Virus record (IMG/VR): IMGVR_UViG_3300020044_006256
Coordinates: 1 to 62,650 of that record
Source of the DNA: a virus
Lineage: Duplodnaviria > Caudoviricetes
Direction: 5' to 3' (one strand)
DNA length: 62,650 nt
Numbering within the stretch: the first letter of the stretch is position 1; the number at the start of each line of letters is the position of its first letter. Shown piece by piece: positions 1 through 62,650 of this stretch. The notes below the pieces were generated by a model. That model was given only the letters and a program-made list of their open reading frames with translations. It did not search any database and had not been told where the DNA came from. The translations under genes and the position numbers were made by a program.

Positions 1-121
1 TATTAAAGGTATATCGTCAGTAGTAGCAAAATAATAACCTCCACTTGGTTTATTTGGCAATTCAAATTGTGGATTTTCGCCATTTTCTATAAATGTTGCT
101 AATATAAGAGCTTCACCACCA
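1..121 (+). repeat. Exact repeat of 30213-30333
   Basis: TATTAAAGGTATATCGTCAG...CTTCACCACCA identical in both places; diverges at 122/30334. Confidence 0.95.
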
Positions 122-867
122 TCCATTGATGGTGCTTTTAATCTTATTGCTCCACTATCTAATTTTACATAACCATTAGTTTCGTCATTATCAAAATAAG
201 TAGATATTATATTTCCTTTTACTTTTATTTCATTTGTAGTTTCATTTCCGCTATCAGTTACTTGTTGAAGTGTTTGAACTTCATTTCGTAATAACTCCCA
301 AACTGCATTGTCAGTTGTTGCATCAGTACAAATATATAAATCTCCATTATCTAATAACCATCTAGAATCAACATAAAATCCTTTTGTTGTATCATCAGTT
401 GCAGATGGTGTAATATCAAAATTATAACGTACTTCACGAATAGCATTTCCATTGCCATTCATTACATATTGTCTACCAGCTTCCCACTTTAATTCGTAAC
501 CTACTCCGCAAATTTGAGCAATACCTTTTGAGCCACCATTTCCAGCATCAATAGTTCCCTCTCTTAATCTTGATGCGTTATCTAATAATACACCACCTCC
601 AGCACCAAATATTACTTCTGCATCATTAATTAACTGGATATCATTTGTAGTAGTATTTCCTAAATCAGTTACCTCTTGTAAATTTTGACTACCACCACCA
701 CCGCTAATTGTGTTTACGTTTATAGTAATCAAATTAGGAGTAATATTAAAGTCTATATTGTCAACTGCTGGGTTTAAAGTAACTACTACATTGTCAACTG
801 TAGTGGTTACTGTAATATCAATAGTCTCAATAGTAGGAAATATATTTAAGTCAATTATATCTGCCAT
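1..867 (-). CDS. Phage A tail fibre, N-terminal part (runs off the window and continues in the shared segment at 30212)
   Basis: Own translation MADIIDLNIFPTIETIDITV...GTIDAGNGGSKGIAQICGVGYELKWEAGR...TTDDIPLI, homologous to 28935..31004; absent from the ORF track because it is open at the edge. Confidence 0.85.
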   Translation of the reverse strand, partial: MADIIDLNIFPTIETIDITVTTTVDNVVVTLNPAVDNIDFNITPNLITINVNTISGGGGSQNLQEVTDLGNTTTNDIQLINDAEVIFGAGGGVLLDNASRLREGTIDAGNGGSKGIAQICGVGYELKWEAGRQYVMNGNGNAIREVRYNFDITPSATDDTTKGFYVDSRWLLDNGDLYICTDATTDNAVWELLRNEVQTLQQVTDSGNETTNEIKVKGNIISTYFDNDETNGYVKLDSGAIRLKAPSMDGGEALILATFIENGENPQFELPNKPSGGYYFATTDDIPLI

Positions 868-868
868 C

Positions 869-1204
869 TTATCTTGTTATATCGCAAAGAATTAAAAATG
901 AACCACTTAACCAAGTCTTGACTGTATTGTCAGCAAAACGTATTTCTAAATCATAAGAGTAATTCCCAGCAGCAATATCTATTATCTGCTTATTAATCTT
1001 AAATAAGCCATCTAAGGCATTAGTTATTGTAATACCAGCACTTGCTACAGATGTCAAAGATAAAGCAACCAAGCCTCCGCATTCGCTTCTTAACTGCATT
1101 CTAATTACTGCACCAGTTAAATCTATTGGCACTGTATTTAAAAGTATCTCAAATGGTACTTGGTCAAATGTATCTCCTTTTATATGTGTAAAATTGTAAC
1201 TCAT
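869..1204 (-). CDS. BppU-N-like tail fibre attachment/baseplate protein
   Basis: KGDTF...PIDLTGAVIRMQLR...YSYDLEI pattern; directly upstream of the tail fibre. Confidence 0.55.
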   Translation of the reverse strand: MSYNFTHIKGDTFDQVPFEILLNTVPIDLTGAVIRMQLRSECGGLVALSLTSVASAGITITNALDGLFKINKQIIDIAAGNYSYDLEIRFADNTVKTWLSGSFLILCDITR

Positions 1205-1296
1205 TTCTTTTTAGTTTGTTTGCTTAAATATTCCTTTACCTTTTGGATATTTTCTTTTTTTATCTTGTACGCTATAAATTTGTTTTTCTCTTTCAT
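1201..1296 (-). CDS. Small basic protein (31 aa)
   Basis: MKEKNKFIAYKIKKENIQKVKEYLSKQTKKK fills the gap with ATGA overlaps at both ends. Confidence 0.45.
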   Translation of the reverse strand: MKEKNKFIAYKIKKENIQKVKEYLSKQTKKK

Positions 1297-1796
1297 AGTA
1301 CCCAGTTACAAGGTGTGGCTTTTTGGTCTGGAAACATATCTGCGTTTCTATTGGTCCAATATTCTGGAAACATAGATGCAGCAAATACTCCCATATAGTC
1401 AATAAATCTACTTGCATAAAAGTCTGCAAATGTTCTATGCTTCTGTACTAAGATATCTAACTCCTCTTTGCTTGGTGTTTCCGAGTTTTCACTACGATGT
1501 TTAAATACTCCTCCGTTACGGATCTGGTAATTAGCAAATGGAAGATAATCAATCATAGCAAAATGTATTAACATAGGTTGCACATAGTCTTTTACTAATG
1601 CCAAATAATCTCCGCTTAGAGTATTGGTATATATTTTATCTGTGATAGTATTGTACAACTGAGTACCTAAATAATTCTGTAAATGCATCTGCTGAGCAAT
1701 CTTAATAAACTGCATAAATAAGTCTGCATCTACATTACCATTCAAGATAGTGTTTGCTTTTAAGTCTGTCTGTGTTATAAATAGTATTGTTGCCAT
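1293..1796 (-). CDS. Head-tail adaptor/connector protein
   Basis: Follows portal; orthologue of 31575..32081 (TILNGNVD vs TILGGNVD, NGGVFKH vs NGGLFKH). Confidence 0.6.
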   Translation of the reverse strand: MATILFITQTDLKANTILNGNVDADLFMQFIKIAQQMHLQNYLGTQLYNTITDKIYTNTLSGDYLALVKDYVQPMLIHFAMIDYLPFANYQIRNGGVFKHRSENSETPSKEELDILVQKHRTFADFYASRFIDYMGVFAASMFPEYWTNRNADMFPDQKATPCNWVL

Positions 1797-1799
1797 CTC

Positions 1800-3698
1800 T
1801 TATTTGTTTTTTGCTATCCATTCTGGATGATGTCCATTGTATGGCATATCTATTGGTGCTACTACTGCATCATTTAAACCCGCTGGTGTTGGATTGTATC
1901 CATCTATACTTGCAACCTCTTCACTAGATGACAAAGATTTGTCTGCATATGGTGTACCATCTGTTTTAGTCTTCAATCTGTATAGGTTTTCATTCCAAAT
2001 ATGCCCACAATTTACTCCGCCTTTAAATCTGAATAAAGAATAGTTTTCTCCATTATGTCCAAATTCGTTATTTACACCGGTAAACGAAGCCATATCTATA
2101 TCCTCCTTGCGATATACTACTCCAGATGCAGTTCTTGCCATCATATTAACGCAAAATGACCTAGAATTGCTACTGCTATATTTCTCTGCATATTCATATC
2201 TAACTTTATAAAGATTCTCATCTAAATAACTTGCTTCGCTTGGCTTACTTTTAATAAAACCACCAAGTTTTGTCTCCTCTTTTGCAGTAATATTTGATTT
2301 TGCCCACTCTTTTATCTCACTATTTCCCTCGTCAAACTCTCTTTTGTCTACTAGTTCCCATTCATCTGTCACTACTTCCCCATTAAAAGAGTTAATATCA
2401 AAGCATTCGTGGTCTTCACTTAATGTTTGTTGTGGTACTACTTGCTGAATCGATGCTTTTAAGCCTACCAGAGACCTAATTTCGTCAGCAGTCATACTCT
2501 CAAGTACCTTATTTGCTACTAGTGGACTTAATGAATTAATACCATCTATAATTGTAGTTGATTTTTCAGAGATAGTCAACTCATTTGTGGCATCTAATGG
2601 TTGTAAAGTTTTGAAATAAAGGTTTAAATTGATATCATTATACGCTAGTATAGTATCAAAGTACTTTATTAGTAAATTTTGAAATGGTTTTATTACTGTA
2701 TTCTGCATTAAAATAGTTGCAGTCTGTAACTCATCTGCATTATTACCAAATCCGCTATTATCTTTGATGCCTAATAGCATTGGCGAGATTACTCGATGTG
2801 CTACCATTATCTTTCTCATAGACTCATCACTCAAAAATTGGTATTGGTTATGTGCATCCGATAATTGTACTGGAGTAATAGTTGCACCATAGTCATTAGA
2901 GTCATTAAAAGATAAAATGAATCTACCAGCGTTTGAAGTTCCAGAAAACTTTTGGGTTATACTTCTCTCAATATCTCTTTGCTCATCCTCTGTAGGAGTT
3001 CCATTGTTGAAATTAATTAACATACTAGGAGCAAGACCATTCATAATATTGTTAAGATGGTAATTGCTTATTTCCTCCTCTAATTCGCAGTACTGCAATC
3101 CTCCTTGCCAATCTGGTGGTGAGTAATAATAAAATCCAGTTTTGTATGGTTTTATGTATAGTATCTCTTCTTGCTCATTACTTGTTCCAAATGCTGGAAT
3201 TGGTGTTGGTGGATATTGTCTAGTTACCTTTGTCCAATCGTCAGAATAAAAATAAAATTCAACATCTCCATCCTCATTGCATTTTCCGCTTCTTAAAGTT
3301 TCAACTGGAAAATGGTTTACCTCTACAATTCTGCTTCTATCAATAGAATAAACAACTTGAATAGCACATTGTCCCATTGCTTTTAAATCATAGCACAATC
3401 TCTCTGTTGTATTGTCATCAAATAATAACATTGCTTGTGCATAGTCTTCTGGCTTAATTTGTGCATCTGTAGAATCTAAACCTTGCCCAAATATCATTTG
3501 ACTAATTCCGTTTATAATAGCATTGTTGGTTGGACTACCATTAATTCTGTCTTGAATGTACCCAAAATAATTATTATCCTCTCCATATGAAATCCATTCT
3601 TGGTTTCTTACTTCTAATATTTTTGGACTCGTGTATGTAGCTAAACTGACTACACCAATTCCAGTATTTTTAGGTTTTATTTCTGCTTTTTTTCTCAT
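1800..3698 (-). CDS. Portal protein with C-terminal Cys/His (MuF-like) extension
   Basis: Portal-like core (GSPTNNAII, AHRVISPMLLGIKD, GFGNNADEL); C-terminal SRSFC...KGGVNCGHIW; orthologue of 32086..33708. Confidence 0.8.
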   Translation of the reverse strand: MRKKAEIKPKNTGIGVVSLATYTSPKILEVRNQEWISYGEDNNYFGYIQDRINGSPTNNAIINGISQMIFGQGLDSTDAQIKPEDYAQAMLLFDDNTTERLCYDLKAMGQCAIQVVYSIDRSRIVEVNHFPVETLRSGKCNEDGDVEFYFYSDDWTKVTRQYPPTPIPAFGTSNEQEEILYIKPYKTGFYYYSPPDWQGGLQYCELEEEISNYHLNNIMNGLAPSMLINFNNGTPTEDEQRDIERSITQKFSGTSNAGRFILSFNDSNDYGATITPVQLSDAHNQYQFLSDESMRKIMVAHRVISPMLLGIKDNSGFGNNADELQTATILMQNTVIKPFQNLLIKYFDTILAYNDINLNLYFKTLQPLDATNELTISEKSTTIIDGINSLSPLVANKVLESMTADEIRSLVGLKASIQQVVPQQTLSEDHECFDINSFNGEVVTDEWELVDKREFDEGNSEIKEWAKSNITAKEETKLGGFIKSKPSEASYLDENLYKVRYEYAEKYSSSNSRSFCVNMMARTASGVVYRKEDIDMASFTGVNNEFGHNGENYSLFRFKGGVNCGHIWNENLYRLKTKTDGTPYADKSLSSSEEVASIDGYNPTPAGLNDAVVAPIDMPYNGHHPEWIAKNK

Positions 3699-3699
3699 A

Positions 3700-4053
3700 T
3701 TATTGGATAACGATATAATCGTTGTTATAAGTTTCTATTGCTAGATATTTATTATTGTTTATTGAGTAGTTTTCAATGCTCTGGTTTGTAGAAAATAGTC
3801 TGTCCTTATACAATATATCACTAGATGCATTTAGTACGCTTAATTCAAAGAATCCAGCCTCGTATAAACAGTCTAATTCAGCATCTATGTAGACTAAATC
3901 AAATACATTTGGATATACTTGTGTTGGTGTATAGTCAAGAGATACATTTGTTTGCTCATCTCTTACTCTTAAAGTTAAGATATCGCCATCAATATACCCT
4001 CTTGGAATAGTTATAAAAGTCTGTGTTGTGTTATCTTGGTTTACTACTGTCAT
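3700..4053 (-). CDS. Virion structural protein (head closure-like)
   Basis: Start moved to ATG 4053 (MTVVNQD) to match B orthologue MNVVNPN and to lie downstream of the late promoter. Confidence 0.6.
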   Translation of the reverse strand: MTVVNQDNTTQTFITIPRGYIDGDILTLRVRDEQTNVSLDYTPTQVYPNVFDLVYIDAELDCLYEAGFFELSVLNASSDILYKDRLFSTNQSIENYSINNNKYLAIETYNNDYIVIQ

Positions 4054-4058
4054 AGATA

Positions 4059-4085
4059 TATAACGCATTAATTTATTTTTTTGCA
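4059..4085 (-). promoter_or_regulatory. Phage A late promoter TGCAAA-N14-CGTTATA
   Basis: Same motif and spacing at 6304-6330 and 7099-7125. Confidence 0.65.
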
Positions 4086-4088
4086 AAT

Positions 4089-4120
4089 AAAAAAAGGGAC
4101 TGAAAAAATCAATCCCTTTC
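4089..4120 (-). terminator. Intrinsic terminator after tail tube gene
   Basis: AAAGGGATTGA-loop-TCAGTCCCTTT followed by T run on the minus strand. Confidence 0.7.
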
Positions 4121-4151
4121 TATACCAAAGATACCTCTATAGCTGCTTACC

Positions 4152-4676
4152 TTATGGTGTTATCTGAGTTGGTGATGCGTGTGCAGTCACTACTCCAGCA
4201 GATACAAATGGTGCAAGAATAGGCTCTTCGCCAGTAATTGTCAAAGTATATCCATTCATATCTCCTAATGCAGTACCAGTTGATACGCTTCCATTGATAT
4301 TACACCCTCTTGTCAAACCTACTGCAAAGTAATTTCCATTGTTATCCTCAACAAATACGTGTGGTCTTTGAGAAATCATCTTTTGCAATTCAACTTGTGT
4401 TGCAACATCTATTTTTGTTAATACGGCAGTAACAGTCTGACCATAAAAAGTAGTACCATTCTCATCACTAGATGTAATAGTTTGCTCCAAATTATTTCCT
4501 CCTTTTACATCGTATTTATACCAGTTTGTACCAGAGCCACTAACCGCAGTTAATGTTCCAGCAGTTATTGTCAATGTACCTAGTGTACCATAGTCAGCAA
4601 AGTAAACTGTTCTAATCCCACCGACTACGTCCTTACACGGTAACTTCCGGCCAGTAGCCATTAAGCAAGTACTCAT
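4152..4676 (-). CDS. Major tail (tube) protein-like
   Basis: CKDVVGGI...NGTTFY.QT...VEDNNG...GDMNGYTLT; follows capsid gene; orthologue of 34091..34603. Confidence 0.6.
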   Translation of the reverse strand: MSTCLMATGRKLPCKDVVGGIRTVYFADYGTLGTLTITAGTLTAVSGSGTNWYKYDVKGGNNLEQTITSSDENGTTFYGQTVTAVLTKIDVATQVELQKMISQRPHVFVEDNNGNYFAVGLTRGCNINGSVSTGTALGDMNGYTLTITGEEPILAPFVSAGVVTAHASPTQITP

Positions 4677-4737
4677 ATTTTTTTTATTTAAAAGTTAATA
4701 AATAGCCTCCCCTATTACAGAGAGGCATTTAATTTAA

Positions 4738-5649
4738 TTATGCTATTCCGTAAGTAACAGAGTCAGCACCAATTCCTACTTGGATACCTCTTGTAAATCT
4801 TGCGATAAATCTAACATTTTTGCTTCCGTCGATGTCTGCCATATCAATCGTTTTGATTACGTTAGCATCATCAGCTAAACCGAATCCAACAAATAAGTTA
4901 GAAATTTCAGCAGCAACCATTGTGTTAGCTGGTAAACCATTTGCAACAAATACAGTAACACCATCAAATGTCAACTCTCCACCATTGTACCAAGTTGTTC
5001 CGTTAGCACCAACCCCAGCATTTGAAGTTGCAGCAACACTAAATCCACCTAATGCTCTTACGTATGCTTTTGCTACGTTTTGAGATACATAGATTCTCAA
5101 GTCTTCTGAGCCATATAATGCAGCTGGAATTCCATCTACTACTCTTCCCATCTCTGCGATTACGTTTGCAGATGTAATAGTCAAAGGAGTAGCAATTACA
5201 GTTGCTCCATCAGTTTTAAGCAATTTACCTAAACCATTTGTAGCATTCCACAAGAAAGTTTCAGTATCTAATGCGATGTCTTTCAACATTTTTGCAATAA
5301 AGAAATCAGAGAAAGTTGTAGGTAAGTTATCGTAAGCAGAATATCCCATTGCTACTGCTTCCCAATCTTGTTGGAATGGAGTTTTACAAAGTTGTAAGTT
5401 TACTTGTTTTTCTGCAACTGTAAGAACTTTGTCAGATAAAGTAACTACACCAGCATCAGTAAAATCACAAGTTGCATCTGCAACAATTCCAGAGTTTACT
5501 AATTTTTTGATGTTAGTTTTGTATTTCACATTTGGAATTAAAGTAACTCCATTGTTTGCGATTGTGTTCGCACTTAATACCGCAGCAGCGATATATTTAC
5601 CAGCGAATTCACCAGCGTAGTTTGTTGTAATTGTAGGTTGATTAGCCAT
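4738..5649 (-). CDS. Major capsid protein
   Basis: 303 aa following protease and scaffold; homologous to 34669..35685; hairpin downstream at ~4704-4726. Confidence 0.8.
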   Translation of the reverse strand: MANQPTITTNYAGEFAGKYIAAAVLSANTIANNGVTLIPNVKYKTNIKKLVNSGIVADATCDFTDAGVVTLSDKVLTVAEKQVNLQLCKTPFQQDWEAVAMGYSAYDNLPTTFSDFFIAKMLKDIALDTETFLWNATNGLGKLLKTDGATVIATPLTITSANVIAEMGRVVDGIPAALYGSEDLRIYVSQNVAKAYVRALGGFSVAATSNAGVGANGTTWYNGGELTFDGVTVFVANGLPANTMVAAEISNLFVGFGLADDANVIKTIDMADIDGSKNVRFIARFTRGIQVGIGADSVTYGIA

Positions 5650-5681
5650 TTTTTATTTTTTTAAGTTTTATTTTTAATTAA

Positions 5682-6278
5682 TTATTTTGACAATGCTGCC
5701 ATAATTCTTGCTTCAGTTCCAGATAAATTTTTTCCAGTATTAGTTTTTCCTAAATTTACTTTTGCCTCTGCTGGTTTGTGTGTTAATGGTTTTTTAGCAG
5801 TAACGCTTGAAAGAGTTTCTTTCATCTCTGTTTGTCCTCCCATACAAGCATCAATTTTGGCTTGTAGTTCATCCATTTTTGGTTGTAGTGTTTCCATTAC
5901 TTTCAATAGAATTTCCTCTAATGTAGTTGGTACTGCTTCCAATTCAACTTCTGTCTCTGGTGCAACCTCTTCTGTTGCTTCCTCTACAACTTCTGCTTCT
6001 GGCTCTGCTGACATTTCAGTTTCCCCAACTTCTGCAACTGCTGCAGCGATTTCTCCAATAGTACCGATTTCATACACCTCAAGAGTATTGCCATCAGCCA
6101 TCAAGTAACTTCCAATTTCTAATGGTTGTCTGTTATCTCCATCAATAGCAAAAATAGGTTGCCCTACTTCAAAACTATCTGCTTCGATTACAGTACCATT
6201 ATCCAGAGTCTGTTGCTCTAACTTCACATTTCTATGAAGTAACGCATTTATGCGTGATAAGATTTCTGTGTTTTTCAT
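5682..6278 (-). CDS. Capsid scaffold protein
   Basis: Acidic, PLEIGSYLMADG motif; matches the C-terminal half of B 35701..36801. Confidence 0.65.
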   Translation of the reverse strand: MKNTEILSRINALLHRNVKLEQQTLDNGTVIEADSFEVGQPIFAIDGDNRQPLEIGSYLMADGNTLEVYEIGTIGEIAAAVAEVGETEMSAEPEAEVVEEATEEVAPETEVELEAVPTTLEEILLKVMETLQPKMDELQAKIDACMGGQTEMKETLSSVTAKKPLTHKPAEAKVNLGKTNTGKNLSGTEARIMAALSK

Positions 6279-6303
6279 ATTTATAATTTATTAATTCTTA
6301 ACA

Positions 6304-6330
6304 TATAACGAATGTCAAATTTATTTTGCA
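6304..6330 (-). promoter_or_regulatory. Phage A late promoter TGCAAA-N14-CGTTATA
   Basis: Repeated motif upstream of scaffold and capsid genes. Confidence 0.65.
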
Positions 6331-6336
6331 TTTTCA

Positions 6337-6486
6337 TTATGCTCTTTTATATATAGGTCCAATTCCTTGTGCTGGTAATGAGCCATCGCAACATTTTCTA
6401 GAATATGTATTGTCTGGACATAAACAACCTCTTTTGTCTGTCTTTGGACTTGTTCTGCTAGGTGTTCTAAAATCTTTATTTGCCAT
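6337..6486 (-). CDS. Small Cys-rich protein (49 aa)
   Basis: Own translation MANKDFRTPSRTSPKTDKRGCLCPDNTYSRKCCDGSLPAQGIGPIYKRA; fills the protease-scaffold gap. Confidence 0.7.
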   Translation of the reverse strand: MANKDFRTPSRTSPKTDKRGCLCPDNTYSRKCCDGSLPAQGIGPIYKRA

Positions 6487-7093
6487 AATTTAATAAAGTT
6501 TGTATTTCTAATAAATCTAATCCAGCTAATATTTCACTTTCTGTATCATCTATTTTTGATAGTGGAGTCTTTGCCTTATCTGCAAAATAACCCTCAATAC
6601 TAAATCCTTTTACTTTTCCAGTTTTAATAAAGTCATTCCAGATTACATCGTTATTTACTTTAATTGTACCCATCCAAGTTCCTACTGGCACATTCAAATT
6701 ATACAGATTGCTTTTGTCCTTTTCCATATCCTCAACAATCCAACTCTCTACCATAGTCAATCCAGTAACTGACTCCATATGTTCAAAAGTTGCATTTGAT
6801 TGGTTACCATTTTGAAAAAATAACTCCATACATTTTCTTATAGTGTCTTGGCTAAAATAAATGTAATACTCTCCCTCTTGCTCATCTCTTCTGTAGATAG
6901 GTTTATCTGGTACAAGCATTGCACCCATTATGATTTTCTTTTCCTTGTCTACTTCTGCAAATTTGTACTCTTTTGGTTGCTCATCTTTTAATGCAATCCA
7001 ATTCTCTTCAATGGCTGGATTCTCCACAATAGATATTGCATCTATTCCAGAAAGTTCCATTGTGTCATCAATTATAAGTTCGATTATTTTCAT
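6476..7093 (-). CDS. Prohead protease (XkdF-like)
   Basis: AISIVENPAIE, PDKPIYR, TFEH, VESW, GTW, KGFSIEG motifs. Confidence 0.8.
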   Translation of the reverse strand: MKIIELIIDDTMELSGIDAISIVENPAIEENWIALKDEQPKEYKFAEVDKEKKIIMGAMLVPDKPIYRRDEQEGEYYIYFSQDTIRKCMELFFQNGNQSNATFEHMESVTGLTMVESWIVEDMEKDKSNLYNLNVPVGTWMGTIKVNNDVIWNDFIKTGKVKGFSIEGYFADKAKTPLSKIDDTESEILAGLDLLEIQTLLNYGK

Positions 7094-7098
7094 TTCTT

Positions 7099-7125
7099 TA
7101 TAACGTGTTTAATTAATTATTTGCA
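7099..7125 (-). promoter_or_regulatory. Phage A late promoter TGCAAA-N14-CGTTATA
   Basis: Repeated motif immediately upstream of the protease ATG. Confidence 0.65.
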
Positions 7126-7127
7126 TT

Positions 7128-9032
7128 TTAACCTAGTGTTGCATTCTGTACTATGCCTCTGTTTAAAGATTGCTGAGTACTTACGTCTCCACCAACTACG
7201 AATGCTTTTAAAGGTTGCGTTTCTCTTCCTCCAATGCTCTCTGCGATTTGATTTGCACCGCTTGGACCTACTACGTTAAATGTTGGTGCAGCAGCTGGGA
7301 CAGCCCCACCGCCTCCAGATGCAGCACCTCCACCTCCTCCACCACCTCCTCCAGAAAGTAATGCTTTTGCTCTTGCTAAGTTTGCTAATATAGTAGCACT
7401 TCCACTTGCATAGAATGCTATCTTAGTAGCCAAGTATGTTGCTGGTGCTGCTGGTGGTGGTACTCCAGTAGCTGCACCCGCTGCACTTGTCTCTGTTCCT
7501 TGCATCATCTTTGAAAATGCTATAGCACTATCTGCACCGATTTGAACTAATGCCAATGCTTTCATAGCAGATTGTCCAGCCTTGCCTCTTGCTAATCCAG
7601 TTGCTTGAATAGATGATAGTAATTGCTCTCCGCTTTGTGCTATGCTTCCAATTGCTTCTGTTGTATCTTGAAAGTTTTGTAATTTTCTTTGTCTTGCCTC
7701 TTCATCTCTTGCATCTCTTTCGTATTGACTATCGTATTGAAGTTGTGTAATTGCTAATTGGTGTGCTTGTTCTCTTGCTAACTCATCCTCTTTATATTTA
7801 GCGTCTATATACGCTTTGTTTTCTAGTCCAGTTGTGTCTGGTGCTTCTGGCTCTTGTTCTGCTAAAGTCTTATTATATTTGTCGCTTAACTCTTTTAATT
7901 TTTTCTTTTTTTCCTCTTCAGTTAATACTGAGTCTTGTGCTGCTTTTTTATCAATAGCATTTTTTCCTAATTGGTAACCAGCTCTATCGTTTAATAATTT
8001 ATTAATTGTGTCTTGAGATGCTTTTACAGTTGCCTCGCCATCTTTTTTTACTTTGTTTGGATCGAATGCTAACTTAGCTAAATAATCTACCGCTTGGTTT
8101 CCAAACTTCTCATCGATATTATATTTTATATCTATGCTTGGAATCTTATTTAATAATCCTATGACTTTGTTAATTGCTGCTGCACCATTCTCATATAAAA
8201 ATCTAATCGGCATAGAGACAAATTCGATATAAGATTTTAGCATCTCATAATTTCTTTGTGCTCCCTCTACTGCTAGTTTTGTATTTAGTTTTTGATTCTC
8301 TTGGTTTATTTTATTTGCAGCGATAGCTTCGTCAGTCTGTTTTATTTTAATGTCTAAAATTTCTTTCTCTGACTTGCCTTGCAGTTTTAAAATATTGTCT
8401 TGGTTACCTATAGTTTTTAGTTTCTCATTCTCTTGGTCTACATTTTTCTGACTTGCTGCATTAAGTTTCTTTTGCTCTTCACTTACTCCACTTACTGCAC
8501 ATTTGATGTCATCCCAATACGCATAAACTGCTCCTAAGGCTACAACTAATAAACCAATACCAGAACTACCTATTGCAGTTTTTATTCCATTAAACGCATC
8601 AATAGCTACGGCTTTAAGTTGCTTAAAACTGTCTCTGGCTTCTCCTAGTGCTTGGACTCCTTGAGCAATAGCCATAGCAGACTGAACTTTTAAAAGTTGT
8701 TTCTCTAAGTCCTTAGACTCAACCCCAGCCAATCCCATAGCACCTTGATACGCAGCAAATCCTCCCGCTACTCCAGAGAGTGATGCACTTAAAGACTTGA
8801 ACTTTGCATCTGGATTAAATGCCTCTGTTAATGTTTTGGCATCTCCTATCCTATCCTTTAGTTGTGCTGCTGCTTTAGCTGCATTTACGGCCTCTGTTGA
8901 TGTTGCACCAAACTTATCTGATAAGGTTTGTACTTCTGCTTGTGCTTGTCTTAATTGACTCTTTAAACTACCTAGAGACTTGTCTGCTTGTTCAGCATTT
9001 ACGTTTAAATTAATGTCTATTTCTTGTGCCAT
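7128..9032 (-). CDS. Tail tape measure protein
   Basis: Ala/Gly/Gln-rich coiled coil with hydrophobic GIGLLVVALG segment; orthologue of 36846..38429. Confidence 0.75.
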   Translation of the reverse strand: MAQEIDINLNVNAEQADKSLGSLKSQLRQAQAEVQTLSDKFGATSTEAVNAAKAAAQLKDRIGDAKTLTEAFNPDAKFKSLSASLSGVAGGFAAYQGAMGLAGVESKDLEKQLLKVQSAMAIAQGVQALGEARDSFKQLKAVAIDAFNGIKTAIGSSGIGLLVVALGAVYAYWDDIKCAVSGVSEEQKKLNAASQKNVDQENEKLKTIGNQDNILKLQGKSEKEILDIKIKQTDEAIAANKINQENQKLNTKLAVEGAQRNYEMLKSYIEFVSMPIRFLYENGAAAINKVIGLLNKIPSIDIKYNIDEKFGNQAVDYLAKLAFDPNKVKKDGEATVKASQDTINKLLNDRAGYQLGKNAIDKKAAQDSVLTEEEKKKKLKELSDKYNKTLAEQEPEAPDTTGLENKAYIDAKYKEDELAREQAHQLAITQLQYDSQYERDARDEEARQRKLQNFQDTTEAIGSIAQSGEQLLSSIQATGLARGKAGQSAMKALALVQIGADSAIAFSKMMQGTETSAAGAATGVPPPAAPATYLATKIAFYASGSATILANLARAKALLSGGGGGGGGGAASGGGGAVPAAAPTFNVVGPSGANQIAESIGGRETQPLKAFVVGGDVSTQQSLNRGIVQNATLG

Positions 9033-9169
9033 TTCAGTAGTCTGTTATGTTGTTTAAATGCTTCCATCCAAGTCTCTGGATGTTTGTTTTTTCCCTTTGC
9101 TATTTCTATCAGTTCACTCTCTGCGTAATGCTTATCCGATTTCAATAAGTTTAATATTTGTTCTATCAT
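9017..9169 (-). CDS. Small conserved protein (50 aa)
   Basis: MIEQILNLL...IEIAKGK; conserved in B at 38408..38560. Confidence 0.7.
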   Translation of the reverse strand: MIEQILNLLKSDKHYAESELIEIAKGKNKHPETWMEAFKQHNRLLKWHKK

Positions 9170-11781
9170 ATGGCTGTTTGGGTTACTATTATATATTCAT
9201 TTGTTAATGCTCCATCTCTGTAATATTCTAAACCTACTACATCCACTCTATCAACACCAGTTGCATTGTATGCTACTGTGATTGTAAATTCAACATCTTG
9301 AGTATTATTTAATATTGCACTATAAGATAAAAAAGATAATGCTGCTGGTCCTTTTACATTAAAATAGTCATAGTCATTTAGATAAACAACTAAATCAATG
9401 TCAATTGTTTCTTTGTCTGTTTGAATGTTTGGTAAATTAGCAAATCTATATCCTACAGAACTTGCAGCATCTATTCCTCTGTAGTCTGTTATTAATTCAA
9501 AGTTAGCCTCTCCAGTTGTTAAGTCTGTAGTGAAAGAATTTATTATGTATCTTTTGTTTCTTATTACTAGCCTATCATTCAAAGCAATACCATTTGCAAT
9601 TCCATTCCCATTTGTGACAGTACTCCCCAATAAACTAGGTGGCAATAATGCCTTTACTTTTAATATTCTAGTTTTAATATTGTAAAGGTTGTTTACATAG
9701 TTTCTGTAGTTTCTGAAATACAAACCTTGTGGTGCTAATTCATTCAGCCAACTTGATTGTTCATTTCCAAAGTTCATAGTCATCAAGTGAGAATGCGATG
9801 TGTCACTAGGTAAACTATCATATTCATTTGAGAATCTGTTGTAGTTTGTAATTTGTGTTGCAGCACCAGTTGAATTGGTTAAATAGATTCTATCACTTCC
9901 AGTTAATGGAGTCACTAATCCATTGCAGTAGATTAGCATAGGTTTAGGTATATAAGGTTTTAAATCTTTATCCACAAGAGTTGCAGTCTGAAATAGTTTG
10001 CCTTGTGTTGGAACTTCAAACAGTACATTTTCAAAAGGAAGTTTTATGTCGTATGTGGCACTTTCTGTAATCCTTTCAGACTTATATATCAAGTCTCCGT
10101 AATTGTGTGCATATAATCCTCTAAATGCGTTATTGAGTATGTTTGGACTCTCTTCATAAGTAAAGTTAATACTCTTGTACAGTTTTGGTTTTTCAACGCT
10201 TAAATCTTGGCTATATACATACTCGGTTAAATCTAATGTCTTACCAGCATTGTAATATAATTCTAATGGTGCAAACTCAAAAGTATTGTTTCCTCTTGGG
10301 ATTATCATTAAGTTAAAAGCCTTTATAATACCAGTTAAGAAATCATTTATTTTTATATCTGGGACATAATTAACAATGTCAATATTTCCAATGGTTGTCA
10401 TACTTGTGTTTGTAGCTATACCTACAGTTAAATATGTCAAAAAATTACCAGCAACAATATAATTGTAATGTCTAGTTAGTTTTACAGTTGGTGCAAAATT
10501 CATTGTAAAATCAGATGAAAATCTAAACGTATAATTATGTGAGTTTGGATCTTCGCTTCTCCTTACTGTTTCCCCTCTTACAGTTCTTGTACCAGTTAAT
10601 CCAGTATATGAATTATATAAATCTCCATCTTTGTAAATAAATACACTATAAGGTATTGCACCAAATCCTCCCGCTGGTACTATTGTAATTTCTATTTTAT
10701 TATAAATGTCCCCTACTGCGTTTGCAGCAACCCAATCCCATTTTGTTCTCAACACATCTGTAGTCAGATTCATTTCAGTAAATGGTGATGAAGTGATAGT
10801 TGTAAAATTTAAAGGTATTCTTTGCGTTTGCTCTGACATTGACAAAGATGGCTTAAGGTACAAGTACAATTTTCTCCATTGGTCCAAAGAAAAAAAACTG
10901 CCAGTAAATGTCAATCCATATTTACTTTGTATCTTAAGAAATATATTTGAAAGTTTAATGGCTGGGTACAAATCGTTCCATCTTACTGCACCAGCTAGTG
11001 TTGTAATGTCATCACTTGCGTGAGTAGCATCTTGGTAATAGTATTTTTTTGCATTTCCTATTAATGGGTATTTAATATCTCCAGTTGTAGTTGCATTAGT
11101 TATTCTCCCTCTTACATTTGCACTATCATATGTGTGATTATATACAGAATAATCTAAAGTATTTAGTTTGTCATCTTTTATAACATCTTTCAACTGCGTA
11201 AGATTGCCATAAAAAGTAATAGAGTAACTTTCTATAAATCCATTCTTTTTATCTGCTTTCTCTAGTTGTATAGTTCCATTCTTAAACCTTTGCGTGTTTA
11301 CTTCGATATAGGCATCGTAACGCATTCTATGGTCAAAACCCTCATCGATAGAACTTTCATACCAATGCGATAATATTTGGTTATTATTCTTTGATGCTGG
11401 AATAGAAAACGACTGAGTATAGTCTGTATACAACTTCCCTATGTCATTTGAGTTGCTAATTTGCGAAGTAATAGAAATTTTCTCATCTTTAAATAAATCT
11501 AATCTTTGGTAATCACTTCTATAAATTTCATATGTATCAGTATTATTAACTTCAATTGCTGTTTGTAAAGTTAATACAGTATTTGTATTTGATGCAATGT
11601 AAGAAAGTAAGCCAATGTTTTCACCGGAAGTAATTTTAATATAATGCCCTATATATTGGTCAGTTGTATAACTTGCCGTTGAATCAGTTACAGTTAAAAA
11701 TGGTGTGCTATTATCTGTAGTAACAATTCCGGCATATACCTTTGTATTTTTCTTAATATAAACCTCTACGCTTAACTTCAT
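9166..11781 (-). CDS. Large tail tip/hub protein
   Basis: 871 aa; RLDLFKDE, DYTQSFSIPAS, LPFE motifs shared with 38557..40557. Confidence 0.65.
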   Translation of the reverse strand: MKLSVEVYIKKNTKVYAGIVTTDNSTPFLTVTDSTASYTTDQYIGHYIKITSGENIGLLSYIASNTNTVLTLQTAIEVNNTDTYEIYRSDYQRLDLFKDEKISITSQISNSNDIGKLYTDYTQSFSIPASKNNNQILSHWYESSIDEGFDHRMRYDAYIEVNTQRFKNGTIQLEKADKKNGFIESYSITFYGNLTQLKDVIKDDKLNTLDYSVYNHTYDSANVRGRITNATTTGDIKYPLIGNAKKYYYQDATHASDDITTLAGAVRWNDLYPAIKLSNIFLKIQSKYGLTFTGSFFSLDQWRKLYLYLKPSLSMSEQTQRIPLNFTTITSSPFTEMNLTTDVLRTKWDWVAANAVGDIYNKIEITIVPAGGFGAIPYSVFIYKDGDLYNSYTGLTGTRTVRGETVRRSEDPNSHNYTFRFSSDFTMNFAPTVKLTRHYNYIVAGNFLTYLTVGIATNTSMTTIGNIDIVNYVPDIKINDFLTGIIKAFNLMIIPRGNNTFEFAPLELYYNAGKTLDLTEYVYSQDLSVEKPKLYKSINFTYEESPNILNNAFRGLYAHNYGDLIYKSERITESATYDIKLPFENVLFEVPTQGKLFQTATLVDKDLKPYIPKPMLIYCNGLVTPLTGSDRIYLTNSTGAATQITNYNRFSNEYDSLPSDTSHSHLMTMNFGNEQSSWLNELAPQGLYFRNYRNYVNNLYNIKTRILKVKALLPPSLLGSTVTNGNGIANGIALNDRLVIRNKRYIINSFTTDLTTGEANFELITDYRGIDAASSVGYRFANLPNIQTDKETIDIDLVVYLNDYDYFNVKGPAALSFLSYSAILNNTQDVEFTITVAYNATGVDRVDVVGLEYYRDGALTNEYIIVTQTAI

Positions 11782-12854
11782 TATACTATTGTATTTATAA
11801 GATTATTGGCATACTCAAACTCTATAGTGTAGTTTATATTTCTCTCTTTTAAATACGTTTGTTTGAGTAAACTAGTAGACTTAACTGTCATAGGATTTTC
11901 ATTGTAAAGTATGGTATCAGATAGCATCATCTCTTGTAGAATGTCAAAGTCACTTTCCTCCACCCATCCAGTATTCACTTTCATTGTCTTACTTCCATTT
12001 ATATTAAATGGTTTACTTTGTCCTCTTCTGTAATCATAGTCTATCTCTCTTTGCATCAAGTTGTACTCGCTACCTTTTACATTGATTGTATCTGTACTGG
12101 CTTTGAAAAATACATAAGGCTGCCATCCACCTAATTTATTTACAAACCAAAATTGTCTTGGCTCATATTTGCATTCTTCAATTTGTTCTGTATTTATTGT
12201 ATAAATTAATATACTTCCATTTGACAAAATTTCTAATCTTACACTTGTAGTTGTACTTACAAAAACTAATGGAACAGATAGTAACGTGATGTCTGCTGGA
12301 TTATAAGAAAATGTATTTATTAAAGTATTTGTATCATCGTAATAATTAAAATCATAGTTAATTGTTGGTTCAATTATTATAAAATTATAAAAAGGTATAA
12401 TAGTATTCCATTTTACTTTTATGTTTTCATCTGCTAATAAACAATATTGATTGCTAACTATTATATTATAATTGTAACCATCCTCTACTCTTGTAAATGC
12501 ATTTAAACCTACACCCTCAAAATCATCTAGTTTATAATACGTAATGCCATCAGTTGAATAATAAGTTTTGTATTTAAACAAACAACATTCATTATCGTAT
12601 ACTTCAATCAAATTAACATCATCATAAAAAGTTTTATACTTGTCTATGTACTCTAAAATAAATGGCGAAATATTGTAGCTTGTTTCTATTTGCGTTACAG
12701 ATGCAATTGATTCACTCATTATGTATGTTGGAATAGTTGGCTCTGTAGTTCCTATAGCCCAAATAAATAATTCTACTTTTGTACTTATTTGTGTAGGCTC
12801 ATTTATTACTACTTGGTATGGACTTCTTGCCGATATAATTTTATAAGCTGGCAT
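11781..12854 (-). CDS. Tail structural protein (distal-tail-like)
   Basis: RSPY N-terminus and EECKYEP...NKLGGWQ...FFKAS C-terminus; split into two genes in B. Confidence 0.55.
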   Translation of the reverse strand: MPAYKIISARSPYQVVINEPTQISTKVELFIWAIGTTEPTIPTYIMSESIASVTQIETSYNISPFILEYIDKYKTFYDDVNLIEVYDNECCLFKYKTYYSTDGITYYKLDDFEGVGLNAFTRVEDGYNYNIIVSNQYCLLADENIKVKWNTIIPFYNFIIIEPTINYDFNYYDDTNTLINTFSYNPADITLLSVPLVFVSTTTSVRLEILSNGSILIYTINTEQIEECKYEPRQFWFVNKLGGWQPYVFFKASTDTINVKGSEYNLMQREIDYDYRRGQSKPFNINGSKTMKVNTGWVEESDFDILQEMMLSDTILYNENPMTVKSTSLLKQTYLKERNINYTIEFEYANNLINTIV

Positions 12855-12855
12855 A

Positions 12856-13404
12856 TTATTTAAAGTTTGATTTTATAATTAAATCTACAGTAGACTTCAC
12901 ATCTAATGCGAATGCTTCTGCTATTTCTCTTGGTGCTAATTTTATGTTATCTGCAACTGCATCTTTTAAAAAGTAAGTTGGTTTTATACCTTGATGGTAG
13001 ACTGACTCTCTTACTGCAAATGGACTTAATCCTCTCTTCTTACTCCAGTCTATAAAATGCTTTACACTAGGTTTCACTCCAGCCTTAAAACTGTACGGAC
13101 TATCTCCGCCATTCTGCTTCCAAAGTTTACCTTTGTTGTTTGTTCTCTTAAATGCAGATGTCATTTTTCTTACTCCTCCAACTCCTCGCACTCCCTTATC
13201 TACAAATGCACCATAGTCAGACATAGCTATGTTTAATGTCATACTATTTTTATGGAATATAACTCCATTGTTTTTCACGCTTTTCTCAAGAGTACCAGTA
13301 TCAACTTTCTTTTTATCTTTTAAGTTACGCTTGGCATCTGCTACTACCTTGTCTCCAAATGCATTCATTGCATCTTTTAAATGGTCTAACTTTATCATCC
13401 GCAT
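12856..13404 (-). CDS. Neck/tail completion protein (HK97 gp10-like)
   Basis: KKKVDTGTLEKS, YGAFVDKGV, GIKPTYF; orthologue of 41901..42428. Confidence 0.6.
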   Translation of the reverse strand: MRMIKLDHLKDAMNAFGDKVVADAKRNLKDKKKVDTGTLEKSVKNNGVIFHKNSMTLNIAMSDYGAFVDKGVRGVGGVRKMTSAFKRTNNKGKLWKQNGGDSPYSFKAGVKPSVKHFIDWSKKRGLSPFAVRESVYHQGIKPTYFLKDAVADNIKLAPREIAEAFALDVKSTVDLIIKSNFK

Positions 13405-13868
13405 TTATTTATATCGTTCGGTACATTAATGGTAAAATCTGTCTGGTATCCAGTAAGCATATTCTCCATCTCTTTATCAATCACATCGCTTTGAGGATTG
13501 CCCTCTAATTCCCAACCATCTCTGTAGATTGATGACTGTCGTAATCGGCTCAATAAACGATTAATAACATACAGTTGGTTGGATAGTATGTACATTGTAT
13601 TATCGTTTCCGTAAACGCCTATTTCACCCTCCTTTGATACGTTTACGATATCCAGATTAAATACTGTCATATTGAAAGATAAAGTTGTCTCATTATTTCC
13701 TACACTATTCAGAATAATATGGCTCAAAGGAAAGATGGTATTTTTTGCCAAGTCTACTTCCAGCAATCTACCAACTGTAACCTTGTTTACAAATGGATTA
13801 GTTGTCAGTTCATTTTCTATTGTGTCTATTACATTGTATAATGCCTCAACTGCTTTTTTATCTTCCAT
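13395..13868 (-). CDS. Tail terminator-like protein
   Basis: IFPLSHI motif; orthologue of 42422..42880. Confidence 0.55.
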   Translation of the reverse strand: MEDKKAVEALYNVIDTIENELTTNPFVNKVTVGRLLEVDLAKNTIFPLSHIILNSVGNNETTLSFNMTVFNLDIVNVSKEGEIGVYGNDNTMYILSNQLYVINRLLSRLRQSSIYRDGWELEGNPQSDVIDKEMENMLTGYQTDFTINVPNDINKCG

Positions 13869-14127
13869 ACTTCTTGTTAATTTTTTCTAACTGCTTTGCT
13901 CTTAATTCATCCTTACTAATTTTGTAACTTAAAAACTTAAAGCACAAATGCATATTTAATTTGGCAACTTTTTCAATTCTAGTAACATCGTTTTTAGCGA
14001 GTTCAGCGAGTGATGCAAACCATCCCCATTCTCTTGAGAATTGAGTTTCTTGACTAAACTCATCTTGTTCGCTTCCTTGCCCAAAGAGTTTAGGGTAGAC
14101 ATCACTAAATCCAAGCCTAAATTCCAA
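13858..14127 (-). CDS. -1 frameshift extension of tail assembly chaperone (GT-like)
   Basis: Frame opens at the T9 slippery run; WGW/ELAK/KI motifs conserved in the B -1 frame. Confidence 0.75.
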   Translation of the reverse strand: MEFRLGFSDVYPKLFGQGSEQDEFSQETQFSREWGWFASLAELAKNDVTRIEKVAKLNMHLCFKFLSYKISKDELRAKQLEKINKKYGR

Positions 14128-14621
14128 AAAAAAACCCTTGCACCCAATACTGCACTCATTGGCATATGTTGTAGTATATCGTGATACTTATCTCCCTCGT
14201 ATTTCTCTACTAGATACTTTCCATCTTTTGCTCTTCCAGTTACTGGTCTGTAAAGTACTCCCATTGCAGTAACCATATTATCCCAATCATCTACATTGTT
14301 GTTTAAATCTAAGAATGCTCCAAATGGCAATGCATCCAATTTAGGTAGCCATCCAAACTCAATACCACCTAGTCTAAAACTTTCCACTAGTGGTTGCTCT
14401 ACAGATAGTAAATCAACTATTAAACTAACTACTTTGTTTGCATCATCTGCATCTATTTGCTTGGCTTGTTCTGGAGTTATCTCGCAGAATATTTCTAGCA
14501 TCTTTAAACCTAAATATGTCTCTTGGTTTTTCTGGCTCTTGCTCTTCTCAAACTCTTTCAAGTAAGTTTGGTATTTGCTCAAACTGATTTCCTCTAATGT
14601 ACTTGGTACTATTAATTTCAT
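13956..14621 (-). CDS. Tail assembly chaperone (G-like)
   Basis: EFGWLPKLD, LYRP, VFF at slippery site; orthologue of 43023..43634. Confidence 0.65.
   Translation of the reverse strand: MKLIVPSTLEEISLSKYQTYLKEFEKSKSQKNQETYLGLKMLEIFCEITPEQAKQIDADDANKVVSLIVDLLSVEQPLVESFRLGGIEFGWLPKLDALPFGAFLDLNNNVDDWDNMVTAMGVLYRPVTGRAKDGKYLVEKYEGDKYHDILQHMPMSAVLGARVFFWNLGLDLVMSTLNSLGKEANKMSLVKKLNSQENGDGLHHSLNSLKTMLLELKKLPN
14126..14137 (-). other. Slippery site GGGTTTTTTTTT (-1 programmed frameshift)
   Basis: Nine T preceded by GGG at the junction of the two overlapping frames; same in B. Confidence 0.75.
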
Positions 14622-14626
14622 AACTA

Positions 14627-14653
14627 TATAACGTTTGTTTATTTTATTTGTGA
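14627..14653 (-). promoter_or_regulatory. Phage A late promoter variant (TCACAA-N14-CGTTATA)
   Basis: CGTTATA just upstream of the first tail gene after terL. Confidence 0.55.
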
Positions 14654-14657
14654 GTTG

Positions 14658-15812
14658 TTATCTTACTGCATATTTACCATAGTTTGGTCTGGCTAATTTA
14701 TCATATAAACCATATCGTATTGCATCGATGGTATGGTTAAACATATCTACTGGAGTGTTTAATACGTTTCCGTTTTTATCCTCTTGCCATTTGTAGTTTC
14801 TAAATTCTTTTATCATATTGACTGAATCTTTAGTTACGTGAAGCTGGTAACGTTTCATCATATCTATTCCTATATTAACCGAGCCTTGTCCTTTTGTAGC
14901 TGGTTTAACATTCCAACCCATTCTATATAATTCCTCTATTGATTTTGGCTCTGCACTATCTGCAAATATTTCCTTTCGCTCTACTGAATGAAACTTTAAT
15001 TTTTCGTCTATGTCTCTGTTTGTTAATCCGGTCTGGTATAATAACTCTTTTAAATATATGTTATCGCCTTGCTGGTAAATAGCTACTAAAGTTGTTGGGT
15101 CATTCGTAAATCCAAAGTCCATTCCATAACTTAAAAACTTTGCCTCTGGAGGAATACTATTGCATTCGTTAATACGGAATATTAAGGCTTGTGATGAACC
15201 GATTTGTCCTAGTCCATATATCTTCCAGTAATTCTCATCAACGTCTCTTAAGCGTTCTATTTCGTTTACTGTTTCAATATCTAAAAATGGATTGTCTTTG
15301 TAGGTAGTAATGTAAAATTCTGCATCGTCTCTAGGTTTAATCTTATCATAAATAAAATGAAACTCATCTGAAGGATTGTAGTCTAGGATTGCTTTGTCAG
15401 TTGTTCTTAATATTAACTGCTGCCAGTCTTCGAAGTATAATTCGTTTGCCTCGTTTATGTATAGTACATCTCTTTTACGACCTCTTACTTTTTGTGGCTG
15501 GTCTAAAGATATAAACTCAAATAGATTGTTGTTTAAAAGGTATTCAGAATTACTTTTGTTGTGGTTTGCCTCTTTGTAGATATCATACTTTTTTAGTATA
15601 TCAAAAAAATCCCTCATCGAACTTGCTCTCAATGCGGGAAATGTTTTTCTACAAATGGTTATTGTCTTACCGTTATTCCTATCTGAATAAGCAAATATTA
15701 ACCACATTAAAATATTATAAGTTTTACCAGAACGGCTACCTCCTTGCTCAATAGTAATTCTCTTATCTGAATTATCTAAATGAGTATATATTTTATTCGT
15801 GGTTATTTCCAT
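14658..15812 (-). CDS. terL: Terminase large subunit (PBSX-like)
   Basis: Walker A GGSRSGKT, INEANE, DYNPS, YGMDFG, ADSAEP, NHTIDA. Confidence 0.95.
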   Translation of the reverse strand: MEITTNKIYTHLDNSDKRITIEQGGSRSGKTYNILMWLIFAYSDRNNGKTITICRKTFPALRASSMRDFFDILKKYDIYKEANHNKSNSEYLLNNNLFEFISLDQPQKVRGRKRDVLYINEANELYFEDWQQLILRTTDKAILDYNPSDEFHFIYDKIKPRDDAEFYITTYKDNPFLDIETVNEIERLRDVDENYWKIYGLGQIGSSQALIFRINECNSIPPEAKFLSYGMDFGFTNDPTTLVAIYQQGDNIYLKELLYQTGLTNRDIDEKLKFHSVERKEIFADSAEPKSIEELYRMGWNVKPATKGQGSVNIGIDMMKRYQLHVTKDSVNMIKEFRNYKWQEDKNGNVLNTPVDMFNHTIDAIRYGLYDKLARPNYGKYAVR

Positions 15813-16170
15813 CCGGATTGTTATCGATTACTCGTACTGTAAACTCTTTTAGTTCGTGTTTGTTTTCTGACTCTACAAATTGCATCGATAGTTTTTTTCT
15901 GTCCTCATCCTCGCATAAAACTTTAAAAGCACTTATTTGCAAAGTTGCATTGTCACTTCCTACCCACTTGTTAAGCATATAAGATACTGCCTTGCTTTTG
16001 TTCTTTGCTATCGCTTCTTTAATATTGTCTGATTTGTCCAACTCAAGGTTATAGAATTGTGCTCTTTGTAAATCTGTATAGTGCTGGAAGATATGGCTTA
16101 TCTTCATTACTTTGTTCTTTACTATTACATCAAGTATTTCTGTCTCGTGTTGCTCTTTTGTCTTTCCCAT
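15793..16170 (-). CDS. terS: Terminase small subunit (putative)
   Basis: Directly upstream of and overlapping terL; size fits. Confidence 0.6.
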   Translation of the reverse strand: MGKTKEQHETEILDVIVKNKVMKISHIFQHYTDLQRAQFYNLELDKSDNIKEAIAKNKSKAVSYMLNKWVGSDNATLQISAFKVLCEDEDRKKLSMQFVESENKHELKEFTVRVIDNNPDGNNHE

Positions 16171-16171
16171 A

Positions 16172-16327
16172 TTAATAGTAATTAAAAATAAATCCTTTGA
16201 CTGTTTTCTGTTTTCCTTTGCAGCATCTTAGTATTAGGTCTCTTTTAATATTTAGCCTTTTACTTGCATCGGTTACTGATGCGAATACATTTATTTTTTT
16301 ATCCTCTTGTAATTGTACTACTCTCAT
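16172..16327 (-). CDS. Stand-alone NUMOD1-type HTH protein (51 aa)
   Basis: Own translation MRVVQLQEDKKINVFASVTDASKRLNIKRDLILRCCKGKQKTVKGFIFNYY. Confidence 0.6.
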   Translation of the reverse strand: MRVVQLQEDKKINVFASVTDASKRLNIKRDLILRCCKGKQKTVKGFIFNYY

Positions 16328-17528
16328 ATTTTATACCATTTCGTTTTACTTCTATTGATGGGTCTAGTTTAATCATTCTATCTACTATTACTTGGCAGTA
16401 TTTAGGATCTAGTTCCATTCCGTAGCATTTGCGTTTTAGTTGGTGTGATGCTACCATTGTTGAGCCACTGCCAAGAAACAAATCAAGTATTAAATCATTT
16501 GCTTTTGAACTAACCTTTTGATAAAAACTACATATTTCAATAGTTTTTTGTGTTGGGTGAATTGATTTAGCGTTATGTTCAGTTGATTTAATTTCATTTA
16601 ATGCTAAGTAAGTATCAAGAAACCCATCACCACTATATCTGCTATCATTCTTTGTACTTTCTGAAACTTCTAATATTCCACTATTAAAACCTTTCTTGCC
16701 TTTATTAGAAAAATAACATACTTCATAATTATTTTTAAAATATCCGCTTGGACTTGGCTTGTTTTCGTGTGTTATTCTTTGAATTAATATATTGGTTTGT
16801 TTAAAATATTCTTTTATTTTTGAAGCACATTCTGTTATAAATTGTATTCCAAAATAAATATAAATATGACTATCTTCTTTTGAGAATAATTCAATATTTG
16901 GTAAACACTCATTAAAAACTTCTAAATCTTCATCTCCTAAAATACTCCCGTTTGTATTCTTAATTGCTACACCATAAGGAGGGTCTGTAAATACCATATC
17001 AGCTTTCTCTCCATTCATTAACTTTGCAACTGTATCGCTACAAGTACTATCTCCACACAATAATCTATGTTCGCCTATCTCAAACAAGTCTCCCAATACA
17101 ATATCAGTTTCAATACCTCCGTCTGGCACTTCAAAGTCATCCTCTTCGGCTTCTAGTACTTCGTTATAATCTAAAGGTAAATCTAGTCCCCAGTCTTTTA
17201 AATCGTCAGCATCCCATTCATTTGCTAATATATCCCAATCCCATTCGCCACCACTTACATTGTCTTTAATTAAAAACTCTTTTTGTTGCTCTTCGGTTAG
17301 GTCTGTTATAATTATAGGCACTTCTTTTAGTCCAGCTTCTTTACAAGCCTTATATCTCATATTTCCTCCTAGTATAATCATATCCTTATTTACTACTATT
17401 GGGCGAATGTTTAGCATCTCTGGAAAGTCTTTGACTGACTGAACTAATTTTTTAAATTTATCATCCTTTATTAATCTTGGATTATTTGGATTGACTTTTA
17501 CCTCTGAAATTTTTACTGTTTTTTGCAT
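16299..17528 (-). CDS. ParB-N domain fused to N4/N6 DNA methyltransferase
   Basis: NPNNPR/GGNMR ParB part; HRLLCGDST, TDPPY, HPTQK, DLFLGSGST, GMELDPKYC. Confidence 0.9.
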   Translation of the reverse strand: MQKTVKISEVKVNPNNPRLIKDDKFKKLVQSVKDFPEMLNIRPIVVNKDMIILGGNMRYKACKEAGLKEVPIIITDLTEEQQKEFLIKDNVSGGEWDWDILANEWDADDLKDWGLDLPLDYNEVLEAEEDDFEVPDGGIETDIVLGDLFEIGEHRLLCGDSTCSDTVAKLMNGEKADMVFTDPPYGVAIKNTNGSILGDEDLEVFNECLPNIELFSKEDSHIYIYFGIQFITECASKIKEYFKQTNILIQRITHENKPSPSGYFKNNYEVCYFSNKGKKGFNSGILEVSESTKNDSRYSGDGFLDTYLALNEIKSTEHNAKSIHPTQKTIEICSFYQKVSSKANDLILDLFLGSGSTMVASHQLKRKCYGMELDPKYCQVIVDRMIKLDPSIEVKRNGIKYESSTITRG

Positions 17529-17529
17529 A

Positions 17530-17913
17530 TTATTTTATTTGTTGCTCTTGAAAATCTAATAAATTTATTATTCCTTGTATTCTATCCAAATCGTATACAT
17601 CTCTCAGTCTATTCATAAGTACTGCTTTTGGATTAGTAGTCTTTAAAATACTGTATCTTATCTCTTCCAGCCTTTTGTCTATTCCACTTGCTACATCATA
17701 AATTGATAGGTTATGTATAACGCTGCAATGTGAGAATGATTTTCCATTAATGTTAAATACTTCTGCTATCTTATGTAACGTAAGATTGTAATCTTTGCGT
17801 AAGATATGGCAAAATAAACTTCTTGCATCTACTACATCTTGTCTCCTAGTTTGTTCAAATATATTTACTCCTAGTTTATTTTGTATCTCATCTGAGATGA
17901 ATTTGTAATCCAT
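17530..17913 (-). CDS. DnaA C-terminal-like HTH protein
   Basis: TRRQDVVDARSLFCHILR...LHKIAEVF...HCSVIH. Confidence 0.65.
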   Translation of the reverse strand: MDYKFISDEIQNKLGVNIFEQTRRQDVVDARSLFCHILRKDYNLTLHKIAEVFNINGKSFSHCSVIHNLSIYDVASGIDKRLEEIRYSILKTTNPKAVLMNRLRDVYDLDRIQGIINLLDFQEQQIK

Positions 17914-17914
17914 T

Positions 17915-18625
17915 TTATTTTGTTTTTAATTTTAATAATAGATAGCATTCGATAAATCTCTCTCTTGCTTTCTGTTTGTATATCTTTTTGAATAGTTCAA
18001 ATACTACTCTAATATAAGAATAATGGCTTAAACAGTCTTTAAATGCTTTCTGGCAGTACTTTGCTCCATATCCTTTACAGAAGTTTACATTGTCAGCAGT
18101 ATCTCCAGATATCATCTGCTCATAGAAATTGTATCTTGCCTCCTCTTCTGTTATATTGTGGTAGCATTGTTTTTTATAATGGTAATCGTAAATGATGCAA
18201 GGCAGTTGTTTGTAGTCTTTGTCTATGCTTACTATTATTACTTGGTCTCTTCCAAATGTATCTGTTAGATTTTTCCAATAGGTAGCAACTAAATCATCTG
18301 TTTCTATTCCATACCCTTGCTTGGCTTCATATTGCTCTTGCACATAATCGTGCAAATCATTTAGTACTGGTGGTATTTCTCTTCCTACTCTATTGGCTTT
18401 GTATGTGCTGGATATATGCTTTCTAAAATTGCCTCTTGCACCAGCAAATGTAATTACCTTATCAATCTCGTGGTCAAGTTCAATAGTGTTGATTATTTTC
18501 ATTACTACCTCATTATACTTGTCTTTGGCATCCTCTATAGTATGATATCCATCGTCTTCTGGATGTTCTTTTTGTCTGTAGCAACTGCTCCAGATTAAAC
18601 TGTCTGCATCAATTAATATTATCAT
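17915..18625 (-). CDS. 5'-3' exonuclease/flap endonuclease
   Basis: LIDAD, NFRK, YKANR, ETDD, SIDKD, GDTADNV, KGYGAK. Confidence 0.85.
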   Translation of the reverse strand: MIILIDADSLIWSSCYRQKEHPEDDGYHTIEDAKDKYNEVVMKIINTIELDHEIDKVITFAGARGNFRKHISSTYKANRVGREIPPVLNDLHDYVQEQYEAKQGYGIETDDLVATYWKNLTDTFGRDQVIIVSIDKDYKQLPCIIYDYHYKKQCYHNITEEEARYNFYEQMISGDTADNVNFCKGYGAKYCQKAFKDCLSHYSYIRVVFELFKKIYKQKARERFIECYLLLKLKTK

Positions 18626-18635
18626 TTGTTTTGTT

Positions 18636-19046
18636 TTAGTGTTTGTGGATTAATGCTGCTTGGCTTTCTGTAAGCATATAACATTGCTTGTCTATTAATT
18701 CTGTATTGCTAAACTTCTCTGTTGTTTTACAATTTATAGCAACTGGCTCTGGTATATTCAATGTGTCTAAATAATAAAGATAGTTCCCTTTGTTATCAAA
18801 TACATAATAAAACTTTAAGCATTGCTCTTGCATCAATTTAGAGTACTTGTAATGCTCCAAAATCTTTGTTTGGTAATATGAATGCCTTAACTTAAATTCT
18901 ATTACGCAATCGAACCCTTTTGGTGTTTTGCCTTTTGCATCATAATGCTCAAATCCTCCTCCGCACCATTCTAGATTCCAACCCTCTAAATTCATTAAAT
19001 GAATAATACCTTGCTCCCATTTGTGGTGTGATGTTTCATTACTCAT
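18636..19046 (-). CDS. PD-(D/E)XK-like nuclease (putative)
   Basis: HYDAKG...VIEFKLR. Confidence 0.45.
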   Translation of the reverse strand: MSNETSHHKWEQGIIHLMNLEGWNLEWCGGGFEHYDAKGKTPKGFDCVIEFKLRHSYYQTKILEHYKYSKLMQEQCLKFYYVFDNKGNYLYYLDTLNIPEPVAINCKTTEKFSNTELIDKQCYMLTESQAALIHKH

Positions 19047-19237
19047 AAATTTTCAATCTCTTGTTTTACTTCGTTCCAATATTCGTAGTTATATGCTTGT
19101 GCATAGTTTTTAATTTGTAATGAATCAATAATCTCATTAACTGCTATTAAAACACATTGTTTGGCTTCAATAACTCTACCATCATAAATTTGTAAATATT
19201 TATTTACTAACTCTCTTGCTTTTTCTTTTGGTATCAT
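19043..19237 (-). CDS. Hypothetical protein
   Basis: PKEKA.EL, AKQC, YWNEVKQEIE; coupled to neighbours. Confidence 0.6.
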   Translation of the reverse strand: MIPKEKARELVNKYLQIYDGRVIEAKQCVLIAVNEIIDSLQIKNYAQAYNYEYWNEVKQEIENL

Positions 19238-19431
19238 AATTTTAAATATAATTCGTTTAAATCATCTATGTAACTCTGTATTATTTTAGGCGAACATTTG
19301 CAAGGTAGATTAAGTTTATGATTAAAATAGTTTGCGTGAAAATTACATATTTTTAAATACTCATCATTGCTGACTGTGCCTCTTAAATTTTCTCTAAAAA
19401 AAGACCACCATATTTTGTCCTCTTTATTCAT
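19234..19431 (-). CDS. Small Cys-containing protein
   Basis: Resembles the C-terminal half of B 45627..45989. Confidence 0.55.
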   Translation of the reverse strand: MNKEDKIWWSFFRENLRGTVSNDEYLKICNFHANYFNHKLNLPCKCSPKIIQSYIDDLNELYLKL

Positions 19432-19610
19432 TTTCTTTTAATTTTAAATTCAAACTCATTTAAAAACTCTTGCCTCTTATCACAGTTGCAGTTTGGGTAT
19501 ATCTTTTTTACCAGCCATTTAATTCCAGTCTTTCTAAATAACCACTCCAGATTGTCTCCCCATCCTTTTTTAACTTCATTCCTCCATTGTTGATATTCTT
19601 GCTCTATCAT
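19428..19610 (-). CDS. Small CxC protein
   Basis: KTGIK...CNCDKRQEFLN resembles the N-terminal half of B 45627..45989. Confidence 0.55.
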   Translation of the reverse strand: MIEQEYQQWRNEVKKGWGDNLEWLFRKTGIKWLVKKIYPNCNCDKRQEFLNEFEFKIKRK

Positions 19611-19791
19611 ATATAAATCTTTTAAATTGTTTTAGTTCGTTTTTATCTACAAAGAATTTCCTTTGGTTTAGTGCTTTTGCCATTAGCCAGTTTCCATATT
19701 CATAAGCAAAATCATCCGATAAATTTTCTGCTAACTCATCTACCTTTTGTAAGTAATTTTGATGTACGTAATTCTTAAATTTACTTTCCAT
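19576..19791 (-). CDS. Hypothetical protein
   Basis: ORF in operon context. Confidence 0.45.
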   Translation of the reverse strand: MESKFKNYVHQNYLQKVDELAENLSDDFAYEYGNWLMAKALNQRKFFVDKNELKQFKRFIYDRARISTMEE

Positions 19792-19913
19792 TTACTTTCT
19801 CTTTTATGATTGCAGATATTTCATTCCAATGGTTTAAACTTTCTATGTTATCATCCTTTCTGTAGGTAATAATCATATTATTAACGACGCTTTTTATATA
19901 TTCAAAACTATAC

Positions 19914-20480
19914 TTATTCAGTAATAGTATTGCTCTCTCTTGTGCTTCCATTTGTTATTTGTTGTTTTATTCTTTTAACTGTATTTCTTATGCTCCAGTA
20001 CGACAATTTTGTCTCTTCGCTTAAATCTGTAATACTGTACCTTTCAATGAATATCTTTTGATATATGAACTTGATATAGCAGAGACTTGCTTTGTACTCT
20101 GTATGGTCCTCTATTGAGTCTATTTCGTTATTCAAGTCTTTAATCCAATTACTAACTAAATCCTTTTGATAATAATATTTAGACTCCGAGTAATCGCTTG
20201 GCTCTTGGATTAGTATTATATCCTCAATGCTAACTATAATTTTCTTTTTGCTCTTCCTCAAATCATCAAAGTACATATTCTTGAGAGTAACATAAATAAA
20301 GAAATAGTTTACCTCATCGCCATCATACATCAAATCGTAGTTTTTAATCTGACTGTAGTTAAAAATCTTGATGTACATCTCTTGCACATAATCCTCCGAT
20401 ATATCATCTGGACAACCAAATGATTTTACATATTTAATCCAAGTGCTATGCTTCAAAAAAAGTACATCAAGTATTCCCAT
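19914..20480 (-). CDS. ECF-type sigma factor-like late activator
   Basis: SEDYVQEMYIKI region 2-like segment plus C-terminal HTH SITDLSEETKLSYWSIRNTVKR. Confidence 0.75.
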   Translation of the reverse strand: MGILDVLFLKHSTWIKYVKSFGCPDDISEDYVQEMYIKIFNYSQIKNYDLMYDGDEVNYFFIYVTLKNMYFDDLRKSKKKIIVSIEDIILIQEPSDYSESKYYYQKDLVSNWIKDLNNEIDSIEDHTEYKASLCYIKFIYQKIFIERYSITDLSEETKLSYWSIRNTVKRIKQQITNGSTRESNTITE

Positions 20481-20481
20481 T

Positions 20482-21393
20482 TTACAAAAAGTTTAGTTGG
20501 CTCTCTTTTATAGTTCTTAAAATGGATTTTCCATTTATACTAAAACCTACGTTATTTTGTAAAGCTACGATTTCTATCGGATTATCAATACTGCTTGGTC
20601 TTCCTCCAGTTTCAATCTCTTTAATCTTTCGAATGTGAATCATCGTAGTTGTGTAGAGTTGCGGATGCAGAGTCAATCTGTGGATGACTACAAAATCATC
20701 TGCTCTATTTACAAACTTTCCTCCTCCCTCTACATCACTTGCCATTGGTGGTAAAGGATGACCAGCAAATGGATGGTCTGCTCTGTATACCATACGCAAT
20801 GCGTTAGTATTTGCGTGAGTATTTAGCCATAGGCTTACTTTAAATTCTTTGCAGAACATTCTCATCTCTGTACAAGCTTGGTAATCATATTCGTGACCAC
20901 CAAGATTTTTCATCAAATCATTATCCTTTACTAATGCGTTGTACGGATCTAGTAAGATACCATTGAAATTAAATTCTTTCTTTACTCTTTTAAACATTTC
21001 AATAGCAGACCTATAGTCATACATATTTGAATTGTCAACGAATTTAAAATGATTGTTAATGAATTCTGTGTGAGTTTTAAAGTTACTTTCTGAAACCAAA
21101 TTAATTGGTGTCTCATCTAAAAACTCTACCAGTTTGCGGATTAAAGAATAAGAATCATTCTCAGTACTACAGACTAACCATTTAAGATTGTGTTTAAGTG
21201 AATAGCAAAGCATTAAGTAGAGAATGCTGGTAGTTTTACCTACATTTGCGTGTCCAAGTACTATATTAAAATTTGATGTCTTAAATCTTATGTACTCATC
21301 TAATTCGGGTATATCTAGTTTCAATCCCTCTTTTAGTTTACCACTTCTTATTTGTCGTAGTATGTCTAATTGTTTATTGTAATCTATTAGCAT
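20482..21393 (-). CDS. DnaB/RecA-family (SF4) replicative helicase
   Basis: GHANVGKT Walker A, LLDPYN, EGGGKFVNRAD. Confidence 0.8.
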   Translation of the reverse strand: MLIDYNKQLDILRQIRSGKLKEGLKLDIPELDEYIRFKTSNFNIVLGHANVGKTTSILYLMLCYSLKHNLKWLVCSTENDSYSLIRKLVEFLDETPINLVSESNFKTHTEFINNHFKFVDNSNMYDYRSAIEMFKRVKKEFNFNGILLDPYNALVKDNDLMKNLGGHEYDYQACTEMRMFCKEFKVSLWLNTHANTNALRMVYRADHPFAGHPLPPMASDVEGGGKFVNRADDFVVIHRLTLHPQLYTTTMIHIRKIKEIETGGRPSSIDNPIEIVALQNNVGFSINGKSILRTIKESQLNFL

Positions 21394-21455
21394 TTGTTTT
21401 AGTGTTTTAAATTATCGGCAGCAAGTTTAATTTACTGACGATTTATAGTTAATAT

Positions 21456-21809
21456 TTAGAATGGCAATCCATCATCCTCCTCATCTACAAAAGTAGCAAC
21501 ATTTATTGGATGTCTATCTGGCATAAATGATTCAGCAGATTTCTCTTTCTCTCCTTTACTTATGTTCCATCCTTGAATGTTTGCATAGTACTTCCCTTTC
21601 CATTCTGTTCCTCTTAAATTGATTCCTATTTTTACAATGTCTCCTATCTGGTAGTTGTCTAATAGTGCAACTTTATCTTGCGTGAATTCAACTGGAATAG
21701 TCTGAGGATATTGCTCATCTGTTTTGACGACTGCTAGTCTCTTTTTAAATCCTTTTGCTCCGATTGTTTCTGTTTCTCCTATAACAATTATTGTTCCTTG
21801 TACTTCCAT
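21456..21809 (-). CDS. DUF3127 SSB-like protein
   Basis: GFKKR, QYPQ, INLRG.EW.GKYY..IQGW, acidic DDGLPF tail. Confidence 0.8.
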   Translation of the reverse strand: MEVQGTIIVIGETETIGAKGFKKRLAVVKTDEQYPQTIPVEFTQDKVALLDNYQIGDIVKIGINLRGTEWKGKYYANIQGWNISKGEKEKSAESFMPDRHPINVATFVDEEDDGLPF

Positions 21810-21810
21810 C

Positions 21811-22419
21811 TTATTTTGCTTTTAAAAGTTGTTTTCTTACTTCTGTATCTAATCTGTATTTTTTCTCTATTAATTCTATTTCTCCTCCTCCAGCGATATA
21901 ATCTACTGCACCTTTAAATGCTGGTGTATCAAATTCTAGAAATGGTTTATCTAATTCTTTTGGTACTTCTACAACTTTCACTGTTTTATCGTGGTTATTA
22001 GTTGCATCTGCATCGGCAGTATCATCAATCAAAAGCAAGTTACCTAATGCATATTTTTTAGCATAGCTGGATGCACTTCCAAACTGTTGTGGTACTTGCA
22101 TTCCTTTTTGGTTTAAATCTATTCCAACTATTGCTGAACAGTCAATGCTTTTTTCTGTTTCACAATCCCAGATTGTAGCAACCGATGTCATAACTGGTGG
22201 ATTAGCATTTATTAATTGCTCGTTAATAGTGAAGTAAACTCCATATTTTTCATTCATTGGTTTTAATCCCTCCAAAATGTCCTCTGCACTTCTAAAGTTA
22301 TACTTACCGAATGAATTAAATCTGCTCTTTTTAGCTTTGAATTCATACTGGATTCTAGATAATTTTTCTCCAATACTTAATGGAATTTCTAATGCTGGTA
22401 ATTCAATTTTTGTTGCCAT
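21811..22419 (-). CDS. erf: ERF-family ssDNA annealing protein
   Basis: NSFGKYNFRSAEDIL, QQFGSASSYAKKYAL...DDTADAD. Confidence 0.85.
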   Translation of the reverse strand: MATKIELPALEIPLSIGEKLSRIQYEFKAKKSRFNSFGKYNFRSAEDILEGLKPMNEKYGVYFTINEQLINANPPVMTSVATIWDCETEKSIDCSAIVGIDLNQKGMQVPQQFGSASSYAKKYALGNLLLIDDTADADATNNHDKTVKVVEVPKELDKPFLEFDTPAFKGAVDYIAGGGEIELIEKKYRLDTEVRKQLLKAK

Positions 22420-22420
22420 C

Positions 22421-22639
22421 TTAATTTGTTTTTAGTGAGTAGGTATTACTACTATTGTTAAATTGATAAAATCCTTGTCCATAATTATTGCAAACTATCT
22501 CGGCATCGTGGACCTCAATACCCATAGTTAATCTTTCATTCTCATCCATTAATCTTGCATTCTCAATTCTTAATGCTTCAATACTCTGGCTCATATAGTT
22601 TACCAGTTCTTTTGTACTCCAAGTTTCATTGTTTTTCAT
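22421..22639 (-). CDS. Hypothetical coiled-coil protein
   Basis: ORF preceded by ACTAAAACAA leader motif. Confidence 0.55.
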   Translation of the reverse strand: MKNNETWSTKELVNYMSQSIEALRIENARLMDENERLTMGIEVHDAEIVCNNYGQGFYQFNNSSNTYSLKTN

Positions 22640-22655
22640 TTTATATTTGTTTTAG

Positions 22656-22907
22656 TTAGTATTCTGTGTATTCGTGATATTCGTCAAAGATAACTTTATA
22701 TTCCAAATTCCTATGTATCATCTGCCATTTCTGTTTCATTGCTTGTGCTTCATTTTCAGTAAGTAAAACTGTATGTGGGTATCCCTCTTCTAATAGTACC
22801 CATCTGTTTTCCTCCTCTTCGTCTATAAACTCACAATGCTCTTTACAGTCTCCACATATTCCAGTATCTTCCATCCATTCAGATGCTCCGCAGCAGTTAC
22901 TTTCCAT
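22656..22907 (-). CDS. Small zinc-finger-like protein
   Basis: SNCCGA...ICGDCKEHCEF. Confidence 0.6.
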   Translation of the reverse strand: MESNCCGASEWMEDTGICGDCKEHCEFIDEEEENRWVLLEEGYPHTVLLTENEAQAMKQKWQMIHRNLEYKVIFDEYHEYTEY

Positions 22908-23067
22908 ATTTTTTATCTTTAAAGGTTTTTATACTTATCAATGCAGTCTTTTTATCGCTTTTAATAGGCTTAATATGAAAGGAAATGTCTATGTGGGTAA
23001 GTTCTTTATCTTTCTTAATTAGGCTTATCATTTCGCTATAAATAGCGTTCCAGTCTTCAATAGTCAT
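22897..23067 (-). CDS. Hypothetical protein (56 aa)
   Basis: Own translation MTIEDWNAIYSEMISLIKK...; tiles between neighbours. Confidence 0.5.
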   Translation of the reverse strand: MTIEDWNAIYSEMISLIKKDKELTHIDISFHIKPIKSDKKTALISIKTFKDKKYGK

Positions 23068-23224
23068 TTGGCATCTCTTTTATACTTTCTATTCTTTTAA
23101 CTGGTCTAAACTTGTCTAAAAATATACTCAATGCAGTTTGTAAATCATTTGCTATTACTAACTCTTCCACATCGGTGGCACAATCATTATTCTCAATCCA
23201 GTAACTTATTAAATACTTTCTCAT
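23057..23224 (-). CDS. Hypothetical protein (55 aa)
   Basis: Own translation MRKYLISYWIENNDCATDVEE...; tiles between neighbours. Confidence 0.5.
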   Translation of the reverse strand: MRKYLISYWIENNDCATDVEELVIANDLQTALSIFLDKFRPVKRIESIKEMPNDY

Positions 23225-23225
23225 C

Positions 23226-23456
23226 TTAATAGTTTTTTTGCAGTGTTATACATATTTTTTTATACTTGTACTCTAGCATCAAATCATTGTCTGCATATAA
23301 GTAATCAAATTTTTCAAATCCTTTCAAGAGTAAATAGTCTCTTGTATCTTGGGTATAGTCTCCCAATATTCTAATATCGTTATTTGTAATTGATACAGAA
23401 AAAAACAAATCCATATCTAAATTTAATGCTACTAGTAATCCTAATTGTTTGTTCAT
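23226..23456 (-). CDS. Hypothetical early protein
   Basis: ORF preceded by CACTAAAACAA. Confidence 0.55.
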   Translation of the reverse strand: MNKQLGLLVALNLDMDLFFSVSITNNDIRILGDYTQDTRDYLLLKGFEKFDYLYADNDLMLEYKYKKICITLQKNY

Positions 23457-23593
23457 TTTGTTTTAGTGTTTAGTGATTAATAAAAAAATCTAGTTAAAAA
23501 ATATACTGCAATAATTCCTATTGCGTAAACTTGGTACTTTTGTTTTGATAAAAATGTTTTCATTTGATATTTGTTTTAGTTTGTTATCGAGGA

Positions 23594-23636
23594 CAAATAT
23601 ATAAACATTTTGTTAATAAAAAAACATTTTGCTAAT
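23594..23636 (-). promoter_or_regulatory. Bacteroidota sigma70-type early promoter with tandem repeat operator
   Basis: -7 element TATATTTG at 23594-23601; direct repeat AAACATTTTG(T/C)TAAT at 23603 and 23622. Confidence 0.6.
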
Positions 23637-23644
23637 TATTTTTA

Positions 23645-23717
23645 AAAAAAAAATCCCATCCATTTACTGGCGGGACTTTTCTCGTTCACTAAAACAATTA
23701 TTATGATAACAAAATTC
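23645..23717 (-). ncRNA. Candidate anti-translation-start sRNA of phage A
   Basis: -7 element TAGATTTG at 23721-23728; contains UUGUUUUAGUG complementary to early-gene leaders; ends in GTCCCGCCA/TGGATGGGAT hairpin plus T9. Confidence 0.5.
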
Positions 23718-23733
23718 CATCAAATCTAAGTAT

Positions 23734-24285
23734 TTATTTTAACTTAACCAACTCTTTTATTAAAATATCGTATTTTAATTTCTTTGCTATTAACTCATCT
23801 TTTGTAAACTTGTAGTTGCGTGTTTGGTTTGCTTTCTCTTCTATCTGGTCTGCGTATTCAATTCCGTATCTTGTAATCAATCCAGATCTATAATTTAATT
23901 CGTTTCCTCCTAGAAATCTGTTGCACTTTCTGCATTGCTTATGACAGTTTTTTTCGTCAAATATAACTCCGCTATATATCTCTGCTTTCTTATAATGTCC
24001 ACCATCCCAAAGTTCTGTATTTTCTACACCACAAGATATGCAAGGTTGTTTATCGTCACGCATTCTAATGTACTTCTGAAATGATTTCTTTGCCTCTGCT
24101 TCATATTGTCCCAAAGTTTTTAGTTTGTCTCTTAAAATGGCTTTTTCTTGCTTCCACTCTCTTTGGTCCTTTTGTTGTTTTAGATTCTTGGAATGTTCAA
24201 TAGCACATTTATAATTGCATACTGCTTGAGCAAACTGTACTGGAGTAAATTTCTCTTGGCAAACTTTACATTTCTTATCTTTCAT
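23734..24285 (-). CDS. ninG: NinG/Rap-family recombination endonuclease
   Basis: KKCKVC, YIRMRD..PCISCG, WDGGHY, NCHKQCRKCN..L.GN. Confidence 0.85.
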   Translation of the reverse strand: MKDKKCKVCQEKFTPVQFAQAVCNYKCAIEHSKNLKQQKDQREWKQEKAILRDKLKTLGQYEAEAKKSFQKYIRMRDDKQPCISCGVENTELWDGGHYKKAEIYSGVIFDEKNCHKQCRKCNRFLGGNELNYRSGLITRYGIEYADQIEEKANQTRNYKFTKDELIAKKLKYDILIKELVKLK

Positions 24286-24493
24286 AATCTCTCATCATAG
24301 GTGATGGAATTAATTGTATAATATCTTTCATTAACTCTGCATTAAAATAATAAACTGGAATGCCTTTATATATTTCTATTCCATTATCCCAAACTTTAGA
24401 GCAACAAAAAGCATAATTATCTAAACTATACCTAGCACCTTGCTTAAGTAATATTCCGTCTAATATTTCTATAAATTCTTTGTTATCTTTCAT
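24275..24493 (-). CDS. Hypothetical protein
   Basis: ORF overlapping the ninG start. Confidence 0.45.
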   Translation of the reverse strand: MKDNKEFIEILDGILLKQGARYSLDNYAFCCSKVWDNGIEIYKGIPVYYFNAELMKDIIQLIPSPMMRDYER

Positions 24494-24538
24494 TTTATTA
24501 TATTGGCATTTTGTCCCAAATTTTGCCGATAATAGGGA

Positions 24539-25021
24539 CTAAATAATTAATCCTTTATATTTTCTCCATAAGTAGTAGGCTGGAATTATAAGAAGTAACC
24601 ACCAGAGAGATAAAAAACTAAACTGCTCTTTGTCTATTTGTTTTACATCTACTTTAATATCTTTTGCAGTTTCTTGCTTTGTGCTTGTTTTAACTGCTTT
24701 TTGCTCTGTTTTAGCCTCTGTAATAGTTTTATCAAGTATACTGTTGTTTTTAGTATTTCTGTGCTTTAAAACTGCATTTTTAAATACAACCTCTCCAAAC
24801 TTTGAACTCTTGGTAGTATCAACTGGTGTAACTGTAAACTCATTAGTTTGCAAATCGAAAACTATTTTAGTATTTTCATTGGTGCTGGTAGTTGTTTTAC
24901 TGCTATCAACTACTGCAACATCTATTTTTGTTGTCTCTTTTACTTCGGTTGCAGATTTGTTTACTTTCCTAGCACCACAAGATGCCAATGCTAATGCCAG
25001 AATTAAAATTGTTTGTTTCAT
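24539..25021 (-). CDS. Lipoprotein with C-terminal TM helix (unimolecular spanin-like)
   Basis: MKQTILILALALASC lipobox plus C-terminal LWWLLLIIPAYYLW; orthologue of 57479..57997. Confidence 0.65.
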   Translation of the reverse strand: MKQTILILALALASCGARKVNKSATEVKETTKIDVAVVDSSKTTTSTNENTKIVFDLQTNEFTVTPVDTTKSSKFGEVVFKNAVLKHRNTKNNSILDKTITEAKTEQKAVKTSTKQETAKDIKVDVKQIDKEQFSFLSLWWLLLIIPAYYLWRKYKGLII

Positions 25022-25038
25022 TTTAGGTTGTTTATTGG

Positions 25039-25266
25039 TTATAATATTATAGTTATTTTTTGACTTGCACAACTCATTTTGTGTATTCCATTATCTTGAT
25101 GGCAGTATCTGCATTTTCTATTAGATACAAACATATCGCAGTTGTCTGCATCATCCTCTCTATTAAAGTTGTGAAAGTATTGCCACATTCCATTTTCAGC
25201 AGTAAACCTATAGCAATAAACTTTTGATGGACAATGTATATCTTGACATTTAGCTATATCACTCAT
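25039..25266 (-). CDS. Small Cys-rich protein
   Basis: DIAKC...CPSK..CYRFTA; orthologue of 58098..58424. Confidence 0.65.
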   Translation of the reverse strand: MSDIAKCQDIHCPSKVYCYRFTAENGMWQYFHNFNREDDADNCDMFVSNRKCRYCHQDNGIHKMSCASQKITIIL

Positions 25267-25475
25267 TTTATTTTTTCATTTATAAGTATTAATTTTTGAA
25301 CTAAATTGTCATAATCTTCTTTTACCCATTGTTGTATGTTAGTTGATGAATAAAAATATAATTTACAAAAATCTGGCGAATGTTCTCCTCCATCTTCTAT
25401 TGCTCTAATATCATTTAAATCAATTAGTATTTTTTTATTTTCATTTGTTGTAAATTCTATAAATTTCTGTTTCAT
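25263..25475 (-). CDS. Hypothetical protein
   Basis: ORF in operon context. Confidence 0.5.
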   Translation of the reverse strand: MKQKFIEFTTNENKKILIDLNDIRAIEDGGEHSPDFCKLYFYSSTNIQQWVKEDYDNLVQKLILINEKIK

Positions 25476-25739
25476 AATATATTTAGTTATTAATTAATAC
25501 TACTTTGAAGTTATTAGTTGGTGAGTAAACAGAGGAAGCCTAAGGGAATAACTGCGTTAGCGTTAATCCAGATATTAATATTTTTCATTTAATACCTTTA
25601 TCATCTGTTTGATTCTACTTAGTTAGCTACTAGCAGTTTCGTTTACAGTTGCACCATTAGAAACCCATTTTAGTGCTTTAAGAATAAGTTAAATTGTTGT
25701 ATTTCCCCATAAATACTTATCCCGATTTGTTTAGGTAAC

Positions 25740-25826
25740 AAAAAACCCTATCAAGGGATGCAGACTTGGTAGGGTGTAATTTTGTAATTATTCAACACCT
25801 AAATCAATAGGTGCATCCTAATTGAT
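25740..25826 (-). ncRNA. Candidate structured leader/attenuator RNA with loop-loop complementarity
   Basis: -7 TATCTTTG at 25831-25838; hairpin carrying GGATGCA; terminator whose loop carries TGCATCC. Confidence 0.55.
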
Positions 25827-25878
25827 GAGCCAAAGATAAAAATATAATTTAATAAAAAAAACTTTTAAGTAATTATTT

Positions 25879-26715
25879 TTATAACTCCATTGGAATTACT
25901 ATTGGCAATGTTCCATTATTTAAAAGTACACCACATCCGATTGCTGGTTTTTTAAAATTGCGGCCATAGGCCATAGCGTAAGTTTTATTGTTTACTCCGC
26001 AACCTACTTGCATTCCAAATATTCTAAAATTCTTGCCTACTATATACTCTACATATAAATCCGAATGCAGATGTCCTTGTATTTGGCTCTGGAGTTCTTT
26101 TTTCATTTTAGCTCTTGCAGTTCCTCCCTCTCCGTGATTAATATTTACATTATATAAATCTAGGCTTTCAACAAATTCCCAATTCGGGACATTTAATACA
26201 TCTCTGTACTCTTTAATCCATCTTTTAGATACTCCTCCAGAGAATGCCTTGCGATAAACTAGTCTGTCGTGGTTTCCAATTATTACAGTTGCCTTTGGAA
26301 ATGCTTTGTAAAACTTTTGAAGTTCTCTAATTGCCAAATCCAATTCGTCTCCAGCACTCATTCCATCTGGGTCAGATTCGTGGTAACTTGAATAGTGATT
26401 GTCAAGCAAATCTCCGATAAAAATTACAGTACCACATTTAAACTTTTTTTGTTGCTCAAGGCAAAATTCTAAATAAGATTGTAAATTAAATGGACAATGT
26501 AAATCTCCAATTATCAAAATGTTGTTTGGATTTCCAAATTGGTATGGCTCTAAATCTTTTAAATTTTTCTTTCTAACTTTACCAATCTGCTTCCGTAAAT
26601 TTTCTATTTCTGAAAAATCTCCATCGGGTAAAATCTGTTTTGCTATCTCTGTATTGTTAAAATTGAACTGAATTAAATCTAAAATCTGACTGTCTAAATG
26701 TTGGTATTTTAACAT
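25879..26715 (-). CDS. Calcineurin-like metallophosphoesterase with N-terminal HTH-like region
   Basis: GDLH, GDLLD, GNHD, HG, GHLH motifs; -7 TAGATTTG at 26740-26747. Confidence 0.85.
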   Translation of the reverse strand: MLKYQHLDSQILDLIQFNFNNTEIAKQILPDGDFSEIENLRKQIGKVRKKNLKDLEPYQFGNPNNILIIGDLHCPFNLQSYLEFCLEQQKKFKCGTVIFIGDLLDNHYSSYHESDPDGMSAGDELDLAIRELQKFYKAFPKATVIIGNHDRLVYRKAFSGGVSKRWIKEYRDVLNVPNWEFVESLDLYNVNINHGEGGTARAKMKKELQSQIQGHLHSDLYVEYIVGKNFRIFGMQVGCGVNNKTYAMAYGRNFKKPAIGCGVLLNNGTLPIVIPMEL

Positions 26716-27016
26716 AATTTGTTTTTAGTTATTTTTAAGCAAATCTATACTAATAAAAAGCTAAAATCGATTTTAAAGTACTTTTTATGAACAATATATT
26801 AATAAACATATATATACATTACTTTTCTTTTATCTTTAAACTAGAGAAAAATCCCTTATTTTACTAGGGTTTGCAGAGTACCAATTTTCTTACTAATTTT
26901 ATTCTTGAAATAAACTAAATCTAAAATCAATTTAAGGCACATTTAAGCAATTATAATAGTATAAACATACAAATATAGTTAGAACGTATTTTAGTGCCTT
27001 AAATCGACTGTAAATG

Positions 27017-27232
27017 CTATCTACTCATCTTGTGAGCAAACATTTTAATTATGGTAGTTGGCTTTATTATCTTGCAAAGTAATCTTAAAAAAAAACCAGC
27101 ATTAGTTGTATGTGGACTTTCCGCATAAGTTTGTGCTGCATCATCTAATGCAGATTTGATTGGCTCTGGAATTTTATCCAAGTCAGATAAATCAATATTT
27201 CGGTTAAAAATTCTCATAGTGAGTTTTGCCAT
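27017..27232 (-). CDS. Hypothetical lysis-cassette protein
   Basis: Follows endolysin; start probably ATG ~27217. Confidence 0.45.
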   Translation of the reverse strand: MAKLTMRIFNRNIDLSDLDKIPEPIKSALDDAAQTYAESPHTTNAGFFLRLLCKIIKPTTIIKMFAHKMSR

Positions 27233-27656
27233 TTACCTTAACTGCTTTTAAAGTCTGTTGCTTATTTGCACCCGAGTATGAAACGTGTACCCAGTCTGGA
27301 TTCTTTTTATCTCCAAACTCCCAAATCAGCTGGTCATATTTCAAGTTGTCTTTTATCCAATAAAATATCTGAGCATTGTTGACCTTGTCTCCTTTCATAT
27401 CAATATCGATTGCCTCTCCTCTGCAATGTTGGCTTGTGATACTTCCTCTTATGGCTTGGTTAAGGTTTATTATTCGATATCCAGAAGAGATATGTATAGG
27501 CACATTAAAATGCTCACGTACTGGCTCAAATACTTTCTCAGCCAATCTAGTTAGATTAGCAATCTGTCCTTGTGTTGGTGCGTTAGTAATACCTAATTTG
27601 ATTGCAGTCTCTGAGTATGTTAATTCCTCAAGAGTTAAATGTTTACTTATTTTCAT
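27204..27656 (-). CDS. Endolysin, peptidase M15A family
   Basis: ISSGYR, SQHCRGEAID, DQLIWEF, WVHVSY. Confidence 0.9.
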   Translation of the reverse strand: MKISKHLTLEELTYSETAIKLGITNAPTQGQIANLTRLAEKVFEPVREHFNVPIHISSGYRIINLNQAIRGSITSQHCRGEAIDIDMKGDKVNNAQIFYWIKDNLKYDQLIWEFGDKKNPDWVHVSYSGANKQQTLKAVKVNGKTHYENF

Positions 27657-27831
27657 TTTGGTCTTTTTTTAATAGTTTAAAAATTTGTATTGCAGTATAT
27701 AGAATTGAAAAAGTTAATAGTATTAGTTTCAATGCAGATTCAATGTTACTGAAAGAGATTACCATAGATACAGTATTCAATAGGTAGATTTTTAGGGATT
27801 GGTTAATCATTGGATTATATTTAGATGTCAT
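27643..27831 (-). CDS. Holin-like small membrane protein
   Basis: Two hydrophobic segments, basic C-terminus, upstream of endolysin. Confidence 0.55.
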   Translation of the reverse strand: MTSKYNPMINQSLKIYLLNTVSMVISFSNIESALKLILLTFSILYTAIQIFKLLKKDQNENK

Positions 27832-27835
27832 TATT

Positions 27836-28177
27836 TTATTTTATATACGTTATTAAATCCTTTATTATAAGGCATAAAGAGATGCCACAAGTAACTAAAA
27901 TTAATAATAGTATATTTGGTAACCACAAACAAAAAAGACCTCCCAAAAGGCTTCCTATTGCAGTTCTTATGACATCATTATAATCAAAGTAAGACTTCAT
28001 CAAATAAGATTGTACCCATTCCCAAAAGAAACCAGCAAATCCTCCAATAATTAAAGATATTAAAGGCACTCCGATAATCTTGCTATAAGTATTAAACTCT
28101 GCAAAGTTTGTTACTGAGCCAATTAAATACATAATTGTAAACCCGATAAAAATATGGTAATAGTCTCTTTTATTCAT
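27836..28177 (-). CDS. Multi-TM membrane protein
   Basis: WEW.Q...FD.ND motif; orthologue of 60860..61204. Confidence 0.65.
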   Translation of the reverse strand: MNKRDYYHIFIGFTIMYLIGSVTNFAEFNTYSKIIGVPLISLIIGGFAGFFWEWVQSYLMKSYFDYNDVIRTAIGSLLGGLFCLWLPNILLLILVTCGISLCLIIKDLITYIK

Positions 28178-28502
28178 AGCTAAAATTGTTGTTTATTGCT
28201 TTGATGCAATGGTCCTTTTCTATCTTGTCTAATATCCACACTAATATTGCACCAATTAGCTTTAAAGTTCTATCTCTTTGATTCTTTCCTAGTGCAGATG
28301 ACAATGTCTCTCTATCATTCCCAAATTGATAGCCATCCTCTTCAATCAAAACCTTATTCCACATTGCTCGAAATTCTCTATTGGCAAACTTATCGATGTT
28401 TATACCAGTAGACTTGAAATAACCGCTTTTGTTCTTAACAAAAAAGAAGTTTATAATCGTTAAAGGTAATAGTAATATGTAAGCAATAATAAAAAGAATC
28501 AT
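28170..28502 (-). CDS. Conserved phage membrane-anchored protein
   Basis: IDKFANREF, FG..ETLSSALGKN, HCIKAI; near-identical to 61899..62213. Confidence 0.7.
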   Translation of the reverse strand: MILFIIAYILLLPLTIINFFFVKNKSGYFKSTGINIDKFANREFRAMWNKVLIEEDGYQFGNDRETLSSALGKNQRDRTLKLIGAILVWILDKIEKDHCIKAINNNFSYE

Positions 28503-28933
28503 AATTGTATTTCATTTGCTTGTATAAATATCTCATCTACTTGTGCATCTGTCAATCCTAGTACATTTTGTAATAGTTGTACTGTTTGGCTACTTCTTTC
28601 TACTGTTGTTCCGTAGTTCCAGATGTATAATGCTCCAGTTTTAGTTGGCTCAGATAAACTATTTAATGCGTTTTCTATTGCTTCCTCTAATCCACCAAGT
28701 TTTAAAATTACTCTTACTCTCCAAAGTTGTACCTCTTGTGGTATTTCTATACTGTCGGCTATTTCTTGACTTGTGGCATTTTCGTAAAATATTCTAGTTT
28801 CAAAGTTGAAATAAGGATTTACAAAATTTTCTGTTAAAAGTTCATCAATAGCCAATTCATTAGATTGTAAATTTTCAACCTCTAAAACCGCATATAATAA
28901 TTTACCGCTATTTTTATCAATAATTGTTTTCAT
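28499..28933 (-). CDS. Tail fibre-associated (assembly chaperone-like) protein
   Basis: Directly after tail fibre; LGLTDAQVDEIFIQA C-terminus; N-terminal third identical to 62210..62644. Confidence 0.6.
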   Translation of the reverse strand: MKTIIDKNSGKLLYAVLEVENLQSNELAIDELLTENFVNPYFNFETRIFYENATSQEIADSIEIPQEVQLWRVRVILKLGGLEEAIENALNSLSEPTKTGALYIWNYGTTVERSSQTVQLLQNVLGLTDAQVDEIFIQANEIQL

Positions 28934-30333
28934 ATTAATTTGTTATTTGAACGCTACTAATTTGGTAAGACTCGGTTGTTGCTGTTGGTTGAATTGATAC
29001 ATACAAATAGAAATCCGCAGAAGTTGTAATTGCAGTTGATAACCTTGCATTAGCATTTTGTATAAAATCTGAAAACAAAGATGTTGTTGCTACTACACCT
29101 TGTAGTAAAGAACTCTTTATCTCAAAATGTCTTTGTATTGTTGAATAGGGATTAAATGCCGAAGTTGTTGTCGCAGTTGCGATGGTTGTAGCAGTTGCAA
29201 AGTTGTTCGTTGAATTTATTTTTAGTCTAACAGTAAAACCAGTTCCAGCATTAGTTGAAACAGTTTGATAGGCTCTAATCACAACATTCATAAAATCAGT
29301 ACTTGCCAATGTGTTTGCAGAAATAGTATATGTTTTTGCTAATGTTTCAGCAGTAACTCCACTAACTGTTGATGAAGCAACCGCATCTGAAACTATTGAT
29401 TTTATTCTTGCATTTAATTGCGTTTGAATAGAACTTGTAACATTATCCAAATATCCTATTTCAGTTGCAGAAACAGTACCTATTGAAGTTGTACTTGGTA
29501 ATACTACAGTTCCAGTAAATGTTGGACTTGCTAATGGTGCTATTCCTAAAGCACTTGCAGTTTTATTTTTCCAAAGTGATGTTGAGTTTTCATAGGCTAA
29601 TAGATTATTATCGGCTAACCCACTTATTGAAACATCGTGTATTTCGTTTAATTCAAATCCATTTTGAACTTTTACAATAATTTCTCCAACTGTTGCACTT
29701 ACTCTTGACACTACACCGATATATACTAAATGTGCTGGAGCAGTTGGTTTGTTTGCTAATCCAAATAATAAATTACCCGAAGTACCTAACCAAACCGCAT
29801 CGCCAATAGTTGCAGTTGAAGTGTCTAAACCATCTAATAAACCACTTGTAATTACATTTACAATAGCATTAGTTGCTCCTGTTGTTTCGAGTAAACCAAG
29901 TGTTTTGCTACTTGTAGCCTCACTTGTATTTGATGCTTTTGAAACGATTATATTCGTTCCGTTTGCGCTTGAAATATAAACCGCTTGACCTTTAGTAATT
30001 CCTAAAGCTAATTTAACAGTAATCTTATCAACTGCGTTTGTGTTTATGTTTGATATTGCAGTATTTACAGCATCAACAGTTGGAAATTTAACACCAGTTC
30101 CATCAGCAGATAAACTATTTTGTTTGTTACCGCTATTTTCTTTTAATGCAAGTGCATCAAATACTCCATTTGAACTTACTGCATTACTACTTCCATCAGT
30201 TGGGGTTGCATCTATTAAAGGTATATCGTCAGTAGTAGCAAAATAATAACCTCCACTTGGTTTATTTGGCAATTCAAATTGTGGATTTTCGCCATTTTCT
30301 ATAAATGTTGCTAATATAAGAGCTTCACCACCA
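28776..30333. repeat. 1558 bp segment shared by both phage circles
   Basis: Left 164 bp equal 62487-62650 and right 121 bp equal 1-121. Confidence 0.8.
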
Positions 30334-31004
30334 CCCATCAAAGGTGCTTTTAATCTTAGAAAACCACCCTCTGTTTTTACATATCCATTAGTTTCGTCAT
30401 TGTCGTAATAAGTAGATATTATATTTCCTTTTACTTTTATTTCATTTGTAGTTTCATTACCGTTATCAGTAACTTGTTGCAATGTTGCAACGCCACTATT
30501 CACTAACTCCCAAACCGCACTTCCTGTCGTTGCATCCGTACAAAGGTAAATATCGCCATTGTCTAAAATCCATCTCGTATCTACGACAAAGCCTTTTGTA
30601 TCGTCATCTGTAACTGTTGGAGTAACTGCGAAATTGTGCGATACTTCTCTAATGGTTGTACCGCCATCGTTCATTATGTAAAGTCTACCTGCTTCCCACT
30701 TATGCTCGTAGCCAACTGCACAAATTTGCGAGATACCTTTTGCGCCTCCGTTTCCTGCATCGATTGTTCCTTTTTTAAGCATCGAACCGTTATCGAGAAT
30801 TACAGCATCGCCATTGGAAATGGATATGTCTGTTCCATCGGTAATGTTTCCGAGTGCTAGGGTTTCGGCTAGGGTTTGAGAGCCTCCGAACTCTGAAAAC
30901 TTAACAGATTTTGATGTGTTTGTGGAAATATCAACAATCTCTAAAACATCATCCGCTGCGGGTGTTCCTATATCTGTTAAATCGGTAATTTTTTTATTTG
31001 CCAT
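28935..31004 (-). CDS. Tail fibre/receptor-binding protein (B-type N-terminus, shared C-terminus)
   Basis: MANKKITDL anchor; TLQQVTDNGN, DATPTDGSSNAVSSNGVFDAL, APLASPTFTG fibre motifs; Thr/Ser-rich tip. Confidence 0.8.
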   Translation of the reverse strand: MANKKITDLTDIGTPAADDVLEIVDISTNTSKSVKFSEFGGSQTLAETLALGNITDGTDISISNGDAVILDNGSMLKKGTIDAGNGGAKGISQICAVGYEHKWEAGRLYIMNDGGTTIREVSHNFAVTPTVTDDDTKGFVVDTRWILDNGDIYLCTDATTGSAVWELVNSGVATLQQVTDNGNETTNEIKVKGNIISTYYDNDETNGYVKTEGGFLRLKAPLMGGGEALILATFIENGENPQFELPNKPSGGYYFATTDDIPLIDATPTDGSSNAVSSNGVFDALALKENSGNKQNSLSADGTGVKFPTVDAVNTAISNINTNAVDKITVKLALGITKGQAVYISSANGTNIIVSKASNTSEATSSKTLGLLETTGATNAIVNVITSGLLDGLDTSTATIGDAVWLGTSGNLLFGLANKPTAPAHLVYIGVVSRVSATVGEIIVKVQNGFELNEIHDVSISGLADNNLLAYENSTSLWKNKTASALGIAPLASPTFTGTVVLPSTTSIGTVSATEIGYLDNVTSSIQTQLNARIKSIVSDAVASSTVSGVTAETLAKTYTISANTLASTDFMNVVIRAYQTVSTNAGTGFTVRLKINSTNNFATATTIATATTTSAFNPYSTIQRHFEIKSSLLQGVVATTSLFSDFIQNANARLSTAITTSADFYLYVSIQPTATTESYQISSVQITN

Positions 31005-31005
31005 A

Positions 31006-31575
31006 TTATACTATTCTATAATCGTTGTTTTCTAATATTCTAAACTCTCCATCCTGCGTGATTCTAAAATCTAATCCCGAATCTATAAACCCAGCACCCA
31101 TCAAATCATTTATAAAATAGGCTTCGTTTTCTTCTTTACCGGTAAAATCAATTTTAAAGCCATTAAAATCTGCTTTAGAACTTCCGGTTGCATATCCTAA
31201 AGTTCCTGCTTCTAATCCGTTGTAAATGCCAAAAATTCTATATCTTCCATTCCTATCTTTAAAAATTACCCGATAATCTTTAGCGGTTAACTTTGTTAGT
31301 TCGAATCCATCATTTGCACCTAGTAAAGTCAACGAAATACTTTGATTGTGCATTTTTCCACCTGCATCAACTTCCATCGTATCCGTTGCGGATGGGTTTG
31401 CAACTGAATAAAAAGGATAAATTATAGTACTTGGAAACGTTGTTAATACGTTACCGCTTGTAACTATCTGACTTCGGTTGTATTTCACATAAGGAAACAA
31501 CCATATTTCAGACAATCCTCCTAGACTATCCTTGCATTTTCTAAAATAATTACTATTTATTGTGATACAACTCAT
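31006..31575 (-). CDS. Second tail-tube-like paralogue with C-terminal extension
   Basis: CKDSLGGL, KDRNG, NG..IDFTG shared with 34091..34603. Confidence 0.6.
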   Translation of the reverse strand: MSCITINSNYFRKCKDSLGGLSEIWLFPYVKYNRSQIVTSGNVLTTFPSTIIYPFYSVANPSATDTMEVDAGGKMHNQSISLTLLGANDGFELTKLTAKDYRVIFKDRNGRYRIFGIYNGLEAGTLGYATGSSKADFNGFKIDFTGKEENEAYFINDLMGAGFIDSGLDFRITQDGEFRILENNDYRIV

Positions 31576-32081
31576 TAATTATCGCCACTTAAAAACCAAC
31601 CCCCGTTCAAACTAATGTCTTTTGTAGCATTTACACGCTCTGAAAACAGCAAATATTCAGGTAATGGGTTGTATAAAATCCATTTCTCAAAGCGTTGAAC
31701 GTACATTTGAGCCATTAGACTATATTTTTGTGCTAAAAATTGAGCCTCTTGCTTGTCAACTACTTCGATATTATCTCCGGTGTGTTTAAATAAACCTCCG
31801 TTATTAAGCATATAAGACGCTATTTCTATATATTGAGCCAAAGACTCATTCTTTGTAATTGGTTTTATAAAATCATTGTATAAAGTTTCATACAATCCTG
31901 TCAGCGTTGTATTTTCAACATCGATTTTAATCTTATTGTATAATTCCGTACCAAGTAGCGGTTCAATAGTTGTAATTTGTACGGATGCAATACAGAAAAC
32001 ATATTTATCAATGTCAACATTACCCCCTAATATGGTTGTTGCTGTGATTTCTTCGGGTGATATGAATAAAAGTTCTGCCAT
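31575..32081 (-). CDS. Head-tail adaptor/connector protein
   Basis: Orthologue of 1293..1796. Confidence 0.6.
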   Translation of the reverse strand: MAELLFISPEEITATTILGGNVDIDKYVFCIASVQITTIEPLLGTELYNKIKIDVENTTLTGLYETLYNDFIKPITKNESLAQYIEIASYMLNNGGLFKHTGDNIEVVDKQEAQFLAQKYSLMAQMYVQRFEKWILYNPLPEYLLFSERVNATKDISLNGGWFLSGDN

Positions 32082-32085
32082 AATA

Positions 32086-33708
32086 TTAATTTAATGCGCC
32101 TCTGTTTGGCATATTAATAGGTTCTAAACCTGCTAATCCTTTTGCCGGTTGTTGTTTTGTTTTATCAATAGCTATTGGAGAATAAACATCTACTTTTACG
32201 TTTTCGTCTTTTCTCTTGTATGTCAATTTTTCCCAATAATGATGGCAATTTACACCGCCTTTATATTTAAAAATATCGTATGTACTTGCTCCTTTCGGTC
32301 CAAAACCTGCATTTACAGGTATATCTGCCATAGCTTCTATATCTTCTATTCGATAAACTTTCCCTGAAGAAATCATTTTGCTACAAAAAATCCTTTCTCC
32401 AATTGCACTACCTGCATATCTATAACGTGTTATAGTATCAAACAAATCATATCTTGACTTGTTATAAGGCGTTGCTGTTCCTGTTGATGCTAAACCTATT
32501 TTTGTTTCTTCATCATAATCAACAGGTTTACATTCGACTAATTCGTAGTTGGTTAAATCTTCAACTTCACCCAATTCGATAAACATGTCCAAAGGGGATT
32601 TCTCAACACTCAAAGTAACTGGTGCTTGTACTTCGGTTAATGGTCTGAAATATAAATCTAAACTTATACCATAAGCAGAAAGAACTTCTTTAAAAGCTTC
32701 AATTAAAAACTTTTGCTTTGGTTGTATTACTCGCTTGATAAGTTGCGCTTCTGCTGTGTCTAATTCATCCGCATTATTCCCGAATCCTGTTGCGTCTTTT
32801 ATCCCGAATAACATAGGAGAAACAACTCGATGCGAAGTCATTATTTGCTGTCTGCTTTCGCTTGTCAAATATTCCCATTGTTTGTGCATTTGCTCATTAA
32901 CAGGAAACGGTGTGATTGTAATTTCGGCATCTCTACCGTTGAATGATAAAACAAAGGATAATGCATTTGGCGAGCCTGTAAGTTTTTCTTTTATCTTTCT
33001 TTCAAACTCCTTTTTTTCTTCAGTTGTATAGCTTTTACCATCGGGAATATTTATGATATAACCAGCGGACAATCCTTTGCGGATGCAGTTAATATAAAAG
33101 TTTGCGATTTCTTCTTCAAGTTCGCAATAAGGCAAACCTGCTAAATAGTCCGGGTCGCTAAAATATGTCTTACCGGCTTTGTATGGTTTACCGTTATAAA
33201 TTTGAATTGAATCTTTACCAAACCCAAAAGCGGAGAAAGGCATCGGTGTATATTTATTAGTATTCTTCCAATCCTTACAATAGTAATATTTTTCTATTTC
33301 TTCTTCGTTATTTTCTTTTTGTGGCGCAATGCGTTCTTTAGGCAAATGTTTTATTGATCCTAAATCTTTACCATCTTTAGTTTTTATAACTTGGTATGAA
33401 AACTCGTTAAACATTACATAGTCAGAAATTATCTTTCTAACATCCTGGTCCTTCATTATAGTCTTGAAACGTAACCAATCGGTAATATTATCCTTTGCAT
33501 TTTTAGCGTATAAACCATTACCGTACATTAAATCGATATATGAATTAATTACCGCAGAATTAGTAGCAGAGCCATTATAACGCCCAATTATATATTGATA
33601 AAAGGAATTGTCTTTACCGTTTAAAACCCAATCTTTAGATGCGTTTTCTTCAATCTTCGGTCTTATGTATTGGTTTAATTGAATTAAAGTAATATCTTCT
33701 TTATTCAT
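32086..33708 (-). CDS. Portal protein with C-terminal Cys/His (MuF-like) extension
   Basis: SHRVVSPMLFGIKD, GFGNNADEL; ERIFC...KGGVNCHHYW. Confidence 0.8.
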   Translation of the reverse strand: MNKEDITLIQLNQYIRPKIEENASKDWVLNGKDNSFYQYIIGRYNGSATNSAVINSYIDLMYGNGLYAKNAKDNITDWLRFKTIMKDQDVRKIISDYVMFNEFSYQVIKTKDGKDLGSIKHLPKERIAPQKENNEEEIEKYYYCKDWKNTNKYTPMPFSAFGFGKDSIQIYNGKPYKAGKTYFSDPDYLAGLPYCELEEEIANFYINCIRKGLSAGYIINIPDGKSYTTEEKKEFERKIKEKLTGSPNALSFVLSFNGRDAEITITPFPVNEQMHKQWEYLTSESRQQIMTSHRVVSPMLFGIKDATGFGNNADELDTAEAQLIKRVIQPKQKFLIEAFKEVLSAYGISLDLYFRPLTEVQAPVTLSVEKSPLDMFIELGEVEDLTNYELVECKPVDYDEETKIGLASTGTATPYNKSRYDLFDTITRYRYAGSAIGERIFCSKMISSGKVYRIEDIEAMADIPVNAGFGPKGASTYDIFKYKGGVNCHHYWEKLTYKRKDENVKVDVYSPIAIDKTKQQPAKGLAGLEPINMPNRGALN

Positions 33709-34003
33709 AATAATATAATCCGTTTGTTAATTTATAATCTTCCAACTCTTGCGATGTCGCTAATAATTTACCACGATAAACTACTCCGCTTTCATCTGTA
33801 ATTTTTACCCTCATTTTTTGATTTTCTATAAACGTGTAATCAAAAGAAACAGAAAGAATCCCATTGGCTGTTGAAGCTGTATTCGTGATTGTTTCAGATA
33901 CCTTTGTAGCTTCATTTTGAAACTCCAAAACAAGTTCATTAGAATAGTATCTAGGTATTAAATTAAGGGTGTGTGATGTGTTATTTGGGTTTACTACATT
34001 CAT
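33701..34003 (-). CDS. Virion structural protein (head closure-like)
   Basis: Start MNVVNPN at 34003; orthologue of 3700..4053. Confidence 0.6.
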   Translation of the reverse strand: MNVVNPNNTSHTLNLIPRYYSNELVLEFQNEATKVSETITNTASTANGILSVSFDYTFIENQKMRVKITDESGVVYRGKLLATSQELEDYKLTNGLYYYE

Positions 34004-34009
34004 ATCTAT

Positions 34010-34037
34010 TAAATACAAAAAGAGCATTTCTGTTTCA
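34010..34037 (-). promoter_or_regulatory. Phage B late promoter TGAAACAG-N12-TGTATTTA
   Basis: Identical boxes and spacing at 43641-43668. Confidence 0.65.
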
Positions 34038-34070
34038 AAAAAAAACCATCACATTAAAGCGATGGTTTTT
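34037..34070 (-). terminator. Intrinsic terminator after tail tube gene
   Basis: AAAACCATCGC/GTGATGGTTTT hairpin plus T run. Confidence 0.7.
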
Positions 34071-34090
34071 AAAATAGTAAAAAGAAAATA

Positions 34091-34603
34091 TTAATCTACT
34101 AAAGCAAGAAAGGCAGTTACTGTTGTTCCATCTAATTTAGGAGACAAAGAACCGGTTGTTGCAACACCTGTTAAAGTGTAACCGTTTAATTCTCCTTTTG
34201 CTCCTCCTGTTGTTTGTGCTACTGTAAAATCAATTCCATCATCAATTCCTAAAGCGTGATAAACTCCATTTCTGTCTTTTACAACAGCCATAGGGAAACC
34301 ATAAGCCAAAAGATTCATTTGAGCCGATGTAGTAGCATTAATTTGTTTTAATACAAATGTTAATGTTTGGGTGTTTACCGAAGTACCGCTGTTTCTGTCA
34401 GATGCTAAACTTTCAGCAACATTATTCCCATCGCCTTCCAACTCGTATTCGAAAACGGTTGTTAAAGATGGGTTAATTGCTGTTACTATACCTGCTGCAA
34501 AAGTGAACGGATTTTCAACAAAATTGAAAAGGAATAGTTTACCTAAACCCCCCAAACTTTGCTTACATACTTTTGAACGCCCTGCTGTTAAATCACAAGC
34601 CAT
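34091..34603 (-). CDS. Major tail (tube) protein-like
   Basis: Orthologue of 4152..4676. Confidence 0.6.
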   Translation of the reverse strand: MACDLTAGRSKVCKQSLGGLGKLFLFNFVENPFTFAAGIVTAINPSLTTVFEYELEGDGNNVAESLASDRNSGTSVNTQTLTFVLKQINATTSAQMNLLAYGFPMAVVKDRNGVYHALGIDDGIDFTVAQTTGGAKGELNGYTLTGVATTGSLSPKLDGTTVTAFLALVD

Positions 34604-34668
34604 ATTTTTTTATGTGTTATAATAATGGGGTGTAAGTTTGATTTTACACCCCTTTATCTGATTAATTA

Positions 34669-35685
34669 TTATCCTCCGTAAAGTACTCCTTTTGTAGCTT
34701 GTCCAACATTGGCAGCTAAAGTATAGATTGAACGTACAAATTGAACATCCCCATCATTAACCAATTTACCAACTTCGAATCTGTTTACATCGTCTAACAA
34801 GTCAGTATTCCAAGAAACAGCAACTTTACGTTGTGCGTAAGCCATCAAGTTGTTTGGTGTTGGAACAAATAAGATTTCAACTCCATTGTAATAACATTTT
34901 GAATCGTTAGCAGCAGAATCAAACAAGAAGTTAATTTGTTGCGCAGCTCCAACTGCATTGTTTGCTATTCTCGCAAGTTGTCTCCAAGCACGTGGAGCGT
35001 AGATAACTGTTGGGTTAACTGTATCGGCTAAATTTTCAGCAGGAATAGCAGCGTAAATTTTAGCACATTCCGCAGCGATGTTAGCAGCAGTTACCGTAGT
35101 TCCTGTTACTTTAATATAACCACCGATTGCTGATTGGTCGTAAAGTACTTTAGCGAAAACTCCATCAACTAAACCAGCAGTCAAAGCAGCAACAGCAGTT
35201 TGAGTTGCAGCAGTAATTGAACCTTGTGCAGCGTTTGGTGTTAAAGCAGCGATTGCAGTTTTTGTTGCAGCAGTAATTCCACCCCAAAAGATATTTTCAG
35301 CATCTTGTGAAACATTTGGTCCAACCATAGCTAAAACGGTAGAAGCAAATTCAGAAGATTCAATATTCCAAGCGCCAGGGGTCATAGTACGGTTGAATCT
35401 TGAAGTTCTTAAAGAATCTTGTAAGAACGTTTGTTTGTACTCCAATTTTGTTGGGGTAATTGTACGGTCTGTAATTGTCATTGAACCACTAGAAGATAAT
35501 GCACTTCCTGTGTAAAGTTGAGCGGTAACATCTACACCTGCTTCGGTAAAGATTGTTCCTGCTTTAATGTCTGTGTTGAATGTAACGTAACCATCCGCAA
35601 TCGTTTTGTTTGCGAATAATACTTCTTCTAGGATTGGTTCAACTGCAACCCCTCTAATGTCTACCGGTGTATAAGATAATGCCAT
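34669..35685 (-). CDS. Major capsid protein
   Basis: Follows protease-scaffold; homologous to 4738..5649; GGGGTGTAA/TTACACCCC hairpin downstream (34627-34652). Confidence 0.8.
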   Translation of the reverse strand: MALSYTPVDIRGVAVEPILEEVLFANKTIADGYVTFNTDIKAGTIFTEAGVDVTAQLYTGSALSSSGSMTITDRTITPTKLEYKQTFLQDSLRTSRFNRTMTPGAWNIESSEFASTVLAMVGPNVSQDAENIFWGGITAATKTAIAALTPNAAQGSITAATQTAVAALTAGLVDGVFAKVLYDQSAIGGYIKVTGTTVTAANIAAECAKIYAAIPAENLADTVNPTVIYAPRAWRQLARIANNAVGAAQQINFLFDSAANDSKCYYNGVEILFVPTPNNLMAYAQRKVAVSWNTDLLDDVNRFEVGKLVNDGDVQFVRSIYTLAANVGQATKGVLYGG

Positions 35686-35700
35686 TGTTTGTTTTTTTTA

Positions 35701-36801
35701 TTAATTGTTAAGTTGTGATTTAATTCTTCTGTGTCTTTCCAAAGCTGTTTCGATGTGATTTGGGTTTACTGTTTGAACGATTCCTTTTGATGCAGGTGCT
35801 TTGCTTAATTCTAAAACTTCCGCTTTTAAGGTTTCGATTTCTTTTGCTTGTTCGCTGTATTTAATCAAAATTGATTTAATTGCGCTTTCGATTTCAGATG
35901 CTATTTTTGCATCGTTGTCTGCCATATCCATTGAGGCTACCGGAGCAACATCCTCTGTCGCTGCTGGTTCTTCCATCATTGGTTTAACCTCTTTAACGAT
36001 TCCTTCAACTTCAACTACTAAAGTTGTTCCATCTTCCAAAGGATATTCGCCCATTGGTAGAGCAACCTTTGTACCATCTTCGGCTGTGATAAACACATTG
36101 CCATCTGCCATTAAAGTTTCGCCATCAAATTCTATTGTAATAGAACCATCAGCAGTTTTCAGACTTCCTAACTCGATTGCTACTTCTACCTGTTCGGGTT
36201 TAAAAGCTAAAGCAATTTTTGTAGGCAAGTCTTTTAACGCATTTAAAATTTCACTTGTCATATTTATACTTGTTTTTAATTGTACTTCTTCTAAAGAAAG
36301 CATTGCATCGATTGAAAATCCTAATACTTTACCGGTCTTTACATAATCATTCCAAACTTCGTCGCTATCAACTTTCATCGTAGCCATCCAACTTCCTTTT
36401 GGATATGTGAATCCGAAGTTGTTGGATTTGTCGTTTGTTGGGTTTTCGATAATCCAACTTTCTACGAATGTAACGCCATCAATATTCTGCTTTACATCGT
36501 GTTCTATTGTGGAATTTTTTTGAGAGTTTGATTTAAAAAAACCAAAGGATAAATCTTTGATTGTTTGTTCATCAAAAACGATATTAAATTCCTCTCCGTT
36601 TTGATTTCTGTAAATAGGTTTGTTAGGTTCTAAAACTAAACCCATTAAAATCCGTTGTTCAGCATCAACCTCTTTAAGTTGGATATTTTCGTCTTTTGAT
36701 AATGCGATAAATAACCCCTCCATTGCTGGGTTTTCAACTAAAGAAATTCCGTAAACACCTTTATTTAACAAAGGGTTAAATTTTGCAGAAAATGTTTTCA
36801 T
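35701..36801 (-). CDS. Prohead protease (XkdF-like) fused to scaffold
   Basis: ISLVENPAME, PNKPIYR, TIEH, VESW, GFSID, then acidic ALPMGEYPLEDG region. Confidence 0.8.
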   Translation of the reverse strand: MKTFSAKFNPLLNKGVYGISLVENPAMEGLFIALSKDENIQLKEVDAEQRILMGLVLEPNKPIYRNQNGEEFNIVFDEQTIKDLSFGFFKSNSQKNSTIEHDVKQNIDGVTFVESWIIENPTNDKSNNFGFTYPKGSWMATMKVDSDEVWNDYVKTGKVLGFSIDAMLSLEEVQLKTSINMTSEILNALKDLPTKIALAFKPEQVEVAIELGSLKTADGSITIEFDGETLMADGNVFITAEDGTKVALPMGEYPLEDGTTLVVEVEGIVKEVKPMMEEPAATEDVAPVASMDMADNDAKIASEIESAIKSILIKYSEQAKEIETLKAEVLELSKAPASKGIVQTVNPNHIETALERHRRIKSQLNN

Positions 36802-36806
36802 AACTT

Positions 36807-36835
36807 TATAACGAAAAAAGGTTTATACTGTTTCA
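36807..36835 (-). promoter_or_regulatory. Phage B late promoter TGAAACAG-N14-CGTTATA
   Basis: B-type upstream box with A-type downstream box, upstream of the protease. Confidence 0.6.
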
Positions 36836-36845
36836 TTTTTGCACA

Positions 36846-38429
36846 CTACAAACTAGCGTTATTTATAATGTTTCTTTGTAGACTTTGAGCGGTTGTAACT
36901 TGTGAAGCCACAACATACGCTTGGACCGGTTGTCTTTCTGTCGCTAGTCCTTCGGCAATTTGATTACTTCCTGTTCCTTTTACTAGGTTGAAAGATGGAG
37001 CAGGAGCAGAGCCACCTCCTCCTTGACCTCCTCCCGACATTCCTTGCGCTGGGTTTTTACTATCGGACAAAATATCTTTAATCGCTTTACCTGCTCCGAC
37101 TGCTGACAATGCTATTCCTGTAATTGTAGATGCGGTATTCAATCCAACAAAAGGCTGACCTGCTGTCAATGGGGATGCTGCAACCGCTTTCGCATTCGCT
37201 GCTACTAAACTAGAAATAGAAGTACTTGCACTTTGTACTTGTTCTCTAACAATATTTGCTATTGCAATTCCTTTAGCTATTGCACTTCCTTTTTTAAAGA
37301 TTGCTAGTAAAAGGTTTTCTGTATTTTGTCTAGTTGAAACCCTTAAGTTTTTATTTGTTTCTTCTTGCGCTTTTGTTATTGCTGTTTTTTTATCGGCTGC
37401 GGCTTGGTCCGCTTCAATTCCTGTTTGTAATCTGTCAACATCTTCTTGAAGTGCTTTATCCTTATCCGCTTTGTTTTGAGCATCGATTTCTTTTTGTCTG
37501 AACTGTGCTTCATTTGTTGCAATCTGTAAAGAGTTCAATCCTTCCGCTACGCTTTTATCAAACTCCTCCTTTTCTTTTAACGCTTTTTCCCTGTCGGCTG
37601 CTGCATCTTCTCTTGATTTTTTTTGAGCATCAAGTTTAGCTTGTCTACTTGCTTCTAGAGTTGAATTTTGTTTCTCTAAATCAGCAATAGAATCGTCTTG
37701 AGAACGTTTATTATATGCTTGTTGATTTGCTAATAAAGCATCGTTTATTTTTTTTGTTGCTTCAACACTTAATCCTTTTTGGTCTAACTGTTTTAAAAGT
37801 CTTTCTCTTTCATTGATATAATTTTTATATCTTTCATCTCTTGCTTCCGATTCTATTTTAGATAATTCTATTTCACTTTTACCAGCTATTTTTGCTCGTA
37901 AAACTCTTTCCTTTGTCACACCGTCTAATGCTTCGGTTTCGCTTTTATATAAATCCAAACTTGCTTGTAAAGATGTATTTAAGGCATCCTGCGCTTTTTT
38001 CTGCGCTTCGGTTGCATCTGTGCTATCCATCATTTTAGAAATAAGGAAACCTAAAGCAACTACAATAGCACCAATTCCGGAAGTAACCAAAGCAATTCTT
38101 AAAGCTTTCATCGCTCCTGTTGTTGTCCCTACTACTAAAGTGTAAAGTTTTTGCGCTGCTGTTGCTATTGTTGTGCCTTTAGAGAATAATCCGGTTGCTT
38201 CAACTGCATCTTTAACGGTCATTGCTAAACCGCCTGTTACATCGTTTAATAAACCCATTGCACCACCGTTTTCAAGTATAGCGTTTCCACTATCTTTAAA
38301 TCCTTTTGTAGCTTCTTTATTGGTAGAATTTAATTGAGTTATTTTGGAATTAAGTCTATTGATGTCGGCTGTCGCTTTATCACTTCCTTTTATCTTAACA
38401 TCAATGTTTATTTGCTTTTCGATTGCCAT
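36846..38429 (-). CDS. Tail tape measure protein
   Basis: Coiled coil, GIGAIVVALG, C-terminal APSFNLV...NQIAE...QAYVV shared with A. Confidence 0.75.
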   Translation of the reverse strand: MAIEKQINIDVKIKGSDKATADINRLNSKITQLNSTNKEATKGFKDSGNAILENGGAMGLLNDVTGGLAMTVKDAVEATGLFSKGTTIATAAQKLYTLVVGTTTGAMKALRIALVTSGIGAIVVALGFLISKMMDSTDATEAQKKAQDALNTSLQASLDLYKSETEALDGVTKERVLRAKIAGKSEIELSKIESEARDERYKNYINERERLLKQLDQKGLSVEATKKINDALLANQQAYNKRSQDDSIADLEKQNSTLEASRQAKLDAQKKSREDAAADREKALKEKEEFDKSVAEGLNSLQIATNEAQFRQKEIDAQNKADKDKALQEDVDRLQTGIEADQAAADKKTAITKAQEETNKNLRVSTRQNTENLLLAIFKKGSAIAKGIAIANIVREQVQSASTSISSLVAANAKAVAASPLTAGQPFVGLNTASTITGIALSAVGAGKAIKDILSDSKNPAQGMSGGGQGGGGSAPAPSFNLVKGTGSNQIAEGLATERQPVQAYVVASQVTTAQSLQRNIINNASL

Positions 38430-38560
38430 ACTCTGTTTATTTTGTTTTTAAAATCATTCCAACTTGTTACTATTTCGTACTTTCCTTTGGCAATCTCTAT
38501 GCATTCATTATCTCCATAATAATCTAGTTTTTGCAGTAGTTCTATAATGTTTGCTATCAT
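38408..38560 (-). CDS. Small conserved protein (50 aa)
   Basis: Own translation MIANIIELLQKLDYYGDNECIEIAKGKYEIVTSW...; orthologue of 9017..9169. Confidence 0.7.
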   Translation of the reverse strand: MIANIIELLQKLDYYGDNECIEIAKGKYEIVTSWNDFKNKINRVWQSKSK

Positions 38561-40557
38561 ACCGTTATTGTGTTATCAAATGAATTAATTAAATTTAGCT
38601 TTGTTTCTCCGTTTAATAGATTGATGTTGTAGTTATCAATCCTGTAATAGTTATCTTTTATCTTCAACACATCGTTTAATGCTAACTTTGTCATTATATC
38701 CATAGGTAAATAGGCTGTATAAATAAAAGTTCTGCGTTTGATATTAAAAATCGCATTGATATAGTCATCATAATAGTTGTTATAAAGCGTGTTTTCAATC
38801 GTATTACCATCCCATTCGCTAAATTCCTTCCCGAATACTGTTGAAAATAAAACATCTGTTAATGTCATTGTGTGTGATGGTATGTTTATGTTCCCGGTTA
38901 ACTGTGTTTTAGTAGGTGTATCAGTAATAAACGCAACCGTTTTAGTACTTATAGCGGTGTTAATATTATAATAAAGATGCGGAGCAGGATTAACCCCTGC
39001 TATTTGTGCATCAAATACTCCTGCCCATTGCACATTAGTAAGTTCATTATCGTTTAAATCGGGTAATCTTTCATAAACTATCTGCTCAAAAGGAAGTTCA
39101 ATAGTAAAAGCTTCGCCTTCTAACTTAACACCATCCTCATCTTCTAGGATTGCAACTAAATCACCATAAGCGATACCGTTATTTGCTAGGAATTGTGTAT
39201 TTAATAGGGTAGTGGGTGGTGCAAACTTAAAAGAGATTTCATTTAATAGTTTACCACGTTCAACATCATTCTTTCCTAAATCAACATACTTGGTAATGTC
39301 GTAGAAGTTACCGGCTGCGTAAAAGTCAACTAAAGTATTTACATAAATATCGTCGTACTCATTGGCTATAACTACCAATTTAAACATCGAGAATAAACCT
39401 TTTAAAAAGTCTATTGTTTTAATCTTCGGTAGGTTTTGATTAACATAAAAATAAGATGTTAAAGTAACAGCAGTACCATAAACATAATAGTAAGTTAGTG
39501 ATACTCCTGTTTGTAATAACACGTAATACTCCGCATCATACTCAAAATGTTGACCGCTTGTAACTGTGAAATTTACAACTGCTGTTTTATTATTGGGGGT
39601 GTAAACTGCCAAAGCGTGTTGTCCTCCTGTGTATGTTTTTGAACTTGCTATGCTTCCATCAACATAAATATTAATCGTGTAAGGAACGGAATCAAACCCA
39701 GTATTAGGGTCAATAAAAATATGGTGTAAATAATCTGAAGAACAAAGGTTAGCAGGATAAGTGGCTACATCTGTTGTAAAATTAAAATAAGGATTTGAAC
39801 CGGTTGTAAAATCAATCTTTTGTTCAAAGGTTATTTTCTCCGCACCGTTATTCAACCACATAAACAGATTATCAAAAGCAGCATCCCCAAAGAAATCATT
39901 TGAAAAATTTAATCCGTATTTTGTTTCAATCGCTTCAAGTATTTTATTAACTCTAATTGATGGGTTTAAATCATTCCATTTGATTCCAACAGCAGCACCA
40001 CCACCCCAAGCAATATTCGCTAGTGTTGGTGTGTTTGTATTATCACCTGAATCATTATTGTAATAGTATTGCTTTTTAGCAAATAGGCTATAAACTAAAT
40101 CGCCACTAAATAAAGAAGATGTTAACCCGGTATTTACATTACTAGAATTATACTCATGGTCATAATCCGACAAATCTAAATCGCTTAATAAATCATCTTT
40201 TAATTTATCTTTAATACTTACTAAATTACCTGTAAAGTTTATTGTGTATGATGTTGGATTGCCTCCCGACATTGCAACCTTTGTCAAACTCCATTTACCT
40301 GTTTTAAAAGGAAAGCCATCGAGTTCTATTCTACCCTTTACAGGAACACGAGCATCAAATGTATTATCGACATTCGGGTCGTAGTAATGCTTAAAAATAC
40401 GGTTATTAATTTCAGATGCTGGGACAGTAAAACCCTGCGTGAAATCGGTTGTATTCTTTGAAATATCATTAATGGAAGTAACGGATGAAGTAAGGTTTAT
40501 ATTTTCATCCTTATACAAATCTAGCCTATCCTCTCCGATGTATATTTTTGTAATCAT
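38557..40557 (-). CDS. Large tail tip/hub protein
   Basis: Orthologue of 9166..11781. Confidence 0.65.
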   Translation of the reverse strand: MITKIYIGEDRLDLYKDENINLTSSVTSINDISKNTTDFTQGFTVPASEINNRIFKHYYDPNVDNTFDARVPVKGRIELDGFPFKTGKWSLTKVAMSGGNPTSYTINFTGNLVSIKDKLKDDLLSDLDLSDYDHEYNSSNVNTGLTSSLFSGDLVYSLFAKKQYYYNNDSGDNTNTPTLANIAWGGGAAVGIKWNDLNPSIRVNKILEAIETKYGLNFSNDFFGDAAFDNLFMWLNNGAEKITFEQKIDFTTGSNPYFNFTTDVATYPANLCSSDYLHHIFIDPNTGFDSVPYTINIYVDGSIASSKTYTGGQHALAVYTPNNKTAVVNFTVTSGQHFEYDAEYYVLLQTGVSLTYYYVYGTAVTLTSYFYVNQNLPKIKTIDFLKGLFSMFKLVVIANEYDDIYVNTLVDFYAAGNFYDITKYVDLGKNDVERGKLLNEISFKFAPPTTLLNTQFLANNGIAYGDLVAILEDEDGVKLEGEAFTIELPFEQIVYERLPDLNDNELTNVQWAGVFDAQIAGVNPAPHLYYNINTAISTKTVAFITDTPTKTQLTGNINIPSHTMTLTDVLFSTVFGKEFSEWDGNTIENTLYNNYYDDYINAIFNIKRRTFIYTAYLPMDIMTKLALNDVLKIKDNYYRIDNYNINLLNGETKLNLINSFDNTITV

Positions 40558-41138
40558 TAAATATTGTTTATTTCATTGAATGCGTATTCAAATTCAACTT
40601 CATAATTAATTAACCGGTCCTTTTGTCTAGTCTTATACTCAATAGATTTACTGCCTAAATTCAAAGGAGTATAAACACCATCTTTCAACTCCCAAACTCT
40701 TGAAGATAAAAACAACTGTTTAAATGTTTCGTTTAAATCTTCTGTTACAAATCCGCTATTCATTTTAAAGGTTGATTTGCCTTGTACGTTGTACCTAACA
40801 AATTGATGGTTTCCTGCTAATGCCTGGCCTCTGTCACTTTCGAAGCTGTCACTTGTTACATTCATTGATTCCGTTGATGCTTTGAAAAAAGAAAGTACTT
40901 GCATTTCGCCTTCTTTATTTTGAAAACAAATATCAATCGGGGTGTATCTGCATTCATCTGTAATTAATAGAGTAGTGGTAACCCCATTAAAGACAATCTC
41001 GACATAAGAATCTGTTGTACAAGTTGAAACATCAACCCAAATATTCTGCACTAATTCGCTACTGATTAACGATGTCGGCTCAACTATTGTTTCATTTATT
41101 TGATTATCCGGATAGGATATAATTGTTATGTCTGCCAT
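40557..41138 (-). CDS. Tail structural protein, C-terminal half
   Basis: DECRYTP...FFKAS...INYEVEFEYA matches the C-terminus of 11781..12854. Confidence 0.6.
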   Translation of the reverse strand: MADITIISYPDNQINETIVEPTSLISSELVQNIWVDVSTCTTDSYVEIVFNGVTTTLLITDECRYTPIDICFQNKEGEMQVLSFFKASTESMNVTSDSFESDRGQALAGNHQFVRYNVQGKSTFKMNSGFVTEDLNETFKQLFLSSRVWELKDGVYTPLNLGSKSIEYKTRQKDRLINYEVEFEYAFNEINNI

Positions 41139-41139
41139 A

Positions 41140-41904
41140 TTATGTGATTGTTAAAACGTAAATATTAGAAGAAACTACCTCGTTGTTGATTGTGTCATAC
41201 GTAAATAATTGAACATCGTAATCTCCGGGAACAATAGGAAGTTCAACATTGAAAGGGGATGCTGTTACAACTTCTAAACCTAGAGTCCAAACCGTTGAAG
41301 GTTGCAATCTATATTGGTAAAGTATATCGTCGTGTGTTCCGCTTTCAGTATAAGTAATGTCGTATAATGGTGCAGCATCTTCGGTTATATCGGTTATTTC
41401 TAAAGTTGCTAAAGGAGTTGTCGTTTCTTGAATAAGAATAGGCAGATTAAAAAAACCGTTTCTTTGTACTTTAAACTCTGTGCCTTCAAGTAATATTCTG
41501 TTAGCAGGTGTTGATGTGTTTTCGCCATCCATTCCGTAAGCGTAACCCTTAACCATTAACTCCGTTTGAATTAATGTAGGTATTAAATCCGCTGGTTGTC
41601 CTGTTGTGAATTTAACTTGCGTTCTTACCCAAATTTGATTGTCGGCATTATATAAATCCGTTACTGTCATAGCTACCGGAGTAAAGTCTATAAAGTCAGA
41701 TATTAACCTAGCGATATTAACCCTATCATTCCCGGTTGATGCTGTTGGATTCTTTTTGGTTATCTCATAAGTTGTGGTTGCCGGAACTGCTGTTTTATCC
41801 CCATTCCAAATATAAATCTGTAAAGTGTAAGATGTGCAGGTTGTCGATGTGGCTGGAGCAACAAACGGAATCGTTAAATAATAAGGCGATAAACTTTTAA
41901 TCAT
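41140..41904 (-). CDS. Tail structural protein, N-terminal half with Ig/FN3-like tail
   Basis: SLSPY...IYIW matches the N-terminus of 11781..12854; extra beta-rich C-terminus. Confidence 0.55.
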   Translation of the reverse strand: MIKSLSPYYLTIPFVAPATSTTCTSYTLQIYIWNGDKTAVPATTTYEITKKNPTASTGNDRVNIARLISDFIDFTPVAMTVTDLYNADNQIWVRTQVKFTTGQPADLIPTLIQTELMVKGYAYGMDGENTSTPANRILLEGTEFKVQRNGFFNLPILIQETTTPLATLEITDITEDAAPLYDITYTESGTHDDILYQYRLQPSTVWTLGLEVVTASPFNVELPIVPGDYDVQLFTYDTINNEVVSSNIYVLTIT

Positions 41905-42428
41905 TTCAAAGTGTATTTTAATAAATTGTCTAAATCTAAATCGTAAGCTGTAACCAAATCATCACTTAATTTATTGAATGCTTGTTCAAATGGTTTGGTA
42001 AAGAAGTTTGTAGTTTCTATACCGGTGTGAAATATCGAAGTAGCAACCGCAAATTTTACCGATGATCTCGATTGCATTTGTCCTTTTGCATTTCTACCGA
42101 CAAAACCTTTTCTCAATACCCATCCATCTAATGCTTTTGTGGGTGGTTTTTTAGTAGTATATTTAAATGGACTAGATGTAACGGTTTTCATTTTCCAACT
42201 GCTTCCATCCGCTTTTGAACCTCCAACTCCTTTTACACCTTTGTCTATAAACTCCCAATAGTCTGCCATCGTAAAAGATAACTGAAAACTATTTTTTGAA
42301 ACCTTTAACTCATACCCAATGCTGTTGTATAATTCTCCGGTATCTTTTTTTTTCTTCTTTGCTAAATTGGATTTAGATTGCTGTACTATAAACTTTCCAA
42401 ACTTATCTAACTCCTGTTGCACTAACAT
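41901..42428 (-). CDS. Neck/tail completion protein (HK97 gp10-like)
   Basis: KKKDTGELYNS, FIDKGVKGVGG. Confidence 0.6.
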   Translation of the reverse strand: MLVQQELDKFGKFIVQQSKSNLAKKKKKDTGELYNSIGYELKVSKNSFQLSFTMADYWEFIDKGVKGVGGSKADGSSWKMKTVTSSPFKYTTKKPPTKALDGWVLRKGFVGRNAKGQMQSRSSVKFAVATSIFHTGIETTNFFTKPFEQAFNKLSDDLVTAYDLDLDNLLKYTLK

Positions 42429-42880
42429 AAAGCAATGGTTGTATTAGGCATTTCAACATCAAATGATAATATCCATCCATCCAATAAATTTGAACGCTCA
42501 AACGATACGATTTCAAGTGATGGTGCTTCCGATGCTGTGATGTCATTCTCTGCGAAATCTGTAAACATCTTTAACCAAATGCGGTTTAAAATTGCTAATG
42601 TTTCATTGTGATTATCTACTTCATTATCCTGCTCCCAAAACTTATCATCTCGAAGTTCCGTATTAATATCTCGCACATCAAACGCTCCGACTTGCACACT
42701 AAATTTTAAAGTTTGTCCGTTTGTAAATCCTGCGGAAACCACATTGATATGAACCAATGGAAAGATGTTCGCTTTATCCAAATCCAACTTTTCAAAGTCC
42801 CCTTTAGTAACTGTTGAAACTAAAGAATCTGCATCCGCTAATGATTTGATGTAGTAAAGTAGTTGCGTGTATTGGTTCAT
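42422..42880 (-). CDS. Tail terminator-like protein
   Basis: IFPLVHI; orthologue of 13395..13868. Confidence 0.55.
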   Translation of the reverse strand: MNQYTQLLYYIKSLADADSLVSTVTKGDFEKLDLDKANIFPLVHINVVSAGFTNGQTLKFSVQVGAFDVRDINTELRDDKFWEQDNEVDNHNETLAILNRIWLKMFTDFAENDITASEAPSLEIVSFERSNLLDGWILSFDVEMPNTTIALC

Positions 42881-43152
42881 AATTCTATTGTGTTTGTATT
42901 GTGTGCCTGTTTCATTATCGATGCCTTTAACTTCTGCTTGTCAATCTTATGTGCTAGGTACAAATGGATTTCGTGAATGTTTAATCCTAAAACTTTATTG
43001 TACTTTAAAATGTTCCCTTTTGCTAGTTCATCGATGGTTGCATACCATCCCCATTTGACAAAATAGTTCGATGCGGATTTTCCTTCGCTAGTTCCTCCGC
43101 TGTATATCTCTGGATATAGTTCAGTAATTCGTTCGATAAATTCGAAAAAAAA
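42877..43152 (-). CDS. -1 frameshift extension of tail assembly chaperone (no own start codon)
   Basis: Own translation FFFEFIERITELYPEIYSGG...KWGWYATIDELAKGN...LNIHEIHLYLAHKIDKQKLKA; homologous to 13858..14127. Confidence 0.75.
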   Translation of the reverse strand, partial: FFFEFIERITELYPEIYSGGTSEGKSASNYFVKWGWYATIDELAKGNILKYNKVLGLNIHEIHLYLAHKIDKQKLKASIMKQAHNTNTIEL

Positions 43153-43634
43153 ACCAGCGCCCCATTTACAACTGATAAAGGCATTAACTTCATTATCTCG
43201 GTCATTCCTTCCGTGCCTCTATAAATATCAATTTTGTAATTCTTAAAGGAATCAAACTTTGTGATTGGTCGAAATAGTATAGCCATTACATAATGTAAAT
43301 TCTCGATGTCCGTTCCGTACTTTGATAAATCGGCAAACTCTCCGCCTGTCATTTTATCGAGATTAGGCACAAAGCCAAACTCTACATCGTCAATAAAGAA
43401 TCTGTTTCTAAATTCAACGGTTTGATTAAGTGCTTTATCAATTTGAATAATCATATCATCAATATCTTTCTTTTTGACATTAACAACTTCCTGCGTCTTT
43501 AAGTTTGTGAAGATTGCAATCTTACGCTGATTGAATTGGAACTCATCTAAACCCTCACGTTTAGACAATAGAATGTATCTTTGGTATTGGTCCAAAGTTA
43601 TATCGTTGATGCTTTCGGGTAATGTTACTTTCAT
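43023..43634 (-). CDS. Tail assembly chaperone (G-like)
   Basis: Start MKVTLPES; EFGFVPNLD, LFRP, VFF. Confidence 0.65.
   Translation of the reverse strand: MKVTLPESINDITLDQYQRYILLSKREGLDEFQFNQRKIAIFTNLKTQEVVNVKKKDIDDMIIQIDKALNQTVEFRNRFFIDDVEFGFVPNLDKMTGGEFADLSKYGTDIENLHYVMAILFRPITKFDSFKNYKIDIYRGTEGMTEIMKLMPLSVVNGALVFFSNLSNELLNYIQRYTAEELAKENPHRTILSNGDGMQPSMN
43145..43155 (-). other. Slippery site GGTTTTTTTTT (-1 programmed frameshift)
   Basis: Nine T at the same VFF codons as in phage A. Confidence 0.75.
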
Positions 43635-43640
43635 ATTTAT

Positions 43641-43668
43641 TAAATACAAAAAACCCGATTCTGTTTCA
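43641..43668 (-). promoter_or_regulatory. Phage B late promoter TGAAACAG-N12-TGTATTTA
   Basis: Matches 34010-34037. Confidence 0.65.
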
Positions 43669-44871
43669 AAGAATTTCTATTCCGTAGCTTCCTGATAAGT
43701 GATAGGTAACTACATAACGCAATGGGTCAATAAGGTGGTTATAATCGTCGATGTATAAACTCGACTTCTTATCGGTGTAAACAAAGTTGTTAAACTCTTT
43801 CCCTAAATTACTTGAATCTTCATCTACTATAATTGTGTAGTCTAGTAGCAAAGCGATTCCGTGAGTAATTGAACCTGCGCCTTTTTCTGCTCCGATAATA
43901 TTACAACCTAGCGATTGTAATTCGCTTATTAAACGTGGCTCTGCTGAATCCCCAATGATTAACTGATTACCACAAACCGTTCTATTAACGTGTGCTATTT
44001 CTGTTGTGGTTAATTTAGCTTTGTAAAGATGTTCTTTGCAGTAGATAATCTTTTTACGCTTATCAATAGCAACTTCAATTAGTGTTGTAGGATCAATACT
44101 AAATCCGTAATCCTGCCCAAAGGAAGTTTGTAAGTTATCCGGATTGAACCTTCCGTAATTCCAATTCGAGAAAACAACACCCTCCGCTTTGTCAAGCCAT
44201 CCGCCCATTACTGTATGAGCGTACTTCTTTGGGTTATGTATTTTTATTCTTTCAATCTCATTGATGAAGCTTTCATCTAGGTTATCAATGTTATCTAGGT
44301 AGGTAGTATGAATATAAGTAACATCGTCTTTAACGCCATTGAATCCTTCCTGAACTCCAACGCTTTCAAAGAACCTTTTATAAATCCAATGCTCTTTTGT
44401 TGCAGGATTTAAGATTAAGATAATACGGTTTTGTTTTCCCTTTTGTCTAATGGATAGGTTTATCTTATCGAATACGGATTCGTCAACAAGTTCTTCTGCT
44501 TCATCTAATATCCAAGTTGTAACACCTTGTAATGATTTAAGATTTGCGGTTTGGTCTCCGCTTGAAGTCTTTATCCCTTTAAAGATTATTTCACTTTTAG
44601 AATAGTTATGTTTAATCTCGGATTTATTAACTTCAAATAAAGGATTTAATCCCATTAAATCAATCTTCTCTTGAAACTCCGGAATGATTGAAAGGTGTGC
44701 AGATGTCATTGTCTGCCGAGTAAATAGTATTTTATGCCCAGCTTCAAAAGATAATCCACAAAGATAAGATGCAACTCCAAAAGATTTGGAAGAACCCCGC
44801 CCTCCTGTTATAATGAAATACCTTGTTTCGTTTTCTACTAAAGGATAATATTTACTACTTAAGGTTATCAA
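43666..44871 (-). CDS. terL: Terminase large subunit (PBSX-like)
   Basis: GGRGSSKS, LDEAEE, LNP, GQDYG, GDSAEP, NHLIDP. Confidence 0.95.
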   Translation of the reverse strand: MITLSSKYYPLVENETRYFIITGGRGSSKSFGVASYLCGLSFEAGHKILFTRQTMTSAHLSIIPEFQEKIDLMGLNPLFEVNKSEIKHNYSKSEIIFKGIKTSSGDQTANLKSLQGVTTWILDEAEELVDESVFDKINLSIRQKGKQNRIILILNPATKEHWIYKRFFESVGVQEGFNGVKDDVTYIHTTYLDNIDNLDESFINEIERIKIHNPKKYAHTVMGGWLDKAEGVVFSNWNYGRFNPDNLQTSFGQDYGFSIDPTTLIEVAIDKRKKIIYCKEHLYKAKLTTTEIAHVNRTVCGNQLIIGDSAEPRLISELQSLGCNIIGAEKGAGSITHGIALLLDYTIIVDEDSSNLGKEFNNFVYTDKKSSLYIDDYNHLIDPLRYVVTYHLSGSYGIEIL

Positions 44872-45151
44872 ATTTTAATACTTCCTTTAGATTAAAATCG
44901 TTGATATTTAAATCTGTGCTTTGATTTATTGTTTGGGTAGGCATTCCGTAAAAGTATTTAAACCATAATTCTACTGCCCAGCGTTCGCCACCTTTTATTG
45001 CGTTGCCTAAAACATCGTGTGCTTGTTCGCTAAATGGACTTATGTTTTCAATCAACTTTTGATTATCTGATTTAGTTGACAATCTTAAATCGTTTGGCTT
45101 TGTTGCTTTTGTTGAATTACCACCGTTAAATTTTCTTTTATCCATAATCAA
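44855..45151 (-). CDS. terS: Terminase small subunit (putative)
   Basis: DKRKFNGG...WAVELWFKYFYGMP; overlaps terL start. Confidence 0.6.
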   Translation of the reverse strand: MIMDKRKFNGGNSTKATKPNDLRLSTKSDNQKLIENISPFSEQAHDVLGNAIKGGERWAVELWFKYFYGMPTQTINQSTDLNINDFNLKEVLKFDNLK

Positions 45152-45170
45152 TACAAATCAATTAATTGAT

Positions 45171-45353
45171 TTAATTTAAATAATAATTCGCTATCTTAAC
45201 ACCACAGGATACCTTTACCTTGTGTCCTAATTCCTTACATAGTTTTTTATAGTTATCATTAGATAAGAATATTGCTTTAGGTATTGGATTGCTTAAAGCT
45301 AAATCACTTCTTAACTGATTGTAAACTGGTCTACTTATTTGTTTTACTCGCAT
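45171..45353 (-). CDS. Hypothetical protein
   Basis: ORF in operon context. Confidence 0.45.
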   Translation of the reverse strand: MRVKQISRPVYNQLRSDLALSNPIPKAIFLSNDNYKKLCKELGHKVKVSCGVKIANYYLN

Positions 45354-45610
45354 ACTACTTTAGCGTGATTATAGTTTTGATTCGATACTGCATACATAAT
45401 TCCCCAAGTGTCGTTCACGCAATCAAATGCGTTATTCTGTTCCGAAAACATAAACTCGGTTATCATACTTTCCCCTCCAGGGGCAGGATAAATTAAATAG
45501 TACTCCGTTCTGCAATTACAATCTCCATTGGGTGCTATTGATGTTTTAGCTTGGTCTGTTGAGCAGCTGAATAACAATCCGGCTACACTTAATAATAATA
45601 GTTTTTTCAT
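45344..45610 (-). CDS. Small lipoprotein
   Basis: MKKLLLLSVAGLLFSC lipobox; CNC motif. Confidence 0.65.
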   Translation of the reverse strand: MKKLLLLSVAGLLFSCSTDQAKTSIAPNGDCNCRTEYYLIYPAPGGESMITEFMFSEQNNAFDCVNDTWGIMYAVSNQNYNHAKVVCE

Positions 45611-45626
45611 TTTGTTTCATTTTTGG

Positions 45627-45989
45627 TTAATATTGTTCAAATACTTTGTCAATCAAATCAATCATTTTATATAATGGCTTTTGTGATTCCTGCGGTTGTG
45701 GTAACCATATTAATCTATTAAACACCGAAGCATATAACTCACATATCCAAATAACAGTTTCTTTGTTAAAAGGGATGCTGCGCTCTTTAAAATCATTCCA
45801 TTGTTTGTATTCTTCTTCTGTTAAACATCGTGCCTTAAATCGATATGGTAATAGTTCGTTTATTTTCTTCTCCCGGTCCTTACATCCGCAGTCTACACCT
45901 TTAACGAATACATCTAACTTTGTAGCTTTTATAACTTCTGCAATAGTTGTTCCAACCCCACTGGATTTTACTATTATTTTTTTACCCAT
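45627..45989 (-). CDS. Cys-containing protein downstream of sigma factor
   Basis: DCGCKDREKKIN; corresponds to two A ORFs. Confidence 0.6.
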   Translation of the reverse strand: MGKKIIVKSSGVGTTIAEVIKATKLDVFVKGVDCGCKDREKKINELLPYRFKARCLTEEEYKQWNDFKERSIPFNKETVIWICELYASVFNRLIWLPQPQESQKPLYKMIDLIDKVFEQY

Positions 45990-46396
45990 CTTTCTCTTTC
46001 TTTGGTTACGGTTCTATGAATGAAATTGACATCCGTTTTTAATTGTTTAGATACTTGCCGGAGTGAATTATCGTGCAGCAATTCTAAATAGCCTTTTGCT
46101 AACCAATGAACTTCTTTTAATATCTCGGCTTGGTAATCATCCGGTTCAAATGGGTCAGCTGATAATATATAATTTTCAACATCATTTAACTTTAATAATG
46201 CTTTATCGTTTCTTATATGTTGAAGGAATAAATTTTTTATAGTAACTATTACATAGAAATCGTTAATCTCTTTATCTACTTTGTATAATTTAAGATACAT
46301 ATCATTGGTTAAATCATCTGCCAACATTTTATCCTTACAGATGTTAAATGCTATCCTGCGCCATTGCTTGTCTTTTTTGGCTAGTTCCTCTAACAT
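45974..46396 (-). CDS. ECF-type sigma factor-like late activator
   Basis: WRRIAFNIC...ADDLTNDMYLKL plus C-terminal HTH SLRQVSKQL. Confidence 0.7.
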   Translation of the reverse strand: MLEELAKKDKQWRRIAFNICKDKMLADDLTNDMYLKLYKVDKEINDFYVIVTIKNLFLQHIRNDKALLKLNDVENYILSADPFEPDDYQAEILKEVHWLAKGYLELLHDNSLRQVSKQLKTDVNFIHRTVTKERERWVKK

Positions 46397-46614
46397 TAGT
46401 TAAATCCTAAAGTTTTTAATGCCAAAACACTTTTAATCTCTGCGAACAACCCTTCGGAAAAATCTAACTCGTAAATCTGACCGCTTAACACTACACCCAA
46501 ATACCCATCTTCATTTACAAAGCAACCCTGCACTTGGTTTATATTAAAATAGAAGTCAACAAAGTACTCATCTTCATCTGTCAAACCGTACATTAGTAAC
46601 TTTGCGACTACCAT
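46396..46614 (-). CDS. Hypothetical protein
   Basis: First ORF after the promoter at 46632. Confidence 0.55.
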   Translation of the reverse strand: MVVAKLLMYGLTDEDEYFVDFYFNINQVQGCFVNEDGYLGVVLSGQIYELDFSEGLFAEIKSVLALKTLGFN

Positions 46615-46631
46615 ATAAATATTATTTCTAA

Positions 46632-46664
46632 CAAATATATAAAAAAAGTAGTTACATTCACTAC
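46632..46664 (-). promoter_or_regulatory. Sigma70-type promoter with 17 bp operator
   Basis: -7 TATATTTG at 46632-46639; GTAGTTACATTCACTAC at 46648-46664. Confidence 0.6.
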
Positions 46665-46693
46665 TATTTAATTATTTTTTTTTATCTTCGTAC

Positions 46694-46756
46694 TTTCATA
46701 GTTTAATTATTTGGTTAATAGTCATTAGATCCCCTTCGGAAGTTGGGGATTTTTTG
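46694..46756 (+). ncRNA. Candidate anti-translation-start sRNA of phage B
   Basis: -7-like TATCTTCG at 46683-46690; begins TTTCATAGTT (complement of AACTATGAAA); plus-strand terminator AGATCCCC/GGGGATTT plus T run although neighbouring genes are minus strand. Confidence 0.5.
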
Positions 46757-46758
46757 AT

Positions 46759-47913
46759 TTACAGTTCAGGTGATTTATCCATTATCTCTTTACGGTTAAT
46801 TTCATTCTGTTTAGTCAAATAGATTAAAGTAGTTTCCTTCTTGCTATGCCCAAACGTGCCTTGAATTGCATCAATGGAAATACCAGCTTCGGCTTTCTTA
46901 TTCGCTCCGTACTTCTTCATCGAATACATCGTTACGTTTATCTTCAATCCTATCTTAACAATCTTTTCCCAACGTTTTGTCGCTGTATCTCTTTTTAGTT
47001 GAGTAGGAGCAGGGATGAAGTCAACGTGCTTTCCAATGTTACCTTTGCCAACTTCCCGAAAGGATCCAAATAAATAATAATCCTTTGGTAAGTTTTCAAA
47101 TTGCAAACTTATAAGGAACTCTTTTAGCTGGGTTGTAATTGGGAGCGTTCGATATTTCTTTCTGCCTTTGGTGATGTTAGGCGGTAGTATTATTAAATCC
47201 CTTTCCATATCAATCATAGAAAGCTTTATACTTAAAATCTCGGTTGGTCTTATTCCTAAATTGTAAATGATTAAGATATAAATATAAAAGTTATAGTGAT
47301 TGTGCAACAACTCTTTCTTAATAAGTTTCATTTGTTCATCGGTTGCAGGAATATGGGCGATACTTTCTTCAACTCGAAGGTTCTTAATATTATGCGCTGG
47401 ATTAGCTTCGATAATATCGTATTGGATTAGTTCACTTAATACCGCTTTTAATTGGTTTAAATGCTTGTTGTAGGCGTTATTGGTCCAGGAGCGTTGCGAT
47501 TGTGCTTTCTCCATTATAGTCTTAATATGAACCCGCTTTACTTCGGTAATAGGTAAATCATTCAATCGTAATGCCTTTACAGCTTTCTTTATAAACTTAA
47601 TTGTCCCCTCATATCCTGATGCTGTTTTCTTTGCGATGTTAGGTCGTTTCTTTTCGATGGCGAAATCGAGTGCTGTGCTAATAGTGTAATTAGTTCCCGT
47701 TTCGGGAATTTCTTTTATATTTGGATTCCAACCTTTATTAAGTTTCTCGTATAGCAGTTCGCATAAAACATCAAATTCCATTTCTTTCTTTTCTAGGTTA
47801 TCGATTTCATTTAAGTTAAAACGGTAGCGGAATTGTTTCTTATTATATCTGAAATGCACGTACCATTTATCCTTTGTTTTATTGATTTTTGGTATAGAAA
47901 AAGTAACAGCCAT
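46759..47913 (-). CDS. int: Tyrosine integrase
   Basis: GIRPTE (R), TKG (K), YSMK, FGH, IY catalytic pattern; adjacent attP. Confidence 0.9.
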   Translation of the reverse strand: MAVTFSIPKINKTKDKWYVHFRYNKKQFRYRFNLNEIDNLEKKEMEFDVLCELLYEKLNKGWNPNIKEIPETGTNYTISTALDFAIEKKRPNIAKKTASGYEGTIKFIKKAVKALRLNDLPITEVKRVHIKTIMEKAQSQRSWTNNAYNKHLNQLKAVLSELIQYDIIEANPAHNIKNLRVEESIAHIPATDEQMKLIKKELLHNHYNFYIYILIIYNLGIRPTEILSIKLSMIDMERDLIILPPNITKGRKKYRTLPITTQLKEFLISLQFENLPKDYYLFGSFREVGKGNIGKHVDFIPAPTQLKRDTATKRWEKIVKIGLKINVTMYSMKKYGANKKAEAGISIDAIQGTFGHSKKETTLIYLTKQNEINRKEIMDKSPEL

Positions 47914-48103
47914 TTGTGTAATATTTGTGTAACGATGTGGAATAAAAAATCGGGAAGCCGTGTTGTTAGTACGTTTCCCGATTATTTGCGGAGAAAGAGG
48001 GAAACTCTGATTACTATTTCTAAAAACTTATATTATTAATTATCAATTAGTTATATTTTTTCAGCGTGTTCTTTTTCGGTTGTTTTGTGTAATATTTGTG
48101 TAA
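47913..48103. other. attP: tRNA-Ser 3'-end core flanked by arm-type repeats
   Basis: Minus-strand TCCCTCTTTCTCCGCA (47987-48002), hairpin AATCGGGAA/TTCCCGATT, and 20 bp direct repeat TTTGTGTAATATTTGTGTAA at 47913 and 48084. Confidence 0.7.
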
Positions 48104-48338
48104 GGGTGTTATCAAACATTTTAGGACTATTTTTAAAGATATAGTTTGCATTAACGTTAAAATGGTTTATGAATGTTTCCACTTGGGCCAAAGTGAATAA
48201 CCAGGAGCGATTTTTCACGCTGTTGAAGTTACCTTTGTTCATTCCAAGAGGGGTGTAAATGTCGGAATAGAACCGAATTTGCCCTTTAGCTTTCAACGCT
48301 TCGATGACATCAAAAATTTTATCAGTAATTGTTTTCAT
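48051..48338 (-). CDS. HTH-like regulator in immunity region
   Basis: LGMNKGNFNSVKN...FNVNANYIF resembles XRE-type HTH. Confidence 0.55.
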   Translation of the reverse strand: MKTITDKIFDVIEALKAKGQIRFYSDIYTPLGMNKGNFNSVKNRSWLFTLAQVETFINHFNVNANYIFKNSPKMFDNTLTQILHKTTEKEHAEKI

Positions 48339-48513
48339 ATTATTTTACCTTTTAACGATTGTTTTATACCTTTGCACCCGAAAAAAAAACCTTACTATGT
48401 TCACAAGCCTTAATTACTTGGTAATGATTAAACGCCTTTATGACGAAAAGAAAATCCCTTTGAAAATGCTTAAACGTTTATTAAAGGATTACCAACAGAA
48501 ACAAAACCTGAAC

Positions 48514-48885
48514 TTACTTCTTGTTGCGTTCCTGATCTTTAATGAAATCCATTAAATAAGCCTCATACTTTATCGCTTCTTCCTGTCCTATATTGGATGC
48601 ATTCTCTTTAATGTACTCCAGGAGCCTATTTTTAAAATTATCCGAATTAAATAACTTCTCTACTATTAAAGTAGTGAACTCATCTTCCTTTACTATTACA
48701 CTATTTTGTGTATTCCCATTAAAGAAATTTTCTAATAAAGTTTTCTTTAGTTCTGGGATTTCATCTTCGCCACGCTCCCAATTTATTATGGTATTGCTTG
48801 AAATACATAACAATTCCGCTAACTGCTTTTGAGTCAACCCCTTTTCTTTTCTCTTTTCTCTTAACTCTAATGCATTCATAATCAA
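48514..48885 (-). CDS. XRE-family repressor (CI-like)
   Basis: LREKRKEKGLTQKQLAELLCISSNTIINWERG; divergent from the early operon. Confidence 0.85.
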   Translation of the reverse strand: MIMNALELREKRKEKGLTQKQLAELLCISSNTIINWERGEDEIPELKKTLLENFFNGNTQNSVIVKEDEFTTLIVEKLFNSDNFKNRLLEYIKENASNIGQEEAIKYEAYLMDFIKDQERNKK

Positions 48886-48923
48886 TACTTTTTATTTAAA
48901 ATCATTATAAATAACATATAATA

Positions 48924-49056
48924 ACACAATTTTGTGTATATTTATTTTGTTAATACACAATTCTGTGTATCTTTGTTAAGTCTTACAACAACAACAACAA
49001 CACAAATATAAGAACTTATTTGAATAAGCAATTCTTAAAGTAGTGAATTTAACGAT
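48924..49056. promoter_or_regulatory. Divergent genetic switch region
   Basis: Palindromes ACACAATTTTGTGT (48924) and ACACAATTCTGTGT (48955); plus -7 TATCTTTG (48968); minus -7 TATATTTG (49003-49010); GTAGTGA operator at 49040. Confidence 0.65.
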
Positions 49057-49105
49057 TAAAAGACAAAAAAAACCGATAAACGATTATTAACTAACAAAAC
49101 ACTTT

Positions 49106-49348
49106 ATGCCATTAGTAAAACAACAAGCTCAAATTGAAACCATTAAAACCCTATTCGTAGGCATTAAGGACAAAACAAAGCTTATCACCGAGATAGCAAA
49201 TCACGAAACAATAAATACCAAGTTTGGAACAATAAGAAATACTTGGTTTAGCAATTACAGAGGTTGGAGCATCCCCGAAGAACATCAACCAATGGTTTTA
49301 AAGATTATCAAACAAACCATAAATCGTCAAAACAATGGTAACGCCTGA
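49106..49348 (+). CDS. Cro-like first early gene (putative)
   Basis: First ORF divergent from the repressor; 80 aa. Confidence 0.5.
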   Translation: MPLVKQQAQIETIKTLFVGIKDKTKLITEIANHETINTKFGTIRNTWFSNYRGWSIPEEHQPMVLKIIKQTINRQNNGNA

Positions 49349-49465
49349 TGAACTCCGAACAATTAAAGAAGCACTCGCAATCCTTCAACGAGTAACTATC
49401 AAACCAAAGAAGGAAAGACCAGAAACGCAAACAGAAATTAGAAACCGAATACGAAATTTAATAAG

Positions 49466-49738
49466 ATGACAAAGAACCAAACCAAGTACAAAAACAATCC
49501 AACGGATGAATTTGACACTACTGCATTTGAAAGCACCGATTTAAACGAGTGCCTTACATACGCAAAAAAAGAAAATGATTTTGAGCCTATCGAGTATGCA
49601 ATCGATATTACAGAGAATGCTATTAAAAAAGCAATCAATGATTTAGACCACGTAATAATTGGATGCAGGGGAGCAGGTTTTAACGCAACAGCTAATGTGC
49701 TTTGTGATATTAGAACAACTTTAAAACATCGACAGTAA
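49466..49738 (+). CDS. Hypothetical early protein
   Basis: ORF in early operon. Confidence 0.5.
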   Translation: MTKNQTKYKNNPTDEFDTTAFESTDLNECLTYAKKENDFEPIEYAIDITENAIKKAINDLDHVIIGCRGAGFNATANVLCDIRTTLKHRQ

Positions 49739-49987
49739 TGAGTTCTGATGTCATCAAAGCGGTTGAAGACTTTTTCAATCGTGACAACGAAGCGGAAGGA
49801 GTAGAACATTACACGCAGTTCGACCATATAAGCGAAAGATTAAGACAAACAATAATCGAAATCTTAAAGCTATGACAGACCAAGACAAAAAAGAATTGGC
49901 TTTCATATTTAAAACAGCCAAAGAAGTAGCAATCACAATAACCATAATAATAACAATATTTTTTATCACTCTAAAAATTTATCAACT

Positions 49988-50191
49988 ATGAACGATTTAA
50001 TCAAATTTCAAGCAATCCAAATTTTGACTTTGCAAAGCCGTGTTTCTTATTTAGAAAATGAGTTAAACCAAGCTAAACAACTATTTCAAGACATCGTTAA
50101 TGATTGGGAAGTACACCAAGAAGAAGAAGTAAAGTACAATCCATCTACTACGCAAACAACGAGGCTATGTGTAACGCTTACAAAAGACTAA
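49988..50191 (+). CDS. Hypothetical coiled-coil protein
   Basis: AACTATG start context. Confidence 0.55.
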   Translation: MNDLIKFQAIQILTLQSRVSYLENELNQAKQLFQDIVNDWEVHQEEEVKYNPSTTQTTRLCVTLTKD

Positions 50192-50195
50192 TCTA

Positions 50196-50417
50196 ATGGA
50201 ATATAGAAATCACATAATAGCAAAAGATGGTACAGGTTACGCTCCTAAAAATATGATGTACAGCTTCTTCCTAGATGAAGGAGAAACTTATGCAGGAAGT
50301 GGCGAAAGTATAACAGACTGTAAAGAGCAAATAGATGAGTTGCTTTTGAATGATGAGCCAAACTTACTCGATGCGATGTTTATGAACCCAATGGAGCAAC
50401 TTAATAATTTATTCTAA
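50196..50417 (+). CDS. Hypothetical protein
   Basis: SITDCKEQIDE motif; ORF in operon. Confidence 0.55.
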   Translation: MEYRNHIIAKDGTGYAPKNMMYSFFLDEGETYAGSGESITDCKEQIDELLLNDEPNLLDAMFMNPMEQLNNLF

Positions 50418-50703
50418 TGGACAAGTACACAAATTTAGAATGGGAAGGAATAGATCATAACGACTATCCTGACTACTGCGATGCTTATATCGTAAGTGGC
50501 GAATGTAATGGAATTGAAATGACATTGCAACAGCTTGAAGATTTCAGTAATAGCGATTTCAAATATGATTACTTACTAGAGTACTTAAACTAAATAACTA
50601 TGAAAACACAGGAAGAAGTAGAAAGGTATTATATGGGTTACTCGGAATCACCAGGCGATGAGTTAATCAACGATGAATTTATTAACGAAATAGAAGTAGT
50701 GTT

Positions 50704-50976
50704 ATGAAAAACGCACCCGAAAAGCCGTACACCCTAAAAGAGATTTCAGCAATTCACGGGATCCCTATTGACATATTGCAATACCGATGCGTGAAACGGA
50801 AATTAAGACCAACTGTAATGGATGGAAAGTTTAGATACAATTTAGACCACGAGCAAATGCTTTCTGTATTAGATAAGTCCAGCAGAGCGGAATTAATACC
50901 CGAAGTGATCTATGTCACCAGGACTATTGAAACTTACGAAAGCCGTTTAAATTATACTCCTTTAAGTAAACTGTAA
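50704..50976 (+). CDS. HTH DNA-binding protein (excisionase-like)
   Basis: YTLKEISAIHGIPIDILQYR. Confidence 0.5.
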   Translation: MKNAPEKPYTLKEISAIHGIPIDILQYRCVKRKLRPTVMDGKFRYNLDHEQMLSVLDKSSRAELIPEVIYVTRTIETYESRLNYTPLSKL

Positions 50977-50993
50977 AAAAAATAAAAAAATAG

Positions 50994-51036
50994 GTAGTGA
51001 ATATCACTACTAATTGAAAAACATTTTGTAGATTTG
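50994..51036 (+). promoter_or_regulatory. Replication-operon promoter with 17 bp palindromic operator
   Basis: GTAGTGAATATCACTAC at 50994-51010; -7 TAGATTTG at 51029-51036. Confidence 0.65.
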
Positions 51037-51041
51037 CTTTA

Positions 51042-51141
51042 TAGTAACGAAGTGGAACACGTTACAAATTGAAACGACATTACCAAGTCTTATCAACGAA
51101 GCGTGTTCCACATTACCGCTGAATTGATGAGGCTTTTTTTT
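51042..51141 (+). ncRNA. Candidate structured leader/attenuator RNA with loop-loop complementarity
   Basis: Hairpin GTAACG/CGTTAC carrying GTGGAACACG; terminator AAGTCTTATCAA/TTGATGAGGCTT plus T run carrying CGTGTTCCAC. Confidence 0.6.
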
Positions 51142-51199
51142 AACAACAAATGCAAGGTTTAAGCATTCTAATTTTAAACCATAAATAAATATTTTTAAG

Positions 51200-51883
51200 A
51201 TGGAAACAACATCAAACCGCAGACAGGCATTTGCCACACCGCAAAGCAACCCAGCTACTAAATTCCTAGATTGGAAATCAAATGACAAGTGTTTTGAGTA
51301 TTACGACAAAGCAGAACAAAAGAAAGTACAAGTTGCTTTACCTTTTAAATTTTTAGTCCTGGATGAATTACACACCATTAAAGGATGGAATGACGCAAGT
51401 AGTTCTAGTATCTTCTCTAATGAAGTGAAATACATTTCAAAGGAGGCAATGACTGTCAAACCATTCAAAGGGAATGAGATTGCTAAAGGTCTTTATAAAG
51501 ACATTAAAGACAAGGTTGTTGCTGCTGGAGGTCATTATACTAAAAGCATTTACATAATGCTTGAAAATGGCGAATTAGCCAACCTGCAACTTAAAGGATC
51601 CGCAGTTCAAAAATGGGGTGACTTTACGCAAAAAACTAGAAACCGTTTAGCGGATGAATGGATTACAGTATCCAAAGCATTGGAAGGTAAAAAAGGAGCA
51701 GTTAAATTCTTCACTCCTGAATTTGGTTTTGAAAAATCACTTTCAACCGATGAAGCAATCCAAGCGGATGAATGCTTTAACGTTTTAGAAAGCTATCTAA
51801 AAAGCTATTTAATCAAGGTTGAACAGGTTTTAGTTGAAGAAACAGTCAACGTTTCAGACGATAGTGAAGATTTAGACTTCTAA
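51200..51883 (+). CDS. ssDNA-binding-like replication protein
   Basis: Precedes primase-helicase; acidic DDSEDLDF C-terminus. Confidence 0.55.
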   Translation: METTSNRRQAFATPQSNPATKFLDWKSNDKCFEYYDKAEQKKVQVALPFKFLVLDELHTIKGWNDASSSSIFSNEVKYISKEAMTVKPFKGNEIAKGLYKDIKDKVVAAGGHYTKSIYIMLENGELANLQLKGSAVQKWGDFTQKTRNRLADEWITVSKALEGKKGAVKFFTPEFGFEKSLSTDEAIQADECFNVLESYLKSYLIKVEQVLVEETVNVSDDSEDLDF

Positions 51884-51917
51884 TGTTTACCCTTTGAACC
51901 CTTATTAATACTAATAA

Positions 51918-52028
51918 AGTCAACATAGCAAACATTTTTTAGAGAAAAGTACCCCCCCCCTTATTTTTTACCTATTGAAAAATCGTGGGGGGTATATAAA
52001 AAAGGAATTAATGTTCACTATGTTGACT
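51918..52028. other. Large inverted repeat, candidate replication origin
   Basis: AGTCAACATAG/CTATGTTGACT arms enclosing TACCCCCC/GGGGGGTA, between SSB-like and primase genes. Confidence 0.5.
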
Positions 52029-52043
52029 ATAACAACAAAAATT

Positions 52044-54380
52044 ATGAATGTATCAGTATTTAAAGATTTATTTAAGTCCCAGGATGTACCCTTTATTGTA
52101 CCTATTGAAAAAATTATCAAAAGGATACAGCAGGGGACTTCTAAAGACTTAATAAATAGAATACGTACAGCAGAAACAAAGGAGTTAAGAAACGCCATTA
52201 AAACGCAGCTTCCCTCTATTTTGTTTGCTGGAGAGTTTTCGGAACGTAATTCCAAATCACTTGTTAAACATTCAGGTTTAATGGTTGTGGATTTTGATAA
52301 GTACGAGAATGATGCGGTTATGAATGAACACTTAAAGCTGTTAAAAGAAAACCCACATTTCTTATTGTTATTTATATCGCCTTCAGGGAACGGAATAAAA
52401 GGAGTTGTAAAAATTCCACAAGCAACAAAGGAAACGCACCCTAAAATATTCAAAGCATTTCAAAAGGAATTTAATTTTGACTACTTCGATATTTCCAACT
52501 GTAATGTTGACCGTGTTTGTTTTGAAAGCTACGATCCAAATATTTACGTGAATTATGATGCTACGAATTTTGATGCTAAAATAATTGATGAAGGATATGA
52601 AATAAAAGAGAAAGCGCCTTTGGTTCCAATAAGCGATGAAGATAAGATTATCGAAAAGATAATGGCTTTCAACTGGAGCAAGGATTTCAAAGAAGGGGAG
52701 CGCAACGCTTTTATATTTGATTTAGCAGGAGCATTCTGTGAGTACGGAATAAATGAAGGTAATGCAGAAGGTTATATTTTAAATAATGTAGTCATAGGCG
52801 AATTTTCAGAAAGAGAGGCTAAAACCACTATTAAAAGCGCATACAGATTGCGACAGTTTAATAGCAAGTTCTTTGAAGATTATAATAAAATCAAAGCTAT
52901 TAAGATTGATTTAAAGAATGGCAAAGATGAAGTACTTAAAAAGTACAACATTGAGGAGGATGTTTACAACGAGTTAAAGGAAGAAGAAACCCACGAAGAT
53001 TTTTGGGTTATTGATAAGAAGGGAGGTATTAAGATTGAGCCTTTGAGATACAAGTTATTCCTGGAGCGTAACGGATTTAAAAAGCACTATCCAAACGATG
53101 CTCAAAAGTCAACATTTGTGTTTATTAATTCCAACAAAGTAAAAACCACATCGGTTGACATTATCAAAGACTTTGTCCTGGATTACTTAATGGCAAAAAA
53201 AGAGTTTAATGTTTGGAACCATTGTGCAAATTGTGCTTACTTATTTTCGGAGCAGTTTCTTGTGATGTTAGAGAGTATCGATTTAGCAATATTAGCAGAC
53301 ACAAAAGACAAAAGCTATATTCCTTATGAAAATGGAGTACTGGAAGTAACCAAAGATGAATTTCGATTAATCGATTATATTGATGTTGGCTATTACATTT
53401 GGAACGATCATATTTTAGAACGTGACTTCATTGAGATTGAGGAATTTGAAAACGATTACCAAAGATTTGTAAACAACATATCCAATAACGAGCCATTTGC
53501 AGTTGAATGTGTACTTGGATACTTGTTATCAACTTACAAAAATCGTTCAAATAACAAAGCTGTTATCCTTAATGACGAGGTTATAAGCGAAAACCCCGAA
53601 GGAGGAACAGGAAAAGGTGTATTTGTTCAAGGTGTTGCTCAAATTAGAAAAACATCAATTATCGATGGTAAGTTATTCGATGGTAAAAAGTCATTCGCTT
53701 ATCAAACCGTATCACTCGACACAAAGATTTTAGTATTTGACGATGTAGCGAAAGGATTTTCATTTGAGGAAAAATTTAGTCTAGTTACGGAAGGATTAAC
53801 GTTAGAACGTAAAAATAAAGATGCTATAAAACTGAATGTACACGACAGCCCTAAACTTATAATCTCAACTAACTACGCAATCAAAGGGGAAGGTAACAGC
53901 CACGACAGAAGAAGGTTTGAGGTTGAAATTGCGCAGTACTACGGTAGTAAATTAACTCCAGAGGATGAGTTCGGCAGACAGTTGTTTGACGATTGGGATT
54001 TGATTGATTTTCAAAAGTTCGATAATTATATGGTTGACTGTTTACAGAAGTTCTTAAAGAATGGATTGGTTAAACAGAACGCTAAAAATATTAAGATGCG
54101 AAAATTCATTGCTGAAACTTGTATGGAGTTTTACGAATGGATCCACGAGCCTGACAACTGCGACAGAAACGAGCGCATAGATAAACAGGTAGCGTTTAAC
54201 AATTTTGTGAACGAGTACAAAGATTTCCAAAAATTCTTAACTCGTAAGAAGTTCAATATTTGGATACAGAAATACTGCAAGTTTATTGATGTAGAATATT
54301 TAAGCGGAAATTCAAACGGCTTACAATGGTTTACGATTAAGACTGGTGAATTAGTAGAAGTAAACGATATAGATTTTTAA
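52044..54380 (+). CDS. BT4734/VirE-N-type primase fused to PriCT and SF3-like helicase
   Basis: HSGLMVVDFD, FISPSGNGIK, RVCFESYD, EGERN, GGTGKG, LVFDD; start set to MNVSVFK. Confidence 0.8.
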   Translation: MNVSVFKDLFKSQDVPFIVPIEKIIKRIQQGTSKDLINRIRTAETKELRNAIKTQLPSILFAGEFSERNSKSLVKHSGLMVVDFDKYENDAVMNEHLKLLKENPHFLLLFISPSGNGIKGVVKIPQATKETHPKIFKAFQKEFNFDYFDISNCNVDRVCFESYDPNIYVNYDATNFDAKIIDEGYEIKEKAPLVPISDEDKIIEKIMAFNWSKDFKEGERNAFIFDLAGAFCEYGINEGNAEGYILNNVVIGEFSEREAKTTIKSAYRLRQFNSKFFEDYNKIKAIKIDLKNGKDEVLKKYNIEEDVYNELKEEETHEDFWVIDKKGGIKIEPLRYKLFLERNGFKKHYPNDAQKSTFVFINSNKVKTTSVDIIKDFVLDYLMAKKEFNVWNHCANCAYLFSEQFLVMLESIDLAILADTKDKSYIPYENGVLEVTKDEFRLIDYIDVGYYIWNDHILERDFIEIEEFENDYQRFVNNISNNEPFAVECVLGYLLSTYKNRSNNKAVILNDEVISENPEGGTGKGVFVQGVAQIRKTSIIDGKLFDGKKSFAYQTVSLDTKILVFDDVAKGFSFEEKFSLVTEGLTLERKNKDAIKLNVHDSPKLIISTNYAIKGEGNSHDRRRFEVEIAQYYGSKLTPEDEFGRQLFDDWDLIDFQKFDNYMVDCLQKFLKNGLVKQNAKNIKMRKFIAETCMEFYEWIHEPDNCDRNERIDKQVAFNNFVNEYKDFQKFLTRKKFNIWIQKYCKFIDVEYLSGNSNGLQWFTIKTGELVEVNDIDF

Positions 54381-54399
54381 CAATTAATAAATAGAAATA

Positions 54400-54738
54400 A
54401 TGGCAAAAATAACATTTAGTGATGAAAATCAAGCGGGAGATATTCCAACATTTGATATAAGTAAAGAAAAATTATTAGGGGAATATGCCACAATAGTTAA
54501 TGATATGTTGTATACAAGAGAAGGAATGGTAGTAGTTTGTTTTCAATCTTGGAAAGATGCAGATTATGAAAATCAACACCAAGATATTTTGGTATCAAAA
54601 AACGACATTCAAATTGAGGATTTTTTAATTACAGCGGTTGAAGATATAGAAGATGAATTAATTGATTTTAACTTTTTTTGCTTTGACACTTATGAAGATG
54701 CTTTTAAATACTGTATTGACTTAAAAGAAGGGGTGTAA
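54400..54738 (+). CDS. Hypothetical acidic protein
   Basis: ORF in replication operon. Confidence 0.55.
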   Translation: MAKITFSDENQAGDIPTFDISKEKLLGEYATIVNDMLYTREGMVVVCFQSWKDADYENQHQDILVSKNDIQIEDFLITAVEDIEDELIDFNFFCFDTYEDAFKYCIDLKEGV

Positions 54739-56024
54739 TGGAATTACGTAAATATCAAATAAGACTAGCAAAGGATGCTTCCGAAATACTGCAAATGAAA
54801 CACATTGTTTACCTGGCGATGGAAGTGAGAACAGGCAAGACATTAACCGCTTTGCAGACTGCTGAAAATTACGGTGCAAAAAATGTATTATTCCTAACTA
54901 AAATTAGAGCGTTTTCTTCCATTCAAAGTGATTACGATGCTATGAATTACAGCTTTAAGTTAACAGTCGCTAATGATGAGAGTTTGCATAAGGTAATAGG
55001 CGATTTTGATTTAGTCATTCACGATGAGCATCACAGATTTGGAGCGTACCCAAAACCAAACACAACAGCAAAGCTATTTAAAAAGATGTTTGGCGATTTA
55101 CCTATGATATTCTTATCAGGTACTCCAACTGCGGAAGGTTATTCACAATGGTATCACCAATTTTGGGTAAGCAATCATTCGCCATTTAAACAGGCTAACT
55201 TTTACAAATGGGCAAATGATTACGTTGATGTTGAAACAAGGAATTTAGGATATGCAAAAGTGAATGATTATAGCAAAGCACGTAAGAAAGACTTTTGGCA
55301 TTTAATACGCTACTACATTTTAACCTTAACACAAATTGAAGCAGGTTTTGAAACGCAAGTATATGAGAATATTTTGTATTGCGACATCGAACCGATTACA
55401 CATAAGATAATCGAAAGACTACAAAGTGATTTAGTGGTAACCAACAAAGAAGGGCAAACAATTTTAGCGGATACTTCGGTAAAGTTACAACAGAAGTTGC
55501 ACCAGCTTTATAGTGGTACGTGCAAGTTTGAGGATGGGAGCAGTAAGGTAATTGATTTGTCAAAGGCGATGTTTATAGCGGATAAGTTCAAAGGTCAAAA
55601 GATAGCAATCTTTTACAAGTTTGTTGAGGAATACAACGCTTTAAAATTGATTTTAAAAAGTAGTGTTACTAACGACTTAAATGAGTTTAACACCACCGAT
55701 AAAAGCATCGCATTACAAATTGTATCGGGTAGGGAAGGTATAAGTTTAGCAAAAGCAAAGTATTTGATTTATTACAACATTGACTTTTCAGCGATTAGCT
55801 ATTGGCAATCACGTGACCGACTTACTACGATGGACAGAAAGTCAAACGATGTGTACTGGATATTTTCAGAGGGAGGAATAGAGAGCAAAATTTACGCATC
55901 GGTACAAAAGAAAAAAGATTATACAAACGACTTATTCAAAAGAGATTATGCTAGAAAGCAAAATACAAGCCAAAATAATAGCGCAGTTACAAAAAGAGAA
56001 TTGGCTTTGCGTAAAACTTATTAA
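54738..56024 (+). CDS. SF2 (SNF2-like) helicase
   Basis: LRKYQ, VRTGKT, DEHH, LSGTP, GREGISL, QSRDR. Confidence 0.85.
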   Translation: MELRKYQIRLAKDASEILQMKHIVYLAMEVRTGKTLTALQTAENYGAKNVLFLTKIRAFSSIQSDYDAMNYSFKLTVANDESLHKVIGDFDLVIHDEHHRFGAYPKPNTTAKLFKKMFGDLPMIFLSGTPTAEGYSQWYHQFWVSNHSPFKQANFYKWANDYVDVETRNLGYAKVNDYSKARKKDFWHLIRYYILTLTQIEAGFETQVYENILYCDIEPITHKIIERLQSDLVVTNKEGQTILADTSVKLQQKLHQLYSGTCKFEDGSSKVIDLSKAMFIADKFKGQKIAIFYKFVEEYNALKLILKSSVTNDLNEFNTTDKSIALQIVSGREGISLAKAKYLIYYNIDFSAISYWQSRDRLTTMDRKSNDVYWIFSEGGIESKIYASVQKKKDYTNDLFKRDYARKQNTSQNNSAVTKRELALRKTY

Positions 56025-56205
56025 GACAAATTTAAATGGCATACCCGATCTCGTTTGTTTCCGAAATGGCGAAACGATGTTTATCGAAGTTAAACAGGAA
56101 AAGGGCAAATTATCAACGTTACAAAAATACAGACACGATGAAATTAAAAAGCAAGGATTTGAAGTCAAAGTTTGGGATGGATACGGTAAAGACTTTCAAG
56201 AGTAA
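55948..56205 (+). CDS. VRR-NUC nuclease
   Basis: ESKIQ, GIPDL, FIEVKQ..GKLSTLQ. Confidence 0.85.
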   Translation: MLESKIQAKIIAQLQKENWLCVKLIKTNLNGIPDLVCFRNGETMFIEVKQEKGKLSTLQKYRHDEIKKQGFEVKVWDGYGKDFQE

Positions 56206-56331
56206 AAGCAATCGGGATTTTAGGCTTTCCGGATGCGAGAAAAAAGAGAATGATTATGAGGTTACAATCTTTTGGCTTGACACCTTAAAATATGAGAAAC
56301 TACCATTTGATAAAATAGAACCTTATTTACT

Positions 56332-56685
56332 ATGAATATACTAGAACGAATTACAGAAATTAATAGCAGTTTATTACAATACAATTACAATGACCAGGAT
56401 ATAATTTCCTTTTGGGATGAATGTATAAAAACTGCTAATGATAAGCAGCAACTTTTTACGGATGAATTTAAGACTTCTATAAATGGTAAAAAATTAGCTG
56501 ACAAACTAAACAAACTTTTTGGTTTACAATTATTACCAAAGATTAAGCGAAACATTAAAAACGATATTAAGTTTTTGATGCTGGATGAGTTCGGTAAGGT
56601 TTACGAGTTTAAAGGAATTGTTTTAGATTTTTTAGACAACGACATTACCATTGAATTAGATAACTCAACCTTTAGCCTTTATTAA
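56332..56685 (+). CDS. Hypothetical protein
   Basis: ORF in operon. Confidence 0.5.
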   Translation: MNILERITEINSSLLQYNYNDQDIISFWDECIKTANDKQQLFTDEFKTSINGKKLADKLNKLFGLQLLPKIKRNIKNDIKFLMLDEFGKVYEFKGIVLDFLDNDITIELDNSTFSLY

Positions 56686-56687
56686 CT

Positions 56688-56882
56688 ATGAACCAACACA
56701 AAATGTATCGTTGCATTAGGCTTATGCAGTTCCTCCAGGACAAGCCGAGAAATATGCATACAATCGGAAGGTATTTAAACGTAAGCAATAGAACAGTATA
56801 TCGTTATTTAAAACTTTATGAGGCTCTCGGATATTTAGTAACAAAAGACAAATTTGATAAAATACAATTAGTAAAACTATGA
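56688..56882 (+). CDS. Small winged-HTH protein
   Basis: IGRYLNVSNRTVYRYLKLYEALG. Confidence 0.7.
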   Translation: MNQHKMYRCIRLMQFLQDKPRNMHTIGRYLNVSNRTVYRYLKLYEALGYLVTKDKFDKIQLVKL

Positions 56883-56928
56883 ACCCAAACGAAATCGAAG
56901 AAGAAGAAATTTTAATATTCCCTAATTT

Positions 56929-57384
56929 ATGAAGTACATACTAATACTATTATTACTCACAGCTTGTTCAAAACCACAAGCGGAACAATTACAAGAAGTA
57001 AAAGATTATAATTATACGCCAAAGGAAATTGAATTATCAAATTTAATAAACCATTTAAGGGATAGCATTGGATTAGATACTTTAACCTTAAATAACCACA
57101 TATCTTTTAAAAGTGAACAGCACAACTTTTATATGATTAGCAAAAATATCATTTCACACGATAATAATTATCAAAGGTTTGAGAATATTATTTCAGTTCT
57201 TCATTGTACAAAAGTTGGAGAGGTATTAGCATACAATTACCAAACTAATCAAAATGTTTTAATAGCTTGGATAAATAGTCCAGCACACGACACGATACTC
57301 GTTGCGGATTATAAAAGAATAGGGATATCAATACGATATGATGAATTTCAAAGGATGTACTATACCGTAATATTTTCGGATTAA
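56929..57384 (+). CDS. CAP/SCP-domain lipoprotein
   Basis: LLTAC lipobox; IN..R, H..YM, SHD, VGEVLA, WINSPAH, IGIS. Confidence 0.8.
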   Translation: MKYILILLLLTACSKPQAEQLQEVKDYNYTPKEIELSNLINHLRDSIGLDTLTLNNHISFKSEQHNFYMISKNIISHDNNYQRFENIISVLHCTKVGEVLAYNYQTNQNVLIAWINSPAHDTILVADYKRIGISIRYDEFQRMYYTVIFSD

Positions 57385-57407
57385 TAAGTAACTTATAAGT
57401 TACTAAT

Positions 57408-57446
57408 AAAAAAACCCCTAGTCTAAATCAATAGCTAGGGGTTTTT
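57408..57446. terminator. Bidirectional intrinsic terminator between convergent operons
   Basis: AAAAAACCCCTAG...CTAGGGGTTTTT. Confidence 0.8.
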
Positions 57447-57478
57447 AATTTCGTCCCAAATTTAATCTATAATTGGGA

Positions 57479-57997
57479 CTAAATAAACCAAATTTTATCT
57501 TTAAACTTTTGCAAAAGGAAGTAAGTAGGAATTAAAAGCAGTAACCAAAACAACCAAAAGTAATTTGCTTTTTTATCAATTACTTTAATATCTTGCTTTG
57601 CAGTCTTTGAACTTTCATCCTTTGCGCTTGTTTTAACTGCTTTTTGTTTGATTTGAGCAACTTTAACCGCTTTTACTATATTAGTACTAGACTTCTTTTT
57701 TTTGCTCTTTAAAATAGTGTTAAAATAAGTTTTACCGTTTATAGTAATCGGTTTTGAATTATCAACAGGAACGAAGGTAATTTCTTCTTCTTCTTCGTTT
57801 TGAGAGTAATTTTCGTTAGTATCTACTTTAGTTGTAGTTTTACTACTGTCTAACGTTACTATTTCTGTTTTAGCCGTTTCCATTGTTTCGGTTGTGGATT
57901 TATTCACTTTTCTAGCTGAGCAGGAAGTCATTAACAAAAAAGTTATAATAGCCAAAGCCGTTTCGATTAGTAGAATTTTAGTTGATTTGTGTATCAT
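57479..57997 (-). CDS. Lipoprotein with C-terminal TM helix (unimolecular spanin-like)
   Basis: LMTSC lipobox, ARKVNKS, WLFWLLLLIP. Confidence 0.65.
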   Translation of the reverse strand: MIHKSTKILLIETALAIITFLLMTSCSARKVNKSTTETMETAKTEIVTLDSSKTTTKVDTNENYSQNEEEEEITFVPVDNSKPITINGKTYFNTILKSKKKKSSTNIVKAVKVAQIKQKAVKTSAKDESSKTAKQDIKVIDKKANYFWLFWLLLLIPTYFLLQKFKDKIWFI

Positions 57998-58097
57998 TTT
58001 TTGTTTATATAAAGTTCGTTTTTCTTAATTACTAAAGTGTAAACTCCGTTGATTTTTAACCAATATCGGTTGTACTTGTCAAATAGATAGTTTGGTG

Positions 58098-58424
58098 TCA
58101 TAGCGTTATATTTATTTTTCTTGTTTCACACCCCATCTTATGCACTCCATCTGTTTGATGACATTTAGGACAGTAATCACTTTGTACGCACTTTGGATAA
58201 GTACAGTAATCTAAATTGCAACCCTCTCCTTCACGTTTAACGCCATTGAGTTTGCATTTTTCAGAATCAACACCATTACTCCAAAACATATCGCAGTTAT
58301 GAGCATCATCTTCACGATTGAACACTCCATAACTTTGCCATATTAAACTTTCTGGAGCAGTAAACCTATAACAGTAATCTTTTGATGGACAAAGACTGTC
58401 GTTGCATTTTGATATATCAGCCAT
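58098..58424 (-). CDS. Small Cys-rich protein
   Basis: DISKC...CPSKDYCYRFTA; orthologue of 25039..25266 with an insertion. Confidence 0.65.
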   Translation of the reverse strand: MADISKCNDSLCPSKDYCYRFTAPESLIWQSYGVFNREDDAHNCDMFWSNGVDSEKCKLNGVKREGEGCNLDYCTYPKCVQSDYCPKCHQTDGVHKMGCETRKINITL

Positions 58425-58547
58425 TTATTTTGAATTTTAGTTTTAATAAATTTCTATAAACTTCATTAACGCTTTCACGATTTTGACCTCTGTTGTAGTA
58501 GAAGTTCATTATCTTTTTAATTCTGTATTCGGGTGTGTGCTTTTTCA

Positions 58548-59717
58548 TTAGAAAATGTGTGTAATTCTTAAGATTTGTCCGTGTTCTTTGCAATGGATGA
58601 AACCCTCAACAGCTTTGGGGGCGTGTTGGTAGCCGTTACGATGATGCCAACTATCTGTACCGCTTGGACTTCTTAAACTTTCAACCGTTATTCCTATGTA
58701 ATCCTTTGAAGTTTTATGGTGTACGTGATGAGTATAGATATATCGGTGTTTGGTTAAACTCCATTCGCTTGGATATTCAACAGCCATTAATAAAGGTAAA
58801 TCGATTTGTTTTGCACCATCTCCGTGCGTTGTTCCAATAAGATTGTTATGATACTGAAAAGCCTTTCGGTGTGCTATTGAACAATCAAAAGTTATATTCT
58901 CGCAGTTCTTAAAATATGTTTCAATCACTTGCGCCAGGAAGAAGCCATTTGTGTAATCGTGGTTTGAAGGATTGAAAGTAAAATGAACATCGGCAACCGT
59001 TAAAAGCAACTCTAATACATCAACATATAATTGTTTAGCGATTAGAAAATTAGTGTGCCACATTCCATCGGTGTCCTGTGGTGTTCCACTTGTAGTTGTT
59101 CTTTGCGGATTATCAATGTGCAAAATATCGTTACCGCCTATGAAAAGTATCTTATCAATATGGAAAGACGAAACCTTTTTTAAGATGCCACGTACACCAC
59201 TTAAAACCCTTTGTACTGCTATTTGATTGTTATAAGTTTCGCCACTTTCAAAAGCGGAGCATAGTTTACCTATGTGAATGTCGGCTGGGTCTATTACAAG
59301 CAAATAACTTTCAGTATTTTCGATGCGTTCCAATTTTGGGAACTTCGGAACGTACTCTTGTAAGTCTTGAATTAAATTATCACGCAAAGTTGAAAGTAGT
59401 ACTTCATCCTGTTTAACAAATAAAGGATTTGTAACCCTAATACTTTCATTTTTTGATTTTAACCAAAGCATTGGAGTAGTGGAAGGGTCAACTCCTAAAT
59501 TATCACACGCATCAATTACGCCCTGGTTATATTCGCTTAAAGTTATGCGGTTTCTATTTCTTAAAATGTACCTTGAAAGTTCTTCGACTTCGCTTGTGTT
59601 GGGGGTTTTGTTATTCTTTTTGAAAACATCCCTTGCAACTTTTACATTGGGTAAATCGGGATTATTATTTAAGCAATTTCTAATTTCATTATCGTAAATT
59701 TTCCATTGAGAAGCCAT
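58548..59717 (-). CDS. Calcineurin-like metallophosphoesterase
   Basis: ADIHIG, GND.LH, SNHD, HGD, HHVHH. Confidence 0.8.
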   Translation of the reverse strand: MASQWKIYDNEIRNCLNNNPDLPNVKVARDVFKKNNKTPNTSEVEELSRYILRNRNRITLSEYNQGVIDACDNLGVDPSTTPMLWLKSKNESIRVTNPLFVKQDEVLLSTLRDNLIQDLQEYVPKFPKLERIENTESYLLVIDPADIHIGKLCSAFESGETYNNQIAVQRVLSGVRGILKKVSSFHIDKILFIGGNDILHIDNPQRTTTSGTPQDTDGMWHTNFLIAKQLYVDVLELLLTVADVHFTFNPSNHDYTNGFFLAQVIETYFKNCENITFDCSIAHRKAFQYHNNLIGTTHGDGAKQIDLPLLMAVEYPSEWSLTKHRYIYTHHVHHKTSKDYIGITVESLRSPSGTDSWHHRNGYQHAPKAVEGFIHCKEHGQILRITHIF

Positions 59718-59753
59718 AAGCGGTCGTTTTAGTTAGGTAAACGTACGAAATTA

Positions 59754-59770
59754 GTAGTTAAGTTCACTAC
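59754..59770. promoter_or_regulatory. 17 bp operator GTAGTTAAGTTCACTAC
   Basis: Matches operators at 46648, 49040 and 50994; upstream of the phosphoesterase gene. Confidence 0.6.
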
Positions 59771-59803
59771 TTTATATCATTATTTATAATGATTATGAAT
59801 AAC

Positions 59804-60253
59804 TTACTTTGTAAAGTACAAAGCACTTTCTTTAATTCTGCGGTTTGTAAGACCTTGAATTGGTTTACCCCCAGCTTTATTCCAACGAAGAAACTCCTTT
59901 GCTATCATAGCATCGTTAGGGTTGATATTAACCAATTTTAATAGGGTAGAAGAAGCTAATGCCCCCGAACCTAAATTGTAAGCAAAGCTAACAAGACTGT
60001 TGAACTGATTTTGAGTAATTGGTTTATGTACGATATTGGAAACTTTAACCGCAAACCTATCGGCATTTAATTTTAATAAATCTTCTGCTCGTTGTTTGGT
60101 AATTACAGCATCCGACATTTGCACTTTTACATTATTTTCGTAGTACGTATTTCCAAACCCGATAGTGGCTATACCTGCTGAACATTTGTAAGGTTTTAAA
60201 CTTAAACCCTCAAAACTTTTTATCAAATCGTAACCGCTTTTATCTAGTTTCAT
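59804..60253 (-). CDS. Endolysin, GH24 lysozyme
   Basis: IKSFEG, PYKCSAG.ATIGFG, QNQFNSLVSFAYNLG, GLTNRR..E. Confidence 0.9.
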   Translation of the reverse strand: MKLDKSGYDLIKSFEGLSLKPYKCSAGIATIGFGNTYYENNVKVQMSDAVITKQRAEDLLKLNADRFAVKVSNIVHKPITQNQFNSLVSFAYNLGSGALASSTLLKLVNINPNDAMIAKEFLRWNKAGGKPIQGLTNRRIKESALYFTK

Positions 60254-60312
60254 TGTCTGTTATTAAAATTATGCACATTATTAAAACCATTGTGACGAAA
60301 AATAAATATGAG

Positions 60313-60651
60313 TTATCCATTAATTCTGTCTTTTAAAGTATTAAACGCTACTAGGATAATCGCAACAAATAAACCAACAGCAGTCGTTCCCCAAAACTTT
60401 GTCATTTCGATATCTTTTTGGATTAATTTGTTTTCAATTTCCAACATTCTTGTTCGTTTGTCTATTTCATCCATTAAATTAAGAACGCCTCTTTTGCCGT
60501 TTAATTCACTTCCAGCAAGTAGCACCACCATTTCACTTTGTCGGTCAGAAACGGCTTTAACATCCTTTTTTAACTCTAATCGGTGTTGCTCGTATCTGTC
60601 CATTTTCTCGGACAATTCATTTAAGTAAGAGGCTATATCTTTTGAACTCAT
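60313..60651 (-). CDS. Coiled-coil protein with C-terminal TM (holin/antiholin-like)
   Basis: Upstream of lysozyme; single C-terminal hydrophobic helix. Confidence 0.5.
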   Translation of the reverse strand: MSSKDIASYLNELSEKMDRYEQHRLELKKDVKAVSDRQSEMVVLLAGSELNGKRGVLNLMDEIDKRTRMLEIENKLIQKDIEMTKFWGTTAVGLFVAIILVAFNTLKDRING

Positions 60652-60863
60652 TGTGTAATATTTTCGTTTGTTTTTTGAGTTCTGAAAAGTGAAAATCCAC
60701 CTGCGCCTAAAAAGCCTAAAAAGACAAACTCTTTAACATCGAACTTGCTGTCAAATAGTGGTAAGAGTGCGTACAAAGTAGCTACGAAAAACGAACTGAA
60801 AGTCATCAAACGCTTTTGACTCCATTTATTATTAACCGTTAAAGTGTCTTTAAAAATCTTCAT
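60648..60863 (-). CDS. Holin-like two-TM protein
   Basis: KWSQKRL followed by two hydrophobic helices. Confidence 0.55.
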   Translation of the reverse strand: MKIFKDTLTVNNKWSQKRLMTFSSFFVATLYALLPLFDSKFDVKEFVFLGFLGAGGFSLFRTQKTNENITQ

Positions 60864-61204
60864 TTAAAATATATTCTCAATTCTTTTATTACTAATGCTA
60901 TTGAAACCCCACAGCTTAACCAAATTAACAAAGTGATGTTCGGCATCCATAAACTGAATAAACCGCCTAAAAGCGTTCCTATTGCAGTCCTGCCGACATC
61001 GTTAAAATCAAAGTATGACTTCATTAACATTGACTGTAACCATTCCCACGCAAACCCAATAGAAGCACCAACGATTAAAGAGATTAAAGGCACTCCAACA
61101 ATCTTACTATAAGTTGTAAACTCTGCAAAGTTTGTTAGTGAACCAATCAGGTACATAATGGTGAAGCCAATCGCTATATGAAGTGCGTTTCTCATAAATT
61201 CCAA
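60860..61204 (-). CDS. Multi-TM membrane protein
   Basis: Orthologue of 27836..28177. Confidence 0.65.
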   Translation of the reverse strand: MEFMRNALHIAIGFTIMYLIGSLTNFAEFTTYSKIVGVPLISLIVGASIGFAWEWLQSMLMKSYFDFNDVGRTAIGTLLGGLFSLWMPNITLLIWLSCGVSIALVIKELRIYFK

Positions 61205-61902
61205 ATAAATGTTAATCCGTTTTGAGGCAATACCGTTGTGTCTTTAAAAGCCATTGCTGAACTCGGCATTGTTCCTTTACTATTATTTGGTAAATTGCTA
61301 TTGGCTTCCAAAGTATTCCAATTACCTGTGATTAGTTTTCTATTGTTCCAATCGTTGTACGTATAAATTCCGTTAACTAATTCGCTTTTACCACGTAACC
61401 CAATTTGAGGATTAACTGCTCCAGCTTGACCGACTGCATCCGAATACACGAATTGGATTGTGTTATCTAACTTTAAAACGATTTGGAATGATACTTTTGT
61501 ACCTGAATAATTCATTATTGAAACCTCTGAAAATTGAACTACAAAATCACCGTTTGTATTCAGTCCGTGTGATATGCTTGAATTTTTGTTATTAGCCATT
61601 AAATTAACGCCAAAAGCTGAAACAACATAATCACACGCCCATCCTTTTACGGTGTTTGAAATAGGACTTTTCACAGTCGCATCCATAATACTACCGTTAT
61701 CCAAGCCTTTACCTAAAGTTATAAATCCATTGTTGTAAATTCTTGCTGAATTGTACGTTGTTCCGCAAAAGATAAAAGAGGAAGGCAAAGTAATTTCGGT
61801 TGAAGTATCAACGTTTAACTGCGTTCCTAATTGCCAAAGCGTTCCGTTTAAAGGCTCAAATGTGCCTTTTAATAAACTAAAGTTGTAGTCTGTTGTTTTC
61901 AT
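61192..61902 (-). CDS. Accessory beta-rich protein resembling Bacteroidota surface-protein domains
   Basis: YNFS...GTF.PL, LP..F.F.G..Y, NNGFITLG, FVVQF, FQIVL...N.IQFVY, QIGLRG; absent from A. Confidence 0.55.
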   Translation of the reverse strand: MKTTDYNFSLLKGTFEPLNGTLWQLGTQLNVDTSTEITLPSSFIFCGTTYNSARIYNNGFITLGKGLDNGSIMDATVKSPISNTVKGWACDYVVSAFGVNLMANNKNSSISHGLNTNGDFVVQFSEVSIMNYSGTKVSFQIVLKLDNTIQFVYSDAVGQAGAVNPQIGLRGKSELVNGIYTYNDWNNRKLITGNWNTLEANSNLPNNSKGTMPSSAMAFKDTTVLPQNGLTFIWNL

Positions 61903-62213
61903 TTTATTGCTTTTATGCAGTGGTTTTTTTCTATTTTATCTAATATCCAAACTAGAACTTTTCCAAATGCGGTTAGTGTTTCATCTCTTTCGTTTTTCCC
62001 TAATGCGGATGACAATGTTTCTGTTTCATCACCAAATTGATAACCGTTATTTTTAATTAATACCTTATTCCACATTGAACGAAATTCTCTGTTTGCAAAC
62101 TTGTCGATGTTAATCGCAGTTGATTTGAAATAACCGCTTTTCTCATCCACAAAAAAGAAGTTTACAATCGTTAAAGGCAATAGCAATATGTATGCGATTA
62201 AAAATAATATCAT
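61899..62213 (-). CDS. Conserved phage membrane-anchored protein
   Basis: Orthologue of 28170..28502. Confidence 0.7.
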   Translation of the reverse strand: MILFLIAYILLLPLTIVNFFFVDEKSGYFKSTAINIDKFANREFRSMWNKVLIKNNGYQFGDETETLSSALGKNERDETLTAFGKVLVWILDKIEKNHCIKAIK

Positions 62214-62644
62214 ATTTGTATCGCATTCGCTTGGATGAATATATCATCAACTTGCGTGTCGGTCAATCCTAAAACGTATTGTAAAAGTTGAACCGTTGCA
62301 CTCCCTCTTTCTATTGTTGTACCGTAATTCCAAACGTACAATGCTCCTGTTTTCATCGGTTCGTCTAATCCGTTCAAAGCGGTTTCGATATTGCTTTCTA
62401 ATCCGCTTAATTTTAGGATAGTTCGCACTCGCCAAAGTTGAACCTCTTGTGGAATTTCTATGCTTTCGGCTATCTCTTGCTCTGTCGCATTTTCGTAAAA
62501 TATTCTAGTTTCAAAGTTGAAATAAGGATTTACAAAATTTTCTGTTAAAAGTTCATCAATAGCCAATTCATTAGATTGTAAATTTTCAACCTCTAAAACC
62601 GCATATAATAATTTACCGCTATTTTTATCAATAATTGTTTTCAT
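62210..62644 (-). CDS. Tail fibre-associated (assembly chaperone-like) protein
   Basis: Orthologue of 28499..28933. Confidence 0.6.
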   Translation of the reverse strand: MKTIIDKNSGKLLYAVLEVENLQSNELAIDELLTENFVNPYFNFETRIFYENATEQEIAESIEIPQEVQLWRVRTILKLSGLESNIETALNGLDEPMKTGALYVWNYGTTIERGSATVQLLQYVLGLTDTQVDDIFIQANAIQI

Positions 62645-62650
62645 ATTAAT
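62487..62650 (+). repeat. Exact repeat of 28776-28939
   Basis: GCATTTTCGTAAAATATTC...TTTTCATATTAAT identical. Confidence 0.95.

Follow-up and report, generated by a model that had tools for sequence, protein, structure and literature searches.

The classic work on restriction-site avoidance reportedly concerns coliphages and phages of Bacillus and Staphylococcus, and the palindromic sites of Type II enzymes in them. Asymmetric restriction sites of only four base pairs exist as well, namely those of AciI (CCGC), MnlI (CCTC) and Sth132I (CCCG). Type III enzymes require two inversely oriented sites for cleavage, so that one orientation of their motif could persist in a genome, and phage T7 is said to show an orientation bias of its Type III sites; the motifs of Type III and of BREX/DISARM systems generally measure 5-7 bp. 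The AciI system itself consists of a nuclease, a double methylase (M1~M2) and a control protein, as laid out in PMC4081073.

The window, i.e., the whole stretch of 62,650 nucleotides analysed here (IMG/VR record IMGVR_UViG_3300020044_006256, Caudoviricetes), begins with a phage, A, from whose unique DNA the asymmetric word CAGG/CCTG is absent, and continues with a second phage, B, which uses it freely.

Two genomes joined through a shared segment

The record is scored as one complete virus in IMG/VR, and yet it is an assembly join of two genomes, A and B stitched together, not one virus. Its positions 1-121 are letter-identical to 30213-30333, the final 121 bases of a segment R of 1558 bp (28776-30333), and its positions 62487-62650 to 28776-28939, the opening 164 bases of the same segment. 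R is present as a single copy in the record and belongs to both genomes, the 121- and 164-bp borders being identical in both. Since both borders of R recur at the ends of the contig, we read the record as the join of two circular genomes, of 30,212 bp for A and 33,711 bp for B once R is included, with A-unique DNA at 122-28775 (28,654 bp) and B-unique DNA at 30334-62486 (32,153 bp). All of this has the form of a figure-of-eight join, where the contig ends repeat both borders of an internal segment and the halves are gene sets of family size: portal, terminase and lysis genes occur in the A half and again in the B half, and relatives with terminal repeats measure 30,732 and 31,558 bp. The ‘junction’ at 28775/28776 is this assembly join and not a biological border of adjacent prophages; the assembler would have walked between A and B via the shared tail-fibre segment, thereby placing both in one record. 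In four lake-water read runs, parts of 27500-31500 are matched only by relatives at 90-99%, and no read record in those runs spans that stretch. An IMG/VR ‘complete virus’ may be two genomes fused via a tail-fibre segment, as this record shows.

Most of R lies within gene X (28935-31004, minus strand, 689 aa), the final large gene ahead of the lysis genes, whose residues 336-481 resemble the tail fiber protein of Pseudomonas phage Rollin (33% identity, E 7e-12), with no family match in Pfam or PHROG. Its C-terminal two thirds (~466 codons) fall within R and its N-terminal third is B-specific, the counterpart of that third in A being the ORF at 1-867; R also takes in the first 158 bases of the ORF at 28499-28933. 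With one CCTG, one GCGC and five CCAG, the word densities of R are ambiguous as to its origin.

The portal proteins of A (1800-3698, minus strand, used as query for relatives and for the tree below) and of B (32086-33708) are 40% identical. B is temperate, as it has the window's only tyrosine integrase (46759-47913, minus strand) and a repressor-like ORF (48514-48885); the integrase is missing from A and from all five of its whole relatives. The sole DNA methylase found in the window by domain search belongs to A, as a fusion of ParB_N with an N6_N4 DNA methyltransferase (16299-17528, minus strand).

Silent and recurrent loss of CAGG/CCTG

According to the original prediction, positions 1-28775 contain neither CCTG nor CAGG whilst CCAG/CTGG is everywhere, and exact counts confirm it on both points: CCTG 0 and CAGG 0, as opposed to 100 CCAG and 87 CTGG, 187 in total. 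In 28776-62650, there are 83 CCTG and 50 CAGG. The first site is a CCTG at 29878-29881 (plus strand), inside R and the only one of A's full circle, so that the site-free stretch actually runs over 1-29877; the next ones stand at 30523, 30688, 30754, 31053, 31205 and 31361. The prediction's estimate of about ten sites in the first 2 kb of B is close to the 11 that we count in 30334-32333, although three of its six quoted coordinates were off by one.

Four null models, Markov as well as codon-shuffled, agree that such an absence is not to be expected. The expected number of CAGG/CCTG in 1-28775 is 81.9, 103.4 and 83.1 under Markov models of order 0, 1 and 2, respectively, and 77.1 (sd 6.6, minimum 62) in 200 synonymous-codon shuffles preserving A's own codon usage and proteins, hence a Poisson probability of ~3e-34 for no site at all where 77 are expected. 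Codon or codon-pair usage, which would have explained the depletion away, does not do so, since the codons CAG, CCT, CTG and AGG are all in use in A and never where the word would arise: CAG|G is found at none of 66 CAG codons, CCT|G at none of 47, C|CTG at none of 24 and C|AGG at none of 20, and the 3351 bases of non-ORF DNA have no site either. B uses all these codon contexts in all three frames, with 123 sites in ORFs and five outside, and its unique DNA has 132 sites versus 102-104 expected. The sister word CCAG/CTGG, overrepresented in A (122 in the codon shuffles), numbers 58 in B-unique DNA versus 104 expected. Other words are strongly depleted too, CATG and GCGC in A-unique DNA (0 each, with six GATC) and CATG and CGCG in B-unique DNA (2 and 0, with 14 GATC).

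The standard genetic code offers a synonymous escape for every frame of CAGG and CCTG, and the comparison with relatives shows A's word to have been removed largely in this way. When A is aligned with 11 relatives, 167 of their CAGG/CCTG sites can be compared, and A's change is silent within the word at 107, protein-changing at 52 and outside ORFs at seven, the remaining one being a gap; likewise, all six B sites with a homologous position in A have another word there. The commonest replacements are CCTG by CCAG, CAGG by CAAG and CAGG by CTGG, and the most frequent codon changes, from CCT|G to CCA|G and from CAG|G to CAA|G, would account for the excess of CCAG/CTGG in A. This silent, context-specific avoidance, together with its recurrence in relatives, bears out the prediction's proposal that an asymmetric 4-mer is strongly selected against, the selection acting on the DNA itself. 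Its argument that avoidance of CCWGG or CCNGG would be insufficient also stands, as every CCTG is gone and CCAG is in excess; the pentamers CCTGG and CCAGG number zero each in A.

Loss of the word is not a peculiarity of A. Defining as purged a sequence with at most 12% of its expected CAGG/CCTG count, 21 of 56 IMG/VR relatives of A of at least 6 kb are purged, versus none of 38 such relatives of B. Four near-complete relatives of ~30 kb have 0-1 sites where 70-82 are expected (1/81, 1/70, 1/82 and 0/76), and another near-complete one has 13/83. Some relatives of A are purged of the sister word CCAG/CTGG instead, and B's clade has a milder shortage of it. In a tree built from 79 portal rows, purged phages group together (none of 500 shuffles is as low), yet with at least nine changes between purged and unpurged and with phages of both states at 85-88% portal identity. 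Purged genomes keep this state over 20-30% DNA divergence, which argues for maintained selection. Palindromic words are purged in the A group as well (CATG in 49 of 59 sequences, GATC in 35, CTAG in 13), and so are other short asymmetric ones, namely CCGC (2 observed versus 55 expected in one relative, G005, and 0 versus 32 in another, L023), CCCG, GACC and CCTTC; so many purges suggest that restriction pressure on this group of phages is pervasive.

Possible agents of the purge

As for what drives the purge, we infer a restriction enzyme of the host for which one site is enough. Taken as a whole, the reading that a restriction-type enzyme of the host with the site CAGG/CCTG purged A's clade, that B's clade was free of this pressure, and that the two genomes met in the record via R, seems to us a fairly probable one. 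Accordingly worded, A would be a member of a ~30 kb non-integrating clade of phages of freshwater bacteria, probably of Flavobacteriales type, long exposed to a DNA-cutting defence for which a single asymmetric site in either orientation suffices, the candidate being a restriction enzyme that, like AciI or MnlI, recognises a short asymmetric site. With every site costly and each removable silently, selection could have cleared them all. B would be a temperate distant relative, from a clade without CAGG/CCTG pressure. The orientation ratio of sites in 11 partly purged relatives (74:24) shows no added bias compared to that in 44 unpurged ones (1510:430, Fisher p 0.62), and this, along with the loss of both orientations in A, fits an enzyme needing only one site.

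The prediction that A and B have different host histories holds as far as their clades are concerned, given the 21 purged relatives of the one and none of the other, and is weakened by the shared R with its identical borders. R, covering most of a tail-fibre-like gene, probably points to a host cell recently shared by A and B. If they did meet in one host, B's 132 sites and lack of a detected methylase call for an extra assumption; the enzyme might be strain-variable, or host methylation might shield B during lysogeny. No methylase was found in B by six-frame searches for PF00145 and PF01555, nor among the 30 ORFs of B, each 100 aa or longer, that were compared to PHROGs.

The searches yielded neither a host nor a cognate enzyme nor a methylome, and the phage and prophage relatives that they returned are distant. 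Megablast of 12 kb of A and of B against a phage collection gave no match, and matches at the protein level were to Nonlabens phages P12024S/L only (32.7% portal identity). Portal relatives at up to 42% identity occur in three of 401 Flavobacteriaceae genomes and three of 401 Flavobacteriales genomes, and a scan of genome contigs for prophages gave two distant matches, one in a Flavobacteriaceae MAG and one in a Bacteroidetes MAG. The two distantly related prophage regions examined, from two Flavobacteriaceae genomes, are not CAGG-poor, nor is any of 37 Flavobacteriaceae samples of 15-20 kb (lowest observed/expected 0.82); in several of these samples CATG, GATC or CTAG is very scarce. A search for the host via B's attachment site (query 46350-48560) against 401 genomes matched nothing beyond short AT-rich stretches, six of them without a tRNA, which we took as chance. 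As for the enzyme, the literature searched yielded no enzyme or methylation motif equal to bare CAGG/CCTG and only longer motifs, e.g., TCCAGG and CCAGT; neither CAGG nor CCTG appears in the main text of PMC4081073 or PMC4752239, and no literature combining restriction-site avoidance with Flavobacterium phages was found.

A different defence of the host whose motif is short and asymmetric, be it Type III, a BREX/DISARM-like system guided by methylation or one based on phosphorothioate, is an unlikely agent. The motifs of such systems are asymmetric just as CAGG/CCTG is, and a Type III methylase motif containing CAGG has been published, TCCAGG of M.GmeII (PMC3526280). Loss of a bare 4-mer in every flanking context is nevertheless atypical of BREX/DISARM and Type III, and Type III, under which sites of one orientation could survive, fits poorly with A, where both orientations are gone, and with the partly purged relatives, whose sites exceed the coding-strand baseline in no orientation.

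It is less likely still that the purged phages themselves encode a nuclease cutting at CAGG, e.g., against host DNA, and are protected by lacking the site. The link of the purge to A's clade and not to B's would suit such a gene, and many A ORFs belong to no known family. However, six-frame searches of the window found neither a C5-methylase (PF00145) nor an HNH domain (PF01844), the A ORFs scanned hold no restriction-nuclease family, and a comparison of gene content points to no informative candidate tracking the purge. The few A ORFs common to the four purged whole genomes and absent in an unpurged one, G408, adjoin the missing terminase region of the latter, and their gaps probably reflect its contig being 78%-complete. 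A's methylase domain is absent in the same four purged relatives (G002, G003 and G005 have ParB_N only, and G004 has neither), so that this methylase has no tie to the purge. In addition, the nine or more state changes among close relatives would demand repeated gain and loss of the nuclease gene.

That CAGG/CCTG is a signal of the phage's own, for packaging, replication or regulation, with stray copies selected against, appears very improbable. Exactly one CCTG is retained in each of A, G002, G003 and G005, as a signal might require, but these residual sites are not homologous (a tail-fibre gene in A, beside the ParB gene in G002, a structural gene in G005), G004 has none, and close relatives with 43-139 sites have, in the parts seen, the same gene set as the purged ones. 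An artefact or neutral bias, through sequencing or assembly error, mutation, or codon or codon-pair preference, is hardly credible, for although A and B were themselves joined in assembly, separate IMG/VR contigs from many metagenomes carry the purge too, the B part of this very contig escapes it, and neither the shuffles nor the empty contexts in all frames and in non-ORF DNA agree with it.

Returning to a host restriction enzyme, purges of words in phages may be regarded as a culture-free readout of host defences, one that here predicts the specificity CAGG/CCTG, or alternatively CCAG/CTGG, for which we found no described enzyme. We raise only tentatively the wider idea that a DNA-targeting system not yet described, its site being the bare CAGG/CCTG and CCAG/CTGG a sister specificity, is widespread in freshwater microbes and can strip whole clades of phages of the word. 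If so, it could be a new enzyme family or be borne on strain-variable mobile elements; mobile elements of this kind would explain how A and B come to have a common receptor module and opposite site content. The phages concerned are a common, uncultured group of lakes; methylome binning of lake metagenomes and the search for new enzymes thereby gain a concrete target, and the purged or unpurged state is a simple marker to sort these phages by their history of exposure. As A and B illustrate, phages exchanging host-recognition modules may still bear opposite restriction footprints.

Comparison with known systems

Like EcoRII/Dcm-type CCWGG and ScrFI-type CCNGG avoidance, the purge leaves A without CCAGG and CCTGG; unlike them, it removes CCTG and CAGG at any flank, the loss of the pentamers being a by-product. 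With Type III systems it has in common an asymmetric motif, the M.GmeII motif (PMC3526280) even including CAGG, and it differs from them in the loss of both orientations without bias and in a length of 4 bp, not 5-6.

The resemblance to classic phage site avoidance is that a short word has been lost completely or nearly so in the A group through silent changes, and that CATG, GATC, CTAG and CGCG are purged in the same genomes as CAGG. Departures from it are the asymmetry of the word avoided by A's clade, its length of only 4 bp, the missing cognate enzyme, and a purge that is polymorphic within the clade, where it alternates with that of CCAG/CTGG.

For CAGG/CCTG, unlike the sites of AciI, MnlI and Sth132I, no enzyme was found in the literature searched. 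Enzymes of that kind, however, cut at a single asymmetric 4-bp site and so select against both orientations, as seen in A, and the sites of two of them, CCGC (AciI) and CCCG (Sth132I), are themselves purged in relatives of A.

Absence of CAGG and CCTG from the left genome

The original prediction held that CAGG and CCTG are absent from 1-28775, in the left phage genome (A), and freely used after its junction with the right one (B). Exact counts bear out the absence: CCTG and CAGG both number 0 in 1-28775, and 83 and 50, respectively, in the remainder of the window. This zero stands against 77.1-103.4 sites expected under Markov and codon-shuffle models, as the expectation for 1-28775 is 81.9 from base composition, 103.4 from a first-order and 83.1 from a second-order Markov chain, whilst synonymous-codon shuffles of A (n=200), holding its proteins and codon usage fixed, give 77.1 +/- 6.6, with a minimum of 62. 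The earliest site in the window is at 29878, followed by 30523, 30688, 30754, 31053, 31205 and 31361; the six sites predicted after the junction do exist, three of them shifted by 1.

An effect of codon or codon-pair usage, the alternative cause raised with the prediction, is rejected, since in A the codons CAG (n=66) and CCT (n=47) are never followed by G, CTG (n=24) and AGG (n=20) are never preceded by a C-ending codon, and the 3351 bases of non-ORF DNA are equally free of sites. In B the words occur in all frames, with 123 in ORFs and 5 outside. The genetic code offers a synonymous escape for each frame of CAGG and CCTG, so that a full purge is possible at no protein change. Comparison of A with 11 relatives (background divergence 19-27%) gave 167 aligned CAGG/CCTG sites of the relatives, at all of which A differs; its version is a silent change within the word at 107 of them, protein-changing at 52, outside ORFs at 7 and a gap at 1. 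The sister word CCAG/CTGG is overrepresented in A (187 versus 122 +/- 7 in codon shuffles), in keeping with a change of CCT|G to CCA|G.

Two genomes joined through a common segment

The window is an entire IMG/VR record, classed there as linear and 100% complete. A separate set of portal, large terminase and lysis genes stands in each half, protein identity between A and B being 33-40%. Relatives complete with terminal repeats measure 30,732 and 31,558 bp. Positions 1-121 are letter-identical to 30213-30333, and the last 164 bases (62487-62650) to 28776-28939. As the contig ends thus repeat the borders of segment R (28776-30333, 1558 bp), R is assigned to both genomes and is present once in the contig; its sameness in A and B is visible at the 121- and 164-bp borders, the inner part standing once, and in its flanks A-B identity is only ~80%. 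On this sequence arrangement, the contig would be an assembler path through a figure-of-eight graph joining two phage genomes via R, which gives a putative A of 122-30333 (30,212 bp) and a putative B of 28776-62486 (33,711 bp). The underlying molecules may be two circles or, alternatively, one cointegrate. Lake-water runs searched across the R region returned only relatives at 90-99%.

Most of gene X (28935-31004), which precedes the lysis genes as the last of the large genes, lies within R; residues 336-481 of X resemble a protein annotated as tail fiber. For the distal two thirds of this gene, A and B have a single copy in common, at a portal and terminase identity of just 33-40%, and the letter-identical borders of R in spite of such divergence suggest that a host-recognition module was exchanged between them very recently. 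The sole CCTG of A's circle lies inside R. Left of R, A has three small ORFs (27836-28933), located upstream of the lysis genes, that match B best or exclusively (71-86% aa) rather than A's close relatives, which points to past exchange between this corner of A and B-like phages. All 3 CAGG/CCTG sites of B in the aligned parts of this module are replaced in A; 27836-28933 is, judging from these alignments, probably an older exchange tract adjoining R and later cleared of CAGG sites.

Distribution of the purge among relatives

An IMG/VR portal-based scan gave 80 loci related to A, 56 of them of at least 6 kb, and 21 of these 56 are purged, at 12% or less of the expected CAGG/CCTG. Five whole or near-whole relatives have observed/expected counts of 1/81, 1/70, 1/82, 0/76 and 13/83. 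Some loci are intermediate (L006, 26/50; L013, 17/54), and others, with a portal identity of 85%, reach or exceed the expected count (L012, 43/35). On a portal tree from a quick IQ-TREE search (79 rows, i.e., A, B and 77 of the 80 loci, leaving out L034, L066 and L067, with a portal piece <450 aa), the purged state clusters (0 of 500 shuffles as low), yet needs at least 9 changes; A's clade is well supported and has 37 rows, 23 of them purged. The purge of this asymmetric tetramer is real, very strong and common to a clade of lake phages. Other relatives of A lost CCAG/CTGG instead and have CAGG in excess (CCAG/CTGG 0/32 in L038, 1/40 in L074, and 3-7 versus 22-46 expected in L049-L053).

In B's clade (50 loci, 38 of at least 6 kb) none of the 38 is purged of CAGG/CCTG, the lowest being L174 (19/65), and CCAG/CTGG is scarce in many members, B included. 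B has a tyrosine integrase and a repressor-like gene and is temperate; no tyrosine integrase was found in A or any of 5 whole relatives. The predicted difference in host histories is supported as to exposure by the contrast between clades (21/56 versus 0/38), whereas the common tail-fibre segment speaks for the two lineages having recently met in one cell. We infer that a strain-variable enzyme, or host methylation shielding the temperate B, would reconcile such a meeting with differing exposure; six-frame domain searches and a scan of 30 ORFs detected no methylase in B.

Other words are missing too. In the set of 59 sequences that reach 6 kb or more, A's relatives included, CATG is gone from 49, GATC from 35 and CTAG from 13; CGCG is also gone, and some phages of the group lack CCGC, CCCG, GACC or CCTTC. 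A (122-30333) has CATG 0/91, GATC 6/79, GCGC 0/14, AGCT 36/92, CCTTC 1/22, ACAGC 5/35 and CACTG 4/27, and B (30334-62650) has CATG 2/86, GATC 14/114, CGCG 0/33, CTAAG 1/35 and GAATTC 0/12. CCGC is purged in G005 (2/55) and L023 (0/32), AGCT in L026 (0/26) and L155 (0/47), and GACC is absent (0/16-19) from L050, L052 and L053. Taken as a whole, these phages form a mosaic of differing restriction footprints. L068-L076 are also among the relatives purged of other words, and the short L036 (4954 bp) has unusually short purged words, with CAG/CTG 8 versus 53 expected and CTC/GAG 8 versus 60.

The agent of the purge

CATG, GATC, CTAG, CGCG, CCGC, CCCG, GACC and CCTTC resemble the short recognition sites of restriction enzymes. 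Given that such words are missing from the same genomes, the simplest reading of the CAGG/CCTG purge is avoidance of a further restriction enzyme with that site. A Type III enzyme is argued against, as both orientations are lost in A and the orientation ratio of partly purged relatives (74:24) is unchanged from that of unpurged ones (1510:430, p 0.62); this favors an enzyme that would act at a single CAGG/CCTG site, as 4-bp asymmetric enzymes do. Nor does CAGG/CCTG seem to be a functional phage signal, since in four genomes the one leftover site is not at a homologous position, and another relative, G004, has no site.

A system borne by the phage itself is not supported. The only methylase in the window is a fusion of ParB_N and N6_N4 DNA methylase in A (16299-17528, minus strand), and it is not kept in purged relatives, where its counterpart is a stand-alone ParB_N in three and nothing in a fourth. 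In relatives G002, G003, G005 and G412 the counterpart is ParB_N only, with 81-91% identity across residues 1-123. Six-frame searches of the window found neither a C5-methylase nor an HNH domain. No informative candidate emerged from a gene-content matrix either: a few A ORFs are found in all four purged genomes and missing from the unpurged G408, but they adjoin the missing terminase region of that contig, which is 78% complete.

The search for a host yielded none. The nearest cultured phages (portal identity 32.7%) infect a marine flavobacterium, and prophage relatives with portal identity of at most 42% turned up in 3 of 401 genomes of Flavobacteriaceae and in 3 of 401 of Flavobacteriales. 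CAGG is not scarce in the two prophages examined, nor in any of 37 Flavobacteriaceae samples, some of which are nearly without CATG, GATC or CTAG. Near-free words in the 20-kb samples L195, L204, L210, L211 and L202 are CATG (2/50), GATC (3/43, 5/42, 6/60) and CTAG (2/25, 2/26, 5/49).

To our knowledge, judging from the literature searches, no enzyme with the site CAGG/CCTG is known. The literature searched yielded only longer motifs, such as TCCAGG, the motif of a Type III methylase in a section of PMC3526280, and CCAGT in a passage of a bioRxiv preprint, and neither CAGG nor CCTG appears in the main text of two broad surveys (PMC4081073, PMC4752239). The purge is best explained by restriction avoidance, itself a known phenomenon, directed against a specificity so far undescribed. 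Enzymes with 4-bp asymmetric sites do exist, AciI and MnlI among them. The agent proposed here would resemble these two in its 4-bp asymmetric site and in acting at single sites (for the make-up of the AciI system, see the relevant part of PMC4081073).

What the first reader, a model, noticed from the sequence alone, without database searches (positions are those of the whole stretch)
23645..23728. Candidate phage sRNA antisense to the translation starts of its own early genes (phage A)
Seen: a Bacteroidota -7 box TAGATTTG (23721-23728), ~70 nt, then a terminator whose G-U pairs and T9 tail work only on the minus strand. The transcript reads ...UUAUCAUAAUAAUUGUUUUAGUG..., an anti-AUG followed by the exact complement of the CACUAAAACAA motif found before five early genes (two more with one extra base). 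This is the only copy of the motif I saw in that orientation. Inference: a trans-acting multi-target RNA that shuts off early and replication translation, a protein-free early-to-late switch or superinfection block in a phage with no repressor. Phage B has an analogous element at 46694, suggesting a general system.
Basis: partly seen in the sequence, partly recalled or inferred. Interest (0 to 1): 0.85.

Follow-up and report, generated by a model that had tools for sequence, protein, structure and literature searches.

The report
Phage small RNA mirroring early-gene starts
A conserved unit of about 70 bases in a family of small Flavobacteriia-type phages looks like a small RNA that is the antisense image of the phage's own early-gene translation starts, and its sequence changes in step with those starts across related phages, but no expression data exist yet.

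Summary
Between the NinG/Rap gene (23734-24285, minus) and the next promoter lie a TAGATTTG -7 box, about 40 unstructured U-rich bases and a strong minus-strand terminator.

The unit recurs once per locus in 45 related phage loci, on the gene strand. Box-to-tail length was 82-89 nt in the 18 first measured. The box is invariant, and six terminator pairs show compensatory changes.

The 5' part holds two modules:
- the complement of the start context ATTATGA;
- the complement of a phage-specific leader word (CACTAAAAC here) found before early recombination and replication genes.

Leader word and seed change together across classes: CACT/AGTG, AACT/AGTT, AACC/GGTT, and leader A-runs of 3, 4 or 5 against seed T-runs of 3, 4 or 5. 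One class fits poorly.

Best reading (about 0.5): a trans-acting anti-start RNA that lowers translation of the early module.

Not shown: any transcript, and the direction of regulation. A mirror reading, with the same word acting on the opposite strand or as a DNA site, fits the covariation equally well. The proposed counterpart in phage B is not supported. No Rfam family matches.

The parts
23734..24285 (-). NinG/Rap-like junction endonuclease gene, last gene of the upstream operon. Its stop lies 5 nt before the -7 box.
   Evidence: PF05766 at 2.4e-40 and phrog_171 at 1.7e-54.
23721..23728 (-). -7 promoter box TAGATTTG of the Bacteroidota sigma-A type. The predicted start is near 23716.
   Evidence: Sequence. 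The T, A, T, T, T and G positions are invariant in 14 aligned relatives. The box stays with the unit when another ORF is inserted after NinG. Geometry G-5/+1 is taken from passages of PMC6847099.
23700..23706 (-). Anti-start module TCATAAT, the complement of the common start context ATTATGA.
   Evidence: The start triplet on the opposite strand is kept in 24 of 25 distinct units. 76 of 536 called ORF starts match the image over 7 nt or more, start codon included.
23687..23697 (-). Seed TTGTTTTAGTG, the exact complement of the leader word CACTAAAACAA.
   Evidence: It is the only hit in this orientation in the window. The reverse complement of the most recurrent start-region 9-mer occurs once on the gene strand in 28 kb, and it is here.
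23644..23680 (-). Intrinsic terminator, shared with the NinG operon. It comprises a short A-tract, a hairpin (23676-23654) and T10 (23653-23644).
   Evidence: Fold. 12 consensus pairs, 6 with changes on both sides, in 12 diverse units.
23594..23643 (-). Next promoter (P2). The TATATTTG box lies at 23601-23594, behind a conserved AT-rich upstream region with two direct repeats.
   Evidence: A similar architecture recurs at 25831-25880.
23571..23581 (-). Leader word (one mismatch) before ATG 23563, a 28-codon hydrophobic ORF that is the first P2 gene.
   Evidence: Duplex -18.0 kcal/mol.
23458..23468 (-). Exact leader word before ATG 23456 (76-aa ORF).
22647..22657 (-). Leader word (one mismatch) before ATG 22639 (72-aa ORF).
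22425..22437 (-). Leader word with one extra A, before the Erf gene (ATG 22419).
   Evidence: for the context. Erf is PF04404. Duplex -19.6 kcal/mol.
21394..21404 (-). Exact leader word directly before the DnaB-like helicase gene (ATG 21393).
19627..19637 (-). Leader word (one mismatch) upstream of ATG 19610 (60-aa ORF).
18631..18641 (-). Exact leader word before the 5'-3' exonuclease gene (ATG 18625). This is the best predicted target because both modules can pair.
   Evidence: Duplex -20.3 kcal/mol.

Best explanation
The unit is a phage-encoded small RNA of about 70 nt. It is made from its own host-type promoter at the very end of the NinG operon and ends at that operon's terminator. This is the layout of a 3'-UTR-type sRNA with its own promoter.

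Its unstructured, U-rich 5' part is the antisense image of the translation start region that this phage uses for its early recombination and replication genes. It carries the complement of a phage-specific leader word and the complement of the ATTATGA start context.

The RNA would pair in trans with these start regions and lower their translation. The predicted targets are small ORFs, Erf, the helicase and the exonuclease. The host group has no Shine-Dalgarno pairing and depends on unpaired upstream adenines, so occupying the A-run and the AUG should block initiation.

What is shown: the anatomy, the conservation, the complementarity and the covariation.
What is inferred: that the RNA is made, that it pairs in trans, that the effect is repression, and any role in timing or dosage feedback.
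For: 1. A discrete cassette.
- The covariance model finds 47 matches in 100 sources (840,549 bases), at most one per source. 45 are on the gene strand.
- Box-to-tail length is 82-89 nt in the 18 complete units out of 20 sequences examined; two were cut by contig ends. Outliers of 95 and 103 nt exist.

2. The promoter belongs to the unit.
- The six defining positions of the box are invariant in 14 aligned relatives while the flanks vary.
- The box stays with the unit when other ORFs sit between NinG and it, in L055 and L085.

3. A real terminator. 6 of 12 pairs show changes on both sides.

4. Complementarity is specific.
- The only inverted copy of the word in the window is here.
- In WIN, L050, L051, L052 and L090, the reverse complement of a recurrent start-region 9-mer occurs on the gene strand only inside the unit. 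In L089 it occurs twice, once inside.
- 93 of 573 start windows, against 14 of 573 ORF-internal windows, carry 9 nt or more of perfect complementarity to their own unit. At 10 nt, 10 of 20 loci beat 1000 shuffles at p < 0.05.

5. Covariation, using the helicase leader in phages whose helicases are 92-99% identical.
- Leader word against seed: CACT/AGTG (window), AACT/AGTT (L078), AACC/GGTT (L036, L037, L044, L048).
- Elsewhere, leader A-runs of 3, 4 or 5 face seed T-runs of 3, 4 or 5 (L094; the window; L089 and L084).
- Own-versus-swapped test on 9 class representatives: p = 0.007, 0.0007 and 0.02 for 9, 10 and 11 nt.

6. The targets form one module. The best duplexes are the exonuclease, Erf, the first P2 ORF and the helicase. 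24 of 53 starts reach -10 kcal/mol or lower, against a shuffle mean of 8.8, sd 4.5, maximum 21.

7. Host context. Passages of PMC6847099 report no SD use, adenines at -14 to -11, -6 and -3 promoting initiation, and the -7 element geometry.
Against: - No expression evidence of any kind.
- The window's own box has G at -10. PMC6847099 reports G as virtually absent at -10 and -9 in 241 probable F. johnsoniae promoters. However, the same TAGATTTG also stands 32 nt before the 26715 gene, and most relatives have TAHHTTTG.
- Complementarity on one strand equals identity on the other, so the covariation cannot by itself separate RNA pairing from a mirrored motif.
- The energy matrix of all sRNA by genome pairs shows little preference for a phage's own RNA. 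U-rich RNA pairs with any A-rich start region.
- Single mismatches show no G-U tolerance bias: 5 U:G against 4 C:A.
- Class C (L041, L045, L047 and copies) fits its helicase leader poorly, at 8-9 nt. L040 and L050 have no word there. 10 of 20 loci are not better than shuffles at 10 nt.
- The loci are related and mosaic, so independent switches are few, perhaps 4 to 6. I chose the class representatives myself.
- The exact seed is only 11 AU-rich pairs.
Confidence: 0.5

Rival explanations
1. Mirror reading. The functional object is the leader word plus ATG on the plus strand, or the word as a double-stranded DNA site for a phage protein. The unit would then simply hold one more copy, in inverted orientation. 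It would track the other copies because all of them serve the same recogniser.
For: The plus strand carries a textbook start region, word plus ATTATGA, kept in 24 of 25 distinct units. The covariation is equally expected under this reading. There is no wobble asymmetry.
Against: - The plus-strand ORF is 4 to more than 50 codons long with unrelated peptides, and it is missing in L042/L070 although box, seed and terminator remain.
- I read no TAnnTTTG box on the plus strand upstream of it.
- All other copies have one orientation and sit 0-12 nt before start codons, also inside operons. That points to an RNA-level role.
- The invariant minus-strand box and the constant box-to-tail distance have no role in this reading.
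Confidence: 0.17
2. Cis reading. The anti-start sequence works within longer transcripts, either the NinG mRNA 3' end or read-through from the box into the next operon. It folds back on the first start region 60-85 nt beyond the terminator, so only transcripts begun at P2 are translated. No free small RNA would be needed.
For: The first start region after the terminator carries the word in nearly every locus, at +62 to +85. It is the longest match in some: L078 at 14 nt, and L036 at 12 nt by my reading of the rows.
Against: The terminator is strong, with 10-13 pairs and T9-10, so read-through should be low. Words 1-7 kb further on also track the seed, for example at the helicase and the exonuclease. 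Cis folding does not explain that.
Confidence: 0.15
3. It is only the terminator and 3' UTR of the NinG operon. The complementarity would be a by-product of AT-rich composition, short-repeat exchange between leaders, and linkage to the neighbouring module.
For: The composition effect is real. Some classes and 10 of 20 loci are not better than shuffles. The phages encode an Erf annealing protein that could homogenise short repeats (the homogenising step is my inference).
Against: The single inverted copy falls exactly here, against roughly 0.05 expected per strand in the whole window by my own estimate from base composition. The box is invariant. Matched class changes occur between phages with 92-99% identical helicases. 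Permutation p values are 0.0007-0.02.
Confidence: 0.1

Closest known systems
c4 antisense RNA of phages P1 and P7
   Same: A phage RNA of about 77 nt that blocks translation by pairing around a ribosome binding site. Matched differences between RNA and target in related phages give separate specificities (heteroimmunity). Source: passages of the review PMC12197685 seen.
   Different: c4 acts on one operon (ant). Here 6-8 start regions of a whole module carry the target word. The host lacks SD-based initiation. There is no sequence or family relation: no Rfam match. The relatives checked have no integrase, so an immunity role is not evident.
Cis-antisense phage RNAs: lambda OOP, P22 sar and sas
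   Same: Short phage RNAs ending at intrinsic terminators that control phage genes by pairing (review passages).
   Different: Those are transcribed opposite to their target and overlap it. This unit is on the same strand as all its putative targets and overlaps none.
T4 RegA translational repressor (recalled, no call)
   Same: One factor shutting down translation of many early mRNAs by occupying AU-rich start regions.
   Different: RegA is a protein. Here the proposed factor is an RNA whose specificity is written in a seed.
3'-UTR-derived sRNAs with their own promoter, such as DapZ and MicL (recalled, no call)
   Same: A promoter at or inside the end of a coding gene, with the terminator shared with the mRNA.
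   Different: Those are Hfq-dependent enterobacterial host RNAs. This one is phage-borne, and to my recollection its host phylum has no known Hfq.
RsaE/RoxS-type sRNAs of Firmicutes (recalled, no call)
   Same: The seed targets a generic start-region feature, so many mRNAs are hit.
   Different: Those use C-rich seeds against SD sequences. Here a U-rich seed faces an A-run plus a phage-specific word.

Membership tests
Intrinsic (Rho-independent) terminator | Stable G+C-containing hairpin directly followed by a U-run on the transcribed strand | tested here: met
   Hairpin plus T10. Pairs are kept through compensatory changes in 12 diverse units.
Bacteroidota sigma-A promoter | -7 element TAnnTTTG, refined to TAHHTTTG | tested here: inconclusive
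   TAnnTTTG is present and invariant in relatives. The window's copy has G at -10, which is rare in F. johnsoniae. Most relatives fit TAHHTTTG.
Bacteroidota sigma-A promoter | -33 element TTTG, or AT-rich tracts upstream | tested here: inconclusive
   The window has TTGG 19 nt upstream. L036 has TTTG at that place (my reading). The region is also NinG coding sequence.
Trans-acting base-pairing sRNA | A discrete short transcript | not testable with these tools
   No RNA run was listed.
Trans-acting base-pairing sRNA | Accessible seed complementary to several unlinked targets | tested here: met
   The 5' part is mostly unpaired in folds. Exact or near-exact sites stand before 6-8 starts spread over 5-8 kb.
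Trans-acting base-pairing sRNA | Seed-target covariation | tested here: met
   The limits are given in the Against line (class C, relatedness, mirror ambiguity).
Trans-acting base-pairing sRNA | A regulatory effect on the targets | not testable with these tools
   Needs reporters or infection experiments.
Any described RNA family (Rfam 15) | Match to a curated covariance model | tested here: not met
   0 matches at gathering score in the window. Locally there is only a sub-threshold chance match: U6atac, 19 bits against 33.
Cis-antisense RNA | Transcribed opposite to, and overlapping, its target gene | tested here: not met
   Same strand as all neighbouring genes.
Leader peptide or mini-ORF on the plus strand | A conserved open frame or peptide | tested here: not met
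   4 to more than 50 codons with unrelated peptides. None in L042.

The most novel reading that the evidence does not exclude
The seed/leader classes may be specificity groups of an RNA-only control circuit. Near-identical virulent phages (helicases 92-99% identical) carry different matched pairs of anti-start RNA and leader word. Each phage's RNA would then shut down the early module of itself and of same-class relatives, but not of other classes. That would be a protein-free, reprogrammable exclusion or timing system acting on SD-less start regions, diversifying under competition between co-infecting relatives.
Probability: 0.2. Interest if true: 0.85.

Novelty: new variant of a known kind. 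Interest (0 to 1): 0.68.

Why it matters
Regulatory RNAs of phages are known almost only from enterobacterial and a few Gram-positive systems. The 2025 review I searched by term had no occurrence of 'Bacteroid', and two full-text searches gave no report of a Flavobacterium phage sRNA.

If real, this would be a multi-target phage riboregulator in a phylum that initiates translation without Shine-Dalgarno pairing. It would show how an RNA can occupy the A-rich start determinants instead.

The matched seed/leader classes give a ready-made set of natural compensatory mutants for testing. They could also serve as orthogonal translational switches in Flavobacteria.

Tried and rejected
- Expression data: the look-up of sequencing runs listed no RNA holder.
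- Duplex-energy matrix of 15 sRNAs by 15 genomes. Block structure between classes A and B is faint, and a phage's own RNA is often not the best. I rejected it as a discriminating test because U-rich RNA pairs with any A-rich leader.
- Information-weighted perfect-match matrix. Own-RNA ranks range from 1 to 21 of 21, median about 3. This shows class-level signal only.
- Wobble-asymmetry test: 5 U:G against 4 C:A, so no discrimination.
- Unbiased search for the most recurrent start-region word. It worked for A-type genomes. My complexity filter excluded the B and C words, so it says nothing about them.
- Phage B counterpart at 46694: read, start regions listed, covariance model. Not supported.
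- Isolates: tblastn of NinG against 50,697 phage records gave 737 records, all below 60% identity. Flavobacterium phage lillamy9-1 has a different layout around its SSB gene, so no cultured relative is at hand.
- Genome contigs gave 2 distant NinG loci without the unit.
- The regular-expression screen covered 74 of the 82 loci L069-L150. L083, L107, L117, L118, L140, L142 and L147 were dropped because the NinG match is cut by the contig end, and L150 as too distant. The screen missed units in L085, L088 and L089 and falsely picked L114 and L122. The covariance model supersedes it.
- Supplementary files of papers were not opened.
This report is the same text with that field added.

Full report
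**Setting**

The window is one IMG/VR virus record, but it holds two phage genomes' worth of genes. There are two portal genes (1800-3698 and 32086-33708), two large terminase genes (14658-15812 and 43666-44871) and one integrase (46759-47913).

In phage A all genes run on the minus strand. The finding lies between two blocks:
- Upstream is a NinG/Rap-like gene (23734-24285; PF05766, 2.4e-40).
- Downstream is a new transcription unit. It holds small ORFs, Erf (21811-22419), a DUF3127-type SSB (21456-21809), a DnaB-like helicase (20482-21393) and a 5'-3' exonuclease (17915-18625).

**The observation**

- TAGATTTG at 23728-23721;
- the quoted U-rich stretch;
- the 11-base complement of CACTAAAACAA at 23697-23687;
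- a hairpin with one G-U pair and a bulge, followed by ten T.

The fold is -20.9 kcal/mol (z -2.6).

With at most one mismatch the word occurs 11 times in the window, against 3.8 expected. Ten copies are on the gene strand, and one is on the opposite strand, inside this unit.

The count 'five early genes' needs correction. The exact 11-mer precedes three starts. A form differing in the first base precedes three more. A form with one extra A precedes Erf and the phosphoesterase gene. All of these lie in 18.6-26.7 kb, which is the early recombination and replication part. None lies before a structural gene.

**Relatives**

NinG was used to fetch 33 loci from viral contigs and 80 from metagenome contigs. 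In the loci with NinG at about 66% identity or more, the same unit follows.

- In the 18 complete copies among the 20 sequences first examined, the distance from the start of the box to the end of the T-run is 82-89 nt. Two more distant copies measure 95 and 103 nt.
- In an alignment of 14 copies, the six defining positions of TAnnTTTG are invariant while the neighbouring bases vary.
- Twelve diverse copies share a terminator helix of 12 pairs, six of them with changes on both sides.
- A covariance model built from these twelve finds 47 matches in 100 sources, never more than one per source. 45 are on the gene strand. In the window the only match is 23645-23715. Several metagenome loci are the same contigs as viral ones, so distinct sequences are fewer. 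I listed 25.
- In L055 and L085 another ORF has been inserted after NinG. The unit, box included, sits behind that ORF. The box therefore belongs to the unit, not to NinG.

According to passages of PMC6847099, the G of the -7 element is at -5. That puts the start near 23716 and gives an RNA of about 70 nt.

**What the 5' part contains**

There are two modules.
- The first is TCATAAT, kept in 24 of 25 distinct copies. It is the complement of ATTATGA, a frequent start context in these phages. 76 of 536 called starts match the image over 7 nt or more, including the start codon.
- The second is the seed, just before the terminator.

The 5' part is mostly unpaired in single-sequence folds.

**Covariation**

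Different phages use different leader words, and the seed follows them. The helicase gene start gives the clearest series, because the helicase proteins of the window, L078, L042, L036, L037, L040, L044, L048, L041 and L047 are 92-99% identical.

| Loci | Helicase leader | Seed |
|---|---|---|
| Window | CACT + A4 + C | AGTG |
| L078 | AACT | AGTT |
| L036, L037, L044, L048 | AACC | GGTT |

These give perfect stretches of 10-13 nt with the phage's own seed.

More distant phages add length variation.

| Loci | Leader A-run | Seed T-run |
|---|---|---|
| L089, L084 | 5 A (CACTAAAAAC and relatives, several genes) | 5 T |
| L094 | 3 A (one leader of 8 examined) | 3 T |

L054 and L078 extend the match into flanking bases, to 13 and 14 nt.

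Numerical tests:
- Own against swapped pairings on nine class representatives that I chose give p = 0.007, 0.0007 and 0.02 for perfect stretches of 9, 10 and 11 nt.
- Own units beat 1000 shuffles at 10 nt in 10 of 20 loci.
- 93 of 573 start windows, against 14 of 573 internal windows, carry 9 nt or more of complementarity.

**Results that cut the other way**

- Class C (L041, L045, L047 and copies) matches its helicase leader over only 8-9 low-complexity bases, although by my reading of the L041 row its first downstream gene offers 14 nt.
- L040 and L050 have no word before the helicase gene.
- Energy-based matrices barely favour a phage's own RNA.
- Single mismatches show no bias towards G-U.
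- The window's own box carries G at -10, which is rare in F. johnsoniae promoters, although the same octamer also precedes the 26715 gene.
- The loci are related and mosaic, so the number of independent switches is small.
- Above all, complementarity on the gene strand is identity on the other strand. The covariation shows that the unit and the leaders are coupled. It does not show by what.

**Choosing between readings**

The coupling could be RNA-RNA pairing, a common recogniser of the word on both strands, or a DNA site. I favour pairing for four reasons.
- The unit is bracketed by a strand-specific promoter and terminator whose conservation the other readings do not need.
- All other copies share one orientation, directly before start codons and also inside operons. 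That points to an RNA-level role.
- The plus-strand ORF is not conserved and can be absent.
- Whatever the promoter does, the anti-start sequence is transcribed as the 3' end of the NinG mRNA.

A purely cis role on read-through transcripts is possible. It does not explain why words kilobases away track the seed.

**Mechanism proposed**

In Flavobacteria initiation does not use SD pairing. It is promoted by unpaired adenines at -14 to -11, -6 and -3 (passages of PMC6847099). An RNA that pairs with the A-run, the phage word and, in some targets, the AUG should hinder 30S binding.

The best predicted duplexes in the window are:
- the exonuclease, -20.3 kcal/mol, with both modules pairing across a 5 by 5 loop;
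- Erf, -19.6 kcal/mol;
- the first P2 ORF, -18.0 kcal/mol;
- the helicase, -16.4 kcal/mol.

Repression of the early module as the RNA accumulates with genome copies is an inference. In function it would resemble the T4 RegA protein (recalled). Four relatives of 90-100% estimated completeness lack a tyrosine integrase, so a lysogenic immunity role is not indicated.

**Comparison with known systems**

No Rfam family matches.

The nearest described systems are the c4 RNA of P1 and P7, and the cis-antisense RNAs OOP, sar and sas (review passages). The unit differs from c4 in having many targets and no family relation. It differs from the cis-antisense RNAs in lying on the same strand as its targets.

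Full-text searches for Flavobacterium phage small RNAs and for phage-encoded sRNAs acting on translation initiation returned nothing like it. For those hits I saw listings and abstracts only, and the library does not hold most subscription journals.

**Phage B**

The stretch at 46611-46760 holds three features:
- a hairpin whose T-run is on the plus strand;
- a five-codon ORF on the minus strand;
- a weak minus-strand hairpin before a TATATTTG box.

The covariance model finds nothing there. Phage B start regions show no recurrent word on reading. I do not count it as an analogue.

**Verdict**

This is a real, conserved and previously undescribed cassette. The evidence that it is a trans-acting anti-start sRNA is good but purely comparative. 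My confidence is about 0.5 for the full mechanism and about 0.9 that the unit is a functional element coupled to the early leaders.

Noticed in passing
window 25740-25838 (minus), within the ORF-poor stretch 25476-25880: A second candidate small RNA. A TATCTTTG box (25838-25831) sits behind a copy of the P2-type upstream architecture. About 90 nt follow, with two hairpins, the last followed by T6. The fold is -24.2 kcal/mol, z -3.2. No Rfam match in the whole-window scan.
   Followed up: partly
window 23606-23643 and 25840-25880 (minus): The two promoters share an AT-rich upstream block. At P2 it holds two direct repeats about 21 nt apart. This may be a binding site for a regulator, and it is highly conserved in relatives.
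   Followed up: no
L055 1430-1525 and 1530-1990: In some relatives a different structured unit follows NinG, with its own TATCTTTG box, a long-range helix and a terminator. Behind it lies an inserted ORF that looks to me like an HNH-type homing endonuclease; this is my reading of its sequence, and no family search was run. The anti-start unit follows only after this insert. L114 and L139 have similar sequence. No Rfam match.
   Followed up: partly
window 23477-23563 (minus): A 28-codon hydrophobic ORF is the first gene after P2. A similar ORF is kept in L003/L036, L015/L048 and L078.
   Followed up: no
window about 25650-25690 (minus); relatives about 2.0-2.3 kb upstream of the unit: The leader word here is followed by a three-codon ORF, not a gene. 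The stretch is nevertheless conserved in many relatives.
   Followed up: no
window 1-62650: The record joins two phage genomes. There are two portals, two terminases and two copies of phrog_38559. The integrase is only in the second genome. This could be tandem prophages or a chimeric assembly.
   Followed up: partly
L088 and L089 (one metagenome contig of 53,759 bases): Two NinG copies lie about 29 kb apart on one contig. This suggests a concatemer or repeat assembly of a genome of about 29 kb, which fits the contig sizes of about 30 kb among relatives.
   Followed up: no
window 46611-46760: After the integrase stop: a hairpin with its T-run on the plus strand, a five-codon ORF and a weak minus-strand hairpin before a TATATTTG box. 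Unexplained.
   Followed up: partly

What the first reader, a model, noticed from the sequence alone, without database searches (positions are those of the whole stretch)
25740..25838. Leader RNA whose 5' hairpin loop is complementary to its own terminator loop (phage A)
Seen: promoter box TATCTTTG, then ATCAATTAGG-ATGCA-CCTATTGAT, a spacer, then ACCCTACCAAG-TCTGCATCC-CTTGATAGGGT-TTTTT. GGAUGCA in hairpin 1 is complementary to UGCAUCC in the terminator loop. B has the same architecture with unrelated sequence at 51042-51141. Established analogy only: P4 CI RNA and P1 c4 RNA control termination through short complementary boxes. Inference: a kissing-loop attenuator in which the short terminated RNA could act in trans as a sequence-specific immunity or copy-control signal.
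Basis: partly seen in the sequence, partly recalled or inferred. Interest (0 to 1): 0.8.

Follow-up and report, generated by a model that had tools for sequence, protein, structure and literature searches.

The report
Kissing-loop terminator leader RNAs in phages
Two freshwater Flavobacterium-type phages start an early gene block with a short folded RNA whose 5' end base-pairs with the tip of its own transcription-stop hairpin, and related phages keep that pairing while changing its letters, so it is a real, uncatalogued control RNA of untested function.

Summary
Element A lies on the minus strand, 25838 to 25740. It has a TATCTTTG promoter box, a 5' domain carrying GGAUGCA (V1), and an intrinsic-terminator hairpin with UGCAUCC (V2) in its loop. 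Element B (51029-51141, plus strand) has the same plan with a 10-nt pair.

Chance is excluded by relatives, not by the window alone. In 30 distinct homologues of A, 206 of 210 V1:V2 cells are Watson-Crick, spread over 11 different V1 7-mers. B's relatives carry three V pairs.

The same grammar (box, 5' segment, terminator loop) recurs in many unrelated cassettes in the held phage loci. Eight earlier notes of this scan describe it on other DNA. It is absent from Rfam 15 and from the papers I searched.

Downstream genes have no consensus promoter box of their own. In B these are the replication genes. Read-through must therefore be gated here. Whether the short RNA also acts in trans, as immunity or dose control, is untested.

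The parts
25831..25838 (-). Element A: promoter box TATCTTTG (Bacteroidota -7 type, TAnnTTTG)
   Evidence: T-A-n-n-T-T-T-G is invariant in 27 of 27 aligned homologues, although the slices were not chosen on it.
25786..25826 (-). Element A: 5' domain with two alternative folds. One is hairpin 1 (AUCAAU / AUUGAU, V1 in the loop). The other is the more stable long hairpin: AAUUA 25823-25819 with UAAUU 25790-25786, and GCACCUA 25814-25808 with UAGGUGU 25801-25795.
   Evidence: Covariation of the long hairpin was read by eye.
25812..25818 (-). Element A: V1, GGAUGCA
25745..25775 (-). Element A: terminator hairpin (11-position stem with one C/A mismatch, 9-nt loop)
25756..25762 (-). Element A: V2, UGCAUCC, in the terminator loop
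25740..25745 (-). Element A: U6 tract
25494..25741 (-). About 250-nt conserved structured non-coding RNA directly after terminator A. It is the cargo of the cassette, lying ahead of the 70-aa ORF at 25475-25263.
   Evidence: 11 of 42 predicted pairs change on both sides; all 33 nhmmer hits lie directly after the module.
51029..51036 (+). Element B: promoter box TAGATTTG
51044..51065 (+). Element B: 5' hairpin GUAACG / AAGUGGAACA / CGUUAC. V1 GUGGAACACG lies at 51052-51061.
51085..51135 (+). Element B: extended terminator hairpin. V2 CGUGUUCCAC lies at 51102-51111 in its apical part.
51134..51141 (+). Element B: U tract
51149..51180 (+). H-type pseudoknot 7 nt after B's U tract and 19 nt before the ATG at 51200. 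Stem 1 is 51149-51153 with 51163-51167. Stem 2 is 51156-51162 with 51174-51180.
   Evidence: 42 distinct sequences, 98.0% of 504 cells paired, 10 of 12 pairs changed on both sides, 0 of 500 shuffles as high.

Best explanation
A and B are two members of a widespread, uncatalogued class of promoter-proximal leader cassettes of Flavobacterium-type phages.

Transcription starts a few bases after a TAnnTTTG box. The first 10-30 nt of the RNA carry a short segment V1, in a small 5' hairpin loop or bare. About 20-60 nt later comes an intrinsic-terminator hairpin whose apical loop carries V2, the exact complement of V1.

The cassette is a cis-acting gate (attenuator) on transcription into whatever lies behind it. 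In B that is the pseudoknot-led gene, the primase and a helicase. In A it is a 250-nt structured RNA, small ORFs and NinG.

Inferred step 1: the decision is taken by whether V1 captures V2 while the terminator is being made. By analogy with the guanidine-IV riboswitch, capture of the terminator's apical part should hinder completion of the hairpin and favour read-through. A masked V1 should let the terminator fold.

In family A the mask is built in. A co-varying anti-V1 strand pairs with the 5' half of V1, so V1 has two alternative partners.

Inferred step 2: the letters of V1/V2 are free to change as long as they match. Their diversity keeps cassettes from pairing with each other.

Shown: the RNA pairings. 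Inferred: the sign of the effect and any trans action.
For: (1) Pairing is real.
- 30 distinct A homologues give 206 of 210 Watson-Crick cells over 7 positions.
- Sliding the register by 1-3 gives 56, 26 and 40 paired cells.
- 1000 permutations of V2 among sequences give mean 133, maximum 158.
- Taking one representative of each of the 11 V1 7-mers gives 77 of 77 cells, against 45.7 +/- 4.3 in permutations.
- Cognate contiguous runs are 9 bp in 9 sequences, 8 bp in 12, 7 bp in 5 and 5 bp in 1, of 27.

(2) B relatives: L002 carries the same 10-mer, L003 carries UGGUGG/CCACCA, and L004-L006 carry UAUCCAC/GUGGAUA.

(3) It is a class.
- Among 576 unique terminator contexts in the held loci, leader-loop runs of 8 or more number 87, against 18.0 in permuted controls.
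- 101 candidate cassettes were found.
- 79 of 87 unique ones have a TAnnTT[TA][GA] box within 45 nt upstream of V1, with the box end a median of 11 nt before V1.

(4) It acts as RNA on the named strand. Orientation relative to box and U tract is fixed, and the stems use G-U pairs.

(5) There is a switch in A.
- The minimum-energy fold pairs on average 4.0 of the 7 V1 nucleotides inside the 5' domain.
- Hairpin 1 costs on average +5.2 kcal/mol.
- L097 changes V1 (GAC), V2 (GUC) and anti-V1 (GUC) together.

(6) Gating is needed. Behind A the next intergenic consensus box on the strand is at 23601. Three intragenic matches lie in between, at 25135, 23965 and 23728. Behind B no box follows within the stretch searched, to 52100.

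(7) There is a precedent for a kissing loop that hinders a complete terminator stem: PMC11611296 (passages read).
Against: - No expression or termination data exist. No RNA run was listed for this DNA.
- Simple geometry does not force kissing and a complete terminator to exclude each other. Linkers of 17 nt or more are present, and this estimate is my own and not computed.
- The sign could therefore be the opposite, with the kiss helping or locking the terminator.
- In A both folds leave the terminator stem intact in nearest-neighbour folding, which cannot model the kiss.
- The strong excess of V change over scaffold change suggests selection on specificity that a purely cis device does not obviously need. 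Example: L272 against L275 have 98.8% identical downstream RNA but 3 of 7 V1 positions differ.
- The class-wide scan used my own crude terminator finder, and related loci are not independent.
Confidence: 0.55

Rival explanations
1. First reader's reading, sharpened. The terminated ~95-nt RNA is itself the regulator. Free copies kiss the nascent leader of the same cassette (mature V2 loop on nascent V1) and shift the terminate/read-through choice. This gives cassette-specific dose control, a timer, or immunity against superinfecting phages with the same letters. The known parallels are P4 CI RNA and Gifsy-1 IsrK.
For: - V1/V2 are the fastest-changing part of otherwise conserved units, the signature of a specificity determinant.
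- In A the stable fold leaves V2 exposed in the terminator loop. V1 is exposed only in the early, less stable hairpin 1, which would be present on nascent RNA.
- Precedents, both from passages read in PMC4825925: short IsrK, ended at its terminator, acts in trans on the read-through form from the same promoter; P4 CI RNA pairs with seqA and seqC of its own transcript and causes premature termination.
- B sits in front of primase and helicase genes.
Against: - At equilibrium the same molecule can pair V1 with V2 internally, which would close it to trans partners.
- No third target copy of V1 or V2 was found in up to 13.8 kb around 39 loci; the script stopped before the window itself.
- B's phage already has a protein repressor gene and an integrase gene.
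- Cassettes also lie at other positions in related loci, and according to earlier scan notes, which I did not check, before nuclease and antirepressor genes. That is more than an immunity locus needs.
Confidence: 0.28
2. The terminator is constitutive and is overcome by a phage protein antiterminator, as at lambda PR'-6S RNA-tR'. The 5'-to-loop pairing only locks the short RNA, or the 5' end of the message, into a compact nuclease-resistant fold.
For: - Promoter plus immediate terminator in front of gene blocks is the lambda late-operon layout (recalled knowledge).
- V1 sits a median of 11 nt after the box, at the very 5' end of the RNA, where hairpins protect RNA (the protective role is recalled).
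Against: - No antiterminator family was found among the 30 window proteins scanned, but most small ORFs were not scanned.
- A stability lock does not explain the co-varying anti-V1 strand or the rapid turnover of V letters.
Confidence: 0.13
3. V1 and V2 are a DNA-level inverted repeat (a protein operator or recombination site), or they match by chance.
For: V1 and V2 are an inverted repeat in DNA, and the 7-nt match in A alone is not improbable.
Against: - 11 different 7-mers keep the match, so no single protein site is conserved.
- The repeat halves always sit in RNA hairpin loops, in one orientation between a promoter box and a U tract.
- Surrounding stems tolerate G-U pairs, which are mismatches on the other strand.
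Confidence: 0.03

Closest known systems
Guanidine-IV riboswitch (mepA motif)
   Same: It has two hairpins in a leader whose loops kiss, and the second hairpin extends into an intrinsic terminator. The kiss hinders the complete terminator stem and gives read-through (PMC11611296, passages read).
   Different: - There the loops are conserved and the kiss needs guanidine. Here the loops are 7-10 perfect pairs, differ between relatives, and no ligand pocket is evident.
- The context here is phage genes, not transporter genes.
- No Rfam match was found.
Leader-derived phage regulatory RNAs: P4 CI RNA (seqB with seqA/seqC), P1/P7 c4 RNA, Gifsy-1 IsrK
   Same: - A short RNA made from the leader of a phage operon is complementary to other parts of the same transcript.
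- P4 CI causes premature termination ahead of replication genes.
- Short IsrK ends at a terminator and acts on the read-through form (PMC4825925, passages read).
- P1/P7 heteroimmunity through matched changes is recalled, not read.
   Different: - No sequence or Rfam similarity.
- There are only two partners, both inside about 95 nt, and one of them is the terminator loop itself.
- No processing signal is evident.
- Cassettes of this plan lie at several places in related loci.
- Trans action is untested.
Lambda PR' - 6S RNA - tR' unit opened by Q (recalled)
   Same: A promoter is followed within about 100-200 nt by a terminator in front of a gene block, so a short RNA is the default product.
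   Different: - The lambda unit needs no RNA-RNA pairing between the 5' end and the terminator loop.
- No Q-like protein was identified here.
   Same: Complementary loops serve as specificity determinants, and the loop letters co-vary between relatives.
   Different: - Those pair between molecules, or between sense and antisense transcripts.
- Here both loops lie on one sense RNA, next to a promoter, and one is a terminator loop.

Membership tests
Any Rfam 15 family | A covariance-model match at the family's gathering score | tested here: not met
   - 0 matches in the whole window.
- 0 matches in 10 related loci.
- In E-value mode the best hits around A and B are far below gathering: rli38 scores 27.3 against 49, and isrP scores 15.0 against 45.
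Guanidine-IV riboswitch | Conserved loop nucleotides that form the kissing, ligand-binding site | tested here: not met
   The loop letters differ between close relatives: 11 V1 7-mers in 30 sequences.
Guanidine-IV riboswitch | A loop-loop pairing between a 5' hairpin and the hairpin that becomes the terminator | tested here: met
Guanidine-IV riboswitch | A ligand-dependent switch of termination | not testable with these tools
   This needs in-line probing or transcription assays.
P4 CI / P1 c4 / IsrK leader-derived RNAs | Sequence and structure similarity to the C4 or IsrK models | tested here: not met
   Neither the C4 nor the IsrK model appears, even at an E-value limit of 10.
P4 CI / P1 c4 / IsrK leader-derived RNAs | Complementary boxes within one leader transcript that co-vary between heteroimmune relatives | tested here: met
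   V1:V2 co-vary. Heteroimmunity itself was not tested.
P4 CI / P1 c4 / IsrK leader-derived RNAs | The short RNA acts in trans on nascent or read-through transcripts | not testable with these tools
   No RNA data are available. The run search listed no RNA holder.
Lambda-type Q antitermination unit | A Q-family antiterminator gene next to the unit | tested here: inconclusive
   None was found among the 30 proteins scanned. Many small ORFs were not scanned.

The most novel reading that the evidence does not exclude
Each cassette is a self-recognising RNA dosimeter. The terminated leader, with V2 displayed on its terminator loop, kisses V1 on the next nascent leader of the same cassette during the brief time V1 is exposed. 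In this way it sets read-through according to how many copies of that transcription unit are active.

The freely evolvable V1/V2 address would give a phage several orthogonal, protein-free feedback or timer circuits. As a by-product it would give RNA-based heteroimmunity between co-infecting relatives.
Probability: 0.25. Interest if true: 0.9.

Novelty: new variant of a known kind. Interest (0 to 1): 0.72.

Why it matters
If the pairing gates termination, these phages control several of their transcription units with one small, modular, protein-free RNA device. Its specificity sits in 7-10 freely changeable bases.

That would be a new way of organising phage gene timing in Bacteroidota, where regulation is poorly known. 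It would also be a natural set of orthogonal terminator switches of interest for RNA engineering.

It gives a directly testable case of rapid co-evolution of two RNA loops.

Tried and rejected
- **Shared 10-mers.** TACCAAGTCT and AATTGATGAG are exact only at A and B in the window. They are not kept in B's nearest relative L002 or in A's relatives, so I treat them as chance.
- **A against B alignment.** The pairwise alignment shows no homology beyond AT-rich flanks.
- **First pattern scan.** None fitted the full element.
- **Bacterial genomes.** The A pattern gave 37 matches in representative bacterial genomes, and none fitted the element. No prophage copy was found at that stringency.
- **MAFFT alignments.** A2, A4 and A6 put V1/V2 out of register. 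I therefore did not use the count of structure pairs for the kiss, and counted pairs in a script anchored on the conserved flanks. RNAalifold on A2 was uninformative for the same reason.
- **Third V copy.** None was found in 39 loci of up to 13.8 kb. The script stopped on an N before reaching the window.
- **Terminator tool.** The tool's own terminator scan does not list terminator A, because it allows loops of 3-8 nt and this loop is 9 nt.
- **phrog_6706 protein.**
  - Pfam gave only a sub-threshold DUF3417 match.
  - There is no solved relative by sequence.
  - The model has low confidence, pLDDT 53.
  - There is no fold match at E <= 0.001.
  - The idea that it is an SSB rests only on its acidic C-terminal tail ending in F, which is a recalled feature of SSBs.
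- **Literature.** Three searches found no paper describing this element. Supplements were not consulted.

Full report
**What the window is.** The window is an IMG/VR virus record of 62,650 bases with about 33% G+C.
- It holds two related phages in tandem. Long repeats are spaced about 30.2-33.7 kb apart. There are two portal genes, 33% identical.
- I-30212 phage A and 30213-62650 phage B.
- The metallophosphoesterase gene next to element A is 72% identical in DNA to Flavobacterium phage 11b.
- No tRNA gene and no Rfam family are present.

**The observation.**
- Element A reads on the minus strand. In order it has: box TATCTTTG (25838-25831); a 5' domain with V1 GGAUGCA (25818-25812); a terminator hairpin (25775-25745) with V2 UGCAUCC (25762-25756) in its 9-nt loop; and U6 (25745-25740).
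- Element B reads on the plus strand. In order it has: box TAGATTTG (51029-51036); a 6-bp hairpin with a 10-nt loop (51044-51065); V1 GUGGAACACG (51052-51061); a long terminator hairpin (51085-51135) with V2 CGUGUUCCAC (51102-51111); and a U tract (51134-51141).
- In the window only 4 units of box plus terminator-like hairpin exist, among 122 boxes and 48 hairpins. A and B have leader-loop runs of 7 and 10; the other two have 4-5.
- The 7-nt run of A would not be convincing alone. About 9% of permuted terminator contexts reach 7.

**Relatives of A.**
- The neighbouring phosphoesterase protein found 62 loci in IMG/VR. 16 of them carry the element just downstream. L102 was added later.
- A specific DNA pattern found 26 loci, 24 of them true.
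- A pattern from the downstream RNA found two diverged members, L290 and L293.
- In 27 distinct sequences the longest contiguous Watson-Crick run between V1 and its own V2 is 9 bp in 9, 8 bp in 12, 7 bp in 5 and 5 bp in 1. The last is L099/L270, which lacks one base. Among 702 non-cognate combinations, 545 reach 4 or less.
- The register count used 30 distinct sequences, anchored on the conserved flanks and counted from the 5' G of V1 and the 3' C of V2.
  - 206 of 210 cells are Watson-Crick.
  - Sliding the register gives 56, 26 and 40.
  - 1000 permutations give mean 133 and maximum 158.
  - Eleven different V1 7-mers occur. One representative per type gives 77 of 77, against 45.7 +/- 4.3.
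- L293 has a different scaffold and still pairs GGCUGAGA with UCUCAGCC.
- The TAnnTTTG box is invariant in 27 of 27.

**Relatives of B.** The downstream protein (phrog_6706) found 80 loci. Only 5 have a cassette of B's kind directly upstream.
- L002 has the same V pair.
- L003 has UGGUGG with CCACCA, in an apical loop closed by GUG/CAC.
- L004-L006 have UAUCCAC with GUGGAUA.

**A class, not two oddities.**
- A script scanned the held viral loci (about 170, leaving out the chance-hit loci) and the window. It looked for terminator-like hairpins and compared each loop with the 8-110 nt upstream.
- It found runs of 8 or more in 87 of 576 unique contexts, against 18.0 in permuted controls.
- 101 candidates have a run of 7 or more with at least 3 G/C. 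They include many scaffolds unrelated to A or B, for example in L007, L061, L064, L065 and L102.
- Some loci hold two cassettes (L007, L102).
- In 79 of 87 unique cassettes a TAnnTT[TA][GA] box lies within 45 nt upstream of V1. V1 starts a median of 11 nt after the box.
- In one subfamily V1 is the bare 5' end with no hairpin.
- The general rule is therefore "5' end pairs with the terminator's apical loop".
- Eight earlier notes of this scan describe the same class on other genomes. They are leads only. I checked one lead (guanidine-IV) in a paper.

**Fine structure of A.**
- Nearest-neighbour folding of the 30 family members gives a long 5' hairpin as the minimum. It consists of UCAA with UUGA, then the 5' half of V1 with an "anti-V1" strand, then CCUA with UAGG.
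- On average 4.0 of the 7 V1 nucleotides are paired there.
- The anti-V1 strand follows V1, as read by eye. Examples are AAUUGG/CCAAUU, AAUCGG/CCGGUU, UGGCU/AGCCA and AGGC/GCCU. In L097, GAC/GUC changes together with V2 ending in GUC.
- V1 thus has two alternative, co-varying partners.
- The module diverges faster than its surroundings. Among 13 pairs whose downstream RNA is at least 95% identical, scaffold identity averages 84% and V1 identity 73%.

**Context.**
- Behind A comes a 250-nt conserved RNA with co-varying stems. It is always attached to the module in the held loci.
- After that come small ORFs and NinG. The next intergenic consensus box on that strand is at 23601.
- Behind B, 7 nt after the U tract, comes a strongly supported pseudoknot. 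Then follow phrog_6706, a primase (BT4734-like N, PriCT_1, DUF5906) and a helicase.
- On B's strand the only boxes between 48901 and 52100 are at 48968 and 51029.
- Both terminators must therefore be read through for the downstream genes to be made from these promoters.

**Mechanism.**
- I commit to a cis gate. Capture of V2 by V1 during synthesis competes with unperturbed folding of the terminator. The mask on V1 sets the default: the anti-V1 strand in A, the hairpin in B.
- The guanidine-IV riboswitch shows that a kiss onto the upper part of a terminator hairpin can hinder its completion. That gives my preferred sign, kiss = read-through. This is inference, and the opposite sign is not excluded.
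- The fast turnover of V letters suggests that pairing between molecules matters.

**Comparison and novelty.**
- There is no Rfam family.
- Searches of the paper library for kissing/terminator/bacteriophage/Flavobacterium, for guanidine-IV, and for loop-loop/intrinsic terminator/phage/leader RNA/covariation found no description of this element.
- It works like an attenuator with a loop-loop switch. It is not a member of the guanidine-IV or C4/IsrK families.

**Limits.**
- There are no RNA data.
- My terminator finder and flank anchors are home-made.
- Related loci share ancestry.
- The covariation of the anti-V1 stem was read by eye, not scored.
- Supplements of papers were not seen.

Noticed in passing
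window 51149-51180 (+), and L002-L078 just upstream of the phrog_6706 gene: An H-type pseudoknot (5-bp and 7-bp stems) is followed by AUAAAUAAAUA and the start codon. It was found in 64 of 80 related loci, giving 41 distinct sequences there and 42 with the window. 98% of cells are paired, and 10 of 12 pairs changed on both sides. The layout recalls the T4 gene 32 translational operator (PMC535899, abstract seen in the search listing only). The protein's function is unknown.
   Followed up: yes
window 25494-25741 (-): A ~250-nt conserved structured non-coding RNA with co-varying stems and GAAA-type loops. It always sits directly after the kissing module in the held loci and has no Rfam match. 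One segment (ACAGAG) can pair both with an upstream CUGU and with a downstream CUCUGU, and all three change together in L270/L100.
   Followed up: partly
L265, L277, L280/L090, L289 (about 300 nt after the module); L092: In these members a different, also conserved and apparently structured RNA replaces the 250-nt RNA behind the same kissing module. There is no Rfam match in L265, L280, L289, L092 or L277.
   Followed up: no
window 1-62650: The record is two related ~30-34 kb phage genomes joined head to tail. 1-300 matches 30213-30512 at 89%, and 28686-28939 matches 62397-62650 at 92%. It could be tandem prophages or an assembly join of two strains. A 689-aa ORF spans the junction.
   Followed up: partly
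window 51950-51994 (+): An inverted repeat, TA-C9 ... G6-TA, lies between the phrog_6706 gene and the primase gene. Similar G-run motifs (TATAGGGGGGTA) lie at the same place in related loci (seen output). It may be an origin or a primase site.
   Followed up: no
window 50994-51010 (+): The hairpin GUAGUGA-AUA-UCACUAC lies just upstream of B's promoter box. It is kept with changed loop letters in L002 and L003, and is followed by a T run in L003. It is probably the terminator of the preceding small-ORF operon.
   Followed up: no
L007:923, L007:2464, L061:924, L064:2560, L065:674, L102:2355 and others: Further unrelated cassettes have the same grammar (box, 5' hairpin or bare 5' end, terminator loop complementary to it). 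At the site after the phrog_6706 gene about 13 different V sequences occur across loci.
   Followed up: partly

Follow-up and report, generated by a model that had tools for sequence, protein, structure and literature searches.

A 144-bp gap between two minus-strand genes of a tailed phage contains a compact plus-strand element made up of a -7-type promoter box, a U-rich leader and a hairpin followed by a U-run. A small plus-strand transcription unit is the best reading of this pairing of a strand-specific terminator with a -7 box, and a small RNA is probably made from it. The full proposal developed below, in which the element is an RNA gene acting by base pairing, has in our estimation slightly less than an even chance of being right.

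Genomic setting

The window, that is, the whole stretch of DNA analyzed here, is a 62,650-bp IMG/VR record in which two related phages (A and B) are joined head to tail, as indicated by the resemblance of positions 1-300 to 30213-30512 (89%) and of 60859-62650 to 27835-28939 (73-92%). Phage B spans approximately 27.8-57.4 kb, perhaps extending to 60.9 kb. Its minus strand carries the structural genes and the large terminase (43666-44871), and the gap under study lies between the first late gene, encoding 72 amino acids, and a tyrosine integrase gene (int). Past int follow a gene for 95 aa at 48338 and then a repressor-like gene of the HTH_3 type (48514-48885), and the early operon starts on the plus strand at 49106. 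Since relatives of the integrase at 53-61% identity sit in Flavobacterium genomes (with one more in a Cytophagales MAG), phage B is most likely a temperate Flavobacterium-type phage with a Flavobacterium host. No family was found in PHROGs or Pfam for the 72-aa gene or for an early gene of 67 aa that we call gene X, and blastn of positions 46300-47000 against the phage GenBank collection gave no match. The features referred to in the text are as follows.

45974-46396, minus strand: weak match to sigma-70 region 2 (E 7.9e-5, under the Pfam cut-off)
46396-46614, minus strand: first late gene, 72 aa, adjoining the candidate RNA unit in all loci
46632-46639, minus strand: late-operon -7 box TATATTTG, perfect, back to back with the RNA box and 43 bp from it
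46641-46665, minus strand: hairpin hp2, AGTAGT-N7-ACTACT followed by U7, likely terminator of the int transcript
46699-46682, minus strand: mini-ORF MKVRR*, the mirror of the RNA 5' end and box
46683-46690, plus strand: -7-type box TATCTTCG, agreeing with TAnnTTTG at 5/6 specified positions (TTCG for TTTG)
from 46694, plus strand: UUUCAUAGUUU, read directly from the sequence
46695-46755, plus strand: predicted small RNA of ~61 nt, with a putative +1 and a 3' end placed by the U-run
46695-46728, plus strand: U-rich 5' part of ~34-35 nt, unstructured in the centroid fold
46729-46750, plus strand: hairpin hp1, stem AUCCCC/GGGGAU with a C-GGAA-G tip, and T6 at 46750-46755
46759-47913, minus strand: tyrosine integrase gene int (PF00589, E 2.1e-14), convergent with the candidate RNA
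47988-48002, minus strand: attP core of 15 nt, identical to the 3' end of tRNA-Ser(tga), upstream of int
49988-50191, plus strand: early gene X, 67 aa (start region 49979-49996)
56688-56882, plus strand: HTH_11 gene (start region 56679-56696) with a 9-nt seed match

Anatomy of the unit

The preliminary description of this DNA had reported a -7-like box, a unit of ~60 nt, a terminator with a G-U pair and a U tail, and flanking genes on the minus strand, all of which are present. The 5' part of the predicted RNA contains UUCAUAG (the anti-start motif), UUUGGUU and a second UCAUUA directly ahead of the hairpin. Within the first of these, UCAUA is the complement of AAACTATGAA and is invariant in 12/12 aligned sequences, including those found through proteins. 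The hp1 hairpin extends to 46727-46752 (8 pairs) if a G.U pair is counted, and the fold of 46694-46756 reaches -14.7 kcal/mol (z -2.43), with 4/200 shuffles as good. When every non-coding gap of 70 nt or longer in the window was scanned, hp1 proved to be the sole plus-strand hairpin plus T-run with minus-strand genes on both sides. The RNA of the window is without an ATG and the short plus-strand frames in relatives differ, indicating that there is no conserved coding frame. Among 24 sequencing runs listed for this DNA, none was an RNA run containing the stretch.

Searches of Rfam with the candidate RNA returned no matches at gathering scores and only chance-level matches at E values up to 10 (best nse_sRNA, 18 bits against a threshold of 75); the candidate RNA family is thus new to Rfam. 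Phage A contains no counterpart detectable by our covariance model (R1) or by a scan for a hairpin plus T-run.

Distribution and conservation

Relatives were gathered in three ways, through integrase-based, pattern-based and late-gene-based searches. Fifteen loci beside the window carry the unit, giving 12 distinct sequences in all. Read in the direction of int, the gap has the order int stop codon, A-run and hp1, ACCAAA, an ATG with an A-rich leader, and hp2 with its invariant T7, followed by a perfect TAnnTTTG box and the ATG of the 72-aa gene. The predicted length of the candidate RNA stays at 59-62 nt across loci despite several indels (counted by hand in four rows, L003, L004, L005 and L030).

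The unit is absent from the int relatives at 47-61% identity (L009-L015, L017-L021), some of which have plain bidirectional terminators after int. The covariance model found nothing in five Flavobacterium genomes (0/5) and weak matches in 8/151 genomes (E 3.6e-6 to 8e-4). We dropped these eight as non-homologous; three (L061, L063 and L067) are ordinary terminators of host metabolic genes, as judged by gene context with the enzymes read from translations, and the other five were assessed by model alignment only.

Box, 5' part and hp1 are all retained in the four relatives without int, G004/L028 and L044-L046. These phages, of which G004 is 33.8 kb and rated complete, also have no repressor gene. 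In these int-less loci the homology to the window ends directly after the hp1 T-run, and the unit is bordered on one side by the late operon and on the other by a strong early promoter (TTTG-N19-TATATTTG) oriented the same way. In a further locus, L047, a different gene occupies the place of int and the unit is kept.

The hp1 hairpin and its strand

Several features identify hp1, on comparative sequence evidence, as a plus-strand intrinsic terminator: its stability by strand, its loop, its wobble pairs, its covariation and the side on which the U-run lies. Folded alone, the plus sense is the stabler in 9/9 distinct sequences (mean -11.0 vs -6.3 kcal/mol), with a GNRA loop in 7/9 and one or two G.U pairs in 6/9, and the U-run stands behind hp1 on the plus strand in all sequences. 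In alignment A4 (12 distinct rows), which was fitted to covariance model R1 and so favors structure somewhat, 92.3% of pair cells are standard compared with 72.2% in shuffled alignments, 144/156 cells pair in the plus sense compared with 116/156 in the reverse complement, and the 28 cells that are G.U in the plus sense become A.C mismatches on the opposite strand. Changes have occurred on both sides at 9/13 pairs, and the covariation score is 0.625 vs 0.243 (0/500 shuffles), with slid partners scoring at most 0.127.

Ordinary Flavobacterium intrinsic terminators have the same G+C stem, GNRA tip and U-run, and host genes end in terminators closely similar to hp1 in this respect. However, the host terminators trail a gene on their own strand, whereas hp1 has no plus-strand gene upstream and is preceded only by a -7 box and a conserved leader of 34 nt.

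These properties bear on a reading of the region from the other strand, under which it would be the int 3' untranslated region (UTR), with hp1 stabilizing or terminating the int message, MKVRR translated and nothing transcribed from the plus strand. The ATG of the mini-ORF, with its good A-rich leader, is indeed invariant, being present in all relatives, and a minus-strand terminator (hp2 with U7) stands downstream. In the int sense, however, hp1 has A.C mismatches and neither a GNRA loop nor a U-run, and int-less phages keep the region without an upstream minus-strand gene or perfect promoter box. Nor is the mini-ORF kept in length or frame: it has five codons in most relatives, three in the L002 type, 10 in L044-L046 and six in L047, and in L044-L046 a 1-nt deletion, which spares the promoter geometry, disrupts the frame leading to the usual stop. 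We therefore consider the minus-strand reading very unlikely. The alternative raised earlier, that the site is simply the start of the mini-ORF, is not upheld by this variation; the mini-ORF exists, and it is unlikely to be a real gene.

A putative promoter for the RNA

At the position of the RNA box, TAnnTTTG is perfect in 8/15 loci and one base off in 7/15, the window included. The perfect copies (TATCTTTG in L003, L004, L005, L030 and L047, and TATATTTG in L044-L046) are spread over three hairpin/seed lineages, and the imperfect ones, which deviate at position 7 or 8, include those of the window and its three closest lineage members. The T-run directly upstream of the box is invariant, and the spacing from the box to the base of hp1 is 39-40 nt (47 nt in the window when counted from the first base of the box).

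In Flavobacterium psychrophilum, the sigma-A box is reported at -12 to -5 (PMC9723704). By this measure +1 falls near 46695, on the invariant UCAUA, so the 5' end claimed in the preliminary description agrees with the box-to-start distance reported for that species (PMC9723704). No -33 TTTG is present in the window or any relative, which poses no problem because RNA-seq of Flavobacterium johnsoniae detected no -33 motif, and the motif is reported not to be needed for recognition in Flavobacterium (PMC7366714). Perfect boxes arise by chance in these AT-rich genomes at ~0.0008 per position in coding and ~0.002 in non-coding sequence; as chance boxes are not rare, we regard the RNA promoter as probably real rather than proven, and the copy in the window may have low activity. 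The late-operon promoter on the opposite strand keeps its TAnnTTTG in 9/9 aligned sequences, with the two free positions varying, and stands 4-17 nt ahead of the ATG of the 72-aa gene.

The terminator is better supported than the promoter, and this disparity is one point in favor of an insulator, in which hp1 would only keep stray or divergent transcription from entering int in antisense or, in int-less phages, from reaching the early promoter, and any RNA would be a by-product without targets. The very similar GNRA-tipped ends of Flavobacterium genes are compatible with such a role, as is the possibility that the late promoter is controlled through competition with the RNA promoter, the two being back to back at a distance of 43 bp. 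A simple insulator nevertheless leaves unexplained the invariant UCAUA, the conserved UUUGGUU and UCAUUA, the constant length of the RNA and the co-variation with the start of gene X described below, and we judge it unlikely.

Relationship to the integrase gene

The predicted RNA runs toward int, its U-run ending at 46755-46756 ahead of the int stop codon at 46759-46761, so that there is no coding overlap; by geometry the int 3' UTR is fully complementary to the RNA. The int transcript itself is likely to end at hp2, which on sequence criteria appears to be a real int terminator: in 9/9 folded loci in which int is present or recently lost, hp2 has -3.6 to -7.6 kcal/mol and an invariant T7. In the int-less L044-L046 it is degenerate (-0.6 to -1.6 kcal/mol), with the box perfect and hp1 intact, and in L047 it is absent by inspection.

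Such an arrangement might serve cis-antisense control alone, in the manner of the lambda OOP RNA, the RNA pairing with the int 3' UTR and lowering Int through double-strand cleavage. In 11/16 loci the RNA faces int convergently, its predicted end falling 3 nt ahead of the int stop codon, and an int transcript most likely reaching hp2 would share 60 nt of perfect complementarity with it. The unit is kept, however, with a perfect box and intact hairpin, in four int-less phages, and also in L047 with another gene upstream and hp2 decayed or absent, which makes a purely cis-acting RNA a distinctly unlikely explanation. Because int-less phages retain the box, 5' part and hp1 while hp2 decays, the role of the box-leader-hp1 unit, as read from these sequence comparisons, is independent of int. 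The same observation, hp1 kept and hp2 lost, rules out the alternative entertained in the preliminary description that the hairpin acts only as the int terminator.

The neighborhood of int and the packaging genes downstream of the unit could also suggest a DNA site, either attP or another recombination or packaging site. The candidate unit was rejected as attP, as the identity to the tRNA-Ser 3' end sits on the far side of int (47988-48002) and no tRNA-like stretch occurs in 46615-46758; moreover, the covariation, wobble pairs included, follows the pattern of an RNA helix. We regard a DNA site as extremely improbable. The attP core is flanked by two copies of a 20-nt repeat and trailed by its own terminator (47951-47980 plus T-run), and 5/12 related loci scanned have a tRNA-Ser(tga) gene upstream of int, at a distance of 130-220 nt. 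Phage B is thus represented in its unintegrated form.

Seed matches within the window

The preliminary description had proposed that the 5' seed is complementary to the start context of early genes. The 9-mer AACTATGAA occurs five times in the window, once in the element itself (minus strand) and at plus-strand positions 49984, 50596, 56684 and 56875, compared with 1.67 occurrences expected and five reached in 1/100 shuffles. Three of the four plus-strand sites were correctly described and cover the ATG of listed ORFs at 49988 (67 aa), 50600 (35 aa) and 56688 (64 aa); the fourth lies at 56875 rather than 56874 and belongs to no listed ORF, its ATG at 56879 opening just 17 codons. A related sequence, ACTATGAA, is present as claimed, at the start of a plus-strand ORF of 117 aa at 56332.

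This enrichment has to be read against the composition of start regions in the window, where position -1 is A or T in 90/97 starts and the fourth base is A in 52/97. Because start regions are so strongly A/T-rich, start-like sequences resemble one another, and of 98 called starts, 13% have a 9-mer with as many recurrences as AACTATGAA or more. Target prediction with shuffled controls, as had been suggested, did not consistently favor the proposal: duplex energies were not consistently better than those of shuffled RNAs (fractions as good 0.16, 0.09, 0.55, 0.60 and 0.02). A putative target at 54738 was discarded, being the top match with a 52-nt query that includes half of the stem and pairing with the C-run of that stem; targets were ranked with the free 5' part as query. 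On the window alone, the anti-start-codon claim would fail.

Seed matches across ten genomes

Comparison of ten genomes gives a different weight to one of these targets. The seed occurs in three forms, mirrors of CTATG, CATTATG and TATTATG. Early-strand genes start with ACTATG in 4/15, 3/26, 5/18 and 5/22 cases in four CTATG-type genomes and in 0/2 in a fifth, fragmentary one (G005); CATTATG starts account for 3/16, 3/12, 1/18 and 0/19 early-strand genes in the CATTATG-type genomes. Late-strand genes have almost no seed-type starts. An ATG-anchored run of at least 8 nt shared with the element is found at 34/176 early-strand vs 17/267 late-strand starts.

Gene X tops 34 families when the match to the element of the same genome is compared with that to elements of other lineages (8.75 vs 5.12 nt), a difference of 3.62 against 0.25 +/- 0.87 for all families. 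In this ranking of match excess the 95-aa gene next to attP is second and the HTH_11 gene at 56688 third, and early-strand families exceed late-strand families (0.73 vs -0.02, Mann-Whitney p 0.006). At the X start, G004 has a match of 14 nt and G007 one of 10 nt, both extending to ~17-20 nt with one indel; the window, G001 and G008 have 9 nt. A fixed-register k-mer test (-4 to +5) found no extra sites in G001 and G002; the register-free, ATG-anchored comparison showed matches shifted upstream.

The start of gene X follows the seed type in 7/9 genomes that belong to only about three lineages; since the seed types mark these lineages, the number of independent co-variation events is small. The two misfits are G002, with a run of only 4 at the X start, and G003, which has a different seed and yet window-type ACTATG at 4/28 early starts. 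By duplex energy, gene X ranks second to fourth in 5/9 genomes, with ranks of 21st/45 in the window, 19th/53 in G002 and 27th/56 in G003. The seed/X co-variation could also have arisen by gene conversion acting on a short repeat present in two copies. The earlier claim that the seed is matched to the phage's own early leaders is thus only partly supported: the match within the window proves ordinary, and across relatives the seed tends to track gene X and early-strand genes in general. From these comparisons, the start region of gene X is the best candidate for a target in trans, and that of the HTH_11 gene is a second candidate.

Proposed mechanism

We propose that an RNA of ~60 nt would be made from a host-type sigma-A -7 box, starting near 46695, with transcription proceeding back to back with the late-operon promoter and toward the end of the int gene. 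Its free 5' part would present an exact mirror of an early-type start region, namely an A-rich leader, AUG and AA. Translation in Bacteroidota starts without a Shine-Dalgarno sequence, and pairing of the RNA over the AUG of gene X, and perhaps of some further early mRNAs, would keep ribosomes from loading. In the temperate members the RNA would in addition match the int 3' UTR perfectly in antisense over ~60 nt, and it may shorten the life of the int mRNA. Action in trans on start regions is a tentative part of this scheme, for which we would put the chances somewhat below even.

Comparison with known regulatory RNAs

Phage antisense and trans-acting RNAs that cover start regions are a known kind, exemplified by P22 Sar, P1 c4 and DicF (compare also RNA-OUT of IS10). 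Sar and RNA-OUT are ~70-nt antisense RNAs of mobile elements that lie over a ribosome-loading site and start codon. They are transcribed opposite a real target gene, whereas the candidate RNA lies opposite a mini-ORF of 3-10 codons with no fixed frame and its plausible targets are 1.3-10 kb away, implying action in trans. The lambda OOP RNA (77 nt) has its own promoter and terminator, is convergent with a lysogeny gene and is complementary to the 3' end of its mRNA; it overlaps the coding end of cII and trims the cII mRNA. In contrast, the predicted end of the candidate RNA falls 3 nt ahead of the int stop codon, and the RNA unit persists in phages that have no int. Two further phage-encoded RNAs, c4 (phages P1/P7) and DicF (Qin prophage), use short seeds to act in trans on the translation start regions of their targets, ant and ftsZ, respectively. 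c4 is processed from the operon of its own target and DicF targets a host gene, whereas the candidate RNA would be a separate unit with predicted phage targets. To our knowledge, neither c4 nor DicF is known from Bacteroidota.

GibS of Bacteroides thetaiotaomicron, a trans-encoded small RNA of ~145 nt, belongs to the same phylum as the presumed host. Its targets lack a Shine-Dalgarno sequence and its unstructured 5' part pairs across their start codons, the mode predicted here for the candidate RNA, which resembles GibS also in its putative own promoter, its AU-rich free 5' seed and its Rho-independent terminator (PMC7366714). GibS differs in being chromosomal and in regulating metabolic genes, whereas the candidate RNA is of phage origin, with a predicted transcript and predicted targets, and the Rfam search revealed no sequence or model homology of the candidate RNA to GibS or any other Rfam family. 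Very few base-pairing RNAs have been characterized in Bacteroidota according to the same report (PMC7366714), and in the literature searched no regulatory RNA came to light for phages of Flavobacterium or of other Bacteroidota.

Implications

With its small size and clear boundaries, its conservation in no fewer than 12 distinct phage sequences and its natural seed variants and int-less versions, the unit offers a ready test case for RNA-RNA control of translation in a context in which an AUG and an A-rich leader are the only ribosome-loading signal. On a broader and speculative view, to which we assign a low probability, Bacteroidota phages would carry tiny RNAs that mirror, and co-evolve with, the starts of their own early genes, providing a phage-wide "anti-start" switch that shuts early translation at the onset of late transcription. 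Having a host-type promoter, such RNAs could also act in lysogens as a layer of RNA immunity against relatives bearing the same tag. If the link to gene X holds true, the candidate RNA would provide a first handle on early protein X.

Structure of the record

The record is built from two related phage genomes in the same orientation, arranged as a part of phage A, then phage B, then an A-like part, with junctions near 27.7 kb and at 57.4-60.9 kb of the window. Segments 1-300 and 60859-62650 match 30213-30512 and 27835-28939, respectively, and a tail gene that spans the ends of the record lacks about 1.3 kb. The two genomes may form a tandem or a concatemer, or the assembly may have fused them into a chimera through common tail genes, and the completeness estimate of 100% should be weighed against the two-genome build.

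Lysogeny module and its probable regulatory sites

In close relatives, namely the genome G004 (L040/L041) and L044-L046, the lysogeny module is missing in its entirety (integrase, attP, the 95-aa gene and the repressor) and is replaced by ~230 bp with a strong early promoter. These relatives have the look of virulent phages that arose naturally from a temperate one. The following elements lie around attP and the early promoter in the window:

47913-47935 and ~48085-48105, minus strand: a 20-nt repeat containing ACACAA words, present once on each side of the attP core
48946-48975: early promoter TTTG-N18-TATCTTTG, overlain by palindromes ACACAA-N4-TGTGT

The repeats beside the attP core are likely integrase arm sites and the palindromes likely repressor operators; the ACACAA word is common to both.

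Other structured elements

Two further structured elements were found in the window:

34627-34652: G+C-rich hairpin of 10 bp, 3' of a 338-aa gene (34669-35685) that we take to be possibly the major capsid gene
50977-51199, minus strand: structured gap interrupting the plus-strand early operon

The first hairpin has a better T-run in plus sense than in the sense of the 338-aa gene, which shows that a "wrong"-sided tail can occur in this phage without further meaning. The gap contains, on the minus strand, a 10-bp inverted repeat enclosing a 40-nt loop. Next comes a hairpin, AGTAGTGA-TAT-TCACTAC, that has a T7 run and resembles hp2, the likely integrase terminator. A 176-nt fold has a predicted energy of -36.5 kcal/mol (z -3.1). 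The gap may encode a second small minus-strand RNA or else serve as a replication origin.

Start-region tag of early genes

An extended tag in the start region, TATYWACTATGAAY, is common to several early genes, at 49984, 56329, 56684 and 56875 (plus strand), and is also present in relatives. The tag differs by lineage, being ACTATG in one phage group and ACATTATG in another, and is nearly missing from late genes. It needs explaining in itself, whatever the role of the candidate small RNA.
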